From positions 2,170,001-2,234,000 of the forward strand of contig JAYWIR010000019.1 of the NCBI GenBank assembly GCA_036172245.1: DNA of 64,000 nucleotides, given 5' to 3'. The stretch comes from Raillietiella orientalis. Taxonomy: Eukaryota. Positions 1-64,000 of the stretch are shown piece by piece. Within the stretch, counting starts at the first letter, position 1; each line of letters starts with the position of its first letter. Made by a program: the position numbers and the translations under genes. Below the pieces are notes generated by a model. That model saw only the letters and a program-made list of their open reading frames with translations, was not told the DNA's origin and did not search any database.

Positions 1-1584
1 TTGGACCTCGCGCGGGGCGTGGTGGCGCACGCACCGGCGGCCCCATGAAGCACCCGCGCGCGGCGCCCATCCATGCACCTGTGCGTGCTCTTCGCGTGAT
101 CCCGTGGCACGCAAGGCTGCAGTGCATGACGCGCGAGCTGGTGCTCCCCGCCCCTTGTCCCCACGTAGCCGCGGGGATGGATCGCTAGGGACAGCTGCTG
201 CCAGCAACCCCATCCGCATCCCCTTCGATCCAGCTTCCAGCTGCCGCGGCCGCGAGCGGCCTCCAGGAGGCGGCTTCGAACCCTCCCTGTGGCGAGCTCT
301 TCCTCTCTCGGACTAGCAGCGGCTCGAACTCCTCGACGAGAGCGGCCTCCTCCCTCTTCCGCATCCCTTTCCCCCTTCCTCGCCCTCCCTGGGATGGGAG
401 GAGAGAAGCTGCAGCTCTTTGCGCAGTCACCGCCCCCGTCTCCCGCCTTCGTCTTGGCCGCTCCGAGAGCCGTTGATGAGCTCGGAGAGCGCGAGGCGCG
501 GTCCGGAGATGCACGAAAGATCGAAAGACTTCCACAGGCGGCGACCGACTCTCCGGCAGCATTCACATCCCAGCCGCAGGCGGCGGCGGCGGTGGTGGAC
601 TGGCCTTCGAGAGCCGTCCGCGCCGTGACTGCTTCTTGGAGTTTTGGGGAGACCGGACAGGGGGGGGGGGGAAGTAGGCTACGAGCGTAGCCTGCGTTTC
701 TAGGAAACGGAGAAACGTCACCGGTTAGCTGAATCATCTTCGGATGTCGACGTCCGAGACACCGGACTGCCTCGAGCGTGCGGATAATGGCTGCATTTTG
801 CAGGGAGGCTGACCCCAGGATGAAGAGCACGGAGCACCCCTTGGGATGCCTCCGCCGAGCGCAATGGGTGCGGCGGGAGGGCGAGAAAGGGAGAGATCGG
901 GACTTCAGTGATCTCCCCTGAGGGGGCATCTGACGTTGCCAGCGTGAAGGAAAGGGGAGAGTCCAGGAGGGGTGGAGGAAGCTGCAGTAGCGCCATCTGC
1001 GTCCAAGTGGTGGTGTGGAAGCGGGCGGCTGCCGATCAGCGAGCCGCTTCCGTTGCGTGCGGCGGGCGGGCGAGGAGGACGCGGAAGCATCAAAAGCTGC
1101 GGGGAGGTCACGCAGGTCGGCGCGGCGGCGGGAGCCGATCGGACGGATCCGGCCGCGCCTCAGAGGCGCTTCCCTTCGGCTCCCTCACAGACCGTCCCTA
1201 CTACTCTGCCCAGGAAGGATGACCACTCTCGGTTCCACCACCGACTCCGTTGAGGACAGGGATAGGGGTCGCGCACTACTTCCACCCCTTCCCTCTCCCG
1301 GGCACCACTCGATGCAGAGGAGGCAACGCCAGTGAGCTGTCGCCCTTCGGGTTCTTCGCGAACGCCCCTGCCGCCGAAGCCAGGGACTCCCGGGGGTTTC
1401 AGCCCCCAGCGAATCTTTGGAATGGGGAAGCGCGTGCGGCCTCCATTTTTCTCCTCTTCTTCCACCAAGCAAGCGTTCACTTCGCCTTTCGGGAAGAGCG
1501 GGCACTCGTTCCGATTGAGTCGATGGGTCCGGCCTACGTGCGCTCTCGCTCATCTTTACGTCTTCCTGCTCCTTGTGCAGGGTT

Positions 1585-1858
1585 TTCGTTTCTTCTTCTT
1601 TCCTTCTTCTTTCTCCTCTCCTCTATCTTTTCTCTCCCTTCCTCTTCCTCTTTCCTTCCTTCTTTTCCTTCTTCATCCCCCAATCATTCTCCTCTTTTTT
1701 TCCTCCCTTCTTCCTTTTTCTCCTTTCTTCCTCATCTTCGTTTCTCACCCTCCTCTTCCTCTTTCTGCTTCATCGCTCCTCTTCCGCCTCCACCTCTATC
1801 CTTCTTCTCCTTACATTCCACTCCGTCCTTCCTCCCTCCGCCTCCTCCTGCTCTCCCA
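1585..1858. repeat. CT-rich low-complexity tract
   Basis: Almost pure pyrimidine on the + strand. Confidence 0.9.
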
Positions 1859-4800
1859 GGCTGCTCTGGAACGAGGCATGCGTTGTACTCGCGTGGAGGC
1901 GCTGCCGGAGGGTTCCGCGAAGGCTAGAGGCAACCATTCTTCGTGCGGTGCGCTTCTCTCGCTACCTCCTTCGCTGGGATGCCCTGGGTTCCCAGGTAGT
2001 CGCCGGCTGCTCCAGTCTGCAGCGACGATCTTCCTTCCCCCCTCCCAGTTCTCTCTCTCTCCTTGCCCTAATGTGAGGCCCTCTGCCCTTCTGGTTTATC
2101 CTGGGGCACGTGCGCTTCCGAATCCGCGTATCCCAAGGGTTGGCAGGAAGGGCACCACCTCCGGAGGACTCATCCGTGCCGCCTTTACGCACTATAGTGT
2201 TCTGCAAATCGGCAGCAGCCTCTAGTGCGCATGCTTGGCGGAAACGCACACCCAGGAGCGGCATTGCTCCGAGCGAGTCACTCGTTTGCCCCTCAGGGCC
2301 CGGAAAAGCCAGCGGGGGAGGGCGAAGTTCGTTGCTGACCCCTTTCCGGAATGTGAATGCCCGAAGGCTCCACCGCGAGGAGAGGAGGGGGATGGGCACA
2401 AGGGGCTTGCCCAATCCACCGCCCCTTCCCCACGGTTCAGATGCGAACGCCTTTACAAATCGTCGGCTGGGCGGCGGTCGGCTAGAGAAACGGCAGCGTT
2501 CCCCCTCGCGGGAACAGGGAGCCGGGAACGCAGGAAGAGTTCCGCTTCCCCTCAGCGACTGCTCAGAACCCGTTCAGGGGGAAGGCGGAAGGGCGCGCGC
2601 CCCTTCGCGAGATCAGCGTGCGTCTCGCAACTGCTGCTCTCGGAGACCCCCGGAGACATCTTCGCTTCCGCCGCCGCTCCAGTCTGTGCGCGAACCCTGA
2701 CACCCGAGGATCTCATCTGGCTCTCTCTGATCTTCGTTCGTCTCCCCGGGAAGCCGCGGGCGACAGCTAGGAAGCGAGGGAAGACAGGGGTGGATCGGGG
2801 AAGAAACGTGAGAGCGGGCTGTTCATCCACTAATCAATGGGACGCCCAGCCAGCACTAGCCGACACTGTGGAGTCTTTTTCGTCGGCTCTGATGCCTGCG
2901 TAGCCTCTCAGCCGCTGCCCCCGCAACGCGCCTCCGGGAGGGAGGGCCGCATTTCTGCTTTTCCGAGTCGCTTTTCCGGCAGGGGAGTGGCGTGGGGCGG
3001 TTGACCTCCGAACGCGGAGTCTCTCGAGGAGGCGAGGGCTGCCGGCGAACCCGAGGAAAAGGTCCGTTTGCTTCCTGCCTCCCTGGCGCACCTTCGTCCA
3101 CCTCGAAGGTTCCTGGAAACCTCCGGCCTCCTCGCCACGGCAAAGGCAAACGTCGTCACCAGGAATTCTCAGGCGCTGAGGGCGGTTCTGGTCTCTAGGG
3201 CTCAGCTGCCGGCATTCTTCGTCTTGGAGCTGCTCGTCGGCCTCCCGCCGTAGAACGCCTCGGCGACCTCTGCCCTCTGCCTCTGCCTCTGCTCCGCCTC
3301 AGTGCTGGCGAGGTCGGGACGCCGTGGAACCAGCACTTCCTCCACGAAGCTCGAGAGCGGCACAATCGGGCCTTCATTGCCTGCCCGACCCTTTGACCCT
3401 CATCCAGCCCGGGCGTCTTTCGTTGTACAAGACCTTAGCTCCACAGAGGGCGCAGCTCGTGGAGGGAAAGAATCCCCATTCCTTTGCCTCTTCGCTCACG
3501 GAGGCTGGGATCAAGGGGAGGAAGTCACTCCCTCCCCGGGAGCGCTGCCGGCGACTCCACCGCGCCCCTCTTGCAGGGCGGCTGCGCGAGCTCGAAACCC
3601 TGCAGGTGATCGCTGGCCACGCCACCGCTAGCCGGATGCATCCCGAACCTTCCGGTCGGATCCCCCGCACGCAGAGCGGAGGCTCGCGGGACAGGCTCGT
3701 GGGTCACCTTGCGAAGGCAGCCGACTTGGAGGGGGCGGCCGGAGAATGGTAGCCCGGTCTCCGGAAAAAGTAGACGGAGATGAAGGCCACAGAGAAGGAG
3801 AAAGCAAGGACCGTTCGGGCTGGAGACGAGGAGAAGATTCGTCATGAAATGCTCGCGTCACAGCCTCCAAGCACTGGGGGAAGGGGGGGGAAGGCTGCAA
3901 CCGTTCGGCTGCTGCCACGCGAGTGTGCGCAAGCAATCTCCCCACCTCGCCCTCTCCCCACACACTGGGACTCTGTCCGTGGTCTGCAAAGGTACGTTCT
4001 CTCACGAGATGAGGGTGGAAGGGGAGATTTTGCCGTTTTTCCCCTCGAAAGAAACAACTTTAAGCGTTCCATCTGTGCTCCCCCATTCGTCCCCTCCAGG
4101 GCATCCGCGTGTCCGAGCATGGCAGGTCAACGATGATGCCATCGATCCTGGCAGTCCTTCACCTGCATTTCTCCTTCCCGGCTTTTTCCATGCCTCGGGA
4201 CAACTTCCGAGAGGCTCGTCTCCGCGGCGACGGCGCGCCAACTTTCCTCCCTCCTCCCCGTTCGGAAAATCGCGCCTGTGCCCTTGAAGCGCAAATATCT
4301 GGATGTACCCTGCGCCATCTGATAATGCTTATCTCCTGATTCGATGTTCGGTGATTCTTTGGGCTGATGGCGCCGCGGAAAGTTCTCGTGCACCCGATTT
4401 GCGCTAGACTTTGGGAAAATCGACGGAAGTGTCAGTTTCCTGCTCAAATGGACGCAAATAGTGCCCTCGGGAGAAAGGAAAAAAAAAAAAACGAAAAGTA
4501 TCCTGCGTACGGTTGGTTAGGAAGAAAGTAGGGCCAGTGCGTCGGGTGGGTGCAGGAGAGAGAAGTCTTGGAGCGGGGGGAACAAAGGAACTGATTACAA
4601 AGAGATAAGGCTCAGGAGGGCGTGGGGACTCGAGAGGTGGTCGATCTTCGAGGTGGCTTCCCAGCGAGAGATCCCACGCAGCAGTCTGGGACCGACACGC
4701 GGTTCTGCGTTGGCTCTTCTGCTACAGGACCTGCCGCCACGCCCTGCTCCAAAGACACAGGGAAGGGGGGAGTCCCGGAAAGGTCCTCTCGGTCATCGGA

Positions 4801-5743
4801 TCTGCTGGATGATTCTAGAGAGAAGCTTGACTGGAGCATATGGACCGAGGGAATCTCGCCTTCGGGAAGGGTCCAAACAGGGAGTGGTTCATTTCGCGGG
4901 AGGCGGTCCAGGTGCGCTCTGAGGGGGCTGCAGGAACGGAGACTCCGTTCCTAGCTCGGTTGCGTCGGAAGTCCTGGCATGGCGAATTCTCCGACCTCCT
5001 ACCAGCCCGCGTTCGACCCTGCTTCGGGACTTGGCTGAGGGAATGGCTAGGATTTCGGCTCCGGGGCGGCCCTCCATGGCAACAAGAAGCGAGCAGTCCT
5101 ATGATGCGGTGCACCTTGCGGTGTCGCGACGAGAAGTGGGCCAAGAAGGTCAAGTGGACGCAGCGTTGGAGGTGTCTCGTTTGCTGCGATGACGTGGAAT
5201 CCCGAAGACCATCATCGTCATCAGCGTGGTCCAGATCGAAGAGTGGCCCTTCCTCGTGCGAGACTACGGAGAGTGAGGAAGGAGGCGACGTAGCAGCAGC
5301 TCGAACGCGCGCCGGGAGGCGCTGGAAGCAAATCGCCGGGAGACGGGCGCGTTTCGGGAACGCGTTGCGTGAACGAGCAAAAGCGTGGAGGAGCATATTC
5401 CCGTCGCTTTCCGCTTCCCTCCGGAGAAAGAAGGGATCAGCGACAACTCGCCCCTCTATTCCTGGCTCTCTTCCCTCCTCGAGAGACTCCGCCGCACATC
5501 CTCCCGGAGACGCAGAATAAGACCAGTTGCACTCGAAAAGCTTCCTCCATTCATTCATTCTTTTCTCTTTTTTTCCCTTTTTCTCTTTCCTCTCCGGAAG
5601 GCCGCGTTCGCTGCTTTCAGAGGAACTTGTTTTGTTTTTGTTTTTTCTTCTTTCTGCAAAGTTTCTCTTTGTGGTGATCCGGCTTCGCCGCTCGCAGAAA
5701 AACCTGGGCGCGACCTTCCCTCCTCAAATAAAAGCCAAGCCTC

Positions 5744-7403
5744 GGGCGCGTTCGCAGCCACACGGCTGAGCTCTCCGCGAGCGAGTGGAGTCAGTCGTCG
5801 CGGGTTCGAATCCGGGTCCGGAGAAGGATCAACGCCGAGAAATAGAGGGGAGAGGTGCTTTGGGTTTCGATCCCCCCCCCGCAGGACGGCGCTGGTCGAC
5901 CTATTCGGTGCGGCGGCACTAGTTGACACCCGGTCACGTCGGGCCACAGGCGTTTAGTAATAAAAAATAAACGCCTGTGGAAGGACTTTTGGTCTTGTCA
6001 CATTACTTATAACTACGAGAAAGGACCTGCCGTGATCTGGCACGCAGGCCAGTGGGGTTCGCCTCGGCAGCACAGCGGAAGGAGGGGACACAAACAAACA
6101 AAATAAAAATAAAACAGCCAAAAAAAATTGGGGGGAATGGGGAAGGGGGGGAAGGGATCACTGTGTGCTGGAGGGTGTCCTCTGCATCCTTGTAAGGGTG
6201 TTCTGTTTCAAGACTCCTAGATGAGGCTATCTTGAAGCTGCCTTCATGAAGAGGACAGCAAAATAGATGTCGTCCCTGTGGTTCTGGCCTTTTCTGGCGC
6301 TGCTCTGTTCAGCCACGGTCCCTCCGCGTGGGACGCACCGTGCTGCTGGGATGCGGCCGTCGTGAGGGCGTCTCGCAGGAAGAGGAGCTTTCAAACGTCT
6401 CAGGCGTTGATGTCGGCGGTTCCAAGGGTCGCGTCAAAGCGTACCCAAAGTGGCCGGAGGGCAACGCAGCTCACTAGGAGGTGAGGGAGCGAATCCCGCT
6501 CTCCGCACCTTGCACGTTGGTGTCCATTCCTCCCCCCATGTCCAGTGATGCCGGCGGATGTTGCACGGGAGTGCCCAATGCAGCAGCAGCATCAACGCCG
6601 ACTCCTGCCACTTTAAGGGGAGGGTACGGGTGTTCATGAGCACCAAAGACCACTGCAGGTCTTCCTGCAGAATACCCAGTAGCACGCCCCAGCTCAAAAG
6701 TCCATGAGTCCCCCCCCCCTTTCCCCACAGGACGACGCTGGTTGACCCATAGATTCCGAGTGCGGCACTGGTGGAAGCGGGAAACCCCCCGGATGCCCCC
6801 GTTGACCGGCGAGGACTGGAAGTTGACCCTCAGAAGTCCTTCCAGTGACCAAGGAACCCTCCGGGGTTAACCTCCGGTTGTGAAAATGGAGCCTTCCCCC
6901 CTTCCCTCGGGAGACTGGAGACCTTCCATTGCATTTCATGGAGCTGGTTGATATCCCCATCGAAGGGTTGCCCAGCTCCCTTCAGGAAGCAATTAGTCAG
7001 AGAAATTGGAAAGCATCCCTCCGGGGAGGAGGGATGCTTTCAGAGGAGTAAAAACAAGGATCTGTTCCCTTGCGGAATCCCTCCCGAGAAGAAACTCCAG
7101 GAGCGGCTCTTTTCCAGGTTCCCTTTGGCGAAGAAATGATGGAGCGGTCTTCTTCGGAGGAACAAGGAAGAGGCTCCCTTCGGGGTTCTCTTACCAGGCG
7201 CAAGAGGAACGCATTGCTTCCTCCAGAGCCCTACCTGGATTCATAGGGCGTTCCCTCCGGGGCTGCCCTTCAACTTGAAAAGTTACGCGGGTACCCTCGG
7301 GTGGAGTGGATGCTGAACCCTGGACGTGGACGTGGACAGCGTTAAGGAGCTTCGTGAGCCTCTAGGCGAGCTGTGCTTCAGCAAATCGGCGAACCCCCAA
7401 AAA
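5744..7403 (+). mobile_element. tRNA-headed SINE-like element, copy 1 (interrupted by a LINE fragment)
   Basis: B box GGTTCGAATCC near 5803-5813; body 6710-7400 homologous to 62930-63530 and to the reverse complement of 59660-60230; tail ttcagcaaatcggcgaacc + short A run. Confidence 0.7.
5923..6700 (-). mobile_element. 5'-truncated copy of the same LINE family (CCHC tail + 3' UTR), inside SINE-like copy 1, antisense to it
   Basis: Broken translation CK/CGERDSLPHLLVSCVALRPLW..LLFLRDAL matches 48819..49205; ends GTGACCGGGTGTCAA at 5923. Confidence 0.88.
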
Positions 7404-8343
7404 GGAGAAGCCGGAAGGGGAGAACAGCGAAAGCAGAAGACCCCCAAATGATTTCCATCACCCTAGCCCCATGGTGATGATCTCTCCCGTGAGGTCTCTA
7501 TGGCCTTTTGAAAAGAAAAAAGCGAGAACACGTGCGAAGTCCAAGCGGCGGGCAGCTTTGCCACCCGGAGCGCTTCCGCTCGGTGCGCTTATCACGTCCA
7601 TGCGCCGTCGAGGAAGCCCTCGGAGGCCCACGGCTGGCATCCAGCAGACGAGATTCCGTTCCGACGCGACCCCTCGGCCATGGACAGGCTCTCCCGTCGT
7701 CTGACCGGGCTGCCAGCCGAGCTGCGTTTGCTTCGGAATGGCCTCCGTCCGTCCGAAGCCTGGCACTTCGTAGCCTGCAGTCTGACCCCTGTGTACCTCG
7801 CTCAAGAAAGTGGATCTTTCGCAACAACATCCTCCGCTGCCCGACCGCGTGTTCCCCCCCCCTCCCTCCCTCCCTTTTTTCCTTCTCCTCTCCCTCCCAA
7901 CAGCTGCTGTACGACCTCGGCGCGCAGGTTCTCGCTTCTCTGCTCACGAGGTGGCGCGCGAGAGCAAAAGGTGTTCTCTCCAAAGGTCGAACCCACGCAA
8001 CCGGGAGGAGGGGGTCTACAACATTCGCCTCGCCGAGAAGACATTTTTTTTTTCATCCTTCCCCCCCCTTTTCCTTTTAATCTTTTCTCGAGTACACACT
8101 GAAGCCGCGATTCGAATCATCTGGAAAGAAAGGAATTCATCTGTGTGAGAAGAGACGCAGCTTCCTATCCCATTGGATCTCAGTCAAGGATTCCCTTAAT
8201 TCCATCAGCAGATAGAAGAATCCAAGCGAGATTCCGCTGCGTTCATCCTTTCCCAGTCTGTCCGCTCTCTCCTCGGTGCGGGGCTGGGAACTGAGAACCG
8301 ATTCCGGGGACGAAGGATGGCGAGGGGTAGCCTTGGGGCGGCA

Positions 8344-9192
8344 CTACGCAAAGGACTCGTTCCGGAAGCAGGGAAGGAAGCTCGAGACACTCAAGTCGAA
8401 GACGTTCTCGTACGAATCCTGAAGGTCATCCATGTAGCAATAGAAGTCCAGTACCCTGCGCACCATGGGATTCGCTCTTCCCACCGAGTAGATCCAGAGG
8501 ACGTTGCAGTCGCACGGAACGGGATTCCCGTAGCTCAGGAATGCCCGCGTTGTGGGAGCGCGGAGGATGTTCTGGATCAGGGGGAGGAAGGTCTCCACGT
8601 CGTACCTGGTTATGAGGTTGCGGGATATGTCGAGGGCGTACGGCAGGCTTCCATTGCCGAACGCGGCTGCCGGGAGCTCCCTGATGTGATTGCCGGAGAG
8701 GTACATCCTGGGATGCGTCTTGGAGGAGCAGCAGTGCAGCTGCAGACTCGCCGGAGACAGTCTCTCGAGCTTGTTCCCGATAAGGTGCAGGTTTTCCAGG
8801 GACGCCACGTCCGCGAACGCGTATCCTCCGATCTCCATTATGTAGTTGTAGCTGAGGTCCAGGTAGGACAGGGACGTCAGCCCCTGGAACGCCCTCGGAG
8901 GAATGTGGGTCAGCCGGTTGCCGAGGAGGTTCAGGTATCGGAGGTTCCTCAGTTTCCTCAGGGAGTGGAATGGGAAGGCGCAGATGGAGTTCTTCATCAT
9001 GGTGATGTCTGTCAGGTCGGTGAGGGTGTCGAAGAACTGCTCGCCGACCACTCTCAGCAGCCTGTTGCTTTGAACGTTCAGTGACGTGCACGCCAAGTTT
9101 CCCGGGTTGCTCAGAGTTTCCACGTCGCTGTCGTAAACCACCCATTCCAAAAAGTGGCTTTTGGGCATCCTGTGCAGAAACCTCTCCAAGCT
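8344..9192 (-). CDS. LRR gene coding exon 2 (LRR array + LRRCT, stop)
   Basis: 849 nt after a pyrimidine-rich acceptor; same frame as track ORF 8344..9246. Confidence 0.92.
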   Translation of the reverse strand, partial: SLERFLHRMPKSHFLEWVVYDSDVETLSNPGNLACTSLNVQSNRLLRVVGEQFFDTLTDLTDITMMKNSICAFPFHSLRKLRNLRYLNLLGNRLTHIPPRAFQGLTSLSYLDLSYNYIMEIGGYAFADVASLENLHLIGNKLERLSPASLQLHCCSSKTHPRMYLSGNHIRELPAAAFGNGSLPYALDISRNLITRYDVETFLPLIQNILRAPTTRAFLSYGNPVPCDCNVLWIYSVGRANPMVRRVLDFYCYMDDLQDSYENVFDLSVSSFLPCFRNESFA

Positions 9193-12122
9193 CTGGAATA
9201 TCATGTACAAAGGAGAGAAGTGGGTGAAGAAAAGAAAAAAAGTCATCTATGCACGGATGCAAGAGCTGCCGGAGAGACGTCGCGACCGGAACGCTCCGGG
9301 AGTCTCCGGGAGCGATTGCACCGGGAAGGAAACACCGCTCGTTCCTTCGGGCGCGAAGGGGTTTTCCCTCTTCCTCTTCAGTTCGACGAAATGACTCAAA
9401 AGAGCTGCGAAAGTCGGACGCCTGAAGGAGCGGCCGATCCGTCCGACTTCCGTCGCAAAGAGGACGGCGGATTTCGCCGCGAGAAAACCGGAGACGAGGA
9501 TTCGTTGGGTCCACGCAGCCGGACTCGGAACGACAGGAAGGACGGCGGCGATCCTTGCTGGAGGACAAGAGAGCGAGGTGGACGAAGAGCATCGTGGCGA
9601 CAGAGATCGCAACGCGTTTCGAGCGCCGCGGTGGTAGGCTGCGTGCCGAGATCCCGCTTTCTAGAGAAAGGGAGAGAGAGAGAGAAAAAAAGGGGGGGCG
9701 GAAAGATGAGGACTCTTGCCCTGGTGTGCACTCACTGCGGCAAGTGAGTCCTATTTCCCATCGAGGCGGAAGTCTTCGTTCCAGGAAGCGGAAGGGAGAA
9801 GAGAGCGATGGAGGAAGGGAAGGAAAACCACCGGTCTCCCTCCCTGCCTTGCCGCGTCCGGCAAACGCCAAAACGGTGCGTCGGCTGCATGAGAATTTCC
9901 GGGAGACCCCAGGGAAGGGATTTCAGAGGATCGAACAAGAGGAGCGCGCGGCGCGTGCTTTCGACGGATCTCGATCGCCGTCCTTCTTGCCGCAAGAGGT
10001 TTCACGTGTCACAGGGAGCAAAATCTTTCCGGGTTCTTCCGTGGAGAGCAGAAGCGATTCCTGCAAAGTTCTTTCGAGAGGCGCAGCTTCAGGATGCGCT
10101 GGGAAACTCCGACAGTTCGGCTTTCTCCTGCATGAAGAGAGCAAAGTCTTTTTATTTTGGGATGGCGTTGTATAGACTTTGGGAAGGAGCTGAAATTTTA
10201 TTTTCTTCCTAGACAGACACACAAACAAAAAAAATAAAGGTGTACCCGGAATCACGCGACTCCCGAAAGGAGGAACGAATGAGAAACCTGGAACGTTCCA
10301 AAGCTTCCAGAGTAGCTTACGAGCAAAAGGCCGAAGAACGGAGGCTGCAGGCGTGCTGCAGCTTCAGCACAAGGGAAAGGATGCAAGAAGCCTCGCAGCC
10401 TGTGTCCTGCGCGCGCGGACCAAATAGTTTCGAGCTCTGTGAGAAGCAGAAAGAACCAGTGTTTAACCTATGGGTCAGCAGGAGCACGGAGACCAAATGC
10501 TATGGGGTGGAGTGGATGGGCAGCGCTGTCAACAGCTGACGGAACGAGAGGAAAATTTCCAATGCGACCATTCCAGAAAGGAATCGCTAGCACAGATCGC
10601 TGAGTCTCCTGGAAGATTCTGCAATCCGCGGTGCAGAGGTGCCACCTATCGAGCTCTCTCGACAAGGACGAGGAAGAGAGCAAGAAGTCGTCGGCTGCTT
10701 CCTCGAACTCGCTCTTGCAGGCGCGGTTACGGTACTCCGTGGCACCGTTGCGACGCTTCGGATGTCGAGGTAGCAGAAAGCAGGGAGGAAAAAAATTCTG
10801 CGAAGGTTTCCACGCTCTTAACGGCAATTTAAAAACCAGCTCGAGGGCACCCTCGAAGAATCTCGACGTGGTTGGTAAATGGGCGATTCGTTAACTACGC
10901 TCGAAATGGGTACGCTCTCGTGATTTTGATCTTGGGAGAGCGGGGCCTGCCGAGTCTATCTACAAACCCCAGCTCCCATTCAAGCCGTTTTCTCTCTTTC
11001 TCTCTCGAGTATCGTAGACAGCAGCCATAATGGTTGTGTAGCTCGAGATTCCATTGCTTTCCGTTCCACAGCATCCTGATGCTTCCAAGCAATAAGAAGA
11101 GCCCGCAGCTGCGGTTTGGTTTCTCTCTTCAAGCACGAGGGAATACCAACGTGATCCACCCTCTCGTTGGTGCCCTGCAGACACTCGGGAAGGAGCGAGC
11201 GCTCCCCCCGATATACCTCTGCCATCATAAGGCCACGGCAGGACCAGAAGTGAAGCTGAAGCTTGCTGAGAGTGTTCCAGGAAGGAACTTGCAAGTTTCC
11301 ACGCAATCAGGTGTGAGGCGAACCTTCGGGGTAACTGGCGCGTCAGCCCGCGCCTGACACAGCGGCACGTAGCAGCTAATCGCTGCGCGTCCCTCCCCCC
11401 TCCCCTCGATTCTCTGTTCCTCTTACTCCTCCTTATGAAGCTTCCAGCGTCCAGGGAGCGACAGGTTAGCTGCAGCAGCCGTGCAAGAAGAGCAGCATCC
11501 GTTCTCCCGCAGAGGGGACACAGATCCACTGATAACCGGACGGAAGATCTGCATGAAATCAGCTTCCCCGCGACCCACTTACCAGCAGGACGAAAGGGAA
11601 AGAGGGGAAACCACTTTTGCAACGATAAATGGGACACGGATCCTTTCCATCCTTTCTGGAGGTCCACAGATCAGGAGGATCCTCCTCTTAAGACTTTCGT
11701 CGTGTGCTCTCTGAATGGAGTCGTCGCTACACTGAGAGCATTCATTCACAGCAAGGGGCAAAAAACACACACACACACACAAAGGAAAAACAAAAACGAA
11801 AAACGTGCACACTCACACGAATGGGTTCGACTGATGATGAGCGATCGATTACTCCCGAGAGAGAGAGCGAAGTGCAAACGTAAAGAAAAAGAAAAAAAAA
11901 GGAAAGAAAGGACCGTGATCCTTTAACAAGGGCTTAGAATGTACACTTTACCTTCGTGCTGGACACGTACGAACAGTCAATGACGGTCGCATCGTCGGAG
12001 CAGTAGCAGGGGCTCTTCCTTAGCTTGGGAGAGGCGAACTTTATTGTGTCATTGAAAGGTGGGCAAGAGGAATCCACGCGGCTCAGCAAGAAGAACACGA
12101 GCGTCCACATTTGGAAAAGCAT
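8344..12122 (-). CDS. Secreted leucine-rich-repeat protein (LRRNT-LRR-LRRCT), similar to the Oplophorus-luciferin 2-monooxygenase non-catalytic subunit-like family; 2 coding exons, 339 aa
   Basis: complement(join(8344..9192,11952..12122)). ATG in GCCACCATG context, hydrophobic leader MLFQMWTLVFFLLSRVDS, LRRNT-like CP..SPCYC..IDCSYV, donor AAG|gtaaag and acceptor ttccag|AGC both phase 0. Repeats include LRYLNLLGNRLTHIP, LSYLDLSYNYI and LENLHLIGNKLERL, followed by LRRCT GNPVPCDCNVLW. No transmembrane segment before the stop. Confidence 0.88.
11952..12122 (-). CDS. LRR gene coding exon 1 (signal peptide + LRRNT)
   Basis: 171 nt = 57 codons, ends SYVSSTK|gtaaag. Confidence 0.85.
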
Positions 12123-14943
12123 GGTGGCTCTGATGAGGCTCATATCACTGCGGCGAGAGGGGGACCAGTCCTCGCCTGACCACCAAGCGACGACGAAATG
12201 GCAGCGTGGTCCTGCGAGAGCCTCAAACACATCTCAGAACAAAAACTTGACTCTGGATGGTGCACCACGCAGCCCTGAAAGCGTACGGTCTCTGCCAGCA
12301 CAGATTCCACCATGAGCTCGCTCTTCGGGGCGAAGATATGCAAGCACTCTCTTATCTTCGTGGATTAGCGCGCGCATCACTGGTAGGAGGACGGTCCTGT
12401 ACTTCGAAACCGCAGATCGGCTCGAGATAAGGCACGCACGGACTTTCCAGGCGCTCATCACCCTGAGCACTTTTACTTTTAATTGGCCCAGTTCGCTCCG
12501 ACGTGTCAGGCCTGCCCCGTGGGCGCGCGCGCGGGTGATCCAGATTTTCTGGTCGGCAGGCGGAGAGGAGATGCCCGAGAAAAATACGGCCTCCGCTTCT
12601 TCGCTAGCGCTTCCTCCTCGGAACCTCCCCCGCTGCCGCTCCTCGCCTTCGGTGAAAGCGGGAAGAGAGGCAGAGAGCGCCGTGGGCGCGGGTCCCGCGG
12701 AGATGCCGCCCCCTTGGACGCTTCTGGATCTTTCCTGAACCGGGAGGCCCGTCACCAGGCAACGATCGTCCTTCTCCTCCCTCCGCCGACGGGCATCCCT
12801 CTGGTGCCCATTCGAGCTCCGAAAGGAAAAAAAAAAAATACAAAGCAAGCAACATCCGCCGCCGCCGATCTCATTCAAGTCGCTCGCGCCAGCGGTCAGA
12901 TGCGACGCGATCGGCGCGCTTCAGCGGCAGCGGACCGAAGCTTTATCTAGTGAGGAGGTGGACGAGGGGAAATTCGAGAGCAGCGGGCCGAACCCGCGCT
13001 CTCGCGCCGGCCCCCCTTTTGGTTCGGTGGCGGTGGCTGCAGGCCGAAGGGGCAGACGTGGGTCAGCTGACCATCTGAGCGGGTAGAGAGCGCGAGAGAG
13101 AGTCGGAAGCGGGCGGTACCTCCCGCGGTCTCCCTAGAGGACCGCCGGCGGGAGGTCCCCCAGGAAGGGGGAGGAGAGAGGGTGGAGGAGGGGGAGGCGT
13201 TGCCTCTACCCCGGGGTGTGCTCGGGCAGAACGGGTGCTGCGCTCTTCCGGGTGCCGGCATGGCAAAAGAAGGACGAGCGCTTATCCCCATCTCCCCATC
13301 CCTCGCTTATACCGGCGCCAAGGTTCCCTTCGGCTCGGATTTTTTCTGCGGGGATCTCCCGCGAGACTCCTCCGGAATTTCGGGTGCACTGGGAGTGGAC
13401 GTGCCCTCCCTCTCTCGGCGAGTCCTTGGATGTCCGGGTGCCGTCTTCGCTTGCTCGAGCAGTGCGGCACGTAGGGAGGCTGCACCATCGCTCCGATGCC
13501 CACTCTCCGGTCGCGGAACAGGCAGGGGAGTTGAGGTCAGACTCGGGGACGGCACCGAGCGCATCCGAGGAGGTGCGCTCGGGCGGAAGTGGGGGGGAGA
13601 AAGCAGCTGGTTTGAGACCAGAGGCCCCTCGGATGCTGCGTGCTTCAGGACCACGAGCGCCTTCCAGCTGCCCTCCCGAGACTCCTCGGGAAGGAAGGAA
13701 CCCGCCGGAAAGAAGGAGCGGGGCAGCCACCGGACGGGAGGCAGCGGCAAACACCGCGCGCGTTCGTTGACACTGACGAAGGCCTCGCAGATGCTGTTGC
13801 CGGGCGACCGCCCGGACTGCAGAGGGAGCGGGGAGGGGGAGGAGGGAACGGTGTGCTGTGTGCCGGAAAGGTGGGCACCGGCAGCCCCCCCGCGCCCTCC
13901 CGGGGGACTTCGCGAGACGCTTCCTACCGGGAGGCGAAGCAGAGGTGCCAATCGAAGGGAATGTGCAGCCCTTTCGGAAAGGCGGCGGCGTTCCGGAACA
14001 AGTGGGCTCCGGGAGCTTTCATTGGCTCGGTGGGAAGACAGTCTTCAAGTGCCCACCATTTCTCCCCCCCCCCCCACCTCCCTCTTCTTCTCCCCCTCTC
14101 TCCGACCCCGGGAAAGTCACCTTCACTTTCGTGAAAATCGGACCGAATGCCCCATTCCGCCTTTCCTGTTGTCTTGGCAACGCCGCGAGCCCCTCTTTCC
14201 CCTGCCGGACTCCATAGGAAAACGCGAATGGAAGAGACAGCGAAACACGGGAACAGGGCAATCGGAAAAAACAGGAGAATTCGGTTCTGGGCAGGAAGGG
14301 GGAGGAAGAGGAGTGGTCACTCTTGCTCCTGGGAGGTTCCTGAAATTCCGAGGCGACGGCGGAGATGGGGTGTAGTCTGGAGATCCCCTGCTTCCCTCTT
14401 CCCTCTACCACCACCACCCCAGACCCCCGACTGCAGCGCCGCCGCGGGCGCATAGCGCGCATCACGGAACAAGCACGTGCCCTCTAGAGCACGAGGGAAG
14501 CGGCTTGCCTGGGGGTGGTGACGAGAACGGTCAAGACACGCCGCCGACGGGGCCGGGCAGGCCAAGAATGCTGCGCGCCAGACGGGATGTGCGGGCAGTC
14601 TCCAAACGCACGCGCTCGGCAGAGACCGCTCCGGGGAAAAACTTTGGCAGGAGGGTTCCTCCCTGCGTCTCTGCGGGCGGCACGGGTAAACGACGGACGA
14701 CTCACCCTCCCTTCTTCCTTCTTCCCCCGGCTCCTGACAAGTGGATATAGGGGGGAGGTTGCCGAAATCGAGGTTTATTCCAGCTGAGAATCGTTGGAGC
14801 TTCCGGTGAGCACCGGAAGGGGGAGGTCAGCCTAGTGTTTCTGCGCGAAGCGCCTGCGGAAGACGCGCAGGCGCTTCCAGGTTTGGGATGGCGTCGCGTC
14901 ACTGGTCGAAGGAAAAGACGCTGGCGATATCTCCCTGGTCCGC

Positions 14944-15208
14944 TCATCTGCTCGAGCCCACCGCCTTCCTCCTGGGAAACCTCACTCTCTCGAGGATGCT
15001 CTTGAAGACGCTTGCCACCCGGTGCTGCATCTTTTCTTGCCTATTCGCCATGGAGTCCAGGGCGGCGATCAGGTTGCTGATGTCGTCGGGGCAACGAGGA
15101 TAGAGGCTCCGGCAGTATTTCGGGTGAGTCATCTGGGTCCCCATGTAAGCAGCGTGGGTGTAGCGATACGAGTTCATGCTCGCGATGTCCAAGATGAGAT
15201 CAGCAACT
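14944..15208 (-). CDS. DM4/DM12-like A, exon 3 (CRSLYPRCP, stop)
   Basis: tttcacgttttcag|A GTT GCT..., 265 nt to TGA. Confidence 0.85.
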
Positions 15209-18200
15209 CTGAAAACGTGAAAGACATTTAGTCGTTTTGCACGGACGGCGCGAACGAGGCGCCGAAAATGAGGGCAACTGACTCGCATCCTCATCCTGGC
15301 AAGCCAAGATGGCATACGAGACTAATGCGGACGCGGAAAAACCCACGGTTGCCGGAACCTATGGTCCAAGAGAAAATCGAGAAGATGGGGAGGAGGAAAC
15401 CTACGATTCAGGAGGAAGATGAGGAGGAGACGGGGAGGAGGAACCTACGGTCCTCCTCTTCTTCTTCAAGGGTTCCCATGATCTGTGAAGCACGACATCA
15501 GTTATCTGTCCGCTTTGGAGGACGCCTGGCATGAAAGGAACGCCGACATTCGGTGAGCGGCCAACTCCCTAAACTCAGGAATGAGTCTGCTATTCCTCTC
15601 TGCCCTCCCAGGAACTTCACTGTTCCCCTCTCTTGCCCTCCGGGCACTCGAGTGCAACCTCGGAGGCCAGCGTCAACACAGAACGGGAACACCTCCGCGA
15701 AAGCATCCTCCGGAATCCGAAGCAGCGGGGGAGCATCCTCCACGTCAAAGACCTTCGGGACGAGGAACGGCCATCTCTTGCTGCCGTGAGCTCCTTTCTT
15801 GCGTTCATCTTCAGTTTTGCCCGCACCCGCAAGACAGGAGCACTTCCTCCAGCATCTCCGGAGCGTCTCGCTGGTGCCCTCCCTGCAGGGCGGGTCTTCA
15901 AGGAGGGAGACAGATCGAAGCTTTTGCTCGGAAAGCCGGTGGTGAAAACAACAAGGCAGAGAGCGTCCTTCAGCTCCAGGCTTCCGAACGCTCCCTCTCA
16001 CAGGAGCGATCAATCATGCGCCTGGGATCACCTGCCAGACGCCCGCTGAACTTGAGCCTGCCCAATTAGCGTGCGACTGGAACGAAGCCTCAGTCAAGAA
16101 TGATGGGTTTGCCGGCACCCTTTTCGGCTCAGCCAGCATCTTTCTCCTCCTGCAGAGTGGTGGGCTGGAGTCTGCGATTCGCTCTCAACTGCAACTGCGT
16201 TGGTCAGCTCCTGGCTCTCTCGGAAGGCTGCAGACCACACCCCAGGCTGGCGGTGCTTTCTTCTGGACGCTAGAGGTGCACGATGACCTTCCAGAAGAAG
16301 CTGAGTCTTCTCCCGTTCAGCACTGCCGTTTCCAATGCACAGACTTTGCTTACTCGACGGCTGTCAAGGCTGGTGCACTGCACGCACACCTTCATGAAAC
16401 ATGGGGGAGGGAGGAGGGTCACCGAAAAGAAAAAAAGGCGAAGGAAAGGAGTACGATGCCCTGAGAGACCTGATTTAAAACTAGAAGCGGTGGAGACACC
16501 ACGAATCTGTGATTCTCTGAGGCTGCCGGCTGTCGCTTCTCAAGCGGAAGGGGTGCAAGGCTAGTCGCAAGAAATTCTTCGCCACATTTTCGATCTGAAC
16601 ATTTCCAAGACGATGGGCAGGTGTGAAAGGGTTGGGGGGGGGGAGGAGGAGTGCAGTCCGCTCAAAGAAGGGCGTGACCTTTTCACTCCTTGACAGAGCT
16701 GATTTGCATTAAAGAATCTGCGCAGACAACCATCTCGCGCTTCACTCGAATCGATTCCAGAAGGTCGTCTTCCAGAACATCTACCGTGTTCCTCTATGGG
16801 CCTCTCTGTGAACTCCACACGGCTGTTGTCACCTGCTCTGCCAACGTCAGGTGGGGAGGAATCGGGGGGGGGGAGGGGGAAGCACACGCATGAGTTATGG
16901 GGAAGCGTGCGTCACGTGATGACGACACGGTCGAGTTCCTTCTGATGCAGCGGACTGCGCTGAGCCCCCGTGCTCGAGGACGCGCGTCAAAGATTGGCAG
17001 TCCGTGTTCAGCCGAAATTTGGACGCCTCGCAATCGACCGCTGCTCCCGGATGGACTCTTGCGAACACACACGCACACTCACACCCACACCCACACACAC
17101 ACACTAGGAAAAAAAGGAACCGTCAGTGCACTCCTCAGGAGGGAAGCTAAGACACGCCTGCGCACACGCCTTTTTGTGAGGCTTTCCGTGAAAGCTGAGG
17201 CTCCACTGGGCAACCTGACCGCAGATCCCTTCAGGGAAAACATCGTTCGAAAGAGCAAGGAAGAAGTCAGCCGCCTGCTCTTGCAAACAGGAGGAGCTCG
17301 AAGCAAGTCTTCGGCGCCCAAACCTGATCGCGACCCGTCATCCGTGAAGGGGTCACTTGAAACCGGCACGACGGATGTCCGACTTAGCGGCCGAGCATCG
17401 GAGAGAGCCTCGACGCGGGGCAGTCCTGCGCGGCTCTGCCTGCGCAATGGGTCGAGCAGGTCCGGTCTGGTAGGTCCGCCCCGCGATAACCCAGCGCAGT
17501 GAAGCTCGGGCGGAGAGGGATGCAGACAGCTCATCTTCTCTGGAATTTCAAAGTGTTCTGTGCTGGAACTCTGCTCCTGAGATCAAAAGGAGGGGACGCC
17601 TTCCCGCCGCCCGCTGTCACGAACCGTTTCCGAGATTCATCGTAGCGGCCGAGTGGCCCCCCGTGGCAATCCCAAACCCTCCTTGAACCTCGTCCGTGGA
17701 CAGTCTCTTCCCATCTGCCCTCCAGAACTCCGTCCTCGGGGTTACGAAGCTTCCAGTCTGGACTGTGATACATTCGGGAGCAGAAGATGCTGCACACTTT
17801 TGCACTACACCAGTTTCTCTTCTTTCTCCCCTCCCCTCTCTCTCGTCCTCCTGAAGACTGTGCTAGCAGAAAGGGCGTTGGATCCGGCAGGTCTTCCGAG
17901 CGCCTCCGTTGCAGAAGTGGATCGATACTTTAGTCCCGGAGTGGGTTCCTGGGATCGCGTGTAAAACAGTGCAGGAAAAGGAAACTCGCGTCCTCCAGCC
18001 AAGCAGTCCACAGCCGACAGCTTCCGCGCCGGGAAAGGAGTGGAATGGGGGAAGAGAGTGCGCTCTCTTCGATGAAAACACTAGACGTGACCCGGCGGAA
18101 CTTGGGAAGCCAAAGACGGACTTTCTCTCTGGCGACCCCTGCAAGTAAACGCCACGGATCCCGAAGGCGGGTAAGAGCCCTGCCTTCCTGTGTGGACAGA

Positions 18201-21200
18201 GCGCCCACGAGGTCCTCCGTACTCTCTGATCCGGGGCCTCTTCCGCGCGAGGGCATGTTCCAGCCCTTGATGGCTTCGCAAGGAGGGATGCGTCGCTGTC
18301 CGGCTCTGGTTGCCTGGCAGCGGAAGCAAAGAGCGGAGTTTTCCCCTTGCCTCCTTCATCTTCGGACTCCCCACTTCTCAGGGCTCCGCTCCCGGGGTGC
18401 CTCTTGAGGGGGACGACCCCGGAGAGCTCTTTACGCAGAAGCGGTTTGTTTGGCTCGACGACCTTGTGAGACCCTCGTGCGCTCCCCGAGGACAGAGCAT
18501 ACTGGCGGCGTGCAGCCGCCGACTCTGCCCGTCCCCGAACCCGCTGAAGTCGGAACGGGCTGGAAGCGGATGGAGCTGCCGCTTACTCCGTTTACTTCTG
18601 CACGGAATGGGATCCAGCGGAGCTCCTTTCCTCCTGTCTGCTCCCTGGGGAGGGGCATCCGGGAGCATGGACGGGCAGCTCGAGCCGCGCCGGGATCCCC
18701 GAGGAGCTGCCGCGGGGTCGGGAAAGAAGGCGCTGCGAAGCGACAGTCGGTCGCGCACAGACTAAGGGAGAGAGGTGGATGGGGACTTTCGGGGAAGAGG
18801 CCACCCAGGATCGGGAGTGATACGAGCATCGTTCAGGAACTGGGACGGGACAGGATGGGCAGCAGGGAAAGCGCCGTCCACTGCCCTGTTCGGCGCTTGG
18901 CCTGCGCGAGCGCCTGGCAGGGAGCGGAGACCTCCCCTGCTCTCCCTTGGCCACAGCTCTGACAATCCACAGCCGCCGCTCGTTACATAGGGAAGGAAGG
19001 GGGAGGGAAAGGAAAAGGAACGCTCTAAGGATGCCGGAACGCGCATACCGGAAGTTGTCTGGAAGGAGAGAAGGAAGAGAAAGGGGAAGAAGAAACAAAA
19101 AATGGAACGAATGTTGCCAGCTGATCTGGCGGCAGCGAACGATTGGCCACTCCCCTCCTCCTCCATCCTTCCCACTTACGAAAGCAAGGAGCGCAGGCTG
19201 AAGGGGTTGAAATCCTCGGGAACCTCTCCTGCGTAGCGATTTGCCTTCTTGTCTTCGAGCGGAGGCCTCTTCGTGGTGGTCGCCATGTGCCTCCTGGCCG
19301 CCGTCTCGCAGAGAGTCCTCGGGATGCAGGAGTACCGGTCGTAGCGTGTGACGTTCCCCAGACTCTCATCCAGCCTCCCGATCAGAGTCAGGTCGATTTC
19401 GAAAGGCCTGGAAGGAGAGTGAGGTGGTCTCGCCCATCTCTAGAGAAGCCGTCTTTCCGGGGGAGTTCGGTCGAACCCAGGAAGGCGGGCTCGAGAGGGA
19501 CGGGGACGGGCAAATGAGGGAGATCGACTCGACCGGTAAAGGCGGGAGCGGGGGTAACGGTGAGAGGGGAGCGGCTCTTCCGCGAGCAACCCCGCGGAGG
19601 AACCCGACCGTCCCGTCAAAAAGGGGAGGTCGCGGCGAAAGAAGGGTTACGGAAGCTCGCCTCGCTGTGGAAAGGGAGGAGGAGGCGTGATCGGATCCCA
19701 GCCCCCAGCCTCTTCTCTTTTCTCTTGCCTTTCTCCCCCCTCTTCCTTCCATCCAAGGAAGGCATCCGTCCCGGAAACGGGGGCGGGAGAAGGAGGACTC
19801 GAGGGGAACCTTCCGTTTCCGGCACGACTGCCTGGGATCAACGGGGTCGTGCGCGTCTACTCCGCTGCCGGAAGGCGGACTTACTTCAGGTGCCTCAATC
19901 CCCTCCAGACAGCCGGAACACGTCTCTTTTTTTTTGTCAGGGAGGCATTCGTCTTCCCGTTCCCTTCCTCCCGTGTCTTCCCGTTTTTCCTGCCACCGCA
20001 CTTGGGAAGGTGTCTCCTTGTTCCTGGAGCCTAGAGGACCGGCCCACTCTCTTCTTCCGGGATGCTCCTTCCGGACAGCCCGCATCTTGGGGGCAGAGTG
20101 AGCCGGCGAAGGGGAGTGTCTCCCTTGCACCCCCGGCCGCTTTCCTCCCGGTGTGGGACTCCAGCGGGTCCTACAGCCCGCGCGCCGCACTCCCCGCCTT
20201 CCTCCCCTCCCAGAGCTCGGGGAGTCTGGAGCACCAAACAGGACGTTTGTGCGGGACGGGTCGGGCTCCTGTAACACATGGCTCCTGAGAATGGCTCTTC
20301 CGCCCTCTCCTCCCTGCCCCCTCGGGTCTCCGGTACTGCTACAGCAGCTTTCCACCTTTGAGACTGTCCTTTGAGACTCGCTGTCTGCCCCCGTATGTCC
20401 CCCTTCTCGCCTGTCTCGAGACCCTCAGAAGAAGGGGCACTCACCGGCGCCCTGCGGTTAGGCGCTCTCGGCCTCCCGTGCATGCTGTGGGACCCCGCGG
20501 ATGGAGGGAGACTGGGGAGAGAATCGGCAGTCGACTGACCGTGGCATCCGCGCCGCCAGCGCGGCGTCTCGCCAAGACAATCACCCGGAGACGCGTCTCA
20601 GTCCTCCATAGCCTTCCTTCCCCTCCTCTGAGAGCGTCGAGGTCACCAGAGGGCCAAGGAAGGCCGGGCTCGCGTCCGCCCCGAAAAGCTCCCGGCGTAT
20701 TTTTATTTTTTTTTGTTTAAAAAAAAAAAAGCCCCCAGCGTGCGGGCGCGGCGCCTGCGCAGAGAGACCGCTGCGCGACAGACCGAAAGCAGCGCCACCT
20801 TTACGCGCGCCCATGGCCGTCGTTAGGCAAGTGCCCGCACCGGAGGGTGGTCACTCCCTTCCTGAAGATTTCCGGCACCCTCGTCCTTCCGTCGGCTTTT
20901 CTGCCTCCAGCGACCTTCCGCTTCTCTCGACTCGAGACACCAGTGGAGGCGCACGGGGTGCTGTGAATGCCGCGGGCAGACCCTAGGGGCGCAGCGCGAG
21001 GGTCTGTCTGGCTCCGAGCACGATCGCTGCGAGCCGAAGGCTCCCGACGTGCATCTTCATCCGTCGGGAGAAGAGCGCGTGGACCAGCAGGCTGGATGCC
21101 GGTTGTCATCCGCGCAGTGCAGCCTTGCGGCGATATCCTCCCCGTGGATGAAGTGCCCCGGTGAAGGTCAACTGCAGCGCGGCGCCGGTGGTAGTGATGA

Positions 21201-24027
21201 ACGAGGGAGAAGAGGGGGTAGGAAGAGCGTGTTTCAAGGAGGACTTCGCTGGTAGTGAAGAGCGTGTTTTTCCTCCGAACCGATGGTTTGTACACCGTCA
21301 CTGTGCAGCTCCTTCCTTTCCCTCCCTTTTTTTTGCCAAGAGAGGGAACATCTCGGGGATTTTCGGGCCTGAATTCCAGCCTCAGCGGGGACTGGGAGAG
21401 GAGGCGCAGCAGCGGCGGTCAGATGCAGAAACGTCTGACGCCCGTCGCTCAAAACGCTATCTCTGTGCGCTCCAACGAAACAAAAGACGTGAGCATGTCC
21501 TAAGGGTTTCCGACTCCGCACTTTCGGCCTGCTTTGGACTGCCGCCAGAGGCACGGCGGCAAGGTTCGCCTACAACGGCAGCTTCAGGCTGGATCTTGCA
21601 AAGAGAAATCGTTTTGCATCTTGCAAAGGGGAACCGAAACAGGAGGTAACTTTCTGCTTCGGGAAGAAGAGAGGGAGAGGATGGGAAATTGGGATTTCCG
21701 AATGCAGTGGACCCTGAACTTTTTTCCTTTTTTCCGGAAACGCACTGCTTTCTCCTCGTATTTCTGTTTTTCTTCCCCCATGCTGTTCTTCCAGAGTGTC
21801 TCCAGAAACACAGGAACGAGTGCGTAGCACTTTCGGCACTGTGACTCTCCGTGGTTTGCCTTTCTCCACCTAGATGGCACAAGAGTATCTCCAGAATTCA
21901 ATCGAGGCGCGTACCTTCGGAGAACAGCAGCAAGAACGCAAAACCGAACTTGTGTATCTTTTGATGCGATCCACTGAAGAATGCAGATGCGAAGGAAGCG
22001 CAATAAGGCAAAAAATGGCAATAGATTAAAGGGAGCGCGAGAGAGGCCGCCATGTGCCGGTTAGCAACGAATGAGACCTTTCCGATCACGAACGATGCAG
22101 TAGTCACCAGACCGAAACTTGTGAAAGACAAATAAACTGGACCAGATGAAGAAGAAGAAGAAGAAGAAAGGGGGGGAGGGAGAGAAATTGAGGTTTGATT
22201 TCCCACCCACGCGAGACGGAAATCCGCAGGCGAGGCAGCGGTCCCGTGCGCGCCAAGCCTCCATCTCCTTTTACTCTTCCCATCCGGCAGCATCCTGAGC
22301 TTTTTGCGTATGGGTGTGAACTCAAGATGTGACGGGTGAGGACAAAGTCCTAGACCCCGCGGGTCTTTCCGACCGCGATTTCACCCGGGAAGGGAGAGCA
22401 AGGAAGAGATTCGAATTCCCGGAAATGGCAGCAGCGGTCCTCTCTGTCCCGCGGAGAGAGGCAGGGAAGGTAGCTGCAGTGGTCCAAGGGGCTGCTGGGG
22501 CGATCGCGATGGCGGTGTGCGTCCGAGGAGAAGAGGAGGGCAAAGGGGGAATCCCATCGTGTTTCATCCCGGCTCCGGACGCTAGAAACCATCTCATTCT
22601 GCGGTCAGGAAGGCTGACCCTGAGCCTGGTCCAGACTCCAGGAAGCGATGAGGTGTTATTTATAAAAAATCTTGAAAGCAGTTTTGAAATATTCTTTGAT
22701 TTATATTAAATCCCAAATGTTCAGACGTAATATGTCAGAGCATGCGCATCCTGGTAACCGGAGCCGGACTGCGCATGCTCTGACAGTGTCTCCCGGGAAA
22801 CAAGGGAGAAAAGAAAGAACGGTGCAACAGGAGATCCCCACCAGATCGCCCCAGCGCTGTTTCGCAATCTTGGGGGCAGGGACAGGTCGGCCGTCCAGAT
22901 GCGATGGTCCAGATTTCGGGATGCTGAGGGATCCCGACCCACGTCTCCTGCCTCCGGGAGCATCGTGCTCTAGCAGGCAGCACGGGTACAGCAGGAAAAA
23001 TGGCCGCTGGTCCTGCGCGCTGTCCCATTGGACCGGGGAGAGGCACGGGGCGCGAACAACCCCAGGTCGCGACGGCACGCAGTCGTCTCTCGAGAGATCG
23101 CGCTCGCCAAAGAGGACGCCGGAGGCGAAAAGAGGAGGAGCAAGTTGCCGGGCGAGCGAGCGGGTCTTCGGATGCGCTCCGCAACGCCTGTCTGCGCTCC
23201 TTCTTCCCCCATCTGACCTCTCTCTGTTCCGGAAGCTGCATGAGCATGATGGAGATAACGAATCCGTCCAAAGGCGCGGCACGAATGCAGGGACGAGGAG
23301 GGACTTTTCATCCCAGCGCCTCTTCCGACTACCTGCCAAACGAACGCTAGCTTTCCAATGCCGCTGTAGGTCCTTCCGGCCGTCTCGTCGCTCTTGCCCA
23401 GGGGAATGGGAGGGAACGGTCGCCTTGGCACCGTCCGTGACGATTTCCTCTTTCCTCCGCACAAAGACGGGCGGGAGGGGGTCGCGTCCTCTAGGAGGAA
23501 GTGCTGCCACTGCGCGAGCAGCCGCGACTATCGCGGTTCAGCACACACTCCAGAGATGGCAGGGCGGCTCCCGCAACTCGCAGAAGTGTTCGAGGGACTG
23601 CTGCGCTTCCATCCCTCGGCTCGCTCTCACACTCAGGGGGTCAGCCAGCCTCCCCGAAAAGGTGGCTCCGACAACGAAATCGCTAAGCAGGAGAGAAAGA
23701 ATCCCGGAATCTCCTGCACGCTTACGCCGCTACACTCCCCTCCCGTAACAGGCTGGATGCTCTGAAGAGCAAGCTCAGCTGCGCCAGCACAGGGCTGTCC
23801 GGGTTTGCCTCGCGAAGAAGGGCAGGGAGGGAGGAAGGGGGGAAGACAGCGCGAGGGAGGAAGGAAGGGGTGGTGCCAGACAGGGGTGCCAGTTTGGGGT
23901 TACGGACTTACTCGCTCTGCCTGCTGATCGCGCCCATTCGCCTTCGAAAGCTCTGGAAAGAGTTCCTCAAGCTGCTGATGCCGGCTGCAGAGACGACGGA
24001 GAGCAGCATCACAACAAAGGGGAGCAT
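14944..24027 (-). CDS. Secreted DM4/DM12-like protein, paralogue A; 3 coding exons, 202 aa
   Basis: complement(join(14944..15208,19180..19407,23912..24027)) = 609 nt, open frame. Signal peptide MLPFVVMLLSVVSAA; core RLDESLGNVTRYDRYSCIPRTLCE; C-terminal YTHAAYMG..KYCRSLYPRCP. This is the C-x2-R-x2-CE ... A-x3-G-x-C-x3-Y-x2-CP pattern of the arthropod DM4/DM12 family. Both donors are gtaagt and both introns are phase 2. Confidence 0.82.
15950..16800 (-). pseudogene. Fossil MULE transposase in intron 2 of gene A
   Basis: REMVVCAD..LL*ADCT (DGT-like), VCALETAVLNGRRLSF (TDFE.A..NA-like), SEAWS*RT; many stops. Confidence 0.45.
17065..17105. repeat. Imperfect (CA)n microsatellite
   Basis: Direct reading. 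Confidence 0.9.
19180..19407 (-). CDS. DM4/DM12-like A, exon 2 (CIPRTLCE)
   Basis: ctccttccag|G...TC|gtaagt, 228 nt, no stops; this frame is absent from the ORF track. Confidence 0.85.
20570..21040. repeat. Dispersed GC-rich repeat, copy 1 (unclassified)
   Basis: Collinear, roughly 70% similar to 29228-29640 (acgcgtctc.gtcctcca, gcgtcgagg, gaccgctgcgcgac.gaccgaaagcag, gtgcccgcac, gtctggctccgagcacg). Confidence 0.8.
23912..24027 (-). CDS. DM4/DM12-like A, exon 1 (signal peptide)
   Basis: 116 nt, ATG to GA|gtaagt, phase 2. Confidence 0.72.
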
Positions 24028-25134
24028 CTCTTTGCTCAGCACATGCGGCGGCGGAAACTCCTGGAGCCGTGCGGCAATCCGTGTGCCCCGTGCCAAAAAA
24101 GAAAGGAAAGAGGAAAAAGAAATCAAGGGGATTCCTCCTCGGCCACCTTAGTCTTGGATTGTCACCAGATCAGAGAGTGCCCATCGGAAGCACCTTAGCT
24201 GCACTGCTCATCCCTTTCTCCCGGAGGCGTCATTTATGCTGCGTCCCAGTAAGATGCGATTTTCTAGGTCTGTGTTGCGGATGTGGGTTACGAGTTGCCC
24301 GCCGGACAGAGGGGAGGTGCCTACTCGCTCGGCGGACCCACATATCCGGGCCGACCTCATCGAGGGGGGAAAAGCCACGGGTTCCCATCTGGGGGTGTTG
24401 CGCGTCCAGTGACATCCCCGGTGAAGGGGAGAGGGAAATGGGAGCAGCGACACCCCCTTGCCAATCGGTCTCGCCAGCTCTCCCTCGGGTCAGCTACGGT
24501 GGCAGCTGACCTGCTGTCCTGCTTGTCAGACTTCTCTCTCATCGCCGTCGCTACGCTTTCCACTTTCGCGATCACCTCTTCGCCGGCCGGAAGGGCGCGC
24601 CAGGGGCAGCAGCCTGCGACTCTCTCCGACGCGCCACCTCGACTCAGACACGTCCTCCCACCCGATCTCCGCTACCCATCCACCCACTCCTTCATTTTCA
24701 TTTCTTCCTATCTGCCAGCCGTTCATCCCATGGAAGTAATCCATCACCTCTCCTTCATTCCCTGGTCATTTCTCGCACTTCCTCTTCTCCATGGCTGCAG
24801 AACAGCGGCAGGGAATTCTGGAGAAAGCGCGATGTAGACCCACCCTGCTCCTCTTTTATTTATCCATTTTTTCTAAAGAGCAACATCTTTTCCTGCATCA
24901 GCGATCTACAGAGGTATACTTTGGTCCCTAGGTGAACAGTAAAGTGGCCAGTGAAAAAGTGGTTACCACTATGATTGCCAACCAGGACACCTCCCTTGCG
25001 CTCCTCAAATTCCTGATATCTTTGATTGTAGAAGCACGCGTGTGGGGATTGAAAGGGAGAGTAGAAGAACAAATCTACCAACATCATCTGGAGATGGGCA
25101 CGACACTTTTTGAATGGCACTCTCATCCTCAAAT

Positions 25135-25440
25135 TATTTCTTCTTCCTTGCTTTTCCCCTTTCTCCCTTCCTCTTTCTCCTCCATCAATCTGACGCGAAT
25201 CTTCCTCCGCCTCTTCCATCCTCTTCTCTTTTCTTCCTGTTTCTCCTCCACCCTTCCTGCTCTTATTCCCCCGCCTCTGTTCCTCCTTCTCCTCCGCCCT
25301 TCCACCGCCTCTGCTTCTCTCCTTTCATCCTTTTCTTGCTCCTCGTTTTCTCCTCCTCCCTTTCTCCTCCTTTTCCCCTCCTCCTCCTATGCTCCGTCCG
25401 CATGTTTTTTGTCGCCTTTGTTGCTGCTGCTGCTGCTGCC
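25135..25440. repeat. CT-rich low-complexity tract ending in (CTG)n
   Basis: Pyrimidine-rich TCC/TTC degenerate repeat. Confidence 0.85.
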
Positions 25441-26899
25441 AGACGTCCACCCAGCGGCACGAGTGGGTGGCAGCCCGTTAAGGGCGAGTGGCCGCGCTTT
25501 TTCCTTTCCTCAGGGCCAGCCGCCGTTCATCGGAGCGCTTCCTGCCCAAACGTCCCCGCGCCGCCTCCGCGCTGGTTCGCCCTTTCGGCGCGATCGCCGA
25601 CACGCGCTTCGCCCTTGCCTCTCCGCACCCCTTCGTCCCCCGAACGGCTTTGATTTCTGGAACGCTAAGCGCGGGGTCGGAGGCAGGGTGGGAAAGGGGG
25701 GAATGTCGTTTCCCTGGAGACCTCAGGCCTGGTGTGCCGCCCGCGCCTCCCTCCCTTCCAGCGCGATTTCCGGAGTCTCATGCAGAAGGGAGGCACGTGG
25801 CCACTCCAGCCAAATCCAGTGGACGACGAGGAGGGGAGGTAGAGCTAAGGGACAGGGACGCTCTCGGAGGTAGCGTCCCCGAAGGGGGAGAGCCCCGCGC
25901 GGCAGGGGAGAGCACTCCACTGGGAGCGCGCCACCCAGAGGGCGTGGGGTGAACTGGGCAACGAGCTGGACGGTGGGAGCGAGGAGCGTTACTGAAGCGG
26001 CCGAGAAGGAGCAGACAGGACGGCATGCTCAGTTGGCGGTGGAGGCACGCGAGCGCAAATCGGTCGCCGGGGAAACGGGGAACTGTTCCTCCGCAGCTGC
26101 GGGAGAGGGCACACAGGAAAAGAGACTTCATCCAGCGCCGAAGGGAAGAACCAGAAGGTGGGCCCGGCTACCTAAGGAAAGAAATTCTCCACCTCCAGGC
26201 GAAATTGCCTTCCGGGAGATCACAGGGGACTGGGAGACTTCGGCCCTTTTCAGAGGGCTATCCAGGTGACCAGACTGCCCAAGACGCCACTCTTGCGTTC
26301 TGACCTCGCTGTGGAGGACGGGGAGCGGAGGGTGCTTACGCATTGGTCCAAGAGCAGCACCCGAGCAGGGGGTGGAACCCCGATAGCAAAGGCTCGGTGC
26401 CTGCGGAGTTGTTGCCGCGATTTCGAACGGACCGGAGGTCTCAGAGAAGGTGACGAAAACCTTCCGACGACTCCAGAGAGGGGACTGGAACACACCACAG
26501 CCTACCCACCCCCACTCCATAAGCGCTTTGATCGTAGTCGTGGAAACATCCTCCTCGGAAGAAACGTCAATCATCCATTCGGTTTCGGAGGTCTTCGGCG
26601 AACGTGCCAGGGTCTCCTCAAGCGCATCAGGGAGAGAATTCTGAAGGGCGAACTCGCTTTCCGCCAGATGGTAATCCTCTTGCGGACTCTCTTTGCGATC
26701 TGGTAACCCTAAAAGGCTGGTGTTTCTGCAGGACTACACCCCGGCATCTCTGGAAGGCTGGTGGTTCTGGAAGACCACACCCCAGTATCTCTGGTAGACT
26801 GAGATCCGGTAACTTCAGAAAGCTGGATCTCGGTAGCTCGACCATTTTCAGAGCCGATTCAAGAGTGTCATAAAACCCACCCATGAGTGCAGGAGGAAC

Positions 26900-27880
26900 A
26901 AGATCGGTTCCTGGTGGCGTCGTTCTTCCCTCGGGACTGCAAGATTGCGCGTCCTGACCGGAAAGAGGAAGCCTCCGGGACTCCTGATTCAGAGAGGAAG
27001 CTCTTCCTGGTCCTCCTGTGTTTGCGCACCCCCGGGTGTCACGAGAACTTTAGAGCTTCGGACGCTCCCGAGCGAGTCCGACTATTTCCCTTGAGCACGC
27101 CGGCCGGCACCATGGTAACCGGGAAGCGAAAGCCGCCTCCTTCCCCGTTCCCCACTGCCATGGCTGGAGCTTCCTGAATTCTCTTCAGCTCCGTGGAAGG
27201 TCGGCGGACGCTCTCCTAGAGGCCGGCGTCCCGGGACTTATCTCTGGGAACTCCGCCTGGAAGCTGGCCGCTTCCTCGCGGAGAAATTGGGTCCCTGCGG
27301 TGAAAGGTTTGGTAAATCCTGCGCGGGACGACAACGGCGGCGGAGAACTGACCAGGATAGTCAGTTGGACCTTCCGTGCCCAACCCACCTTTTGCTGGAT
27401 GTTGGCTCTCGGGAGGCCGGGTTCCGAAGCGCGCCCCGCCGGTGGGCAGATTACTGGAAGAGGCACCTATAGAGGCAGCTAGCCTTCGCGTGACCCCAAG
27501 GGGCCCCCTCGGACCTAAGACTTTGAAGGGCTCTGGGAGGGTACCAGCCTAGGGCGCGTCTTCTGGACCGGTAGAGACACTGAGGTCTATCGAGGTCATG
27601 CCAGACCTGCGGAGTGACACGGCATGCTTCTTCCTCCAGGGACGCCTCCGACCGTCCCTGAGCAGTCCTGTCGGGCGACCCGGGCTACCGGGGCTGTCTT
27701 AGAGTCGCTCCTGCTCCCTCGAATAGGTGAAGGAGGGCTGCAGACGTCGGGTTCAGGTTGGCTTCAGGTCTCTCCTGGCCTGAAAGGAACGGGTAGCTAC
27801 CTGTGCAGCGAAGAGCTGCCCTTCCACCTTGCCCTTGCCAGGCGGGCGGAAGGTCTGAGCGACCCCTGCGGCGGCACCAT
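26900..27880 (+). mobile_element. Possible very old LINE ORF2 (endonuclease-RT linker) remnant
   Basis: GNSAWKLAASS and LLLPRIGEGG resemble AWRL and LLLPDGAPAIGEE of the 51 kb element; weak. Confidence 0.28.
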
Positions 27881-27974
27881 CATGAGGCGAAGAGGTTAAC
27901 TACTACCACTTTACTAGACCCTCTTCGCTCACTCGTTCTAGGATAGGGGCGGGGACAGGGGAGCAGAGAAGGGG

Positions 27975-28179
27975 CTAGGCGGGCTTCGGGAAGTACAGGG
28001 GCACGAGGGACGCGAACTCTTCGATCCATCCCAACATGTCGGTGGGGCACCTGGAGAAGACCTTGCGGCATTCGTTGCGGTCGACGTACTCGGCGCCCAC
28101 GGAGGCGGCGTTCGACAGCACCTGCAGCCTCGCCCTTCGTCCCTGGGGATTTCTCCCGCCCAGCATAGCGTCGACGATC
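27975..28179 (-). CDS. DM4/DM12-like B, last exon (CRKVFSRCP, stop)
   Basis: Long pyrimidine tract ...ctctgacag|G ATC GTC, 205 nt to TAG. Confidence 0.85.
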
Positions 28180-31100
28180 CTGTCAGAGGGGGAGGAGAAG
28201 AAGAGACGCTATTAAAAAGGGGGGAAGAAGGGGAAAAGAAAGGGTTTCCGCTCCCTCACCCTCTTTCGGAAAATGCGCAGGAGGCCTCAGATCGCACTGG
28301 GGAACCCCTGCCGGAAAGGGAGATGGGCTGCTGATGCCTCGGAACCCCCTGGAGAGACGAGTGAGAGCGCCCGCTCTGCAGGGTGCAATCATCCCCCGAC
28401 TTGACCCCTTTCCCTCCCTCTTCCCGAAGCACGAGTGTCCGGGAGAGAACCGTCCGCGGAGATTCCTATCCCAGAGACATCAAGCACCCTAGCGGCGAAG
28501 CTCACTCTCCCCTCCTCGATGGTACCGCGTGATACCTCTGCGCAGAGCTCATCCAGTGACCAAAGGCAAAAATGGGATTTTTTTTTTTTCTCACCAAGGC
28601 ACCCCCCAACCCCTTCCTATCCAGAAGCTCTTCGGGATTTCCACCCTCGCCCACTGCTCCTCCTCCTCCATTCCACTTAGACTGTCAAGAGACAGGGATC
28701 AACGTCAAAAGCAATGTCCAGAGAGGGAAGGGAATCACAACATCCCCGTCTCCCACTGACGTGAGCATGAGATGAGGAGACGAGAAAGAAAGGAAGGAAA
28801 GAGGGTAAGAAAGAAGAGAGGGAGGAGGCAAAGGAGGAAAGGAGGAACAGAATGAGGAATGAGAGAAAGAGGGGGAACAGGAGAAGGAATGAGAGGAAGA
28901 GGAAAGAAGGAAGAAGGGAGGTGGAGAGAAAGAGGAGGAAGGAGACGGGAAGACGGGAGGTGGAAAAGTGAGGAAGAGGAAGAAAAGAACTCTCATATCT
29001 GGGAAGATCCCAGAGAGATCGCACAACTCACAAGTAGGTTGGAGAGCAAGACGTAATATGGACCATCACTTGGATGCGGACTGCAGAACGCGCACGAGCA
29101 CGACTGACACGTGGACGAGAACCCACGGCGAGGTTTCCCGGAATTCGCACTCTCCCGAGCTCGGCGTTGCTTCGCGCGCGCGTCGCATGACGCTTCCGCT
29201 TTGCACGTGGCGTCTCTCCAGATGGAGACCGCCAAAGCAATCTCCCGGGGACGCGTCTCGGTCCTCCACGGTCTTCGCTCCCCTCCCCTGAGCGCGTCGA
29301 GGTTGACAGAGGGCGAAAGAAGACCGGGTGCGCGTCCGCTTCGGAGAGCCTCCGGCGTGCGCGCGCGGCACCCGCGCAGACCGCTGCGCGACGGACCGAA
29401 AGCAGAGCCACCGCTGCGCGCACCCACGGTCGTTGGGAGGCGAGTGCCCGCACTGGACGGTGAACACCCCCCTCCGGGTGATCCCGGGCGCCCTCGTCCT
29501 TCTGCCTGCTCTCTTGCCTGCAGTGCCTCTAACGAGCTCCCGCTTCCCTCGACGCGGCACAAGTGGGGCGCCCGGATCTCATGCTGCCCCCCGAGAGTCT
29601 GGCTCCGAGCACGGCCGGCGCGAGTAGCAGGAAATCCTCCGGGAGCGGAACGGCGGAAGGAGTGTGGACGGGTACAGCACCCTTCTGGCGGTGGAAGAAG
29701 CCCAGGTGGAGCCTCCATGGCTTCTCCGAAATCGCGGGCCATCGAGTCGCGGGTCGGACGAAGAGACCGAAGGCCGGTCAAGCCCTTCGCGGAGGACGGG
29801 AACTCCCGCGTTTCCCCCTGAGCGCTCTCGCGCCGAGAGAGTGTCTCCTGCCGGACGCGCCAGCCTACCTGATGAGCGTCAGCCAGGAAAATTCCCCCAG
29901 GTTAAAGAAACCAGAGGTCGTTATGGTCTGCAGCCTGGAATGCAGATAGTCGAAGAAACTCCTCGGCGACGTCCCGTTGCGGAGCGATGGGCGCGCCATG
30001 GAGCGCCCGTCCTCGCCGCCTCCAGGTTCCGCGAACTCTTCGTCGTACTCGATGAGCTCCGGCTGGTTTTCCCGGCGTTCCATGAACCCCACGACGTACT
30101 CGCAAAAAATCCTGTTGATGCACTTGAAGCGGTCACGCTCCATGAGGGATCCCGCCATGTCGTCTAGGCGCCGGAGGAAGGAAATGGCGCCCTCGAACCA
30201 GGGTCTGGAAAGGAACCAGTCGGGAAGGTGCACCCTGGGAAGCAGGCGCCTTCAAATGCCACCTTGAAGGGGGTATTTCCACCAAAGGGATGCCTACATC
30301 ACCCTTCCCTTCCAAACTGATAGGAGAAGATCACTTCGCGCGCCCCCTACCGCTCCATCCTCTCTTTGGCCGCCCTGCCGCCACGGGTGCACACTCGGTC
30401 CGAACGCGACAGCATCCCTCGAAGGGATGCTCGCTCCCTGTCCTCGCGGGAGCTGTGCGCATCTTCTGCAACGTCCAGAGACCGCCTACGCTCCAGGCCC
30501 TCGGGATGCGAGCGCCCCTCCTGAGGAGGGGCGCTCCTCTGCGGTCCGATGCGGAAACTCCTGGCAGCCAGGGGACGAACGAGGAGGGTCCGGATGAGAG
30601 GGTGCGGCGCTCGGGTAGTGGAAAGTGCTCTATGGCAAGAGACGATGGTTGGGGCAGAAGGCGGCGGAGGGCGACCCGGAGCAGAGCGGAAGCTGGGCGG
30701 CGGAAGGCCGAGGACATCGGACGGAATCATCGCTCTTCCGTGAAGGGAGCATCCGCGATCAGGGGAGGAGGACGTGCCTTCCCGGAAAATCAGCCGAAAG
30801 TATCCTCTCGAGCGCGAGCGATGCACTGCTTTCTCTCTCTGTCGCTGCTACTGCTACTGCTGCCTCTTTTGCTCCCATTGGTGGGCGAAGCGAAAAGGGG
30901 GGAAGGCAGTCGGAGGGGTGCCAGCGGAACCGACATGCTCGTCTCTTGGGAGGGAAGCCACGAGCAAAGAGAGGACAGCATCCTCCCCCTCATGTTGAGC
31001 AAAGCCCCAGTCATCCTCGGAGGAGGTGTGGAGTGGTCCAGGTTTTTCAGGCACATCTTGCCACAAGGGACGGAGTTGGAAGCGCGGGAAGGGTCGCCAA

Positions 31101-34100
31101 GAGGGACGGAAGGAAATCGCTCAAGGGATGCCGCCCTCCAAGGTTGATTCCGGGAGAGATCCTCGACCTGGAGAGAGCCGGCTGCTGACACAAAGTCTCC
31201 TTCACGTGGACTCGACGGACGTCAGGGAGGGAACCTTCCCTGGTAGAGGATTCTGCTCATTCGGGTCCCGGAGCCACTCATCCTCCTCCGGAACGCGTGC
31301 AGCAGATGGGAGGGTGATGTTCCCGGAATTCATCTTTCCGTAGTCTGCGTACCGGAGAGCTCGGCATCCATCGCGAAGTCACTCATTCCGCCCAGGGAGG
31401 CTCGCGGCACAAAAAGGAAATGGAAATGCCTTTTTCTCTCTCTCTCTCTTTCTCTTGAAGTTTCGAACGAGGGAGACCAACAGAGACGCTGACGGAAGAG
31501 AGCAGCCCTTCATATTTCAGGGATTCTTCTGACGCCTGCCGTACGTCACCCGTGGTGAAAAGCACGAGTCCCAGGGAAAGACCCAAAGCGCCTGAATGTC
31601 GTAGCCGTTTCTAATGCCCTTATCCCTCTCCATCCCTCAACTCTGAATTTCTTCAGCCTGTGGTGTGGTCCGCGATCCTCGGCTATGTTGCATGCGAGAC
31701 CAAGAGAACTCTGCACACGCAGCTACGGAAGAAAGCGCCGCCGCCCTCCGCTCTAATGCCCCCTCCGATCTCGCACGCTCTCCAGGAGGAGGGTGCCGTC
31801 CTGAGTTGCGATCACAATGTGACCGCATCGTCTTTGTCTTCCGGGACGCGCGGGATGAAAGAACCGCTCCTGGAGACAACAAGCGCAGCCGCACCATAGG
31901 ATGTGTCCGAACACTCTCGGAGAAGGATCAGAAAGAGTCAGAAGGGTAGGTTAGGACGGGTAGGAAAGAGGGGTCAGAAAGAATCCCTGTCCTTGAACGT
32001 CTGCTCCCTTCTCCCAGGAAAACCGTTCAGCCCTTCCATCGTGAGGGCGCTGGTTCCTGAAAGCTTGAGAAGAGAAGATCGCATCCGGTCCTGAGGATGT
32101 TCAGCGGTTAAGCATCGGCTACTGGGTTCGAACTCGGAGCTCGCGCCATTTGCAAATGAGGGGATCGCGTGGATTCCCCAGACCGGGAGGTCTCCTTTCC
32201 TCCTCAATACCGCTACTTGTCGGAGGAGCCACCAGACGGCTGCAGGTGCGCTTCAGCTCCAGCGCAGCAGCCTTGCCTTTCCACTGGGAACAATTCGACG
32301 AACTCCGCTTGTCTCTCGTGGGGCGGCTCGTTGTGGGGGTGTCGGCCCTCGTGTGGGCCGAGTGCCGCTTTTCCGTTGAGGTCCGTCCTCGTGGCACCTG
32401 CTGGAAGCAAAGCATCCGTCATCTAGGGGCACCTCCACCTTAACGCTGCGCTCGTCGGGGCAAGGTGTTCGGCCGGGAAAGGGGGGGATGGGGAGTCGAA
32501 CTGAGGAGGGAGAGAGGCGGAGGGCGAAGTCGGGACGCCAGGGGAGCTGAGCGAAAGCCGCTCTCTCCGCCGCTGGAGAATCGCACGGGGTGAGTCGGCG
32601 CCGCTGAAACGTGACCCGGATCTCCCTCCGCAAGTGCGCGACGCCATAAGAGAATCAGCGCAGCATTCCGAGAGCAAAACGGCTTTCGTGACTTATCTTA
32701 CGGTGCCACCCTGTCCTCAAAGACGCCCTGGTTCCTGGGAAGCCTGGAGTTCGCCGAACGATCTCTTCGCTGCACTTCCTGGGTGAGCTGCACGCGGAAA
32801 CGGGGGATGCGGGAGCGAAACGTGTCGCAGTCTTGAAAGTAAGGTAACGGCATGGGAGGGCCAGAGACGATCAAATCCGGAAGGGTGTGGAAAGACTGCC
32901 CCCGAAATGAGCTCCAGAAGAACTGGAGGTAAAGTCCCCGAACCCCAAGCCTGCCGCTCGTCCAGGGACGAAGGGGAATCCGCCTCCTAGGAAGACTTCC
33001 GGAAGAGGCAAGAAGATTCCTGCTCTCCTGGATATATCTTGTTTTTTTCTTGATTTCCTTTCATAACTGTTTGCTATTTTGCACGCGTAAATCTTGATAA
33101 TGTATGCGAAGGTATAGTTTTTCTGAATCTTACGTGTTTAGGGTCTTCAAAGAGTCTGCACTTCTGGGAGAATGCGCTTCCTCTGGCACATTCTCAATGT
33201 TCATTCCAATGGGGCGCATCCGGATCGCACCTACCCGGCGGGTTGCCGGAAAGCTTCGAGACAGCGTGCGACTGTCCCAAGAGTCGGTCGGTCTTGCTGC
33301 TCCCTTGTCTCAGCCTTCTGTCCCTCAGTAGGACGTGCTTGGCGCCGGATGGTCTGCCCTTTTCCAGGCTAGAGGCGGCGGCCCCAGAAGATGAGCCAAG
33401 GAATTCCTCGACGCAGGAGGGAACCGGGAGGCGGTTTTTTGGCGCTGTCAGCAGAGTCAATGGAATTCCCTCCTCCCTTGTTCTCACATGCGAGGACCAC
33501 CGCGAGAGGGAGCATGATAAGCGCAATGATGGTGCGTGCCGGATGCACGACAGGCCGAGCGAGCGGGAATTCCCGGTGGGCGCTGCGGCTAGAAGTGGCA
33601 GCGAAGGGAGTGGTCAAGGACAGCCACCAGTCGGCTCATAGAGGCACTGCGAGGTGGATCCGGACAGAGCAGTCCCCCCATCACCGATCCGTGGGTCTAC
33701 GGGTGGGCTGTCCCTTGCTTTCCTCCGCCTCGCTCCCGCGCGAAGTCCGGGACTCCAGCCTCCAGCGGAGTCCGCGCCTTCCACTTCCAGACAGGGAGCC
33801 AGGGAGACTGGCTGCTCCCTTGACGGGCCAGCGGATCACAAGCTCCGAGCTGCACCGGGAAGGGGGAATGAGAGAGGACAGCGGGTCCCGGATGTCTCCT
33901 GAAAACGGTACCTGGGTGGTTGCCGGAAACGGCGCGCCCCTGGACCGCCTGTTCCGCTGCATCTCTCGTCCGAACGTTCTCGCAGAAAGGTCAGAAGAAA
34001 TGGTCAAAAGGAAGGGACAGAAGGAATGGTCAGAAGAAATGGTCATAAAGAATGGTCAGAAGGAAAGGTCAAAAAAAGGGTCAGAAGACACGCAGACAGG

Positions 34101-36134
34101 ATGGCGCGGAGCGGTGCAGCCAGCCTTCGCGCCCTATGCACACGCTGTCCGCAGCCAAACGAGTTGTCGCGGGGAATGCAGAAGGATGCGAGACCGTGAC
34201 CACGCTGCCTCCAGCCGTCCTCAGATGGAGCTTTCTGCTCGCAGGTGGGCCACGCTCTCCCAGGAGCAGCAATGCTCCGTTTTCTTTCTCTGGGTGGCGG
34301 CTGGGAAGAGCCCATCGCGCTCGAGAGAGGGGTCTGCCCGCGCCTGTCGCCCTTGAGGGGGACACCCTGCGAAGGGCAAGCGCGTCGGCGTCTCCAGCAG
34401 CCGCGGGGCAGAAGCCGACCGCGAGGAGGAAGCCAGGACTCTTGGAAGAGAAGGGGGGAAACCGAAAACGGTTTCTGGCGAGGGCGATGCTTGGAACACG
34501 TGTCGGCATACACCCGAGTCGACCTCCGTCACTTGTTACTCTTTCGAGAGGGCGTGCGGGCGCCTCCCCATTCGCGCGCGCGCGCTCGAGGTTCGGCAGA
34601 CCGTGGCTGCACCCTGGGCAGGTTGCTCAGTGGGGTGGCATTCGAGCAAGCGTCCCAGGATCCCTCCCTCGAAAAAAAGCTCTCGAAAAAATCTTCAGAG
34701 TCGCCACCCCGCGCGTGTGCTGCTGCTGCAAGGATCTGGAGGATTTTCCAAACCCTGCTTCCCGTGGGCTCAGTGACCATCCGAAGCGCGAGAAGTCTTG
34801 CGGTTTACGGTCTACTCTCTCGCTCTCTCAAGAGGCGCCACCTCGAGGAAGCTCGGATAAGTTGCCGCGGAACCCGCGCGAGCAGGCGCGAGCGGGAGGA
34901 ACATTGCTCACCTCCCGGAACGAGCAGTCCTCCGCCATGGGAGGGGGTGAAGGCGCCGTGACTGGGACGCGAGGAGCGCATTTTGCCCTTCGGGGAAGCG
35001 ACGACCCTGCTGCTCTCCGGGAGGGCTCAGGTTGCGGCGCCGCCCTTCCTCTGGGACTCAGGACGCACTTGCCAGCTCGACCAGCCACCACATCTGGAAT
35101 ACCCGGGAAATGGCAAAAGCCTGCCCTTACCCCAGAGAGGAACGCACGTGCATATAGGGAGGATTTCAGGGGTGTTCGAAGGGCACTCCGCAGATTCAGG
35201 AGTCCTCTTTCCCCCCTCCCCCTCCCCTCGAATTTCCCTGCGCCTACACTATGAATGTGCAGCCCACATGTGTTAGGACTTGATCCACCCCGGGACGCAC
35301 ACATGGGGCGGCTAAGAGCCATCAGGGAGGGGCAGCGAGCACCTGCCAAAACAGGTGTTTCCTGGAAGCTGCCGGTGGGCTATGCCCCTGGAGACGGCGA
35401 CGCCAGAGTGAACCTGCTCCTCACAGAGCGGACTACACAGTCGTCTAACTCTTCCTCCTGTCCCTTCCTTCTGATCCTTCTTTTTAACATTTCTTCGGAC
35501 CCCTTCCTCTAACCCGTTCTTCTGAGCAGCAGGGGTGCAGCACAGATTGCCTAGGCCCCACGATCTGAACGATCCCGTGATCGGCCACAGACTCTTCCAT
35601 CGGGTGACATCTGCTTTCTCGATCGCGCGCCTGGCATTCCCGGAGGATGCCTGTGGAGGGGGGAGTCTGCGCGAAACCCCGCGCCGGCCGATGATGCTAG
35701 GCTGCCCTTTCCACCTTCACCTTCGCAGGGTTATCAGCGTCCACAGTTCTTCATCTGGAAATCTTCCTTTCCTCCGGAGCGTCAGCGGCGTGGAGCGCGC
35801 AAGAGACGAGTCTGGGAGCCAAAAGGTTCCCGTCCGCAAAGGGAACGAGGAGGCCCTCACAGATGCACGCGCTCTGCCAACCCTCATGAGACCCGAGGTT
35901 CCCCATTCGCGATGGGATGCCGACCTCTTCTGTCCTCATCTGCATTCTCCTTCCGGCGCGTTCCCGCGTCGGTTCCGGGAAAATCCGCACCCGATCTTTC
36001 ACTTTCCCACAGGATCCAGGAGCGTTCCGTATTTCGAACGTCCTCCAGACTTTTGCGCAGCAAGACCCACGATTTGTGGCGCAGACTATGAAGATCCTCA
36101 CAGCATCCGCGTGCGTGCACACACAGAGTCTCAT

Positions 36135-36168
<34 letters not shown>

Positions 36169-39100
36169 TGCGACCATCCATCTCTCCTATGTGGGAGTTC
36201 AGCCCTGGCATTCAGCCTGTCTGCATGACGGCTTTTCTTTTTTTTTCTTTTTCTCTTCTTCTTTCCAAAATGGAGCGCGAGACGGTGCCATTTTGAAAAA
36301 GAAGGAGAGGAGTAGGAGAAAAGGAGCCGAGCAGCGGCCACTTTTCCGAAAGATTTCACCCGGAACTGGCAGTCTGAGACCAGCATCGTTTCTGTCTTGG
36401 AGTCATCGCCACGATCCTTCCGGAACGAGCTGCCTTTTGGTCCAGATCTCCTGATGCTGGGCTTCCCACATTCCTCTCGCCGACCGGCGGCAGCAGGAGC
36501 GGATTCTTTTTTTTCCTGGCAGCAACGGCAAGCAGATCGCCCGCCGGAAGTCAAGCGCGCTCATGAAGGCGCAGATGCTCTTTCTTTTGCGCAGATCCAC
36601 TGCTCTCAACTCTCGGAGCACCGCGCTTTTCTCATCTACCTGGATCTCTCGGTGACCTTCCGTGGAAACACACACCGCTCCTTTCCTTGGTTGCTGAAGA
36701 GTCGCGCCCCTCCTTGAAAGGGGGCTCATGAAGCTCTTCAGCTTTGCTCCACGCTACCCGTGGACACGTACGACTCTCCAGGTATAGAGAGTGGCCCAGA
36801 AGGGGCCGCCTTATGAATCCAGGAAGGCTGCGGAGGAAGCAGTCATTCCTCTTACGGCTGGTAAAGAACTCCGAAGGGAACCTCTTCTTTGCCCTCTCCG
36901 GAAGGGTCCTCCAGAAGGTGCTGTCCCTCACTTCTTCAGAGGGAACCCGGAAAGGACCGCGCTTGGAATTTCTTCCCCGGATGTCACCCTCAAGGGAACC
37001 GCTCCCTGTTTCCTCCTCTGAAGAGAACTTCGAAGGGACGCTTCCCCATTTCTCCAAAGGGCCGCTCCCGAAGGGAGCAGAGCACTTCTTTACACTCTGG
37101 AGAGGTATCGATCCACCACCTCCACTTGCACAACCGGAGGGAAACCCCTAAGATGGGTTCTTGTTTCCTGGAAGGACCCCGGAGGGTCGGCTTCCAATCT
37201 GGGACAGTCAACGGGGGTATCTGGTGTCCATAATTGTTTCACCCGAAGCCAACCGAGGTCAACCAGCGTCGTCCTTCGGGGTAAGGAGACTCGAAATCCA
37301 CGACGCGCACCCCCTGTTTTCAGCGTCGATCCTCACCTGGGTGGATTTGAACCAGCGACGCGACACCCAGTGTCTTGTGCGGAGGCTGCAGCAGAACTGC
37401 CCCCAGCGCGGGCTCTGACCACTCCCTGGTGTGCCAGTAAAGCCCCGGAGCGAGGGACTCCGGGAGACCTCGGACTCTCAGGTGTTTCGGTCTCCTGCTC
37501 CCGAGTCTCAGGACTTGGAGATGTGACGGTACTGTTGCCAAGCGCAACCAGATTGTCCAGGAAGCAGGCAGGCAGCAAGAGCCCTCGGATCCACCCAAAG
37601 ACAGACGTCCCCTCAGGATAGGAGCGGCGGGCTGCTCTTCTACCCCTGTGCTCGCGACGGGGAAGAACCCGTCCTTCCCCCGCTTCTCTCAGGGTCACAG
37701 AGAAGACCCCGGGGTGGTTGTTGCAGCTGAACTTCCTTCCTCCTCCCCATTTCCCCCGGGCGTCGAGACTGCGGCAAGGAGCTGCCCCTCTTTCTCCGGA
37801 AAGGGGAAAAAGACCCGCTTTCCTGCTGTTCGCGACCAGCGGACACGCCGGAGCATGTGGTTGTCCCTGGTACCAGAGCTCCAGAGGTTGCCGGGAATGC
37901 CACCGATGTCTGGCGTAACGGGGTCGCTTCCTAAAGCACCGTTGCGGGACAACGGACGAAGAAATCGATCGATGACCGAAGGAGATGTCTGGAATTCCCG
38001 ATCAGGCAGGCTACCGGCGGGAGGGCAGCGTCCGTTCGGAATAGACGATAAGGGAAGAGGACGACGAGCCAAAGCAATCCCTCGATCTGGATGTACGTGG
38101 GCTGCTCGATCCGTATCTATGGCGATAGCGGGGTGAAAACCCCGAGCATCCAAAGCGGAGATGTGAGCAATGCACTTGGGTCGCAGAGTGACCCGGACTC
38201 TGCGGTCGTGGAGGAGTTGGGTGAAGAAAGAGGACGGAAGAGCATCTCCCGGGACTTTCTTTTCAGGAAGGAAGCCGGCAGTTCGATCCCCCACTGGGAG
38301 CCACCACCACGCTTATAGCGCCCACTGGGAGCCACTGCTGAAGGAGAGGGGGGGATGGGGTTCAGGGGATAATCACAAGAAATCAGGAAAGGGGGAGGGG
38401 CGTGGAAGGTGGACTCAGACAGTAAACGAGATGTAGATGGGCACCCGAGGTAAGCACAGGAGATAAACTCAGGATTGGGTTCAGAAGGTGGGCGTAGAAA
38501 GTGGGCTCAGGTAATGAGCAAGTTGTAGAGGGGCACAGAAGTGGGAACAGGAGGCGGACACAGGACATGGGAGCAAAAGGTGAACGTGGAAGCTGGGTGC
38601 GGATCGGCGAGAGAGGTGTAAATGGGCGCAGAAAGTAGGCGCAAGAGGTATGCGCAGGAAAGAGGTCCCTTCGCCCTGCCGATGGGCGATTCCTTCCCGA
38701 GGAAAAAGAATGGCGCACGCGGCTAGATGGGGCCTGCCTCCGGATGGAGCGAAGGCGCCAGGCGTTGTGCTCTCTCTCGGCCCGTAAGTTGGCCCGCACA
38801 CACTCCTGTGCGAGTTTCGAGGGGCGTGACGGGAGGAGGAGGGTTCGGTGGGGAGCAATCGGCGCTGCGCCCTTCTCTCCTCGCTGGGTGGGCGAGCCTG
38901 TCCGAGACAAGCCGGGATACGGAGCAGGGAGCGACCGGCAATATCCAAGACGACAACGCGCGCCTGCGCTCCGCAGCGTCATCGGGAACTGACGGGAGGC
39001 TGCGCGCGAGAGAGGATGCCATCCCGAGGATGCAGAAGGATGGGCGTCGGAGACTCCCTGCTCCTTGGGGTGAGGGGACAGCGCTGCTGACCCTTAGGAG

Positions 39101-39397
39101 CCTTTCGGCAGGTCGAGGTCTCTGCGCCGCTGGGGGATTTTCAGCAGGTCTCCGAGGCTTTGGTGAGGCCTGGGAGGCACTCACAGCCACAGGTGTTCGA
39201 AACCATGGAGACGAGGAGAGCCTCCCCGATCCAGAGCGCGGAAAGGGGCACGTTGCCCTGGGGGCTCCTGGTCTGCGCACGCTTCGCAGGGGCGCGCGTC
39301 CACGGGACTTACCTCTCCCTGGAGAGGGGGCGGCGGCGGAGACCCGGGCAAGGAGCGGCAGTAGCAGCAGCAGCAGCAGCGGTGGCGGCGGAGGCAT
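27975..39397 (-). CDS. Secreted DM4/DM12-like protein, paralogue B; proposed 5 coding exons, 263 aa
   Basis: complement(join(27975..28179,29869..30234,32702..32787,34912..34961,39313..39397)) = 792 nt, open frame. Core RLDDMAGSLMERDRFKCINRIFCE and AASVGAEYVDRNECRKVFSRCP align with paralogue A. The last two exons are firm; the two small internal exons are inferred from splice sites and phase only. Confidence 0.7.
28768..28989. repeat. GA-rich low-complexity tract
   Basis: Almost pure purine on the + strand. Confidence 0.9.
29228..29640. repeat. Dispersed GC-rich repeat, copy 2 (unclassified)
   Basis: Direct-orientation homologue of 20570-21040. Confidence 0.8.
29869..30234 (-). CDS. DM4/DM12-like B, core exon (CINRIFCE)
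   Basis: gcttcccag|G...AG|gtaggc, 366 nt, phase 2-2 as in paralogue A exon 2. Confidence 0.85.
32702..32787 (-). CDS. DM4/DM12-like B, putative small exon 3
   Basis: ccgcgtgcag|CTC...CC|gtaaga, 86 nt, phase 0 to 2 (LTQEVQRRDRSANSRLPRNQGVFEDRVA). Confidence 0.5.
33988..34088 (+). repeat. 13-bp minisatellite, ~8 units, consensus (t/a/g)GGTCAGAAGRAA
   Basis: aggtcagaagaaa tggtcaaaaggaa gggacagaaggaa tggtcagaagaaa tggtcataaagaa tggtcagaaggaa aggtcaaaaaaa gggtcagaaga. Confidence 0.9.
34912..34961 (-). CDS. DM4/DM12-like B, putative small exon 2
   Basis: cgcgtcccag|TC...GAG|gtgagc, 50 nt, phase 1 to 0 (VTAPSPPPMAEDCSFRE). Confidence 0.45.
36140..36167. repeat. (CTG)9 microsatellite
   Basis: Direct reading. 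Confidence 0.95.
36432..37413 (-). mobile_element. tRNA-headed SINE-like element, copy 2 (in an intron of proposed gene B)
   Basis: Head gcccgcgctgg...GGTTCAAATCC; 36432-37333 is a ~98-99% identical reverse complement of 62885-63786. Confidence 0.75.
38470..38665 (+). repeat. Degenerate ~12-bp purine-rich tandem repeat
   Basis: Recurrent gtgggc(g/t/a)cagRa units. Confidence 0.5.
39313..39397 (-). CDS. DM4/DM12-like B, putative exon 1 (poly-Leu signal peptide)
   Basis: MPPPPPLLLLLLLPLLARVSAAAPSPGR then G|gtaagt (phase 1), in a very GC-rich island. Confidence 0.65.
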
Positions 39398-39399
39398 CG

Positions 39400-39960
39400 C
39401 CCTGGAGACGGGCTAACCCATCACACGGGCGGGGGCCAGAGGCGGCGGTGGCGTGCGCGTGCTCTGGCGCTCGCGCGGGCACCTGAGCGGGGTGGCTGGT
39501 GCGGCGCGGCGTTTCCCAGGAAACCGACTGACCGGCCAGCCGCGGCGGGCATCGAGGGGCGGGTTGTCCGGCTCGCCGGCGGTGGTTGCCGGCGGAGGGC
39601 GGGAGCGGGCGGAGCGCTCGCGCTGGAGGGGCGTCCCGCCACCGCGTCGGCGGCGACGGAGGGCGCGCCCCGAGGGATGCGGGAGCGCCGGGGGCCAGGA
39701 AGGGGGACGCCTTGTTTACCGTCCCGGGAGCCCGCCGGCCCTCCCGCATTTCGGGGGTAAACATGTTTATCGGCAGGATGGGGAGGGGGCGATCCCGGCG
39801 GGCGGCCATCGATCTTCTGTCAAGGTCGCACGTCGACGCGAACCGAGGGGCAGACGAGGGGCGGGGAAGGGGCAGTCGGAGGTTTCGCTCCTCCTCCTCC
39901 GCAAGGGCAGGCAGGGGGCGGGACGGGGCAGGGGGGATCTCGCCCCCGCCCCCGTCCGGT
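39400..39960 (-). promoter_or_regulatory. Very GC/CpG-rich island upstream of the proposed first exon of gene B; candidate promoter / 5' UTR
   Basis: Dense CpG and several GGGGCGG boxes immediately 5' of the ATG at 39397. Confidence 0.35.
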
Positions 39961-40149
39961 CGAGATCCCTCTGGGAAGTCCCTTCCCTTCTTCCGTCTCC
40001 CCGGAGAAGGATGGGCTCGGGATGGAAGCAGGGCAAGTGCCAGGGGGATCGCTGCCGGCGAGACAAACCCCCGGAGAAGGAACAAAAAGGCTTCTTCCTT
40101 CTCTTCCTCCTCCCTCCCTCCCTCTGCCTCCTCCCGCCCGCAGCTGGAA

Positions 40150-40900
40150 GCAGCGCGTGCGCCCCGGAAGCGCCTCGCCCCCAGAGTGCCGTGGCGAGGA
40201 GGGCAGCAGCTCTACCTAGAGATGGGGCGAGCGGGATCGCGGTTCAGGAGAGGGGTATCGTTCCCCGTGAGGAGGGGACTTCGGAACAAGGTCAAGGACG
40301 GGATCCGCGCCCTTTCGAGCCCAGCAGGCGTTCCGGCGAGCAGTTCTGGCGGGGGGGAAGGAATGGAGAAGGGACAAGTGACGTCATCAGCATCAACCGG
40401 AGGGACTTCTTCCTTCCGACCAGGGGCTCGATGACCCCTTCCTGACGGGAGGCTTGTTCGAGAGAAAAGGGTCCTTCCTCCTGCCTCTTTCCCCCTCCAT
40501 CCGAGCCGATCCCAACCGTGCCAGGACTATAAGGGAGGCGAGGAAAAAGGCTGTGAAACTGGGAAACTCCTCCGAGGATGCTCGGAACCTCGTGGAAGTT
40601 TCTCAGACGGGCAAAGAGACGAGCGAACGGGCTGCGCCCCTGGCGGCTGCGTGTTGTCCTTCCAGGAAACTCCGCGAGATGGCTCTGCTGTGGCTCTTAG
40701 GAGTTTCTCTGAGCTGAAGGCAGAAGGATAGGAAGGGAAGGGAGGAGGTAGGATAAGGGGGAAGGAGGTAGAATAAATGCAGCAGGGCTCGCGCCAGTGC
40801 CCGCCTTCTCCCAGACTGGAGCGTTGCTAGGCGGCCGCGGGACGCAGTCCATGCCCGCTGCCGAAATCGGAGAGCCTCCCAGTACACCCGAGACCTCAAC
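40150..40900 (-). mobile_element. Highly degenerate LINE reverse-transcriptase remnant
   Basis: DFGS/MDCV (DF.KAFD.V), SRQGRSPFARLF (RQG..LSP.LF) and DADDVT (YADDVT) in the correct order. Confidence 0.45.
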
Positions 40901-43900
40901 GCCTGAACGGAAGTCCCTCCTCTAGGCCGAAATGGCGGTCGTTCACCCGACCTCTCGGAAGATCATTCGGGAGGCGAAGGAAGGATCAACAAAAAGTCCC
41001 AGGAAGCGAAGGGATGGGAGGGGGGGAAGTCTCGTCCTCGAGAGATAGAGCGGGAGAGAAGATGAGAGCGCTGTAACCGCGGCGGATAGACCTCCGGAGA
41101 TGAGCCTTCCCTGAAGACGCGAAGCGCTCTAGCTGGCCTGTCTGTTAGGGAGACGACGCGTTTCTGATCGCTTCTGGCTCTCCGGAAGGAGAGGATGGGT
41201 GGACTCTCATTTCTAGGAGCAGCAGCAGCAGCATCAGCAACAGGAGCAGCTTCGTGACCCTCCACGAAGACGACGGCGCGCTCCTCGGGGCCGTTGACTT
41301 GCCCTCGGATTTCCCGGGTGGTCCGCATCAGCACCGAAGCTGCCTGCAGCGGAGGAGGCGCAGGGAGTCGAGGAGGTGGTCGTTGCCAGGGAAAACTATC
41401 CTATTCGGAGATGGAGATGCGCATGGGCATCGAGGAGCGAACGTTTCTCTCTCTCTATCTCTCTCCCCTTCCTCCTTGCGCGCTCTCCCGCTGGCAATCG
41501 GGAAGCCGCCCTGGGAGCTGCCGCTGGCGCGGAGGCAAGCGCGAGAGATGGTGGCGGCTGCTCTGCTCGTGCATCCTGGAGGAAGAGCCACTGCGTCGCC
41601 AGGGCGACGAGGCGCGGAAGGGCAGATGAGGCAGCCGTCGTGTACCCTTGATCCCCACGAGACCGGATGAGCAGGAAGGTTGGTGGATGTCTAGCGAAAT
41701 GGAGGTCTTCCCAAGGCGTCCGCCTGAGGCAAGAAAGCAGCGGGCGTTTACGACCCCTCTCTCTCCGGGGGCAGTTTGCCCGAGTCGCCGCTGCTTTCGG
41801 GCTCGTAGTTGGTTGGTTGAGTCTCGCTAACGTCTCGAGAGAGGGGCAGAGAGGAGGAGCGTGCGACCGGTCACCCTCGAACCGAGGCTCGAGATGCCAG
41901 CTTCCATCAGCTGGACACCGTTGCGATGGGGTCTCCAGCTCAGGGAGGCGGAGAAAGGGGGTCCGGGACTGTTAGCTAAGGCAGGCGGTCCCAAACGATG
42001 CCTCCCTGAGGGGCAGAGGGAGTTGTCTCCGTGGAAACCACACAGACTGGCGCTTGAACGCTCTCCAGTAGCCCCTCCTCCCTCTGGTGCAAGGTCGGCT
42101 CGTTTCGCGGGGTCTGAGCGGGAGATGGATGGGTACTAGGTGCCCTGCGCACATGGAAGCCCGCCAGACTCCCAGCGTCTGTCAGGTAAGACGGGGATGG
42201 TGAAGCCCTCAAGATATTTCGCGCGCGCCTCCCGAGCGTTGCGAGGCGGTTGCCGCGGCTTGCAAAATCCTCCCCTCTCCTCCCCCCTCGCATCCAAACA
42301 ACCCTTCGAACCCCTCTCTTGCCTCCGTGCTTCCTTCACCTTTCATGCAGTCCTGCTGCCAAAACCGTGGATGATGAAAGGCATCCCGGAGGTGGAGCAG
42401 AGAGGTTTCAGGGGATCCAGGAAGGGAGGAAGGATGCTGCAAAGATGGAACCTTCTCTGATGGTGCAACCCCGAGAATCTGGACAGCTGAGATATCTACA
42501 TGGAGGGCAGCTTACAAGGCATCCCGGCAGACTGCGATAGATCTGAAATGCCTCCATGCGCCTCAGGATGAGCTCAAGAAAGGATGTAAGCGATGACAGA
42601 TGCACTCTGCTCAGCTGGTGGAAGCCCGTTCCAGACGGTTTTCCTCCAGAAAAAAACCCTGAGATCCCGGAAAGGAAGGGAGAGGAGGCGGGACGAACAT
42701 CTTTAAGGTCCTGGGGCATCCGACGCGACTCATCTGCGAGCCAGGCGCTGAAGATGCTGCAAGGAAAAGGGGAGGAAGTGGAGGATGAAGGAGGGAAGGG
42801 AGGAGGATTGGGCTGACTGCCGGAGCAATGACGTTACTGTCCTTCATCCTTCGTGATGAGAGGAGTGCGTGCGACATCCGCCTCTGCATCACCCTCCTAC
42901 CCGACTTCCATGGATGGGGGGAGGGTCAAAGGATGGACAGTTTTATTAACGCCTTTTTCTTCGAAAAACGGGAACTCTCTCGGCCTCTTCGGCCTCTTCC
43001 GGTTCAGATGTTCCCCCCTGCCTTTGTGAGTCCTACGGGAATCCATGGCAGCCTGGCGGGATATGAGACTGTGGGAAAGACATCTCTGGTCCGCTTATTT
43101 CAGGAGCGGCAGCGCAACCAGGGGTCGGAGGATGTGACGAGAACTACCGAGGACGCATCAGTGTCGGTGCCCAAGAAAACACGAAGGAGCATCCCTAGGA
43201 AAAGGGGCCGCGGGGAGACTAGCTGGAGAATCCGGCCTGAGGGACTGCCAGTGGAGGAAAGAAAGTTTCCAAGATTCCGAATTTCTTAAGGATCTTCGTG
43301 GAAGGTCTCTTCGGATCCTTGGCAACCCTTCATCAGTGAGACGACCCTTTAGAACTAGTGTCTTAGAGAAATTGAAAGAGTGGTAGTAAGATGAGATTTT
43401 GATAGGATGTTGTCTGGGGCGGATGATGAAGAATTTATCTTCATGATTTGGTAATTTTATAAGTAGTAAGTGGATTTAAGTAAATAGTAATAAAGTATTA
43501 AAATTAATTATCTTTTGTATCAGAGTAAAATTTATATTTAATATTCGAATGTTAATGAGTTAAATAAAGTGATTGCTATGTGTGCTCTGAAGGGCACCTG
43601 CCCCCGACCGCACTCCCAATCCACTTCGTCTTGCTGGGCAGATGGACTCTTTCGGTGGAGCGACCTCAGTCTGCCGCGCCAAAGAACTCGCTGTCCCTCC
43701 TTTGTGCATGAACACTTCGGCATTCCTCTTGAGGTGGGAAGAGGATGTCCTGCTGTTCCTGCACTGAGGTCTCCAGGGCAACCAGCACAGCCTCCCCGGT
43801 TTCCCAAACCGCTGAAGCTGCGGGGCGATTGAATCGTTCCCCGCACCTCTTGATCAACTGTGGTGCCCTCCAGGAAACTTTGTCGTCGGATGGCTCCAGT

Positions 43901-45329
43901 AGGCCTCCGCACCGTTGTCTCCACCGTGGACTTGCTGCTGCGATGCTTCTTCACCAGGGGCGGAGGAGACCCGACAGGCGCCGTGATTGCGACGATGCGC
44001 CGCACCCGCGGCATCGTCACGCGCTCCATGTGCTGGAGTCTCGGGCGTGGCGAACGGAGAAGCCCTAAGCTCGAGGAAGGCCGCGAGGGAATGACCCCAG
44101 CTGCGGGAGATCGACGGCACTCTGCGCCGCTACTGAGCGAGGAAGAAGCGACTCAAACAAAGACCCTTGTCCTAACTCTCCCTTTATTTCTTTATTTATT
44201 GTCCCTTTCCCTCCCGCTCCGGACTGCCTCAGCAAACGACCTGCGTGTCGATCCCTTCCATGAACTTCTTCTCTGCTGTCGTTGCTGTTGTTGAACTGCG
44301 CTCCCAACTCCTGTTGGTTTAATTTTTATAAAATAGAAGACCCGGAGTCCTCGGATGAAAAAAACCTTTGCCACGAATTCTTTCCGTTTCCAAGGTGACG
44401 GGAATCTTTCGATGAGGATATTCCAGTTTTTCAAGCTACTTTTCAAGGCACTTGCTGGAAATTGCGATTTGCGGTATGTGCCTCCATCTAGAAGGGCATT
44501 CTTTGCTCCACCCCTGCTGTCCCTGAAGTCTTCCAGAACGCTGAAGAGATCGCAAGATCGAGGAGGGAAAAGATGGTAGTCTGCGTCGGGCGAAGAAACC
44601 AAACCCTCTGTGGGTACAGGTGAAGTACTTCCAGGGAAGGGAGCTCGTAATGCCTGTCCGAGGGCGTGTGCAGCATGAGTCCTGACTCTTCGCAGGCAGG
44701 AAGCTGCTTTTGGGGCTACTTGGGTTGCTCATAATGTCTCCAGGATCCCTTTCCCTTCCATTCCCCTATGAACCCTCGAAAATGAGGAAGATCTGGCTTT
44801 CCGGAGGCGTTCTGGAGCGCGGAAGGATGCGGGATACGCTCGAAAAAACTGGAGGGAAGCAGCAGGAAGGGGAGCTGAGGCACGTCCAGCAGTCTTTTTG
44901 GGTGTCCTCGGATCTTCCGGGCATTTCCAAAGGGAACACTTGGGACCGCATGAGTGCCACCAGAGTCCTCTGTGTCTTTCAATAGTTCTAGCTCCGACCT
45001 GAGACCGTTTGGACACGGAAAGAGCCGAGATTACAGATTTCGGGGAGAGCGGATGAGCGGCTGTAATGAGATTCCTCAGACTCGCCATTTCCAAAGCAAG
45101 CGGTTACTCAGACTTATCTCCCGGTTACGCAGATGCACTGCCGTTCTGTTGCACCTTTTCTGCCCGTTCGACAGACATTTGTGAGCCGCTCCTTTGTCCA
45201 CTTGGTTTCTGGCACGTGACTGGCTCTTCTGCGTCATCCGGGAGCGAATTGCATTTGCTCTGCATGTGGGAAACCCGCGCGCACCGTTCGGCGGTCGCCC
45301 CACCTCCACACACGCACACGCACATGCTT

Positions 45330-45720
45330 CCACTATCAGTTCGTGGTGATGCAATCTGTTGCGTCATGACGAGTCTTCCCGAAAATTCTCCAGATCAAAG
45401 CTGTTGCTTCGAGAACATCCCTTCCATCACTTGCATCCTTTCTTCTTCATCGAATCTCCACCTCTATAGGGAAAGCACACCTTAAAGCAGGATGCTCCCC
45501 TACAACTCGATCTACGCCTGTACCCTCCTCAGGACCACCTTGTAATGAAATGAGTTCCTGGTAAAACTGAAGACCTGGGGCGGAAGTTGAAGAGTCGTGA
45601 GCATTGACATTTGATTCCTGAAAGCAGTTGGGGAACAGAGATCTGCAAACAAAAATAGAATAGGAGGTCTATTGAGTGAACTACGAGGAGGATTGAAGGA
45701 ACCACATATACCTGGGGTTC
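45330..45720 (-). pseudogene. Possible fossil MULE fragment
   Basis: NSFHYKVVLRRVQA (CxFH..QAV.RKVQ-like) and IWRIFG..CITTN (W..RTNN-like). Confidence 0.38.
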
Positions 45721-48605
45721 CTTTGCTCCTGAGAGCAAGGAAAGGATGCCGAAGTCCCCACGGCGTTGGTCGGGACTCGGGCGACCGACAGGCAGCTCCC
45801 TGATCGAAAGGATGGGAACACCGGCTTCCCCGAAAGGCACCGCGGGAGGCAGGCGGCTGGCCTCGCCGGCCGTTTCGCCTCCTGGAACCGACGCGGCATT
45901 TCATCATCGGGCAGCGAGAGGCGCTGGCTCGGAAACCGATTTCACGCCGGCTGCCGGGGATGCAGCTTTCACTCGCTCTCGAAACCAAGGTGAGGGTTTC
46001 CCCCCTGTACGCACGAAAGAACGCTCTCTTCCTGCGGAAGCAGGGAATGACTGGATGAATTTGCAAGTTGGCAGGGTTGCGAATCGCAGAGTGCCCGGGG
46101 CATCGTTTCCTATCCCCCTTGACTGACTTCCTTCCTCCTTGTCCACTGATCTCTTTCTTGCTCCTTTCGCGTCTCCGTGTCCTTCTGCTTCACGCACACG
46201 CGATTCGCTCCAGTGTCGCTCTCCCGTTAAGGGACAAAAAACACAGACACACACAAAAAAAGGGAGAGATAGGGGGGAGGAAGTTCTGATTCCACCTCCA
46301 CGTTCGCTTGCAGGATTCACCACCTCCTTCGTTCTGTCCGGAGTCTGCAGTCCTTGTTTTACCCTTCTCTTCGCCTACCCTTTCCTTCCGAATTCACGAA
46401 ACGGGGGAAAGAGGAGGGAGGAGGTGCCTATGCAGAAAACACGCAAGAACTCCCAGGCTGCCGCCCGGAATCGATCCGTTCGCCCACATAGCCTTCGTCC
46501 ACCGTGGCCTCACCCGACTTTCCGCCTTTTTTATCCTAAAGTCGCAGGGGTGGTTTTCCCTCAGGGGACAGCGGCTGCAGGTGTCACGCGACCCCCCTAC
46601 TGCGGACACCTCCGTCTCACGGTCCCTGCTTTTGCCCGGTTGAGAGGAGGTGTCTTTTGGAGGCGTTGAATCTCTGGTCAGTCTGCTGGCTTCGGAAACG
46701 CCCCCCACCCCCTTCCGCGCCGCGTCCATACGTGCGCGCCCTTGCCTCGAGAAGCACCCTTCTGGTCCCACTCAGGCCCGCCTTGCGACCGCTGGTATCC
46801 TGCGACGTCTCTCGAGCTTTTTGTCCCTCGCTCCTCCGAGATCCCCTTCCTCAGCACAACCATTCATTCCTCTCTGGGTTGAGACTCTTCTCTTGCCCGG
46901 GTCTTCCTGCTGCATCACCAAGAAGCGCGCCGCGCCGCCGACTTCTCCGCGCGTGGCGGCGGCCGGTCGGGTGCTGAAGTCGACGGGACGACGAGCGCGG
47001 GATGGCAGCGAAGTTGAGTGCGGGAAGAAGATCACACGGAACGGAGGAGGAGCTGGGAATTTCCGCACCTGTGCAGATCTAGACGGCAGTGACCTTCCAC
47101 AAGAGCAACCAGCACGCTCGTCCCGTCCATGGCCTTCCTCTTCTCTGCCGGGTGGACGCGGACGGATTCCTGGATCTCGGCAAGACTGGACGTCCTCGAG
47201 CCTCGTAAGCTCACCAATTTCTTCTTCCATCTTTTGTTCCTCATCTCTTCCTCGGCTGCAGCGATTCTGGGCAGCGAAGAGTTCCGAGTTTCGGATGAGT
47301 GTAGGTTGTGGTAGGGTGAGGTTTCTTTCAGCTCGGGGATTTCGGCCGCTTCGCTCGCAGGAGATTCCCGCGCGTCTCTCATGGCGCTACCGCTTCTCTC
47401 CGAGGCAGGTCGGCTGGAGACTGAGAAAGAGAACATCCAATCCGTTCGAGCTGGAAAACGGAGCCAGAGGATCCTGCTTTCCCTTGGTCAGGAGGAGCGG
47501 AGGATGCAGCCGCTTCCTTGGAAAGAGGGTTCCTTGCGGAGAGCGCCAGCTCACTGCCGGCACCCATGGTCAGTTTTTTTTTTTCCAGGACCTTCGGGGA
47601 GAAATTTTCCCTCCCGGCTTCGTTTGAGGGCACGGCAGGCCTCAGCGCCCCGGACAGGTTGCGCCCAACCACGCTTCATTTGCCGGGAGATCCTCAGCTG
47701 CTTCAGCCGGTCTCAAGGTCTGCTTCGTCCGAAGACGTCTCTGGCTCTTTGGCTACGCAGGGCGTGCGAGCTCCGAAGGGAGCATGGCCAGCAGCGCCGA
47801 TGTCGCATGACGTGCTACCTGTCCTTTCTCTCCGCATGAAAGTCACGTGACTCAGTCACCTGGACGTCGGATGCTGCAAGAACTGGGCCGTACCTGACGT
47901 GATTTAAGTCCGCAGAAGTCACGTCGTACCTTCCTCTCCGTTAATGACCTTCGAACTCGGATGGCGCGCTCGTGCCGCGCTCACCCCTCGGGTGCTCATC
48001 GGAAATATTCGCAAGGTCCTTTTGCATATCTGATTCATCTCTCTCTCCGGAGGAGGGAAGGAAAGACCATGAGATTTGTAGGCAATTTGCTGTTGACACT
48101 CTAGCAACCAGAGTTCGTCTTCTTCCTCTCTTTCTTCTTCATGCCTTCCGATCAGTCCAAACCACTTTTTGAAGGACGGAGGACGACGTTCCATCCTGAG
48201 GGAAGAAGGTCGTGGTTCACAGCTCTGAGAGCGTTTCGGGAGCGTTTCGCAGTGGATGTGACTGAATTCAGGAGATGACTTCTTGAACACATCCCGTTTT
48301 CGACGCGCGCTCACGGTGAAAGAAATATTTGTGAAGAGCATACGAGAGGAGCGGAGAAGGGGGAGGTCAGGGAGCGATTCTGAAGAAGAAGGATCATCCG
48401 GAACGATGACTCGGAAACAGCTGGTCGGGAACGAGCTCTAGCGGGAATTTTGGAATTCCACCGGCTGCAACAGAAAGGAGAAGGAGATATCTCTAGGAGG
48501 AAGAAGAGGAGACCGTTTGAATTCGACAGGAACGACACATCTGGGATCAAGGGAGAGACACGCGTGGCGGGAACGCCCTCTCGTGATCACCCCAAGCTAT
48601 GGGAG

Positions 48606-51600
48606 TTCAAACCCGGTCACACCGGGGCGTTTATTTCCAAACTCTGTACATTTGTGGTACGAGGTCCCGCTACGGCCAATAGATCGTGGGGCCTACCGGG
48701 AAGCCGGTACGCAGACCGGCTTGACTCTCCTCGGCAGCGGAGGGGGTGGGGGAGAAAACAAAAATAAAAATAAAAAGGAAAACAAAAAAAAGAAACACTT
48801 TGGTGGGCCGGGAAGGGATCACTGTCCGCTGGAGGAAGAGACCATCCTTTCCAGGATGCCCTTGAGGTCACTCTGCATAGCCCCCAGATGGGACCATCCG
48901 ATCGCGATTCTCAGATAGCGACCCGCGTGTACGATGGGGTCCCTATCGCTGCTTCCTCTGTTGGCTGCGCTCCAGGCGGCCACAATCCCTCGGAGGCAGC
49001 AGAGCGCTGCCAGGGTTGAGGCTGGTGGCAGGGCGTCTCGCACGAAGAGGAGTCTCACAACGTCTCTGGGGGTGCTGCCGACCGGCATCCGGAGGGTCGT
49101 AGCAAAACGTTCCCACAAGGGCCGGAGGGCAGCGCAGTCCACTAACAGGTGGGGGAGGGATTCCTTCTCCCCGCACACTGTACAGTTCGGTCCCACCTTC
49201 CCCAACGTCCAGTGGTGACGGTGCGCGTTTCAGGGAAGACCCCAGTGCTACAGCAGCAGCGCCGATTCCTGCCACTTGAGGGGAGAGTGGACGTGTCTGT
49301 AAATACCGGTGGCCACTTTAGTTCACCCAGCAGGATGCCCAGCAGCTCGCTCCATCTCTGAAGTCCTCGAGGGAGGACACTTGGAGTCGCGGCGTCAGCC
49401 AGTTCCCTCATGGTCCAGCCTCTTAACAGCTTTTCCTTGCCCGCCATCCAGCCGCTTAATGCTATTGCCACCTCGGCGTTCGGCTGCTGCCGAGCACCCT
49501 CCTCAGGAAGGGCAGCGCGTGGTCAGCGGGGTCGTCTCCACCCACGTGCTTCTGGCGAGACACTCGAGCATGTTGCGGGTGTAGATGCCGGGTCGCAGGC
49601 GGTTCCAGGATTCACCACTTGACTGGTTCAACTTCGCCCACATGCCAACTGTTTCTTCCATCCATGCGCTGGAGTTGGCGGAGCTGCAGGCCATCCAGCC
49701 GTTCTCCTTTGCCGAGGTGGCCATGCGTCCGAGGAGAAGGCCGCATCTTCTTATTTTCCGGCCGCGGCTCAGGAGATGAAAGCTCTCCCGCTCCGGATAC
49801 ACGGCTGGCGAGGAGACGGGCCGGACCTCACCAATGGATGCTCCAGTACTTCGCCGCGATGGCCAAGGTTCGCCATCGCAGCTGATTTTCCATCCGCTCC
49901 AGCGTCAGAAGGCCAAGGCCGCCATCCGACGTCGAGCGCACAAGTCTTGCAGAGACACATGGACCTCCCGCTGCCCCACAGGGCGATTCGCAGGAGGTCC
50001 TTTGTCCTCTTCCCCAACTCTTGGGGTAAGGGGCAAGAAAAAACAGGGGGCGAAGAAGGGGGGCGCGAACGCGTTTCACACTGCGGCCCGTTCCGGCGAG
50101 TCAAACTTGTCTTCCAAGAACGGGCCGATCGCCGACTCCACTTTCTGGAGACGATCTGACCAGGCTTCTGACTGGCAGAAGTCCCCCAACGGAACACCGA
50201 CGTACTTTAAGAACCTCTCCGTAGGGATCCCCAGGCGGATTCAGTCAGGTCGTCCTGCCCACGTTGCACCAACCACTACCACCGACGACTTCGATCTGTT
50301 CACCCGTAGTCCTGTCCCGTGGCTCAGCAAGTCGAAGAAATTCTCGACTGCCGAAGCCGGGTCGGACATGGGCAGCAGCAGCAGAAGATCGTAAGCATAT
50401 GCCGACACGGCCGGCGTACCGGGGCACGAGCTTGGCAGGGCAGCCAATGTCACCCTGTATGCTCTCAGCACCAGTTCGAAATAGGTGCTAAAGAGCAGGG
50501 GACTCAGGCTGTCGCCCTGCCGGATGCCGCGCCTTACCGGCACGCCGAACACGTTTTGTCCTCTGAAAAAAACGGCGATGATCGCATTGCGCCAGCAGGC
50601 GCGCAGGTAGGCCGTTAAGGTGTCCGGGAAGCCCATGCGATCCAGGAGCTCCAGAAGGAGTTCCTGGTCCACGCAATGGAACGCTTTGTGCAGATCGACT
50701 GCGATCGCTAGAGCCCCCTTCCCTCCCCGATCGTCCCTTACTTGCCCCGCTGGCGCCCCCAAATCAGGGTTGCCGACATTCTATTTTTCCTTGTTTCCTT
50801 CCCGTTGCACATGGAACCATGTGCCGGCGAGGAACAGGTTCGCTTCCATGCTTCTCACGGGAACAGCGTAAGTCTGTTCTGGGCTGATGAAGCTGTCCGC
50901 TACCTGTCCCAGCCACGCAGACCGCAGTCCAGCCAGCAACTTGGCGTCGTGTTAACAATTGTGATCGGACGCTAGTTGCTTAATTTACGGAGGTCTCCTC
51001 CCTTGAGAAGGAACCTCACCCTGACTGACCGAAACGAGGCGGGAACATCTCCTTCGTCTCGGATCAACCGTGTCAACTCGAGCACCAGGGTGGTCAGCTC
51101 TGCCGCGAAGCACTGAAAGAACTCCGCTGGCAGGCAGTCTACCCCTGGCGCCTTACACCTCTTGAGCCTTTTAATCGCGGTGATGATTTCACCGGTCGTA
51201 AAAGGCTCGTCGAGGCTTTCTTTCTCCTCCTCCCCTATGGCCGGGGCTCCATCCGGAAGCAGGAGCCCCGAGGCATCCCACTCTGCAGGTGCCCTGGCGT
51301 AAAGGGAGGAGTAAAACCCCCGCACGAGGCGACGTACCGATGCCGGGTCCGAGTGTTCCTGGTCCCGGTCGTCCAGAACGCTGGGCGGTCCGGATTTCCA
51401 GGCTTGACGCTGGGCTCCGGCTTTGTTCTCGGCCAAGCGACGGACGTTAGGGGTCCTCGGGTAACGACAGGCGTGCAAATACACCCTTTCGTTGAGGCCC
51501 CCTCACCGATCCGGGGGGCAGGCGGTGCAAGGGGAACTCCTCACAGAACTCGCGGACCGATTCCTTAAAAAGGTCCCAGTCAGCGAGATTCCGGAGGGTG

Positions 51601-52200
51601 ACGCCTCTCAGGAATCGGCGGAGATGTTCCGCCGCACCTGAGATCCGCGTCCAGTCCCCGGGCAGACGCCACGCCCTGGATGGTGGTCCCTTGTCGCGAG
51701 GTATAACCTCGAAAATCAACCAAAGCGTCGATGGAAGTTTCCCTCGTCTGCCGACCCATGGGCACAGGTCGGCATCAAGGAAAACGTGGTCGACGCTTTG
51801 GACCATTTCCGGGAGGTCCCCCAACAAGTTGCGCGCCTGCATCGCCGCGCACAACTCGTTGGCCGCGTCTATGGGAGAATGGAGATCTGTGCACTCGGAG
51901 CGAGCCTCTGCGCTCAGGAAGGTGCGAGGTGGGTGGAATCCGGGAACAGCAGCAAAGGAGCAGTCACGGCAGGCAGGCGCAGGCGCAAGGTAAAGGCTGC
52001 GCGCTCTCTCGACGGGGTCCGTGGTTGCCGCGGTGCAATCCTCACGCTTGAAGTGCCCCGCTTTTTCCAACCCCTTGGCATCTTGGGGGACGGAAATATG
52101 GGCATCCCCTGCACTCGAGCCGTGAAATGCCACGGAAGTTTCCCTTATCCCTGTTTCCCATAGAGGTAAAAGCGCAGACCAAGCTGGATGCTGGGTGAGT
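48606..52200 (-). mobile_element. Decayed L1/Tx1-clade non-LTR retrotransposon (ORF2: end of APE endonuclease, RT, C-terminal CCHC; 3' UTR)
   Basis: Collinear motifs across frameshifts: SVDHVFL, AWRL, WDLFKESVREFC, FYSSLY, LDEPFT..KAPGVDCLPAEFF, N*RPI, DLHKAFHCVD, RGIRQGDSLSPLLF, YAYD (YADD mutated), GLRVNRSKS, CTVCGEKESLPHLLVDC. T-rich 3' UTR, AATAAA and terminus GTGACCGGGTTTGAA. The 5' boundary is approximate. Confidence 0.92.
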
Positions 52201-52699
52201 TCCCGAGCACGGAGCACGTCTCCACGAAAAGGCAGTGGGAAGGTAAAGAAGGTGGAGGTGAGGGAAGGGAAGGAGGTCGCGGTGTGCTGGCTTGAGGGAA
52301 CGTGCACTCCCTCGAGGTCACGAGCAGGTTCTCAGCCGCGCACCCCTTCGGTTTTCCGGGATCCGAGCAGGACCGGCCTTTCTCAGCTGTACCGTGGACT
52401 GGCTGATCTCTTGGTGAGTGCACGCAAGAAAAGGAGGAGGAACAGAGGAGATGGATTGACGGACGGCAAACCATGCACTTTCCACCCACAGAAGGAACGT
52501 GTGCAGAAGGCAGGGGGATCGGCCGAATAGAATATCTGGAGGTGCCCAAGATATTCTTTCCGAGAGAGATGGGAAGAATCGAAGAGGGAAGGTTTCTCCG
52601 GTTATCATCACGCGGTGCTTTTCGGCGAGAAGACGAGATCACACGCAGAATTGGAAGGGAACCTCTCGGCGGCAGAGGTCAAAACTGGCTTCACAGTTC

Positions 52700-53850
52700 C
52701 AGCATAAGGGGCAGCAGGATTTCGGTTCCTTTACTCTGAAATCGATACTAATGCAGACCAACTGGCGCGAGCACATGTATGGAAAACACACCTACATACA
52801 CACACACACACACACACGCACGATTTGTTTTATTTTTTTCTTTTCGTTTGTCTCCTCTTCCCCTGTGCTGCAGAGGCGAACCCTCCTGGCCTGCATGCCA
52901 GTTCCCGGCAGGTTCCTTCTCCTAGTTATAAGCAATGTGGCAGGACATTTGATCCTGGCATGTTTGTTTGTTTTCTAAATAAAGACCTCGGGGTGACCGG
53001 TGTCAAACCACACACACACGTTTGGTTCAAATCATCGCTACAGGTGGTGGTAGCCATAACAAAGGAATCCTTCAGAAAGCACTGGGGAATCCTCCAACCG
53101 AAGCGACCACGAAACCGCAAATGGGTACGAACAAAAAAGGAGGACTTCTCGAACTTTCGTGGAGACGCTCGTCCTCGTGGCTCTTGAGATGTTCAGCACG
53201 TGCAATTTCATTTTTGCCCTGGTCCCCCGCAGAGAAAAGATGGAAAATTAAGTTTGCACGCAAATCCGCTCAGACTGGGAAGCGACCAAAGAAAGATGAG
53301 GACGAAACCAGGCATTTGGTTGTCCTGCAAAGCAATGAGTAATCCATGAACTCTGATTGCTCCCTTGCATTCGAACTTGGGTGCCCACAGATTCCTCGTT
53401 CGTTTGCTCCAGAGGGATCCGCAGAAAACTCTTCTTCTCTCACTCCCAGATTGGAATTCTCCTCCGATCGTCTTCAACGCCTGCCTCGTTCCTTACTGCT
53501 CCAGCCGTCGCAGAAAATCTGCAGTCGGCTGAAGAAACCCCCAGCCGAAGAATGAGGAAGGAATTGTTCTTTCGGTGATGATGATGCAGCTCGGCCTCGA
53601 CCAATCTCGAGTGGGGTTCCAAGTGTGCTCGTTAGTGAGCCAACTCGCTTCTGTGAAAGGACCATCACCATAGTTGGCTGCAGTACCTTTACGACCAATG
53701 ATCCTCTCTTCGCGTTAAACCAGGCTCCTGGATTCAGGAAAGCTCCCAATCCAAAGCTTTCAGAAGTGACGCGCAGAAGGACCGTTGTCAAAGAGATGTC
53801 TTTGAAGAAATAAAGGCTGTTACGGGTTTCCACATTTCAAACAGAGCTAA
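52700..53850 (-). pseudogene. Second fossil MULE transposase, interrupted by a (CA)n tract and the LINE 3' UTR fragment
   Basis: FLRIPLEQTNEES, LIFHLFSA, CSYPF, FEPNV in MULE order; DNA ggaaccgaaatcc shared with the 56 kb copy (ggaacccaaatcc). Confidence 0.45.
52821..53006 (+). mobile_element. 3'-UTR-only LINE fragment inserted in a (CA)n tract
   Basis: Homologous to 60745-60932 (tgtgctg..gaggcgaaccc..ctggcctgc.tgccag..tagttataag.aatgtg); ends AATAAA..GTGACCGGTGTCAA; cacacacacacg on both sides. Confidence 0.8.
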
Positions 53851-56059
53851 AATTTAGAGAAACCGGCTTTCTTACAATTCCAATGTGACCATGCAGCAGT
53901 GCTGGAAACTGCGATGCGGTCCGACGTCCGCGGCTTGCGCCCCAACTCTCGGGAACCACCTCGGCATCCTGGTACGGCCCACGCGTCAACCTCTCCGCAA
54001 CCGCCGGCAGTTGCGCGCCGACGACCAGCCTGCTGCGCTCTCTCCCGACGGGACCCAAGACTTACGCACCGCCTCCTCCTCGGAAGCCCATCCCTCTGCC
54101 GCCGCCGCCACCCGAGACCCCCCTCGCGGCCCGCTCCAGCGCTCCCGTCCCGCTTTCTTGCCACCGCCGACCGGAGCTGCTCGGTGCCCGGGACAAGACG
54201 CCCCGCTCGCAGGAAACGCTCCCGCCCCCTCGCGGCGGGAAGCACCGGGACGTTCACTTTCCTGCAGCTGCCGCTTGCGTACGGAGCACGCGTCAGCGCT
54301 TGCATCCGCTCGCGTTGCCTCCGAGAGACGGTGAACCATGCCTGTGGTCAGGGAGAAGCCAGAGGAGACGACCCTGAGCTCCGCCAGAGGTCCACAGGCA
54401 CCCCGAGGTCGCCCGCCGGAGGATGACACGCAAAATCGGGGGTCGGGAGGAAGGCGAAGCGAACCACGTGGCAGCCGCTTGCCGCATCCCCTGGAAGTTT
54501 CCCTCGGGGCGGCTGCAGCTCGTCGAAGAGGAGGCGGCGAAAGGGCGGTCTCGACCTGCCTTCCAGACTCGCCTCGAAGGCCCGCAGCGGTGAGCAGAGG
54601 TGGCGCGGAGGGACGAACCGAACGCGCGATGCGACGCCCTGCGCTCACCCCGGTACGAGGTGCCGGTTGCCAAGGGCAGAAGGAAGCCGCCGCTAAGGGG
54701 TGCGCGGGCAGCGACTCTCCCACCCGCCCTGAGCTGCTGGCCCTGAAGCGGCGAAGCCCGATCGTCCGCGCCACACCCGCCCGCGCGTCTCTGCAGAACC
54801 GTTCCGCCGTCGGAGGATGGCGGGCCGCCGCCTGGCTGACAACGCGCCCTGCCGGAGCCGCTGCCGTCGGCGCCCAGCGGCTCCGCGGTGGCCGCGCACA
54901 CTCCGGCCAGGACCCCGGGAGCTAGTCCGACGCGGAGGACGGTTCCACGGAAACGACCTCGGAGCGTGGTTCGCTCTCCATCGCGGCGGCTGGTCCTCGG
55001 AGACTCGAAGGCGCAGGCGAACCCGGAGCGTCCTTCTGGAAAAGTCCGTTCCTTCCCCGCTCGCACTTTGCCGGGTCCTTCCGTCGGAAGATCGAGGGTG
55101 GACCAGGAGATGCATCCTCCTCATTTTCCGGAACGTCCGACGTGTCCACGTCCGGACGCGCGAGGCTTCTGTGGCTGGTCGTCGTGGCACGTCGGCCGCT
55201 CCCGCAGTCGCCGTCGATGGCTGCGGGTTCCGACCGCGCAGTCAGCCTGCCCCGGAGTGATCCTCAGGATGCCGCTGCACGGTCCAGGTGCTCTCGAGAG
55301 CCTTGGCGGAGAGATCGATGAAAGCGGACGGAGGCGGCGCCGTCGGAGCGCACGCCCAGAAGTCCTCGGGCCTGTCGCTGGGGGCTGGTCGGGAACGTCC
55401 CCATCCTCGGCACGCGAATTCCTCCGTCACCCGGCTCCATCGGCAAGTCTCCGAAGCCCGCGAGGTGGCCGGAGAGGGAGGCGAGCAGCGGGCGCCTTCT
55501 GGCCCGCCTCCCGCCACGGGCCGCCGACGTGGATGCCCTCCGTTCCCTTCGCAGGCACTGGCTGGAGAAGCTGCGAACGGGATGGCGCGAGGAGGAATCG
55601 GTAGCCGTTTCTGGATTTCCCCCGCGCTGACCTCAGCGTGGACCCGACTGGCTGTCTCTGCGAGCTCGCGGTTCGGCGGAACACGGAAGACGCGCGATGA
55701 CGTGTGGTCCGTCGCTGGCGCCCGGAACCGGTCGAGATCCGCTCTTTTTTTCTTCCTTATTTCCTCCTGAGCTGCCGCTCGTCGGAACGGACGTCCGCCT
55801 GCCGCTTTCGTCGAGCGCGGAAAGACGTCTGGCGTCGCCTCCATCTTCGGCGATACCTCTCAAGATACGCCTCCTGGAGATTTTCTCGGGAAAGACGACT
55901 CGAAAACGATCCCTCCTCTCTCGAACGCAGTCAGCCTGTATTCCGTCGTGACCTCCAGGATGCAGCTGCATGACCGAGGTGCTCTCTGAAGAGTCGCTTT
56001 CCTCAGAGCAGGGCTTCGTGTTGGTAGCGGATACTCCGGCGATGACTCCGATAGCGGCA

Positions 56060-56640
56060 CCGGGAAGTCTGATGTGGATTTGGGTTCCAAGGGAACCATC
56101 CTCTGAGCGTGGTTCATTTCATCCCAATTCTTTGGAGGAATCCGTGCAGCGAGGACCTCGGACCTGCAGGCTTGAGACTGTTATCACCACATCCGCCATC
56201 TTTTTTCGAACAGGGGGATGTGGATTTCGTAGTGAAGTCACGCAACGGTGCAACGCCCTCACATGTCCAGAAAAGGAAGTGCGGAAGTCTGCACCAGAAC
56301 GCGGCTTCCAGTCCTGAGCGTCCTCCGGTAATCGGGAAGATGGAAAAATCGGCAACACTGAAGGATGGAATGGCCTACCGCCTCTGGTAGTTTGAGAGCG
56401 CGTTCCGCGAAGACTGTGACGAGGTTTCGCTTCCCTTCGCGGATGTATTCGTACACCTGCGTGGGCGTCCAAGAGGATCGCGAGGAAAGGAACGCCGAAC
56501 TCCAGATGATCGCTCGCATTCATCTGACGAGGATAAAGATTCCAAACTACCTGGAAGAATGGATTCCAATTCATCCGAACACTCCAGGAGAACTGCCTCT
56601 TACTCGTGCTTGCAGATGATGTGCCGGAGGATAATACCAT
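56060..56640 (-). pseudogene. Fossil Mutator-like (MULE) DDE transposase
   Basis: Ordered motifs with stops and frameshifts: GVPFLAILL / TPTQVYEYI, LVTVFAERAL..AV, QCCRFFHL, SALPFL, LFEKRW, IPPKNW. These follow the MULE order P..Y.LL, KT...Y, DFE.A, CxFH, ALPFL, YFE.TW, PP..W. May extend further upstream. Confidence 0.62.
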
Positions 56641-59600
56641 TTTTAACTGCCTGTGAGACCGTGGTCTTGCGATGGTCTCTTCATCTCGGCTGATGATCCA
56701 AGCTGTGCTTCCAATATAGATCTCCTTGGGGCAGTGGAATGTCGCATCGCAGCACCTGCTTGGCGATCATCCCGTGCGTTCCATCGATCATTTGAGGATC
56801 TGGATTTTTCTCAGTACTTCTTCTGGACCCCGTGAATCTTAGGGATCTTGCGGCAACAGCGTTGACGGACCTTTTTGCCTCTTCCGATTCCTGAGCAGAA
56901 GCTCGGCAGGGGTGAGAGAGACGAAGAGTCGATCTCTCCTCGACCGTAGACGAGCACCCACCAGGTCGTACACTCGAAAGGAATACTGCATCTGCAAAGC
57001 CAGGAAGATAAAGTGAGCTCTTCTGCCTTTTTGAGCGTCTTCACTGACGTCAAACATCGCAGCGAGCCAGCTGCCGCCTGATCTTCCCCTTTGAAAACAC
57101 GCACTGTGATAAACAGCACGTCAGTGAAGATCTCGGAGGTAAACAAAGAATGCGGAAAGAAGACTCAGAAGGTACATGAGGAGACGGCTGCCAAGACATG
57201 CTGTCGTGAATGAGAATACCGAAGGGAAATTTCCTATTCTTTCATCTGCTTCTTGAATCCGAGGTGAGGTTCCGCTACCACACCTCTGATTCGATGACTG
57301 TGGGCGTGACGTATTTGTGGGACAGCAAAGGAGAGCCAACGCAAGGGAAAGTCATCTGCAAAAAAGCCAGTGTTGCTTTGCGAATGGTCTCGCGAGACGA
57401 GGCGATGTCTTTCAGGTGCACGACGAGACTCGAAAAGACTTCCGGATGCTCCATCGCCCAACGAACATCATCCGTGACCTAATGGGATGTTGGTTCCCTG
57501 TGATTTATTTCCCTTCGCTTACGTCCTCTCGATGCTGAGGACCGGTCCTTCGAATGTCTCCTTTCACCTGTCTTATCTCTGGGAGCTTCGAAATTATCAG
57601 GTGCTTCTCTTCCAAATTCTTCACACCGCTCCGTACTGCTCCCTTCCGAAACCAGTGACCAGGTCCTGACCTGCTGAAGGAATTCATGACTTTGGATACT
57701 AAGGAAACAGTAGATTTCCCACATTGTTGCAAAAACAACAACCAAAATCTGGCAGTTATAGACAACACTTCAACACAGGAATGTCACGCTTTTCATCCCG
57801 GTGCCTAAGTGAACGATGATTGGCTGAGCTATTCCGAGTTTTTCCCACGTAGCTTCTTCTCCAGAAGCTACGTGGGAGCGATCCTGGTTCTAGTGAACAG
57901 CATCCGTCCAGAGATTTACCGGAGGTTGACTTTTTTGCCCTGAACCAGAATCTGGGATGTATCTCCAGGAAATGAACCTGGGACGCACCACACCGACGAG
58001 GTACTGAGAGCAACATCCTAGAGGCCACAGGACTCCCGTGAGACGTCGGTGCCAGAAAGAAGGGTCCAGGAGTCGTGTCCATTTGGAATGGGAAGCATAG
58101 AGATGAAGCACCCCCGGAAGTTGCTTTTTCGACCGCCGCATTTCGTTTGTTCTTGACTGCTGCAGGCGCTTAGGCTTCGATGTCTTGCGTTGTCCATCGT
58201 TTGAGGCGCACTGCCTCGCTGGCAACTTTGGAGTCGGGGATCATCCCAACCCCATCCCATTCCTTTCCTCCTTCCGCCTGTTAAGGATCACCCTAGCTCG
58301 TTTTTGTTTTTTCCTGTTTTTGCGGAAGCCGCCAGAAATTTTCGTGTTCTTGCCAGCACCAGGCTTAAGGATTGGCCATCATCCTCCATCTTCGCTTCGT
58401 TGATACGAGCAGCCCTGGACTCGAATCCGCTGAAATCCCTCTTGCGTGACCGGAAGAAGAAGAAGAGGACTGTATTCCTTATCGCCGTCCTCGTCCTGCA
58501 TCAGCTGGGAAGATGATCATCTCCGTTAGCAGACTCTAAGACCTCCAGCGGTCAGGAGTATCGGAAAACTCTAGATCTCACGCCCGGTCCGAGGCACCCG
58601 CGCTGGAGCACCTACTTCGGACTGCGCACCCGCGCACCCGAAGAGAGCGTTCCCCTCACGAGGGGCGCGTCTCGAATCAGATGGAGGCGGACCAGCGCGG
58701 TGGCAGCACGGAATACAAAATCGCCTCCGCTTCCTGGCAGGCAAAAAAACAGAGAAATCGAAGACAAAAGAGCCTGAGCGAACCGAGGAGTTGCGGACTG
58801 TATCCGATGATCCGAATGTCGACTCTTCGAAGAAGGGGAGGGAGTGACAGCTGCGGCGCGATTGCGGGGCAAAAAAAAAAAGGATGCAAGAGCAGCGCGA
58901 ACAGAGACGTCCGAAGAGCGATTGGCCTCCGAAGTGGGAAAGGAAAGAGGCCAAGTGGAACAGCATGCAGGGTCCGTGGGCAAGAAACATCGTTCCCAGA
59001 TCTCGGAGAGAAGCTGCGAAGGCAGACTTCCATCGCTTCCAGACGTCCATTTGGGTGATTTTCTTCTTAAAAAAAAAAAAAAAAAAAAAAGACAGCAGAA
59101 GGGAAAAGTTGCGATCAATGGCGAATTTAAAATCAGCGTTTTTGGGTAAAGAAATTACTCTCGAAGCGCATGCAGGGCGTGTGAGAGGTCCATCACAAGC
59201 GTGGAAGGAAGTGGACCGGCGGAAGACTCTATGGGAGCAGAGCGAGGTGCCCTTCGGAACGTGGACAGTCGTCGAGCAGCATCCTGAGCGGATAGCAGTA
59301 GCGCCACAGGAGTTTCCGAGGAGTACCTCGTCTCCGGAACAGGAGAAAGTGCGTCGCAGTAGTTCCACTGACGATCCCGTCACGAATCGCCGTTACCATC
59401 GCAACGCCGGTGACGCTGACGAAGAGATTAAAAGTTCCGGAAACTCATTGCACCGTGAAGAGGCATTCCCTCGTTATGGGAGCGATGCGCCCACCGTTCG
59501 AGGAGTGAAATGGGATCTTCCCAAAGTGGAAGCTGTAACCTACATCACGGTGCAAGCCATCCACTCATTAAAAAAAAAATAAAAAGTGATGGCACATAAT

Positions 59601-60229
59601 TGCGGATGTGAAAATTATCTTTTTTTTGCTTTTTTTGTTTTCAGTTTTTTTTTTTTTTTTTGGTCCGCCAAGTGCTGAAGAACCGTTAGCCTCCTTAGCA
59701 GAGACTCATGGAGCTCTTTGACACGGTCCACGACACCTGAGAGTACGCGTAACTCTTCAAGTTATAGGGGGCAATCCGGGAGGGGACCACCCTATGGATC
59801 CAGGAATGCTCCGACGGAACGAGTCCACTTCTCTTACACTCGGAAGGGGAACCCGGAAGCGAAGAGAACCACGCCCTGGTTGTCTCCAAAGGGAACCCCG
59901 AAGGCCAGAACCTCCCCTCTTTTTCTACGGAGGGAACCTGCAAGGGAATCGCTCCCTGTTTCATCCCGGCTCCCTGTTTCTCCTCTGAAGAGAGCTTCGA
60001 AGGGAGCGGAGCTCTTCCACCCACTCTGGAAAGACAACCGACCCCCCGAAGCTCCAGAGTAAGCGATGGAGGGTCTTCCATGAGGGAAGGGATGGCTTCA
60101 TCTTCACAACCGGGGGAGAGAAACCCGGAAGGTTCCTTGATTTCTTGAATTGAATCCTCGGAGGGTCAGCTTCCAATTCCAGCCACTATACGGGAGCACC
60201 CGAGGATTTTCGGCTTCTATCAGTACCGC

Positions 60230-60932
60230 ACCCTCCCCTTAAAGTGTCAGGAGTCGGCGTTGATGCTGCTGCTGCATTGGGCACTCCCGTGCAACATCCG
60301 CCGGCATCACTGGACATGGGGGGAGGAATGGACACCAACGTGCAAGGTGCGGAGAGCGGGATTCGCTCCCTCACCTCCTAGTGAGCTGCGTTGCCCTCCG
60401 GCCACTTTGGGTACGCTTTGACGCGACCCTTGGAACCGCCGACGTCAACGCCTGAGACGTTTGAAAGCTCCTCTTCCTGCGAGACGCCCTCACGACGGCC
60501 GCATCCCAGCAGCACGGTGCGTCCCACGCGGAGGGACCGTGGCTGAACAGAGCAGCGCCAGAAAAGGCCAGAACCACAGGGACGACATCTATTTTGCTGT
60601 CCTCTTCATGAAGGCAGCTTCAAGATAGCCTCATCTAGGAGTCTTGAAACAGAACACCCTTACAAGGATGCAGAGGACACCCTCCAGCACACAGTGATCC
60701 CTTCCCCCCCTTCCCCATTCCCCCCAATTTTTTTTGGCTGTTTTATTTTTATTTTGTTTGTTTGTGTCCCCTCCTTCCGCTGTGCTGCCGAGGCGAACCC
60801 CACTGGCCTGCGTGCCAGATCACGGCAGGTCCTTTCTCGTAGTTATAAGTAATGTGACAAGACCAAAAGTCCTTCCACAGGCGTTTATTTTTTATTACTA
60901 AACGCCTGTGGCCCGACGTGACCGGGTGTCAA
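60230..60932 (+). mobile_element. 5'-truncated LINE copy inside SINE-like copy 3, antisense to it; near-identical to 5923-6625
   Basis: Reverse complement of 5923-6625 with about 2 substitutions; flanked by cagtaccgca (60221-60230) and cagtgccgca (60934-60943). Confidence 0.88.
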
Positions 60933-60988
60933 CCAGTGCCGCAACCAAAGCCCACAGGTCAACCGGTCATCCTGCATCCTTTGCAGGC

Positions 60989-62025
60989 TTGACACCCGGT
61001 TGCGCCAGAGCGTTTATTTATATAAAATAAATCCACAATTCAGTGGCAGGATGCTTGTTCCTGCCGCATTACCCAGGGAACCTGCCGAGAACTGGTACGC
61101 AGGCCGGCGAAGTTTCGCCTTGGCAGCAGGGGAGAGAGGGAGGGGGGGAGACAAACAAAAAGAAAAATAAAACCAAAAAATGTATACAAAAAAATTGGAG
61201 GAGAGTTCGGGAAGGCATCCCTCATTCTTGCCAGGATGCCGGCAAGTTCCTGTCTCAGGATATCCAGATGGGGCCATCTTGACGCTACCCTCATGAAGAG
61301 GATGGTAAAGCAGATGGTGCCCCTATCGTTGTGGTCTCCTCTGGCGTTGCTCCATGCAGCCACGATCCCGCGTAGGCAGCAAAGTGCTGGTAGGGATGCA
61401 GCCGGCTTGAGGGAGTCGCACGAGAATAGGCGCTTGAAAACGTCTCTGGGGTTGCTCTCGGGGATCCTCAGGGACACAGCGGAGCGTTCCTACAGGGGGC
61501 GGAGGGCAAAATCTACGAGCAGGTGCGGGAGGGACTTTCTTGCGCCGCACCTGCCGCTGTTTGGGATCGCACTCCCCCAGGTCCGATGGTGTCAGCGAGT
61601 GTTGCACGGGAGACCCCAACGCAACAGCAGGATCGCCGACTCCTGCCACTTTAGGGGGAGCGTAGCACTGTTTCAGCACGCCGGGAGCCACTATACCTCC
61701 TTCAGAGGGATCTGTAGCAGCTCTTCCCAGTATAGCAGTCCTTTGGGCGGGGCAGTCGGGGTGGGGTCGCTGCGTCCGACAGCTCCCGAGTTGCCCACGC
61801 ACCCAGCTGTTGCCTTTTCCCGTTCTGGATAGTAAATATCACTTTTCTGCTCGCCGGAAGTTGGGTGTCCTTAAATCCTCTTAGGGAGGGCAGCACGGGG
61901 GTGAAGGGGGTGAACGAAGCCCACGGCAGATTCCTGGTGTTCCCCAGGTTCCTCGACGGCTGACGAGCTTATATGCTGTTCCGTAGGCAGATGTACATTT
62001 GCCGCATTGCACGCTCGTCATGTTT
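60989..62025 (-). mobile_element. 5'-truncated LINE copy (diverged subfamily) inside SINE-like copy 3, sense to it; tail-to-tail with 60230-60932
   Basis: WATRELSDAATP and LCCLRGIVAAWS..VASRWPHL match the 48.8-49.5 kb element; AATAAA then CCGGGTGTCAA terminus at 60989. Confidence 0.88.
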
Positions 62026-62803
62026 TTGGAAGGTGGGGAGAGGGCGACTCGCAGCCCACGACATGCCCATTTCTCGCAGTCGATCCTTCCCCTGGGCAGG
62101 ATTCGAACGCACGACGTTTCGTGCAACGCGCGGAGGAGACCGCAGCCACACGTCCGCCAACGCGGGCCGACGATCAGTTTCCCTTCAATTATTACGGGAA
62201 CAGATGAACCGCCTGCGAGGAGAGCAAGGAGCGAAGGACCTTGGCAATCTCCAGAACTGTTCCTTCTTTTTCGTGGAGCGGTGTGCATCGACGATGCAGT
62301 CTGGCAATGCCGGCACTGAATGCTAATGTCGTCGCTTGGAGCTCGCGAGACGTCCCAAGACCTCGCCATGGAAAATGGTGAGGTGGAGGGGGAGGATGCC
62401 GCCTAGCAACGGTTCCCTGAACTCCTGGGTCATCTCATCGCGGAACTTAGATCGAGCGAAATGGGAATCTCTTCCTCGTCGCTTAATTGGAGACGCGAGC
62501 CGAATCGAAATGATGGCTGGGGCATAGACGAGAACGCGGGTACACGATGACCGCGTACTTCCCGATGACCATTCCGCTCATTTCCTCAAGTCGGTCGATT
62601 TTTCTCTCTTTCGTCCCTCCGTCACCTCTCCAAGGATTTGCCTCCCGACCTCGCGGATTGCATTCCCTGCCGTCGAGTCCCGGTGGAGGTGCTGCTGCCG
62701 TCTGCGCGAAAACGACGGGGCGATCCCCAGTCCAGCCGGCATCGGATCTGTGGACCACGGGGGCTCGAGAAGAACACATGTAATGGACCCGGTGCCCGAG
62801 CGA

Positions 62804-63896
62804 ACCCGTGCTGACGGCCGCGTGGCAGCAGTCTCCTCCGCGCGCGTGACACCAGGCGTCACGGGTTCGAATCCCGCACGGGGAAGGATCGACGCTGAAA
62901 ACAGGAGGTGCGCGTCGTGGATTTCGAGTCCCCTTCCCCCGAAGGACGACGCTGGTTGACCTCGGTTGGCTTCGGGTGAGACAATTATGGACACCGGATA
63001 CCCCCGTTGACTGTCCCAGATTGGAAGTCGACCCTCCGGGGTCCTTCCAGGAAACAAGAACCCATCTTAGGGGTTTCCCTCCGGTTGTGCAAGTGGAGGT
63101 GGTGGATCGATACCTCTCCAGAGTGTAAAGAAGTGCTCTGCTCCCTTCGGGAGCGGCCCTTTGGAGAAATGGGGAAGCGTCCCTTCGAAGTTCTCTTCAG
63201 AGGAGGAAACAGGGAGCGGTTCCCTTGAGGGTGACATCCGGGGAAGAAATTCCAAGCGCGGTCCTTTCCGGGTTCCCTCTGAAGAAGTGAGGGACAGCAC
63301 CTTCTGGAGGACCCTTCCGGAGAGGGCAAAGAAGAGGTTCCCTTCGGAGTTCTTTACCAGCCGTAAGAGGAATGACTGCTTCCTCCGCAGCCTTCCTGGA
63401 TTCATAAGGCGGCCCCTTCTGGGCCACTCTCTATACCTGAAGAGTCGTACGTGTCCACGGGTAGCGTGGAGCAAAGCTGAAGAGCTTCATGAGCCCCCTT
63501 TCAAGGAGGGGTGCGACTCTTCAGCAACCAAGGAAAGGAGCGGTGTGTGTTTCCACGGAAGGTCACCGAGAGATCCAGGTAGATGAGAAAAGCGCGGTGC
63601 TCCGAGAGTTGAGAGCAGTGGATCTGCGCAAAAGGAAGAGCATCTGCGCCCTCATGAGCGCGCTTGACTTCCGGCGGGCGATCTGCTTGCCGTTGCTGCC
63701 AGGAAAAAAAAGAATCCGCTCCTGCTGCCGCCGGTCGGCGAGACGAATGTGGGAAGCCCAGCATCGGGAGATCTGGACCAAAAGGCGCGCACACCCTCAG
63801 GTAGCGTCGATGGCTCTGAAGAGCTTCGTGAGTCTCTGCTAAGGAAGCGGGAGGTTCTTCAGCACTCGGCGAACCGAAAGAAATAAGAAAAAAAAA
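62804..63896 (+). mobile_element. tRNA-headed SINE-like element, copy 4
   Basis: Acceptor-like stem cccgtg(62805-62810)/cacggg(62877-62882) closing T-arm cggg-TTCGAAT-cccg; tail ttcagcactcggcgaacc followed by an A-rich tract (63877-63896). Confidence 0.78.
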
Positions 63897-64000
63897 TCTG
63901 GAAGAAAAACAGCGAAGAAAAGCAAGAGAAACAGATGATCCCCCTTCCTCCCTCCAAATTCCCACTATCATAGCCCCATAGTGAAGACAAAGCTCCGATC

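What the first reader, a model, noticed from the sequence alone, without database searches (positions are those of the whole stretch)
5744..62167. A Tx1/L1-like LINE that appears to target a tRNA-headed SINE just downstream of its B box
Seen: three of five copies of one LINE family (5923-6700, 60230-60932, 60989-62025) lie inside copies of the SINE-like element, which covers only a few percent of the window. Two abut the same SINE motif (LINE end GTGTCAA followed by c[t/c]agtgccgc) in two clearly diverged SINE hosts. The 60.2 kb copy has a 9/10 TSD-like pair cagtaccgca/cagtgccgca. The third, a diverged subfamily in the opposite orientation, lies ~56 bp away. With the inserts removed, the sites are about 70, 110 and 125 bp 3' of the B box. 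Known: Tx1-group LINEs are often target-specific (Tx1L into Tx1D, Dewa into tRNA-array spacers, Keno into U2 snRNA), and Dictyostelium TRE3 integrates about 100 bp downstream of tRNA genes. Inference: a LINE that parasitises a SINE, possibly its own dependent SINE, guided by sequence or by TFIIIC bound at the B box. Caveat: two of the three copies may derive from one event (see the 704-bp duplicate).
Basis: partly seen in the sequence, partly recalled or inferred. Interest (0 to 1): 0.78.

Follow-up and report, generated by a model that had tools for sequence, protein, structure and literature searches.

The report
LINE fragments nested in SINE-like repeat
Three dead fragments of an L1-like jumping gene sit inside two copies of a SINE-like repeat, two of them at exactly the same 10-base motif, which hints at targeted insertion but cannot be proven from this one window.

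Summary
Five 5'-truncated copies of one L1-superclade LINE lie in the window, and 3 of 5 sit in a ~750-bp SINE-like repeat that covers 5.5% of it. L1 (5923-6703) and L2 (60231-60932) abut the same motif GCGGCACT(A/G)G. L2 has a 9/10 10-bp target-site duplication (TSD) and 5' microhomology. L3 lies 56 bp away in the opposite orientation.

- L1 and L2 differ at 2 of 703 bases, yet share at least 2 frameshifts and 3 stop codons. Their source was therefore a dead copy, and they may not be independent.
- 2 of 5 copies (L4, L5) lie outside the SINE.
- LINE and SINE 3' tails are unrelated, so this is not the SINE's partner LINE.
- ARAGORN and Rfam do not call the heads tRNA.
- A second ~99% inverted pair (902 bp, S_A/S_B) shows that DNA-level copying occurs in this region.

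Best reading (0.42): trans-mobilised dead LINE RNA re-entered the same SINE motif by target-primed reverse transcription, guided by sequence or by homology. Main rival (0.28): templated DNA repair copied L1 into host 2.

The decisive genome-wide test could not be run. No genome is held, no sequencing run was listed, and the contig scans gave only chance hits. If real, this is a new member of the known target-preferring L1/Tx1-type LINEs.

The parts
5923..6703 (-). L1: 5'-truncated LINE fragment (ORF2 C-terminus plus 3' UTR), antisense to SINE host 1
   Evidence: 3' end ACCGGGTGTCAA at 5923-5934
60231..60932 (+). L2: 5'-truncated LINE fragment. It differs from L1 at 2 of 703 LINE bases. A microhomology zone at 60226-60230 overlaps the left TSD copy
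60989..62025 (-). L3: diverged (66-69%) copy of the same LINE family, in the same sense as SINE host 2. Its 5' end is approximate
48606..51379 (-). L4: longest copy, with a decayed RT and C-terminal CCHC region. It may extend to about 52300. It is not in the SINE
   Evidence: RVT_1 E 5e-13 and weak zf-RVT; tblastn with P0001 covers 49566-51379; its flank shows no SINE homology
52823..53007 (+). L5: ~185-bp 3' UTR fragment flanked on both sides by (CA)n. It is not in the SINE
5740..5922 (+). SINE host 1, left part (profile positions 3-216): tRNA-like head plus unit U1, ending in the motif GCGGCACTAG
6707..7480 (+). SINE host 1, right part (profile positions 132-859): starts with unit U2 (6712-6771), which carries an unoccupied GCGGCACTGG
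59565..60230 (-). SINE host 2, body and A-rich tail (profile positions 186-859)
60933..60988 (-). SINE host 2, the 56-bp unit between the facing 3' ends of L2 and L3 (profile positions 146-218)
   Evidence: E 9.4e-10
62026..62168 (-). SINE host 2, head (profile positions 6-165) with CGTTCGAATCC at 62099-62109
62802..63546 (+). S_A: SINE copy without a LINE insert. It has a perfect B-box-like motif at 62864-62874, and its target motif has diverged
36673..37417 (-). S_B: SINE copy without a LINE insert. Its body is ~99% identical to S_A and its head 56% identical
60221..60230 (+). Left copy of the L2 target-site duplication (cagtaccgca). The right copy is at 60934-60943 (cagtgccgca)
   Evidence: read directly
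5913..5922 (+). Target motif GCGGCACTAG abutting the L1 3' end. Other exact instances: 60933-60942 (-, abuts L2) and 6762-6771 (+, empty)
   Evidence: 3 exact matches in the window, 2 of 3 occupied; 0 of 11 one-mismatch sites occupied

Best explanation
The window holds five decayed, 5'-truncated copies of an L1-superclade LINE. It has no poly(A) tail and ends in ...GACCGGGTGTCAA(C), behind an AATAAA-like signal and a 3' stem-loop.

I read L2, and probably L1, as products of target-primed reverse transcription (TPRT) of RNA from an already dead family member, possibly the L1 locus itself, mobilised in trans. In this reading the SINE-sense strand was nicked after 5'-GCGGCACTG-3'. That 3' OH primed cDNA from the LINE 3' end. 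The 5' end was joined by microhomology, leaving a 10-bp TSD.

Re-use of the same base in two SINE copies that are only ~65% identical would then reflect one of two things. Either the endonuclease/RT complex prefers this motif, or read-through RNA carrying SINE flank paired with the homologous site. The preference belongs to one subfamily and is not strict.

Shown: the anatomy, the junctions and the shared lesions. Inferred: TPRT as the copying process, trans-mobilisation, and the cue.
For: - Both copies end at the natural LINE terminus that L3, L4 and L5 also have, and abut GCGGCACT(A/G)G in the same orientation.
- The exact motif occurs 3 times in 64 kb, all in these hosts, and 2 of 3 instances are occupied.
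- L2 has a 9/10 10-bp TSD and 4-5 nt of 5' microhomology.
- L1 and L2 have different 5' truncation points: 781 vs ~702 nt are retained.
- The flanks diverge immediately beyond the 10-nt motif, and the hosts are 64-66% identical. That is too diverged for ordinary gene conversion (established knowledge, not tested here).
- The two uninterrupted SINE copies match the motif at only 5 of 10 positions.
- The L1/L2 3' end folds into a 13-bp stem-loop, z = -3.9. This is typical of LINEs recognised through their 3' end, which tolerate trans-mobilisation (paper abstract in the listing, PMC4176376).
- Enrichment in the window: 3 of 5, P = 1.5e-3.
Against: - L1 and L2 share at least 2 frameshifts and 3 in-frame stops relative to the L4 ORF, so no cis-acting active master made them.
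- They are each other's only close relative seen here, lie 54 kb apart and inverted, and L2 is a subset of L1. All of this is what DNA-level copying predicts.
- A second inverted pair at ~99% identity (S_A/S_B, 902 bp) has no retroelement-like ends, so DNA-level copying does occur in this region.
- L1 has no TSD. It is flanked by a ~57-bp SINE overlap that is only 73% identical. That requires an extra event, such as an insertion-linked deletion between two neighbouring SINE copies.
- The L2 TSD has a mismatch although the LINE pair is 99.7% identical.
- 2 of 5 family members lie outside the SINE.
- One perfect motif (6762-6771) is empty.
- n is tiny, and the window was picked because of this feature.
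Confidence: 0.42

Rival explanations
1. DNA-level templated copying. A break or stalled fork at the motif in host 2 invaded the L1 locus through the shared 10-nt motif. About 700 nt of the fossil LINE were copied, and the strand returned through microhomology 10 nt upstream (SDSA/MMBIR-type templated insertion). No retrotransposition occurred and there is no target preference. Only L3 and one older LINE insertion would then lie in the SINE.
For: - The source was a dead copy.
- L2 is a strict subset of L1 and differs at 2 of 703 bases.
- The two are in cis, 54 kb apart and inverted.
- There is homology or microhomology at both junctions: 9/10 at the 3' side and CCG(T/C)A at the 5' side.
- The S_A/S_B pair shows another ~0.9-kb, ~99% inverted copy with diverged flanks and no retroelement ends in the same TE cluster.
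- With L1 and L2 as one event, enrichment falls to 2 of 4, P = 0.017.
Against: - Templated insertions of 700 nt seeded by 10 nt are rare (established knowledge).
- A clean 10-bp direct duplication and an end exactly at the LINE terminus are the textbook outcome of TPRT.
- This reading does not explain why L3, of another subfamily, lies 56 bp away.
Confidence: 0.28
2. Composite ancestor. One ancient LINE insertion with a ~57-bp TSD created a SINE+LINE composite. The composite was copied, the copies diverged, host 2 lost ~120 bp, and the LINE part was later homogenised.
For: - The U1/U2 overlap in host 1 looks like an old long TSD (73% identical).
- A microhomology-mediated deletion from a host-1-like structure would reproduce the L2 'TSD'.
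- The decay of the LINE part fits an old age.
Against: - Homogenisation between sequences ~65% identical is implausible (established knowledge).
- Hosts 1 and 2 are not each other's closest relatives: head identity is 64% for h1-h2 against 78% for S_A-h2, and body identity is 66% against 68% for h1-S_A.
- U1 is no closer to U2 than to units of other copies.
- The antisense LINE carries two T4 runs on the SINE-sense strand.
- Homology between the loci stops at the SINE ends.
Confidence: 0.07
3. Position cue rather than sequence cue. Integration is steered to ~70-130 bp downstream of a B box by DNA-bound TFIIIC, as with Dictyostelium TRE3, in either orientation.
For: - The sites lie 73, 109 and 129 bp downstream of B-box-like motifs, in both orientations and from two subfamilies.
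- This is within the TRE3 range of ~100 bp (14-305 bp in Table 1 of PMC5006619, passages read).
- A one-mismatch B-box-like motif lies 17 bp 3' of L5.
Against: - S_A has a perfect B box and no insert, and S_B has none either.
- L4 has no such motif nearby.
- The window has no tRNA gene, and the heads are not recognisable tRNAs.
- Two hits at the very same base argue for a sequence cue.
- One-mismatch B-box matches are expected 3.1 times by chance in the window.
Confidence: 0.08
4. No biology of targeting at all. This is either chance nesting of transposons in a tolerated, repeat-rich stretch, or collapse/over-polishing of repeats in the assembly that makes L1 and L2 look identical.
For: - The region 59.5-64 kb is a transposon cluster.
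- Nested insertions accumulate where selection allows them.
- Both ~99% pairs have one arm in this cluster.
Against: - The same base, the same orientation and a TSD are not expected by chance.
- The junction sequences are specific to each locus.
Confidence: 0.1

Closest known systems
Tx1-clade target-preferring LINEs: Tx1L into the piggyBac derivative Tx1D; crocodilian Tx1-Mar into Mariner-N4_AMi; Tx1-8_Crp and Tx1-4_AMi into LTR elements; Keno into U2 snRNA genes; Dewa into the tRNA-Leu spacer
   Same: These are L1-related LINEs with an APE-type endonuclease that insert at a fixed sequence inside another multicopy element. Passages read in PMC4494074 and PMC3706591. In the window, two copies sit at one motif of another repeat.
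   Different: The target here would be a SINE-like retroposon. Only 2-3 events are seen, and 2 of 5 family members lie elsewhere. Clade membership is untested. PMC4494074 describes the Tx1 clade as a group found in animals, whereas the nearest relatives found here are only ~30% identical and come from ticks, vertebrates, plants and fungi.
Dictyostelium TRE3 (and Skipper-2): integration ~100 bp downstream of tRNA genes
   Same: The distance window downstream of a B-box-bearing unit is similar (73-129 bp here). ORF2 has the order APE-RT-zinc finger (PMC5006619).
   Different: TRE3 elements are found at real tRNA genes and end in poly(A). Here there are no tRNA genes and no poly(A), and two inserts share the same base. 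Uninterrupted copies with good B boxes exist.
R2-type use of co-transcribed target sequence to guide integration
   Same: Read-through RNA carrying downstream target sequence could pair with the homologous site. The idea is cited in PMC4494074. L1/L2 have ACTAAA where L3-L5 have AATAAA, which would favour read-through.
   Different: R2 has a restriction-like endonuclease and a ribosomal DNA target. No read-through RNA has been shown here.
L1 insertion-associated deletions and microhomology-mediated 5' joining (recalled from the mammalian L1 literature, not looked up)
   Same: This would explain host 1: SINE positions 3-216 on one side of L1 and 132-859 on the other, with AGTCC repeated at the 5' junction.
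   Different: Inferred only. No empty site is available.

Membership tests
Non-LTR retrotransposon, L1 superclade | Reverse transcriptase domain of LINE type, closest to L1 ORF2p | tested here: met
   L4 ORF 50244-50780: RVT_1 at E 5e-13. P0001 is 75% identical to it. P0001 matches human L1 ORF2p at E 7e-40, against R2 at 7e-17.
Non-LTR retrotransposon, L1 superclade | N-terminal APE-type endonuclease | tested here: inconclusive
   The ORF upstream of the RT in L4 (51450-52331) has no Pfam hit and no BLASTP similarity to P0002, a partial relative that retains only the C-terminal end of the endonuclease domain. Of the first 8 long relatives listed for P0001, 7 carry PF03372 + PF00078 + PF13966.
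Non-LTR retrotransposon, L1 superclade | C-terminal Cys-His (zf-RVT-like) motif | tested here: inconclusive
   zf-RVT at E 0.013, 16.6 bits, below the 27.5-bit cut-off. The motif C-x2-C-x7-H-x4-C is readable in L4 and damaged in L1, L2 and L3.
Non-LTR retrotransposon, L1 superclade | 5' truncation, TSD and poly(A) tail | tested here: inconclusive
   5' truncation is seen in 5 of 5 copies. A TSD is seen for L2 (9/10) and is (CA)n-like for L5. There is no poly(A) in 0 of 5 copies.
Tx1 clade | RT phylogeny groups the element with Tx1 | not testable with these tools
   No labelled Tx1 reference could be obtained. The named hits carry only automatic names.
Tx1 clade | Sequence-specific insertion into a multicopy target | tested here: inconclusive
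   2 of 5 copies sit at one motif and 3 of 5 in one repeat. Independence is unproven.
tRNA-derived SINE (SINE2) | Head recognisable as tRNA-derived, with A and B boxes | tested here: inconclusive
   The B-box-like motif GGTTCRAATCC is exact in 3 of 4 heads and has one mismatch in the fourth. ARAGORN finds 0 genes. Rfam finds no tRNA (for the whole window; at E<=10 over two heads). RNAalifold gives no cloverleaf.
tRNA-derived SINE (SINE2) | 3' tail shared with the partner LINE (tested here against this LINE) | tested here: not met
   Only A/T-run matches of 17 nt or less between LINE and SINE tails, best E 0.005.
TRE3-like tRNA-gene targeting | Copies found downstream of genuine tRNA genes | tested here: not met
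   There are no tRNA genes in the window. The distance of 73-129 bp from B-box-like motifs is compatible.

The most novel reading that the evidence does not exclude
A pol III-linked integration niche outside the dictyostelids. Retroelements of this genome would be steered to a short zone behind B-box-bearing, tRNA-like heads. The 'SINE' itself would then be layered by such events. Two LINE subfamilies enter 73-129 bp behind the B box in either orientation, and the ~99% identical 902-bp S_A/S_B unit starts exactly at the end of two heads that are only 56% identical.
Probability: 0.08. Interest if true: 0.65.

Novelty: new member of a known kind. Interest (0 to 1): 0.35.

Why it matters
Target-preferring LINEs show how mobile elements find harmless landing sites, and they are studied as tools for site-directed gene delivery. 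L1/Tx1-type elements are already known to target DNA transposons, LTR elements, snRNA genes and a tRNA spacer. A SINE-like retroposon would be a further target class. A homology-guided route (read-through RNA pairing with another copy of the host repeat) would be a simple way for specificity to arise without a specialised endonuclease. With only this window, the case remains a lead, not a result.

Tried and rejected
- Whole genome: none is held for this window.
- Sequencing runs: none was listed, so no reads could be laid.
- Metagenome scan with the LINE terminus: 120 stretches, all chance. The longest BLAST match to the LINE was 24 nt, and there were no SINE matches.
- Scan of genome contigs with P0001: one distant RT at 26% identity on a MAG contig.
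- Scan of viral contigs with P0001: 0 loci. Scan with the terminus pattern: 2 chance stretches, with no BLAST similarity at E<=1e-4.
- Protein database search with the L1 ORF that spans the 5' junction: no hit. The copy number of the dead variant is therefore unknown.
- Earlier findings of this scan: nothing by place, by sequence or by words.
- Hypothesis that SINE-Y had inserted into a longer LINE: rejected. There is no LINE coding sequence right of 7480; tblastn with P0001 hits only L4.
- Hypothesis that U1/U2 is a fresh long TSD: rejected. They are 73% identical, no closer than units from different copies.
- Endonuclease in L4 by Pfam and BLASTP: nothing.
- Literature: the phrase 'inserted into SINE' occurred in none of the 15 papers listed from 33 that held 2 of 3 terms. 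This is only a word search and does not show that the case is not in print.

Full report
WHAT IS THERE

The window is ~59% G+C eukaryote-like DNA. It holds five copies of one repeat family that behaves like a 5'-truncated LINE. Named in LINE sense, they are:
- L1: 5923-6703 (-)
- L2: 60231-60932 (+)
- L3: 60989-~62025 (-)
- L4: 48606-~51379 (-)
- L5: ~52823-53007 (+)

L1 and L2 are 99.4% identical over 717 nt, a span that includes 10 nt of flank. Within the 703 shared LINE positions they differ at 2. Identity of the others to L1/L2 is 66-69% for L3, ~72% for L4, and 82% over 125 nt for L5.

THE LINE

- Of 84 ORFs of 180 aa or more in the window, none matched a reverse transcriptase. One was an LRR protein at 8347-9246.
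- Among 9 shorter ORFs of L4, one gave RVT_1 at E 5e-13 and one gave a sub-threshold zf-RVT match at E 0.013.
- tblastn with the relative P0001 finds RT coding only in L4.
- P0001 is a 619-aa protein from a public 2.9-kb contig, 75% identical to the L4 RT.
- P0001 matches human L1 ORF2p at E 7e-40, against R2 proteins at about 1e-15 to 1e-17.
- Its longer relatives are ~30% identical, and 7 of the first 8 listed have endonuclease/exonuclease/phosphatase + RVT_1 + zf-RVT.

The family is therefore L1-like in the broad sense. I could not show an endonuclease in the window. I could not place the family in or out of the Tx1 clade, because no labelled reference was available.

All five copies end in ...ACCGGGTGTCAA or a close variant and have no poly(A). 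L3-L5 keep AATAAA about 25 nt before the end, where L1/L2 read ACTAAA. The L1/L2 end folds into a 13-bp stem-loop with z = -3.9.

THE HOST REPEAT

A profile of the SINE-like element finds exactly four copies and one tail fragment, 3513 bp or 5.5% of the window. Each copy has three parts:
- a ~85-nt head with a B-box-like GGTTCRAATCC, exact in 3 of 4 heads and with one mismatch in host 2;
- a ~600-nt body;
- a stem-loop followed by an A-rich tail.

ARAGORN, Rfam and RNAalifold do not recognise the heads as tRNA. 'tRNA-like' therefore rests on the B box alone. Copies are old: 61-68% identical in the body and 55-78% in the head. The SINE tail shares nothing with the LINE tail beyond A/T runs of 17 nt or less. 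This LINE is therefore not the SINE's partner by the usual criterion.

THE JUNCTIONS

- L1 and L2 lie antisense to their hosts and end at ...GTGTCAA|C(T/C)AGTGCCGC. In other words, they sit right after GCGGCACT(A/G)G on the SINE-sense strand.
- That exact motif occurs three times in the window, all in hosts 1 and 2. Two of the three are occupied. None of the 11 one-mismatch sites is occupied.
- The uninterrupted copies S_A and S_B match the motif at only 5 of 10 positions.
- L2 is flanked by cagtaccgca/cagtgccgca. Its 5' junction overlaps the LINE sequence by CCG(T/C)A. These are classic marks of target-primed insertion.
- L3, of another subfamily, lies 56 bp away in the SINE-sense orientation. 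It has no clear TSD.
- With the inserts removed, the sites are 73 (L3), 109 (L1) and 129 (L2) bp behind the B-box-like motif.
- L4 and L5 are not in the SINE. L5 sits in a (CA)n tract.

WHAT COMPLICATES THE STORY

1. L1 and L2 share at least two frameshifts and three in-frame stops relative to the open C-terminal ORF of L4. The sequence that was copied was already dead.
2. L2 is a subset of L1. The two lie 54 kb apart and are inverted.
3. L1 has no TSD. Host 1 covers profile positions 3-216 on one side of L1 and 132-859 on the other. The ~57-bp overlap (U1/U2) is only 73% identical, no closer than units of different copies. Host 1 thus looks like two SINE copies joined at the insertion, or like an old long TSD.
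4. A second inverted pair exists: S_A 62885-63786 and S_B 37333-36432. It is 902 bp long and ~99% identical. It starts exactly at the end of heads that are only 56% identical. Its right end is not retroelement-like, and the right flank of S_B has no SINE homology. Something other than plain retrotransposition copies ~1-kb pieces in this region.

WEIGHING

Chance alone is unlikely. P is 1.5e-3 for 3 of 5, or 1.7e-2 for 2 of 4 if L1 and L2 are one event. The same base and orientation would not recur by chance. These figures assume uniform insertion and ignore that the window was chosen for this feature.

Ordinary gene conversion between old paralogues is implausible at ~65% identity. The composite-ancestor idea is further weakened because hosts 1 and 2 are not each other's closest relatives. 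Two serious readings remain:
- Trans-mobilised RNA of a dead copy re-entered the same SINE motif by target-primed reverse transcription. This explains the terminus, the TSD, the microhomology and the different truncation points. It needs an extra event to explain host 1.
- A templated DNA-repair event copied L1 into host 2 through the shared 10-nt motif. This explains the dead source, the proximity and the subset relation, and it has a local precedent in S_A/S_B.

I put these at 0.42 and 0.28. A B-box/TFIIIC cue gets 0.08: S_A has a perfect B box and no insert, and two hits at one base point to sequence.

COMPARISON WITH WHAT IS KNOWN

- Tx1-clade LINEs often insert into other repeats. Examples are Tx1 into Tx1D, crocodilian Tx1-Mar into Mariner-N4_AMi, two families into LTR elements, and Keno into U2 genes (passages of PMC4494074). 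Dewa inserts into the tRNA-Leu spacer (passage of PMC3706591).
- TRE3 elements lie ~100 bp downstream of tRNA genes (passages of PMC5006619).
- If the preference here is real, it is a further member of this kind with a SINE-like target. It is not a new principle.

WHAT COULD NOT BE DONE

It could not be run:
- No genome is held.
- No sequencing run was listed.
- Contig scans gave only chance or distant hits.
- The protein database holds nothing for the L1/L2 ORF.

The verdict therefore rests on 64 kb.

Noticed in passing
62885-63786 (+) and 36432-37333 (-): A 902-bp inverted pair, ~99% identical. It begins exactly after the tRNA-like head of two SINE copies whose heads are only 56% identical. 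It runs 240 bp past the SINE tail. The right flank of S_B has no SINE homology. The origin is unclear: a DNA-level copy, or an element that lands behind such heads.
   Followed up: partly
5874-5922 and 6712-6771: A ~57-bp stretch of the SINE is present on both sides of L1 at only 73% identity. Host 1 looks like two different SINE copies joined at the LINE, with AGTCC repeated at the 5' junction (6699-6712).
   Followed up: partly
8347-9246 (-): ORF with leucine-rich repeats (LRR_8, E 4e-27). It is the only clear cellular coding match among 84 long ORFs. It lies upstream of L1 on the same strand, so read-through transcription of L1 is conceivable.
   Followed up: no
52823-53034: L5 is a ~185-bp LINE tail flanked on both sides by (CA)n. 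A one-mismatch B-box-like GGTTCAAATCA lies 17 bp beyond its 3' end. About 3 such matches are expected by chance in the window.
   Followed up: partly
63781-63982 (+): A separate 5'-truncated SINE tail fragment (profile positions 685-854) lies 240 bp downstream of S_A.
   Followed up: no
20570-20956 and 29230-29575; 1583-1812: Another dispersed repeat pair (68% identical over ~390 bp) and a two-unit tandem repeat of ~115 bp. Neither is related to the LINE or the SINE.
   Followed up: no
63440-63530 (+): The SINE 3' end folds into a long stem-loop (-37.5 kcal/mol, z = -3.5) ahead of the A-rich tail. This suggests a partner LINE of the 3'-end-recognising type that is not in this window. The host 1 copy does not fold this way (z = +0.8).
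   Followed up: partly
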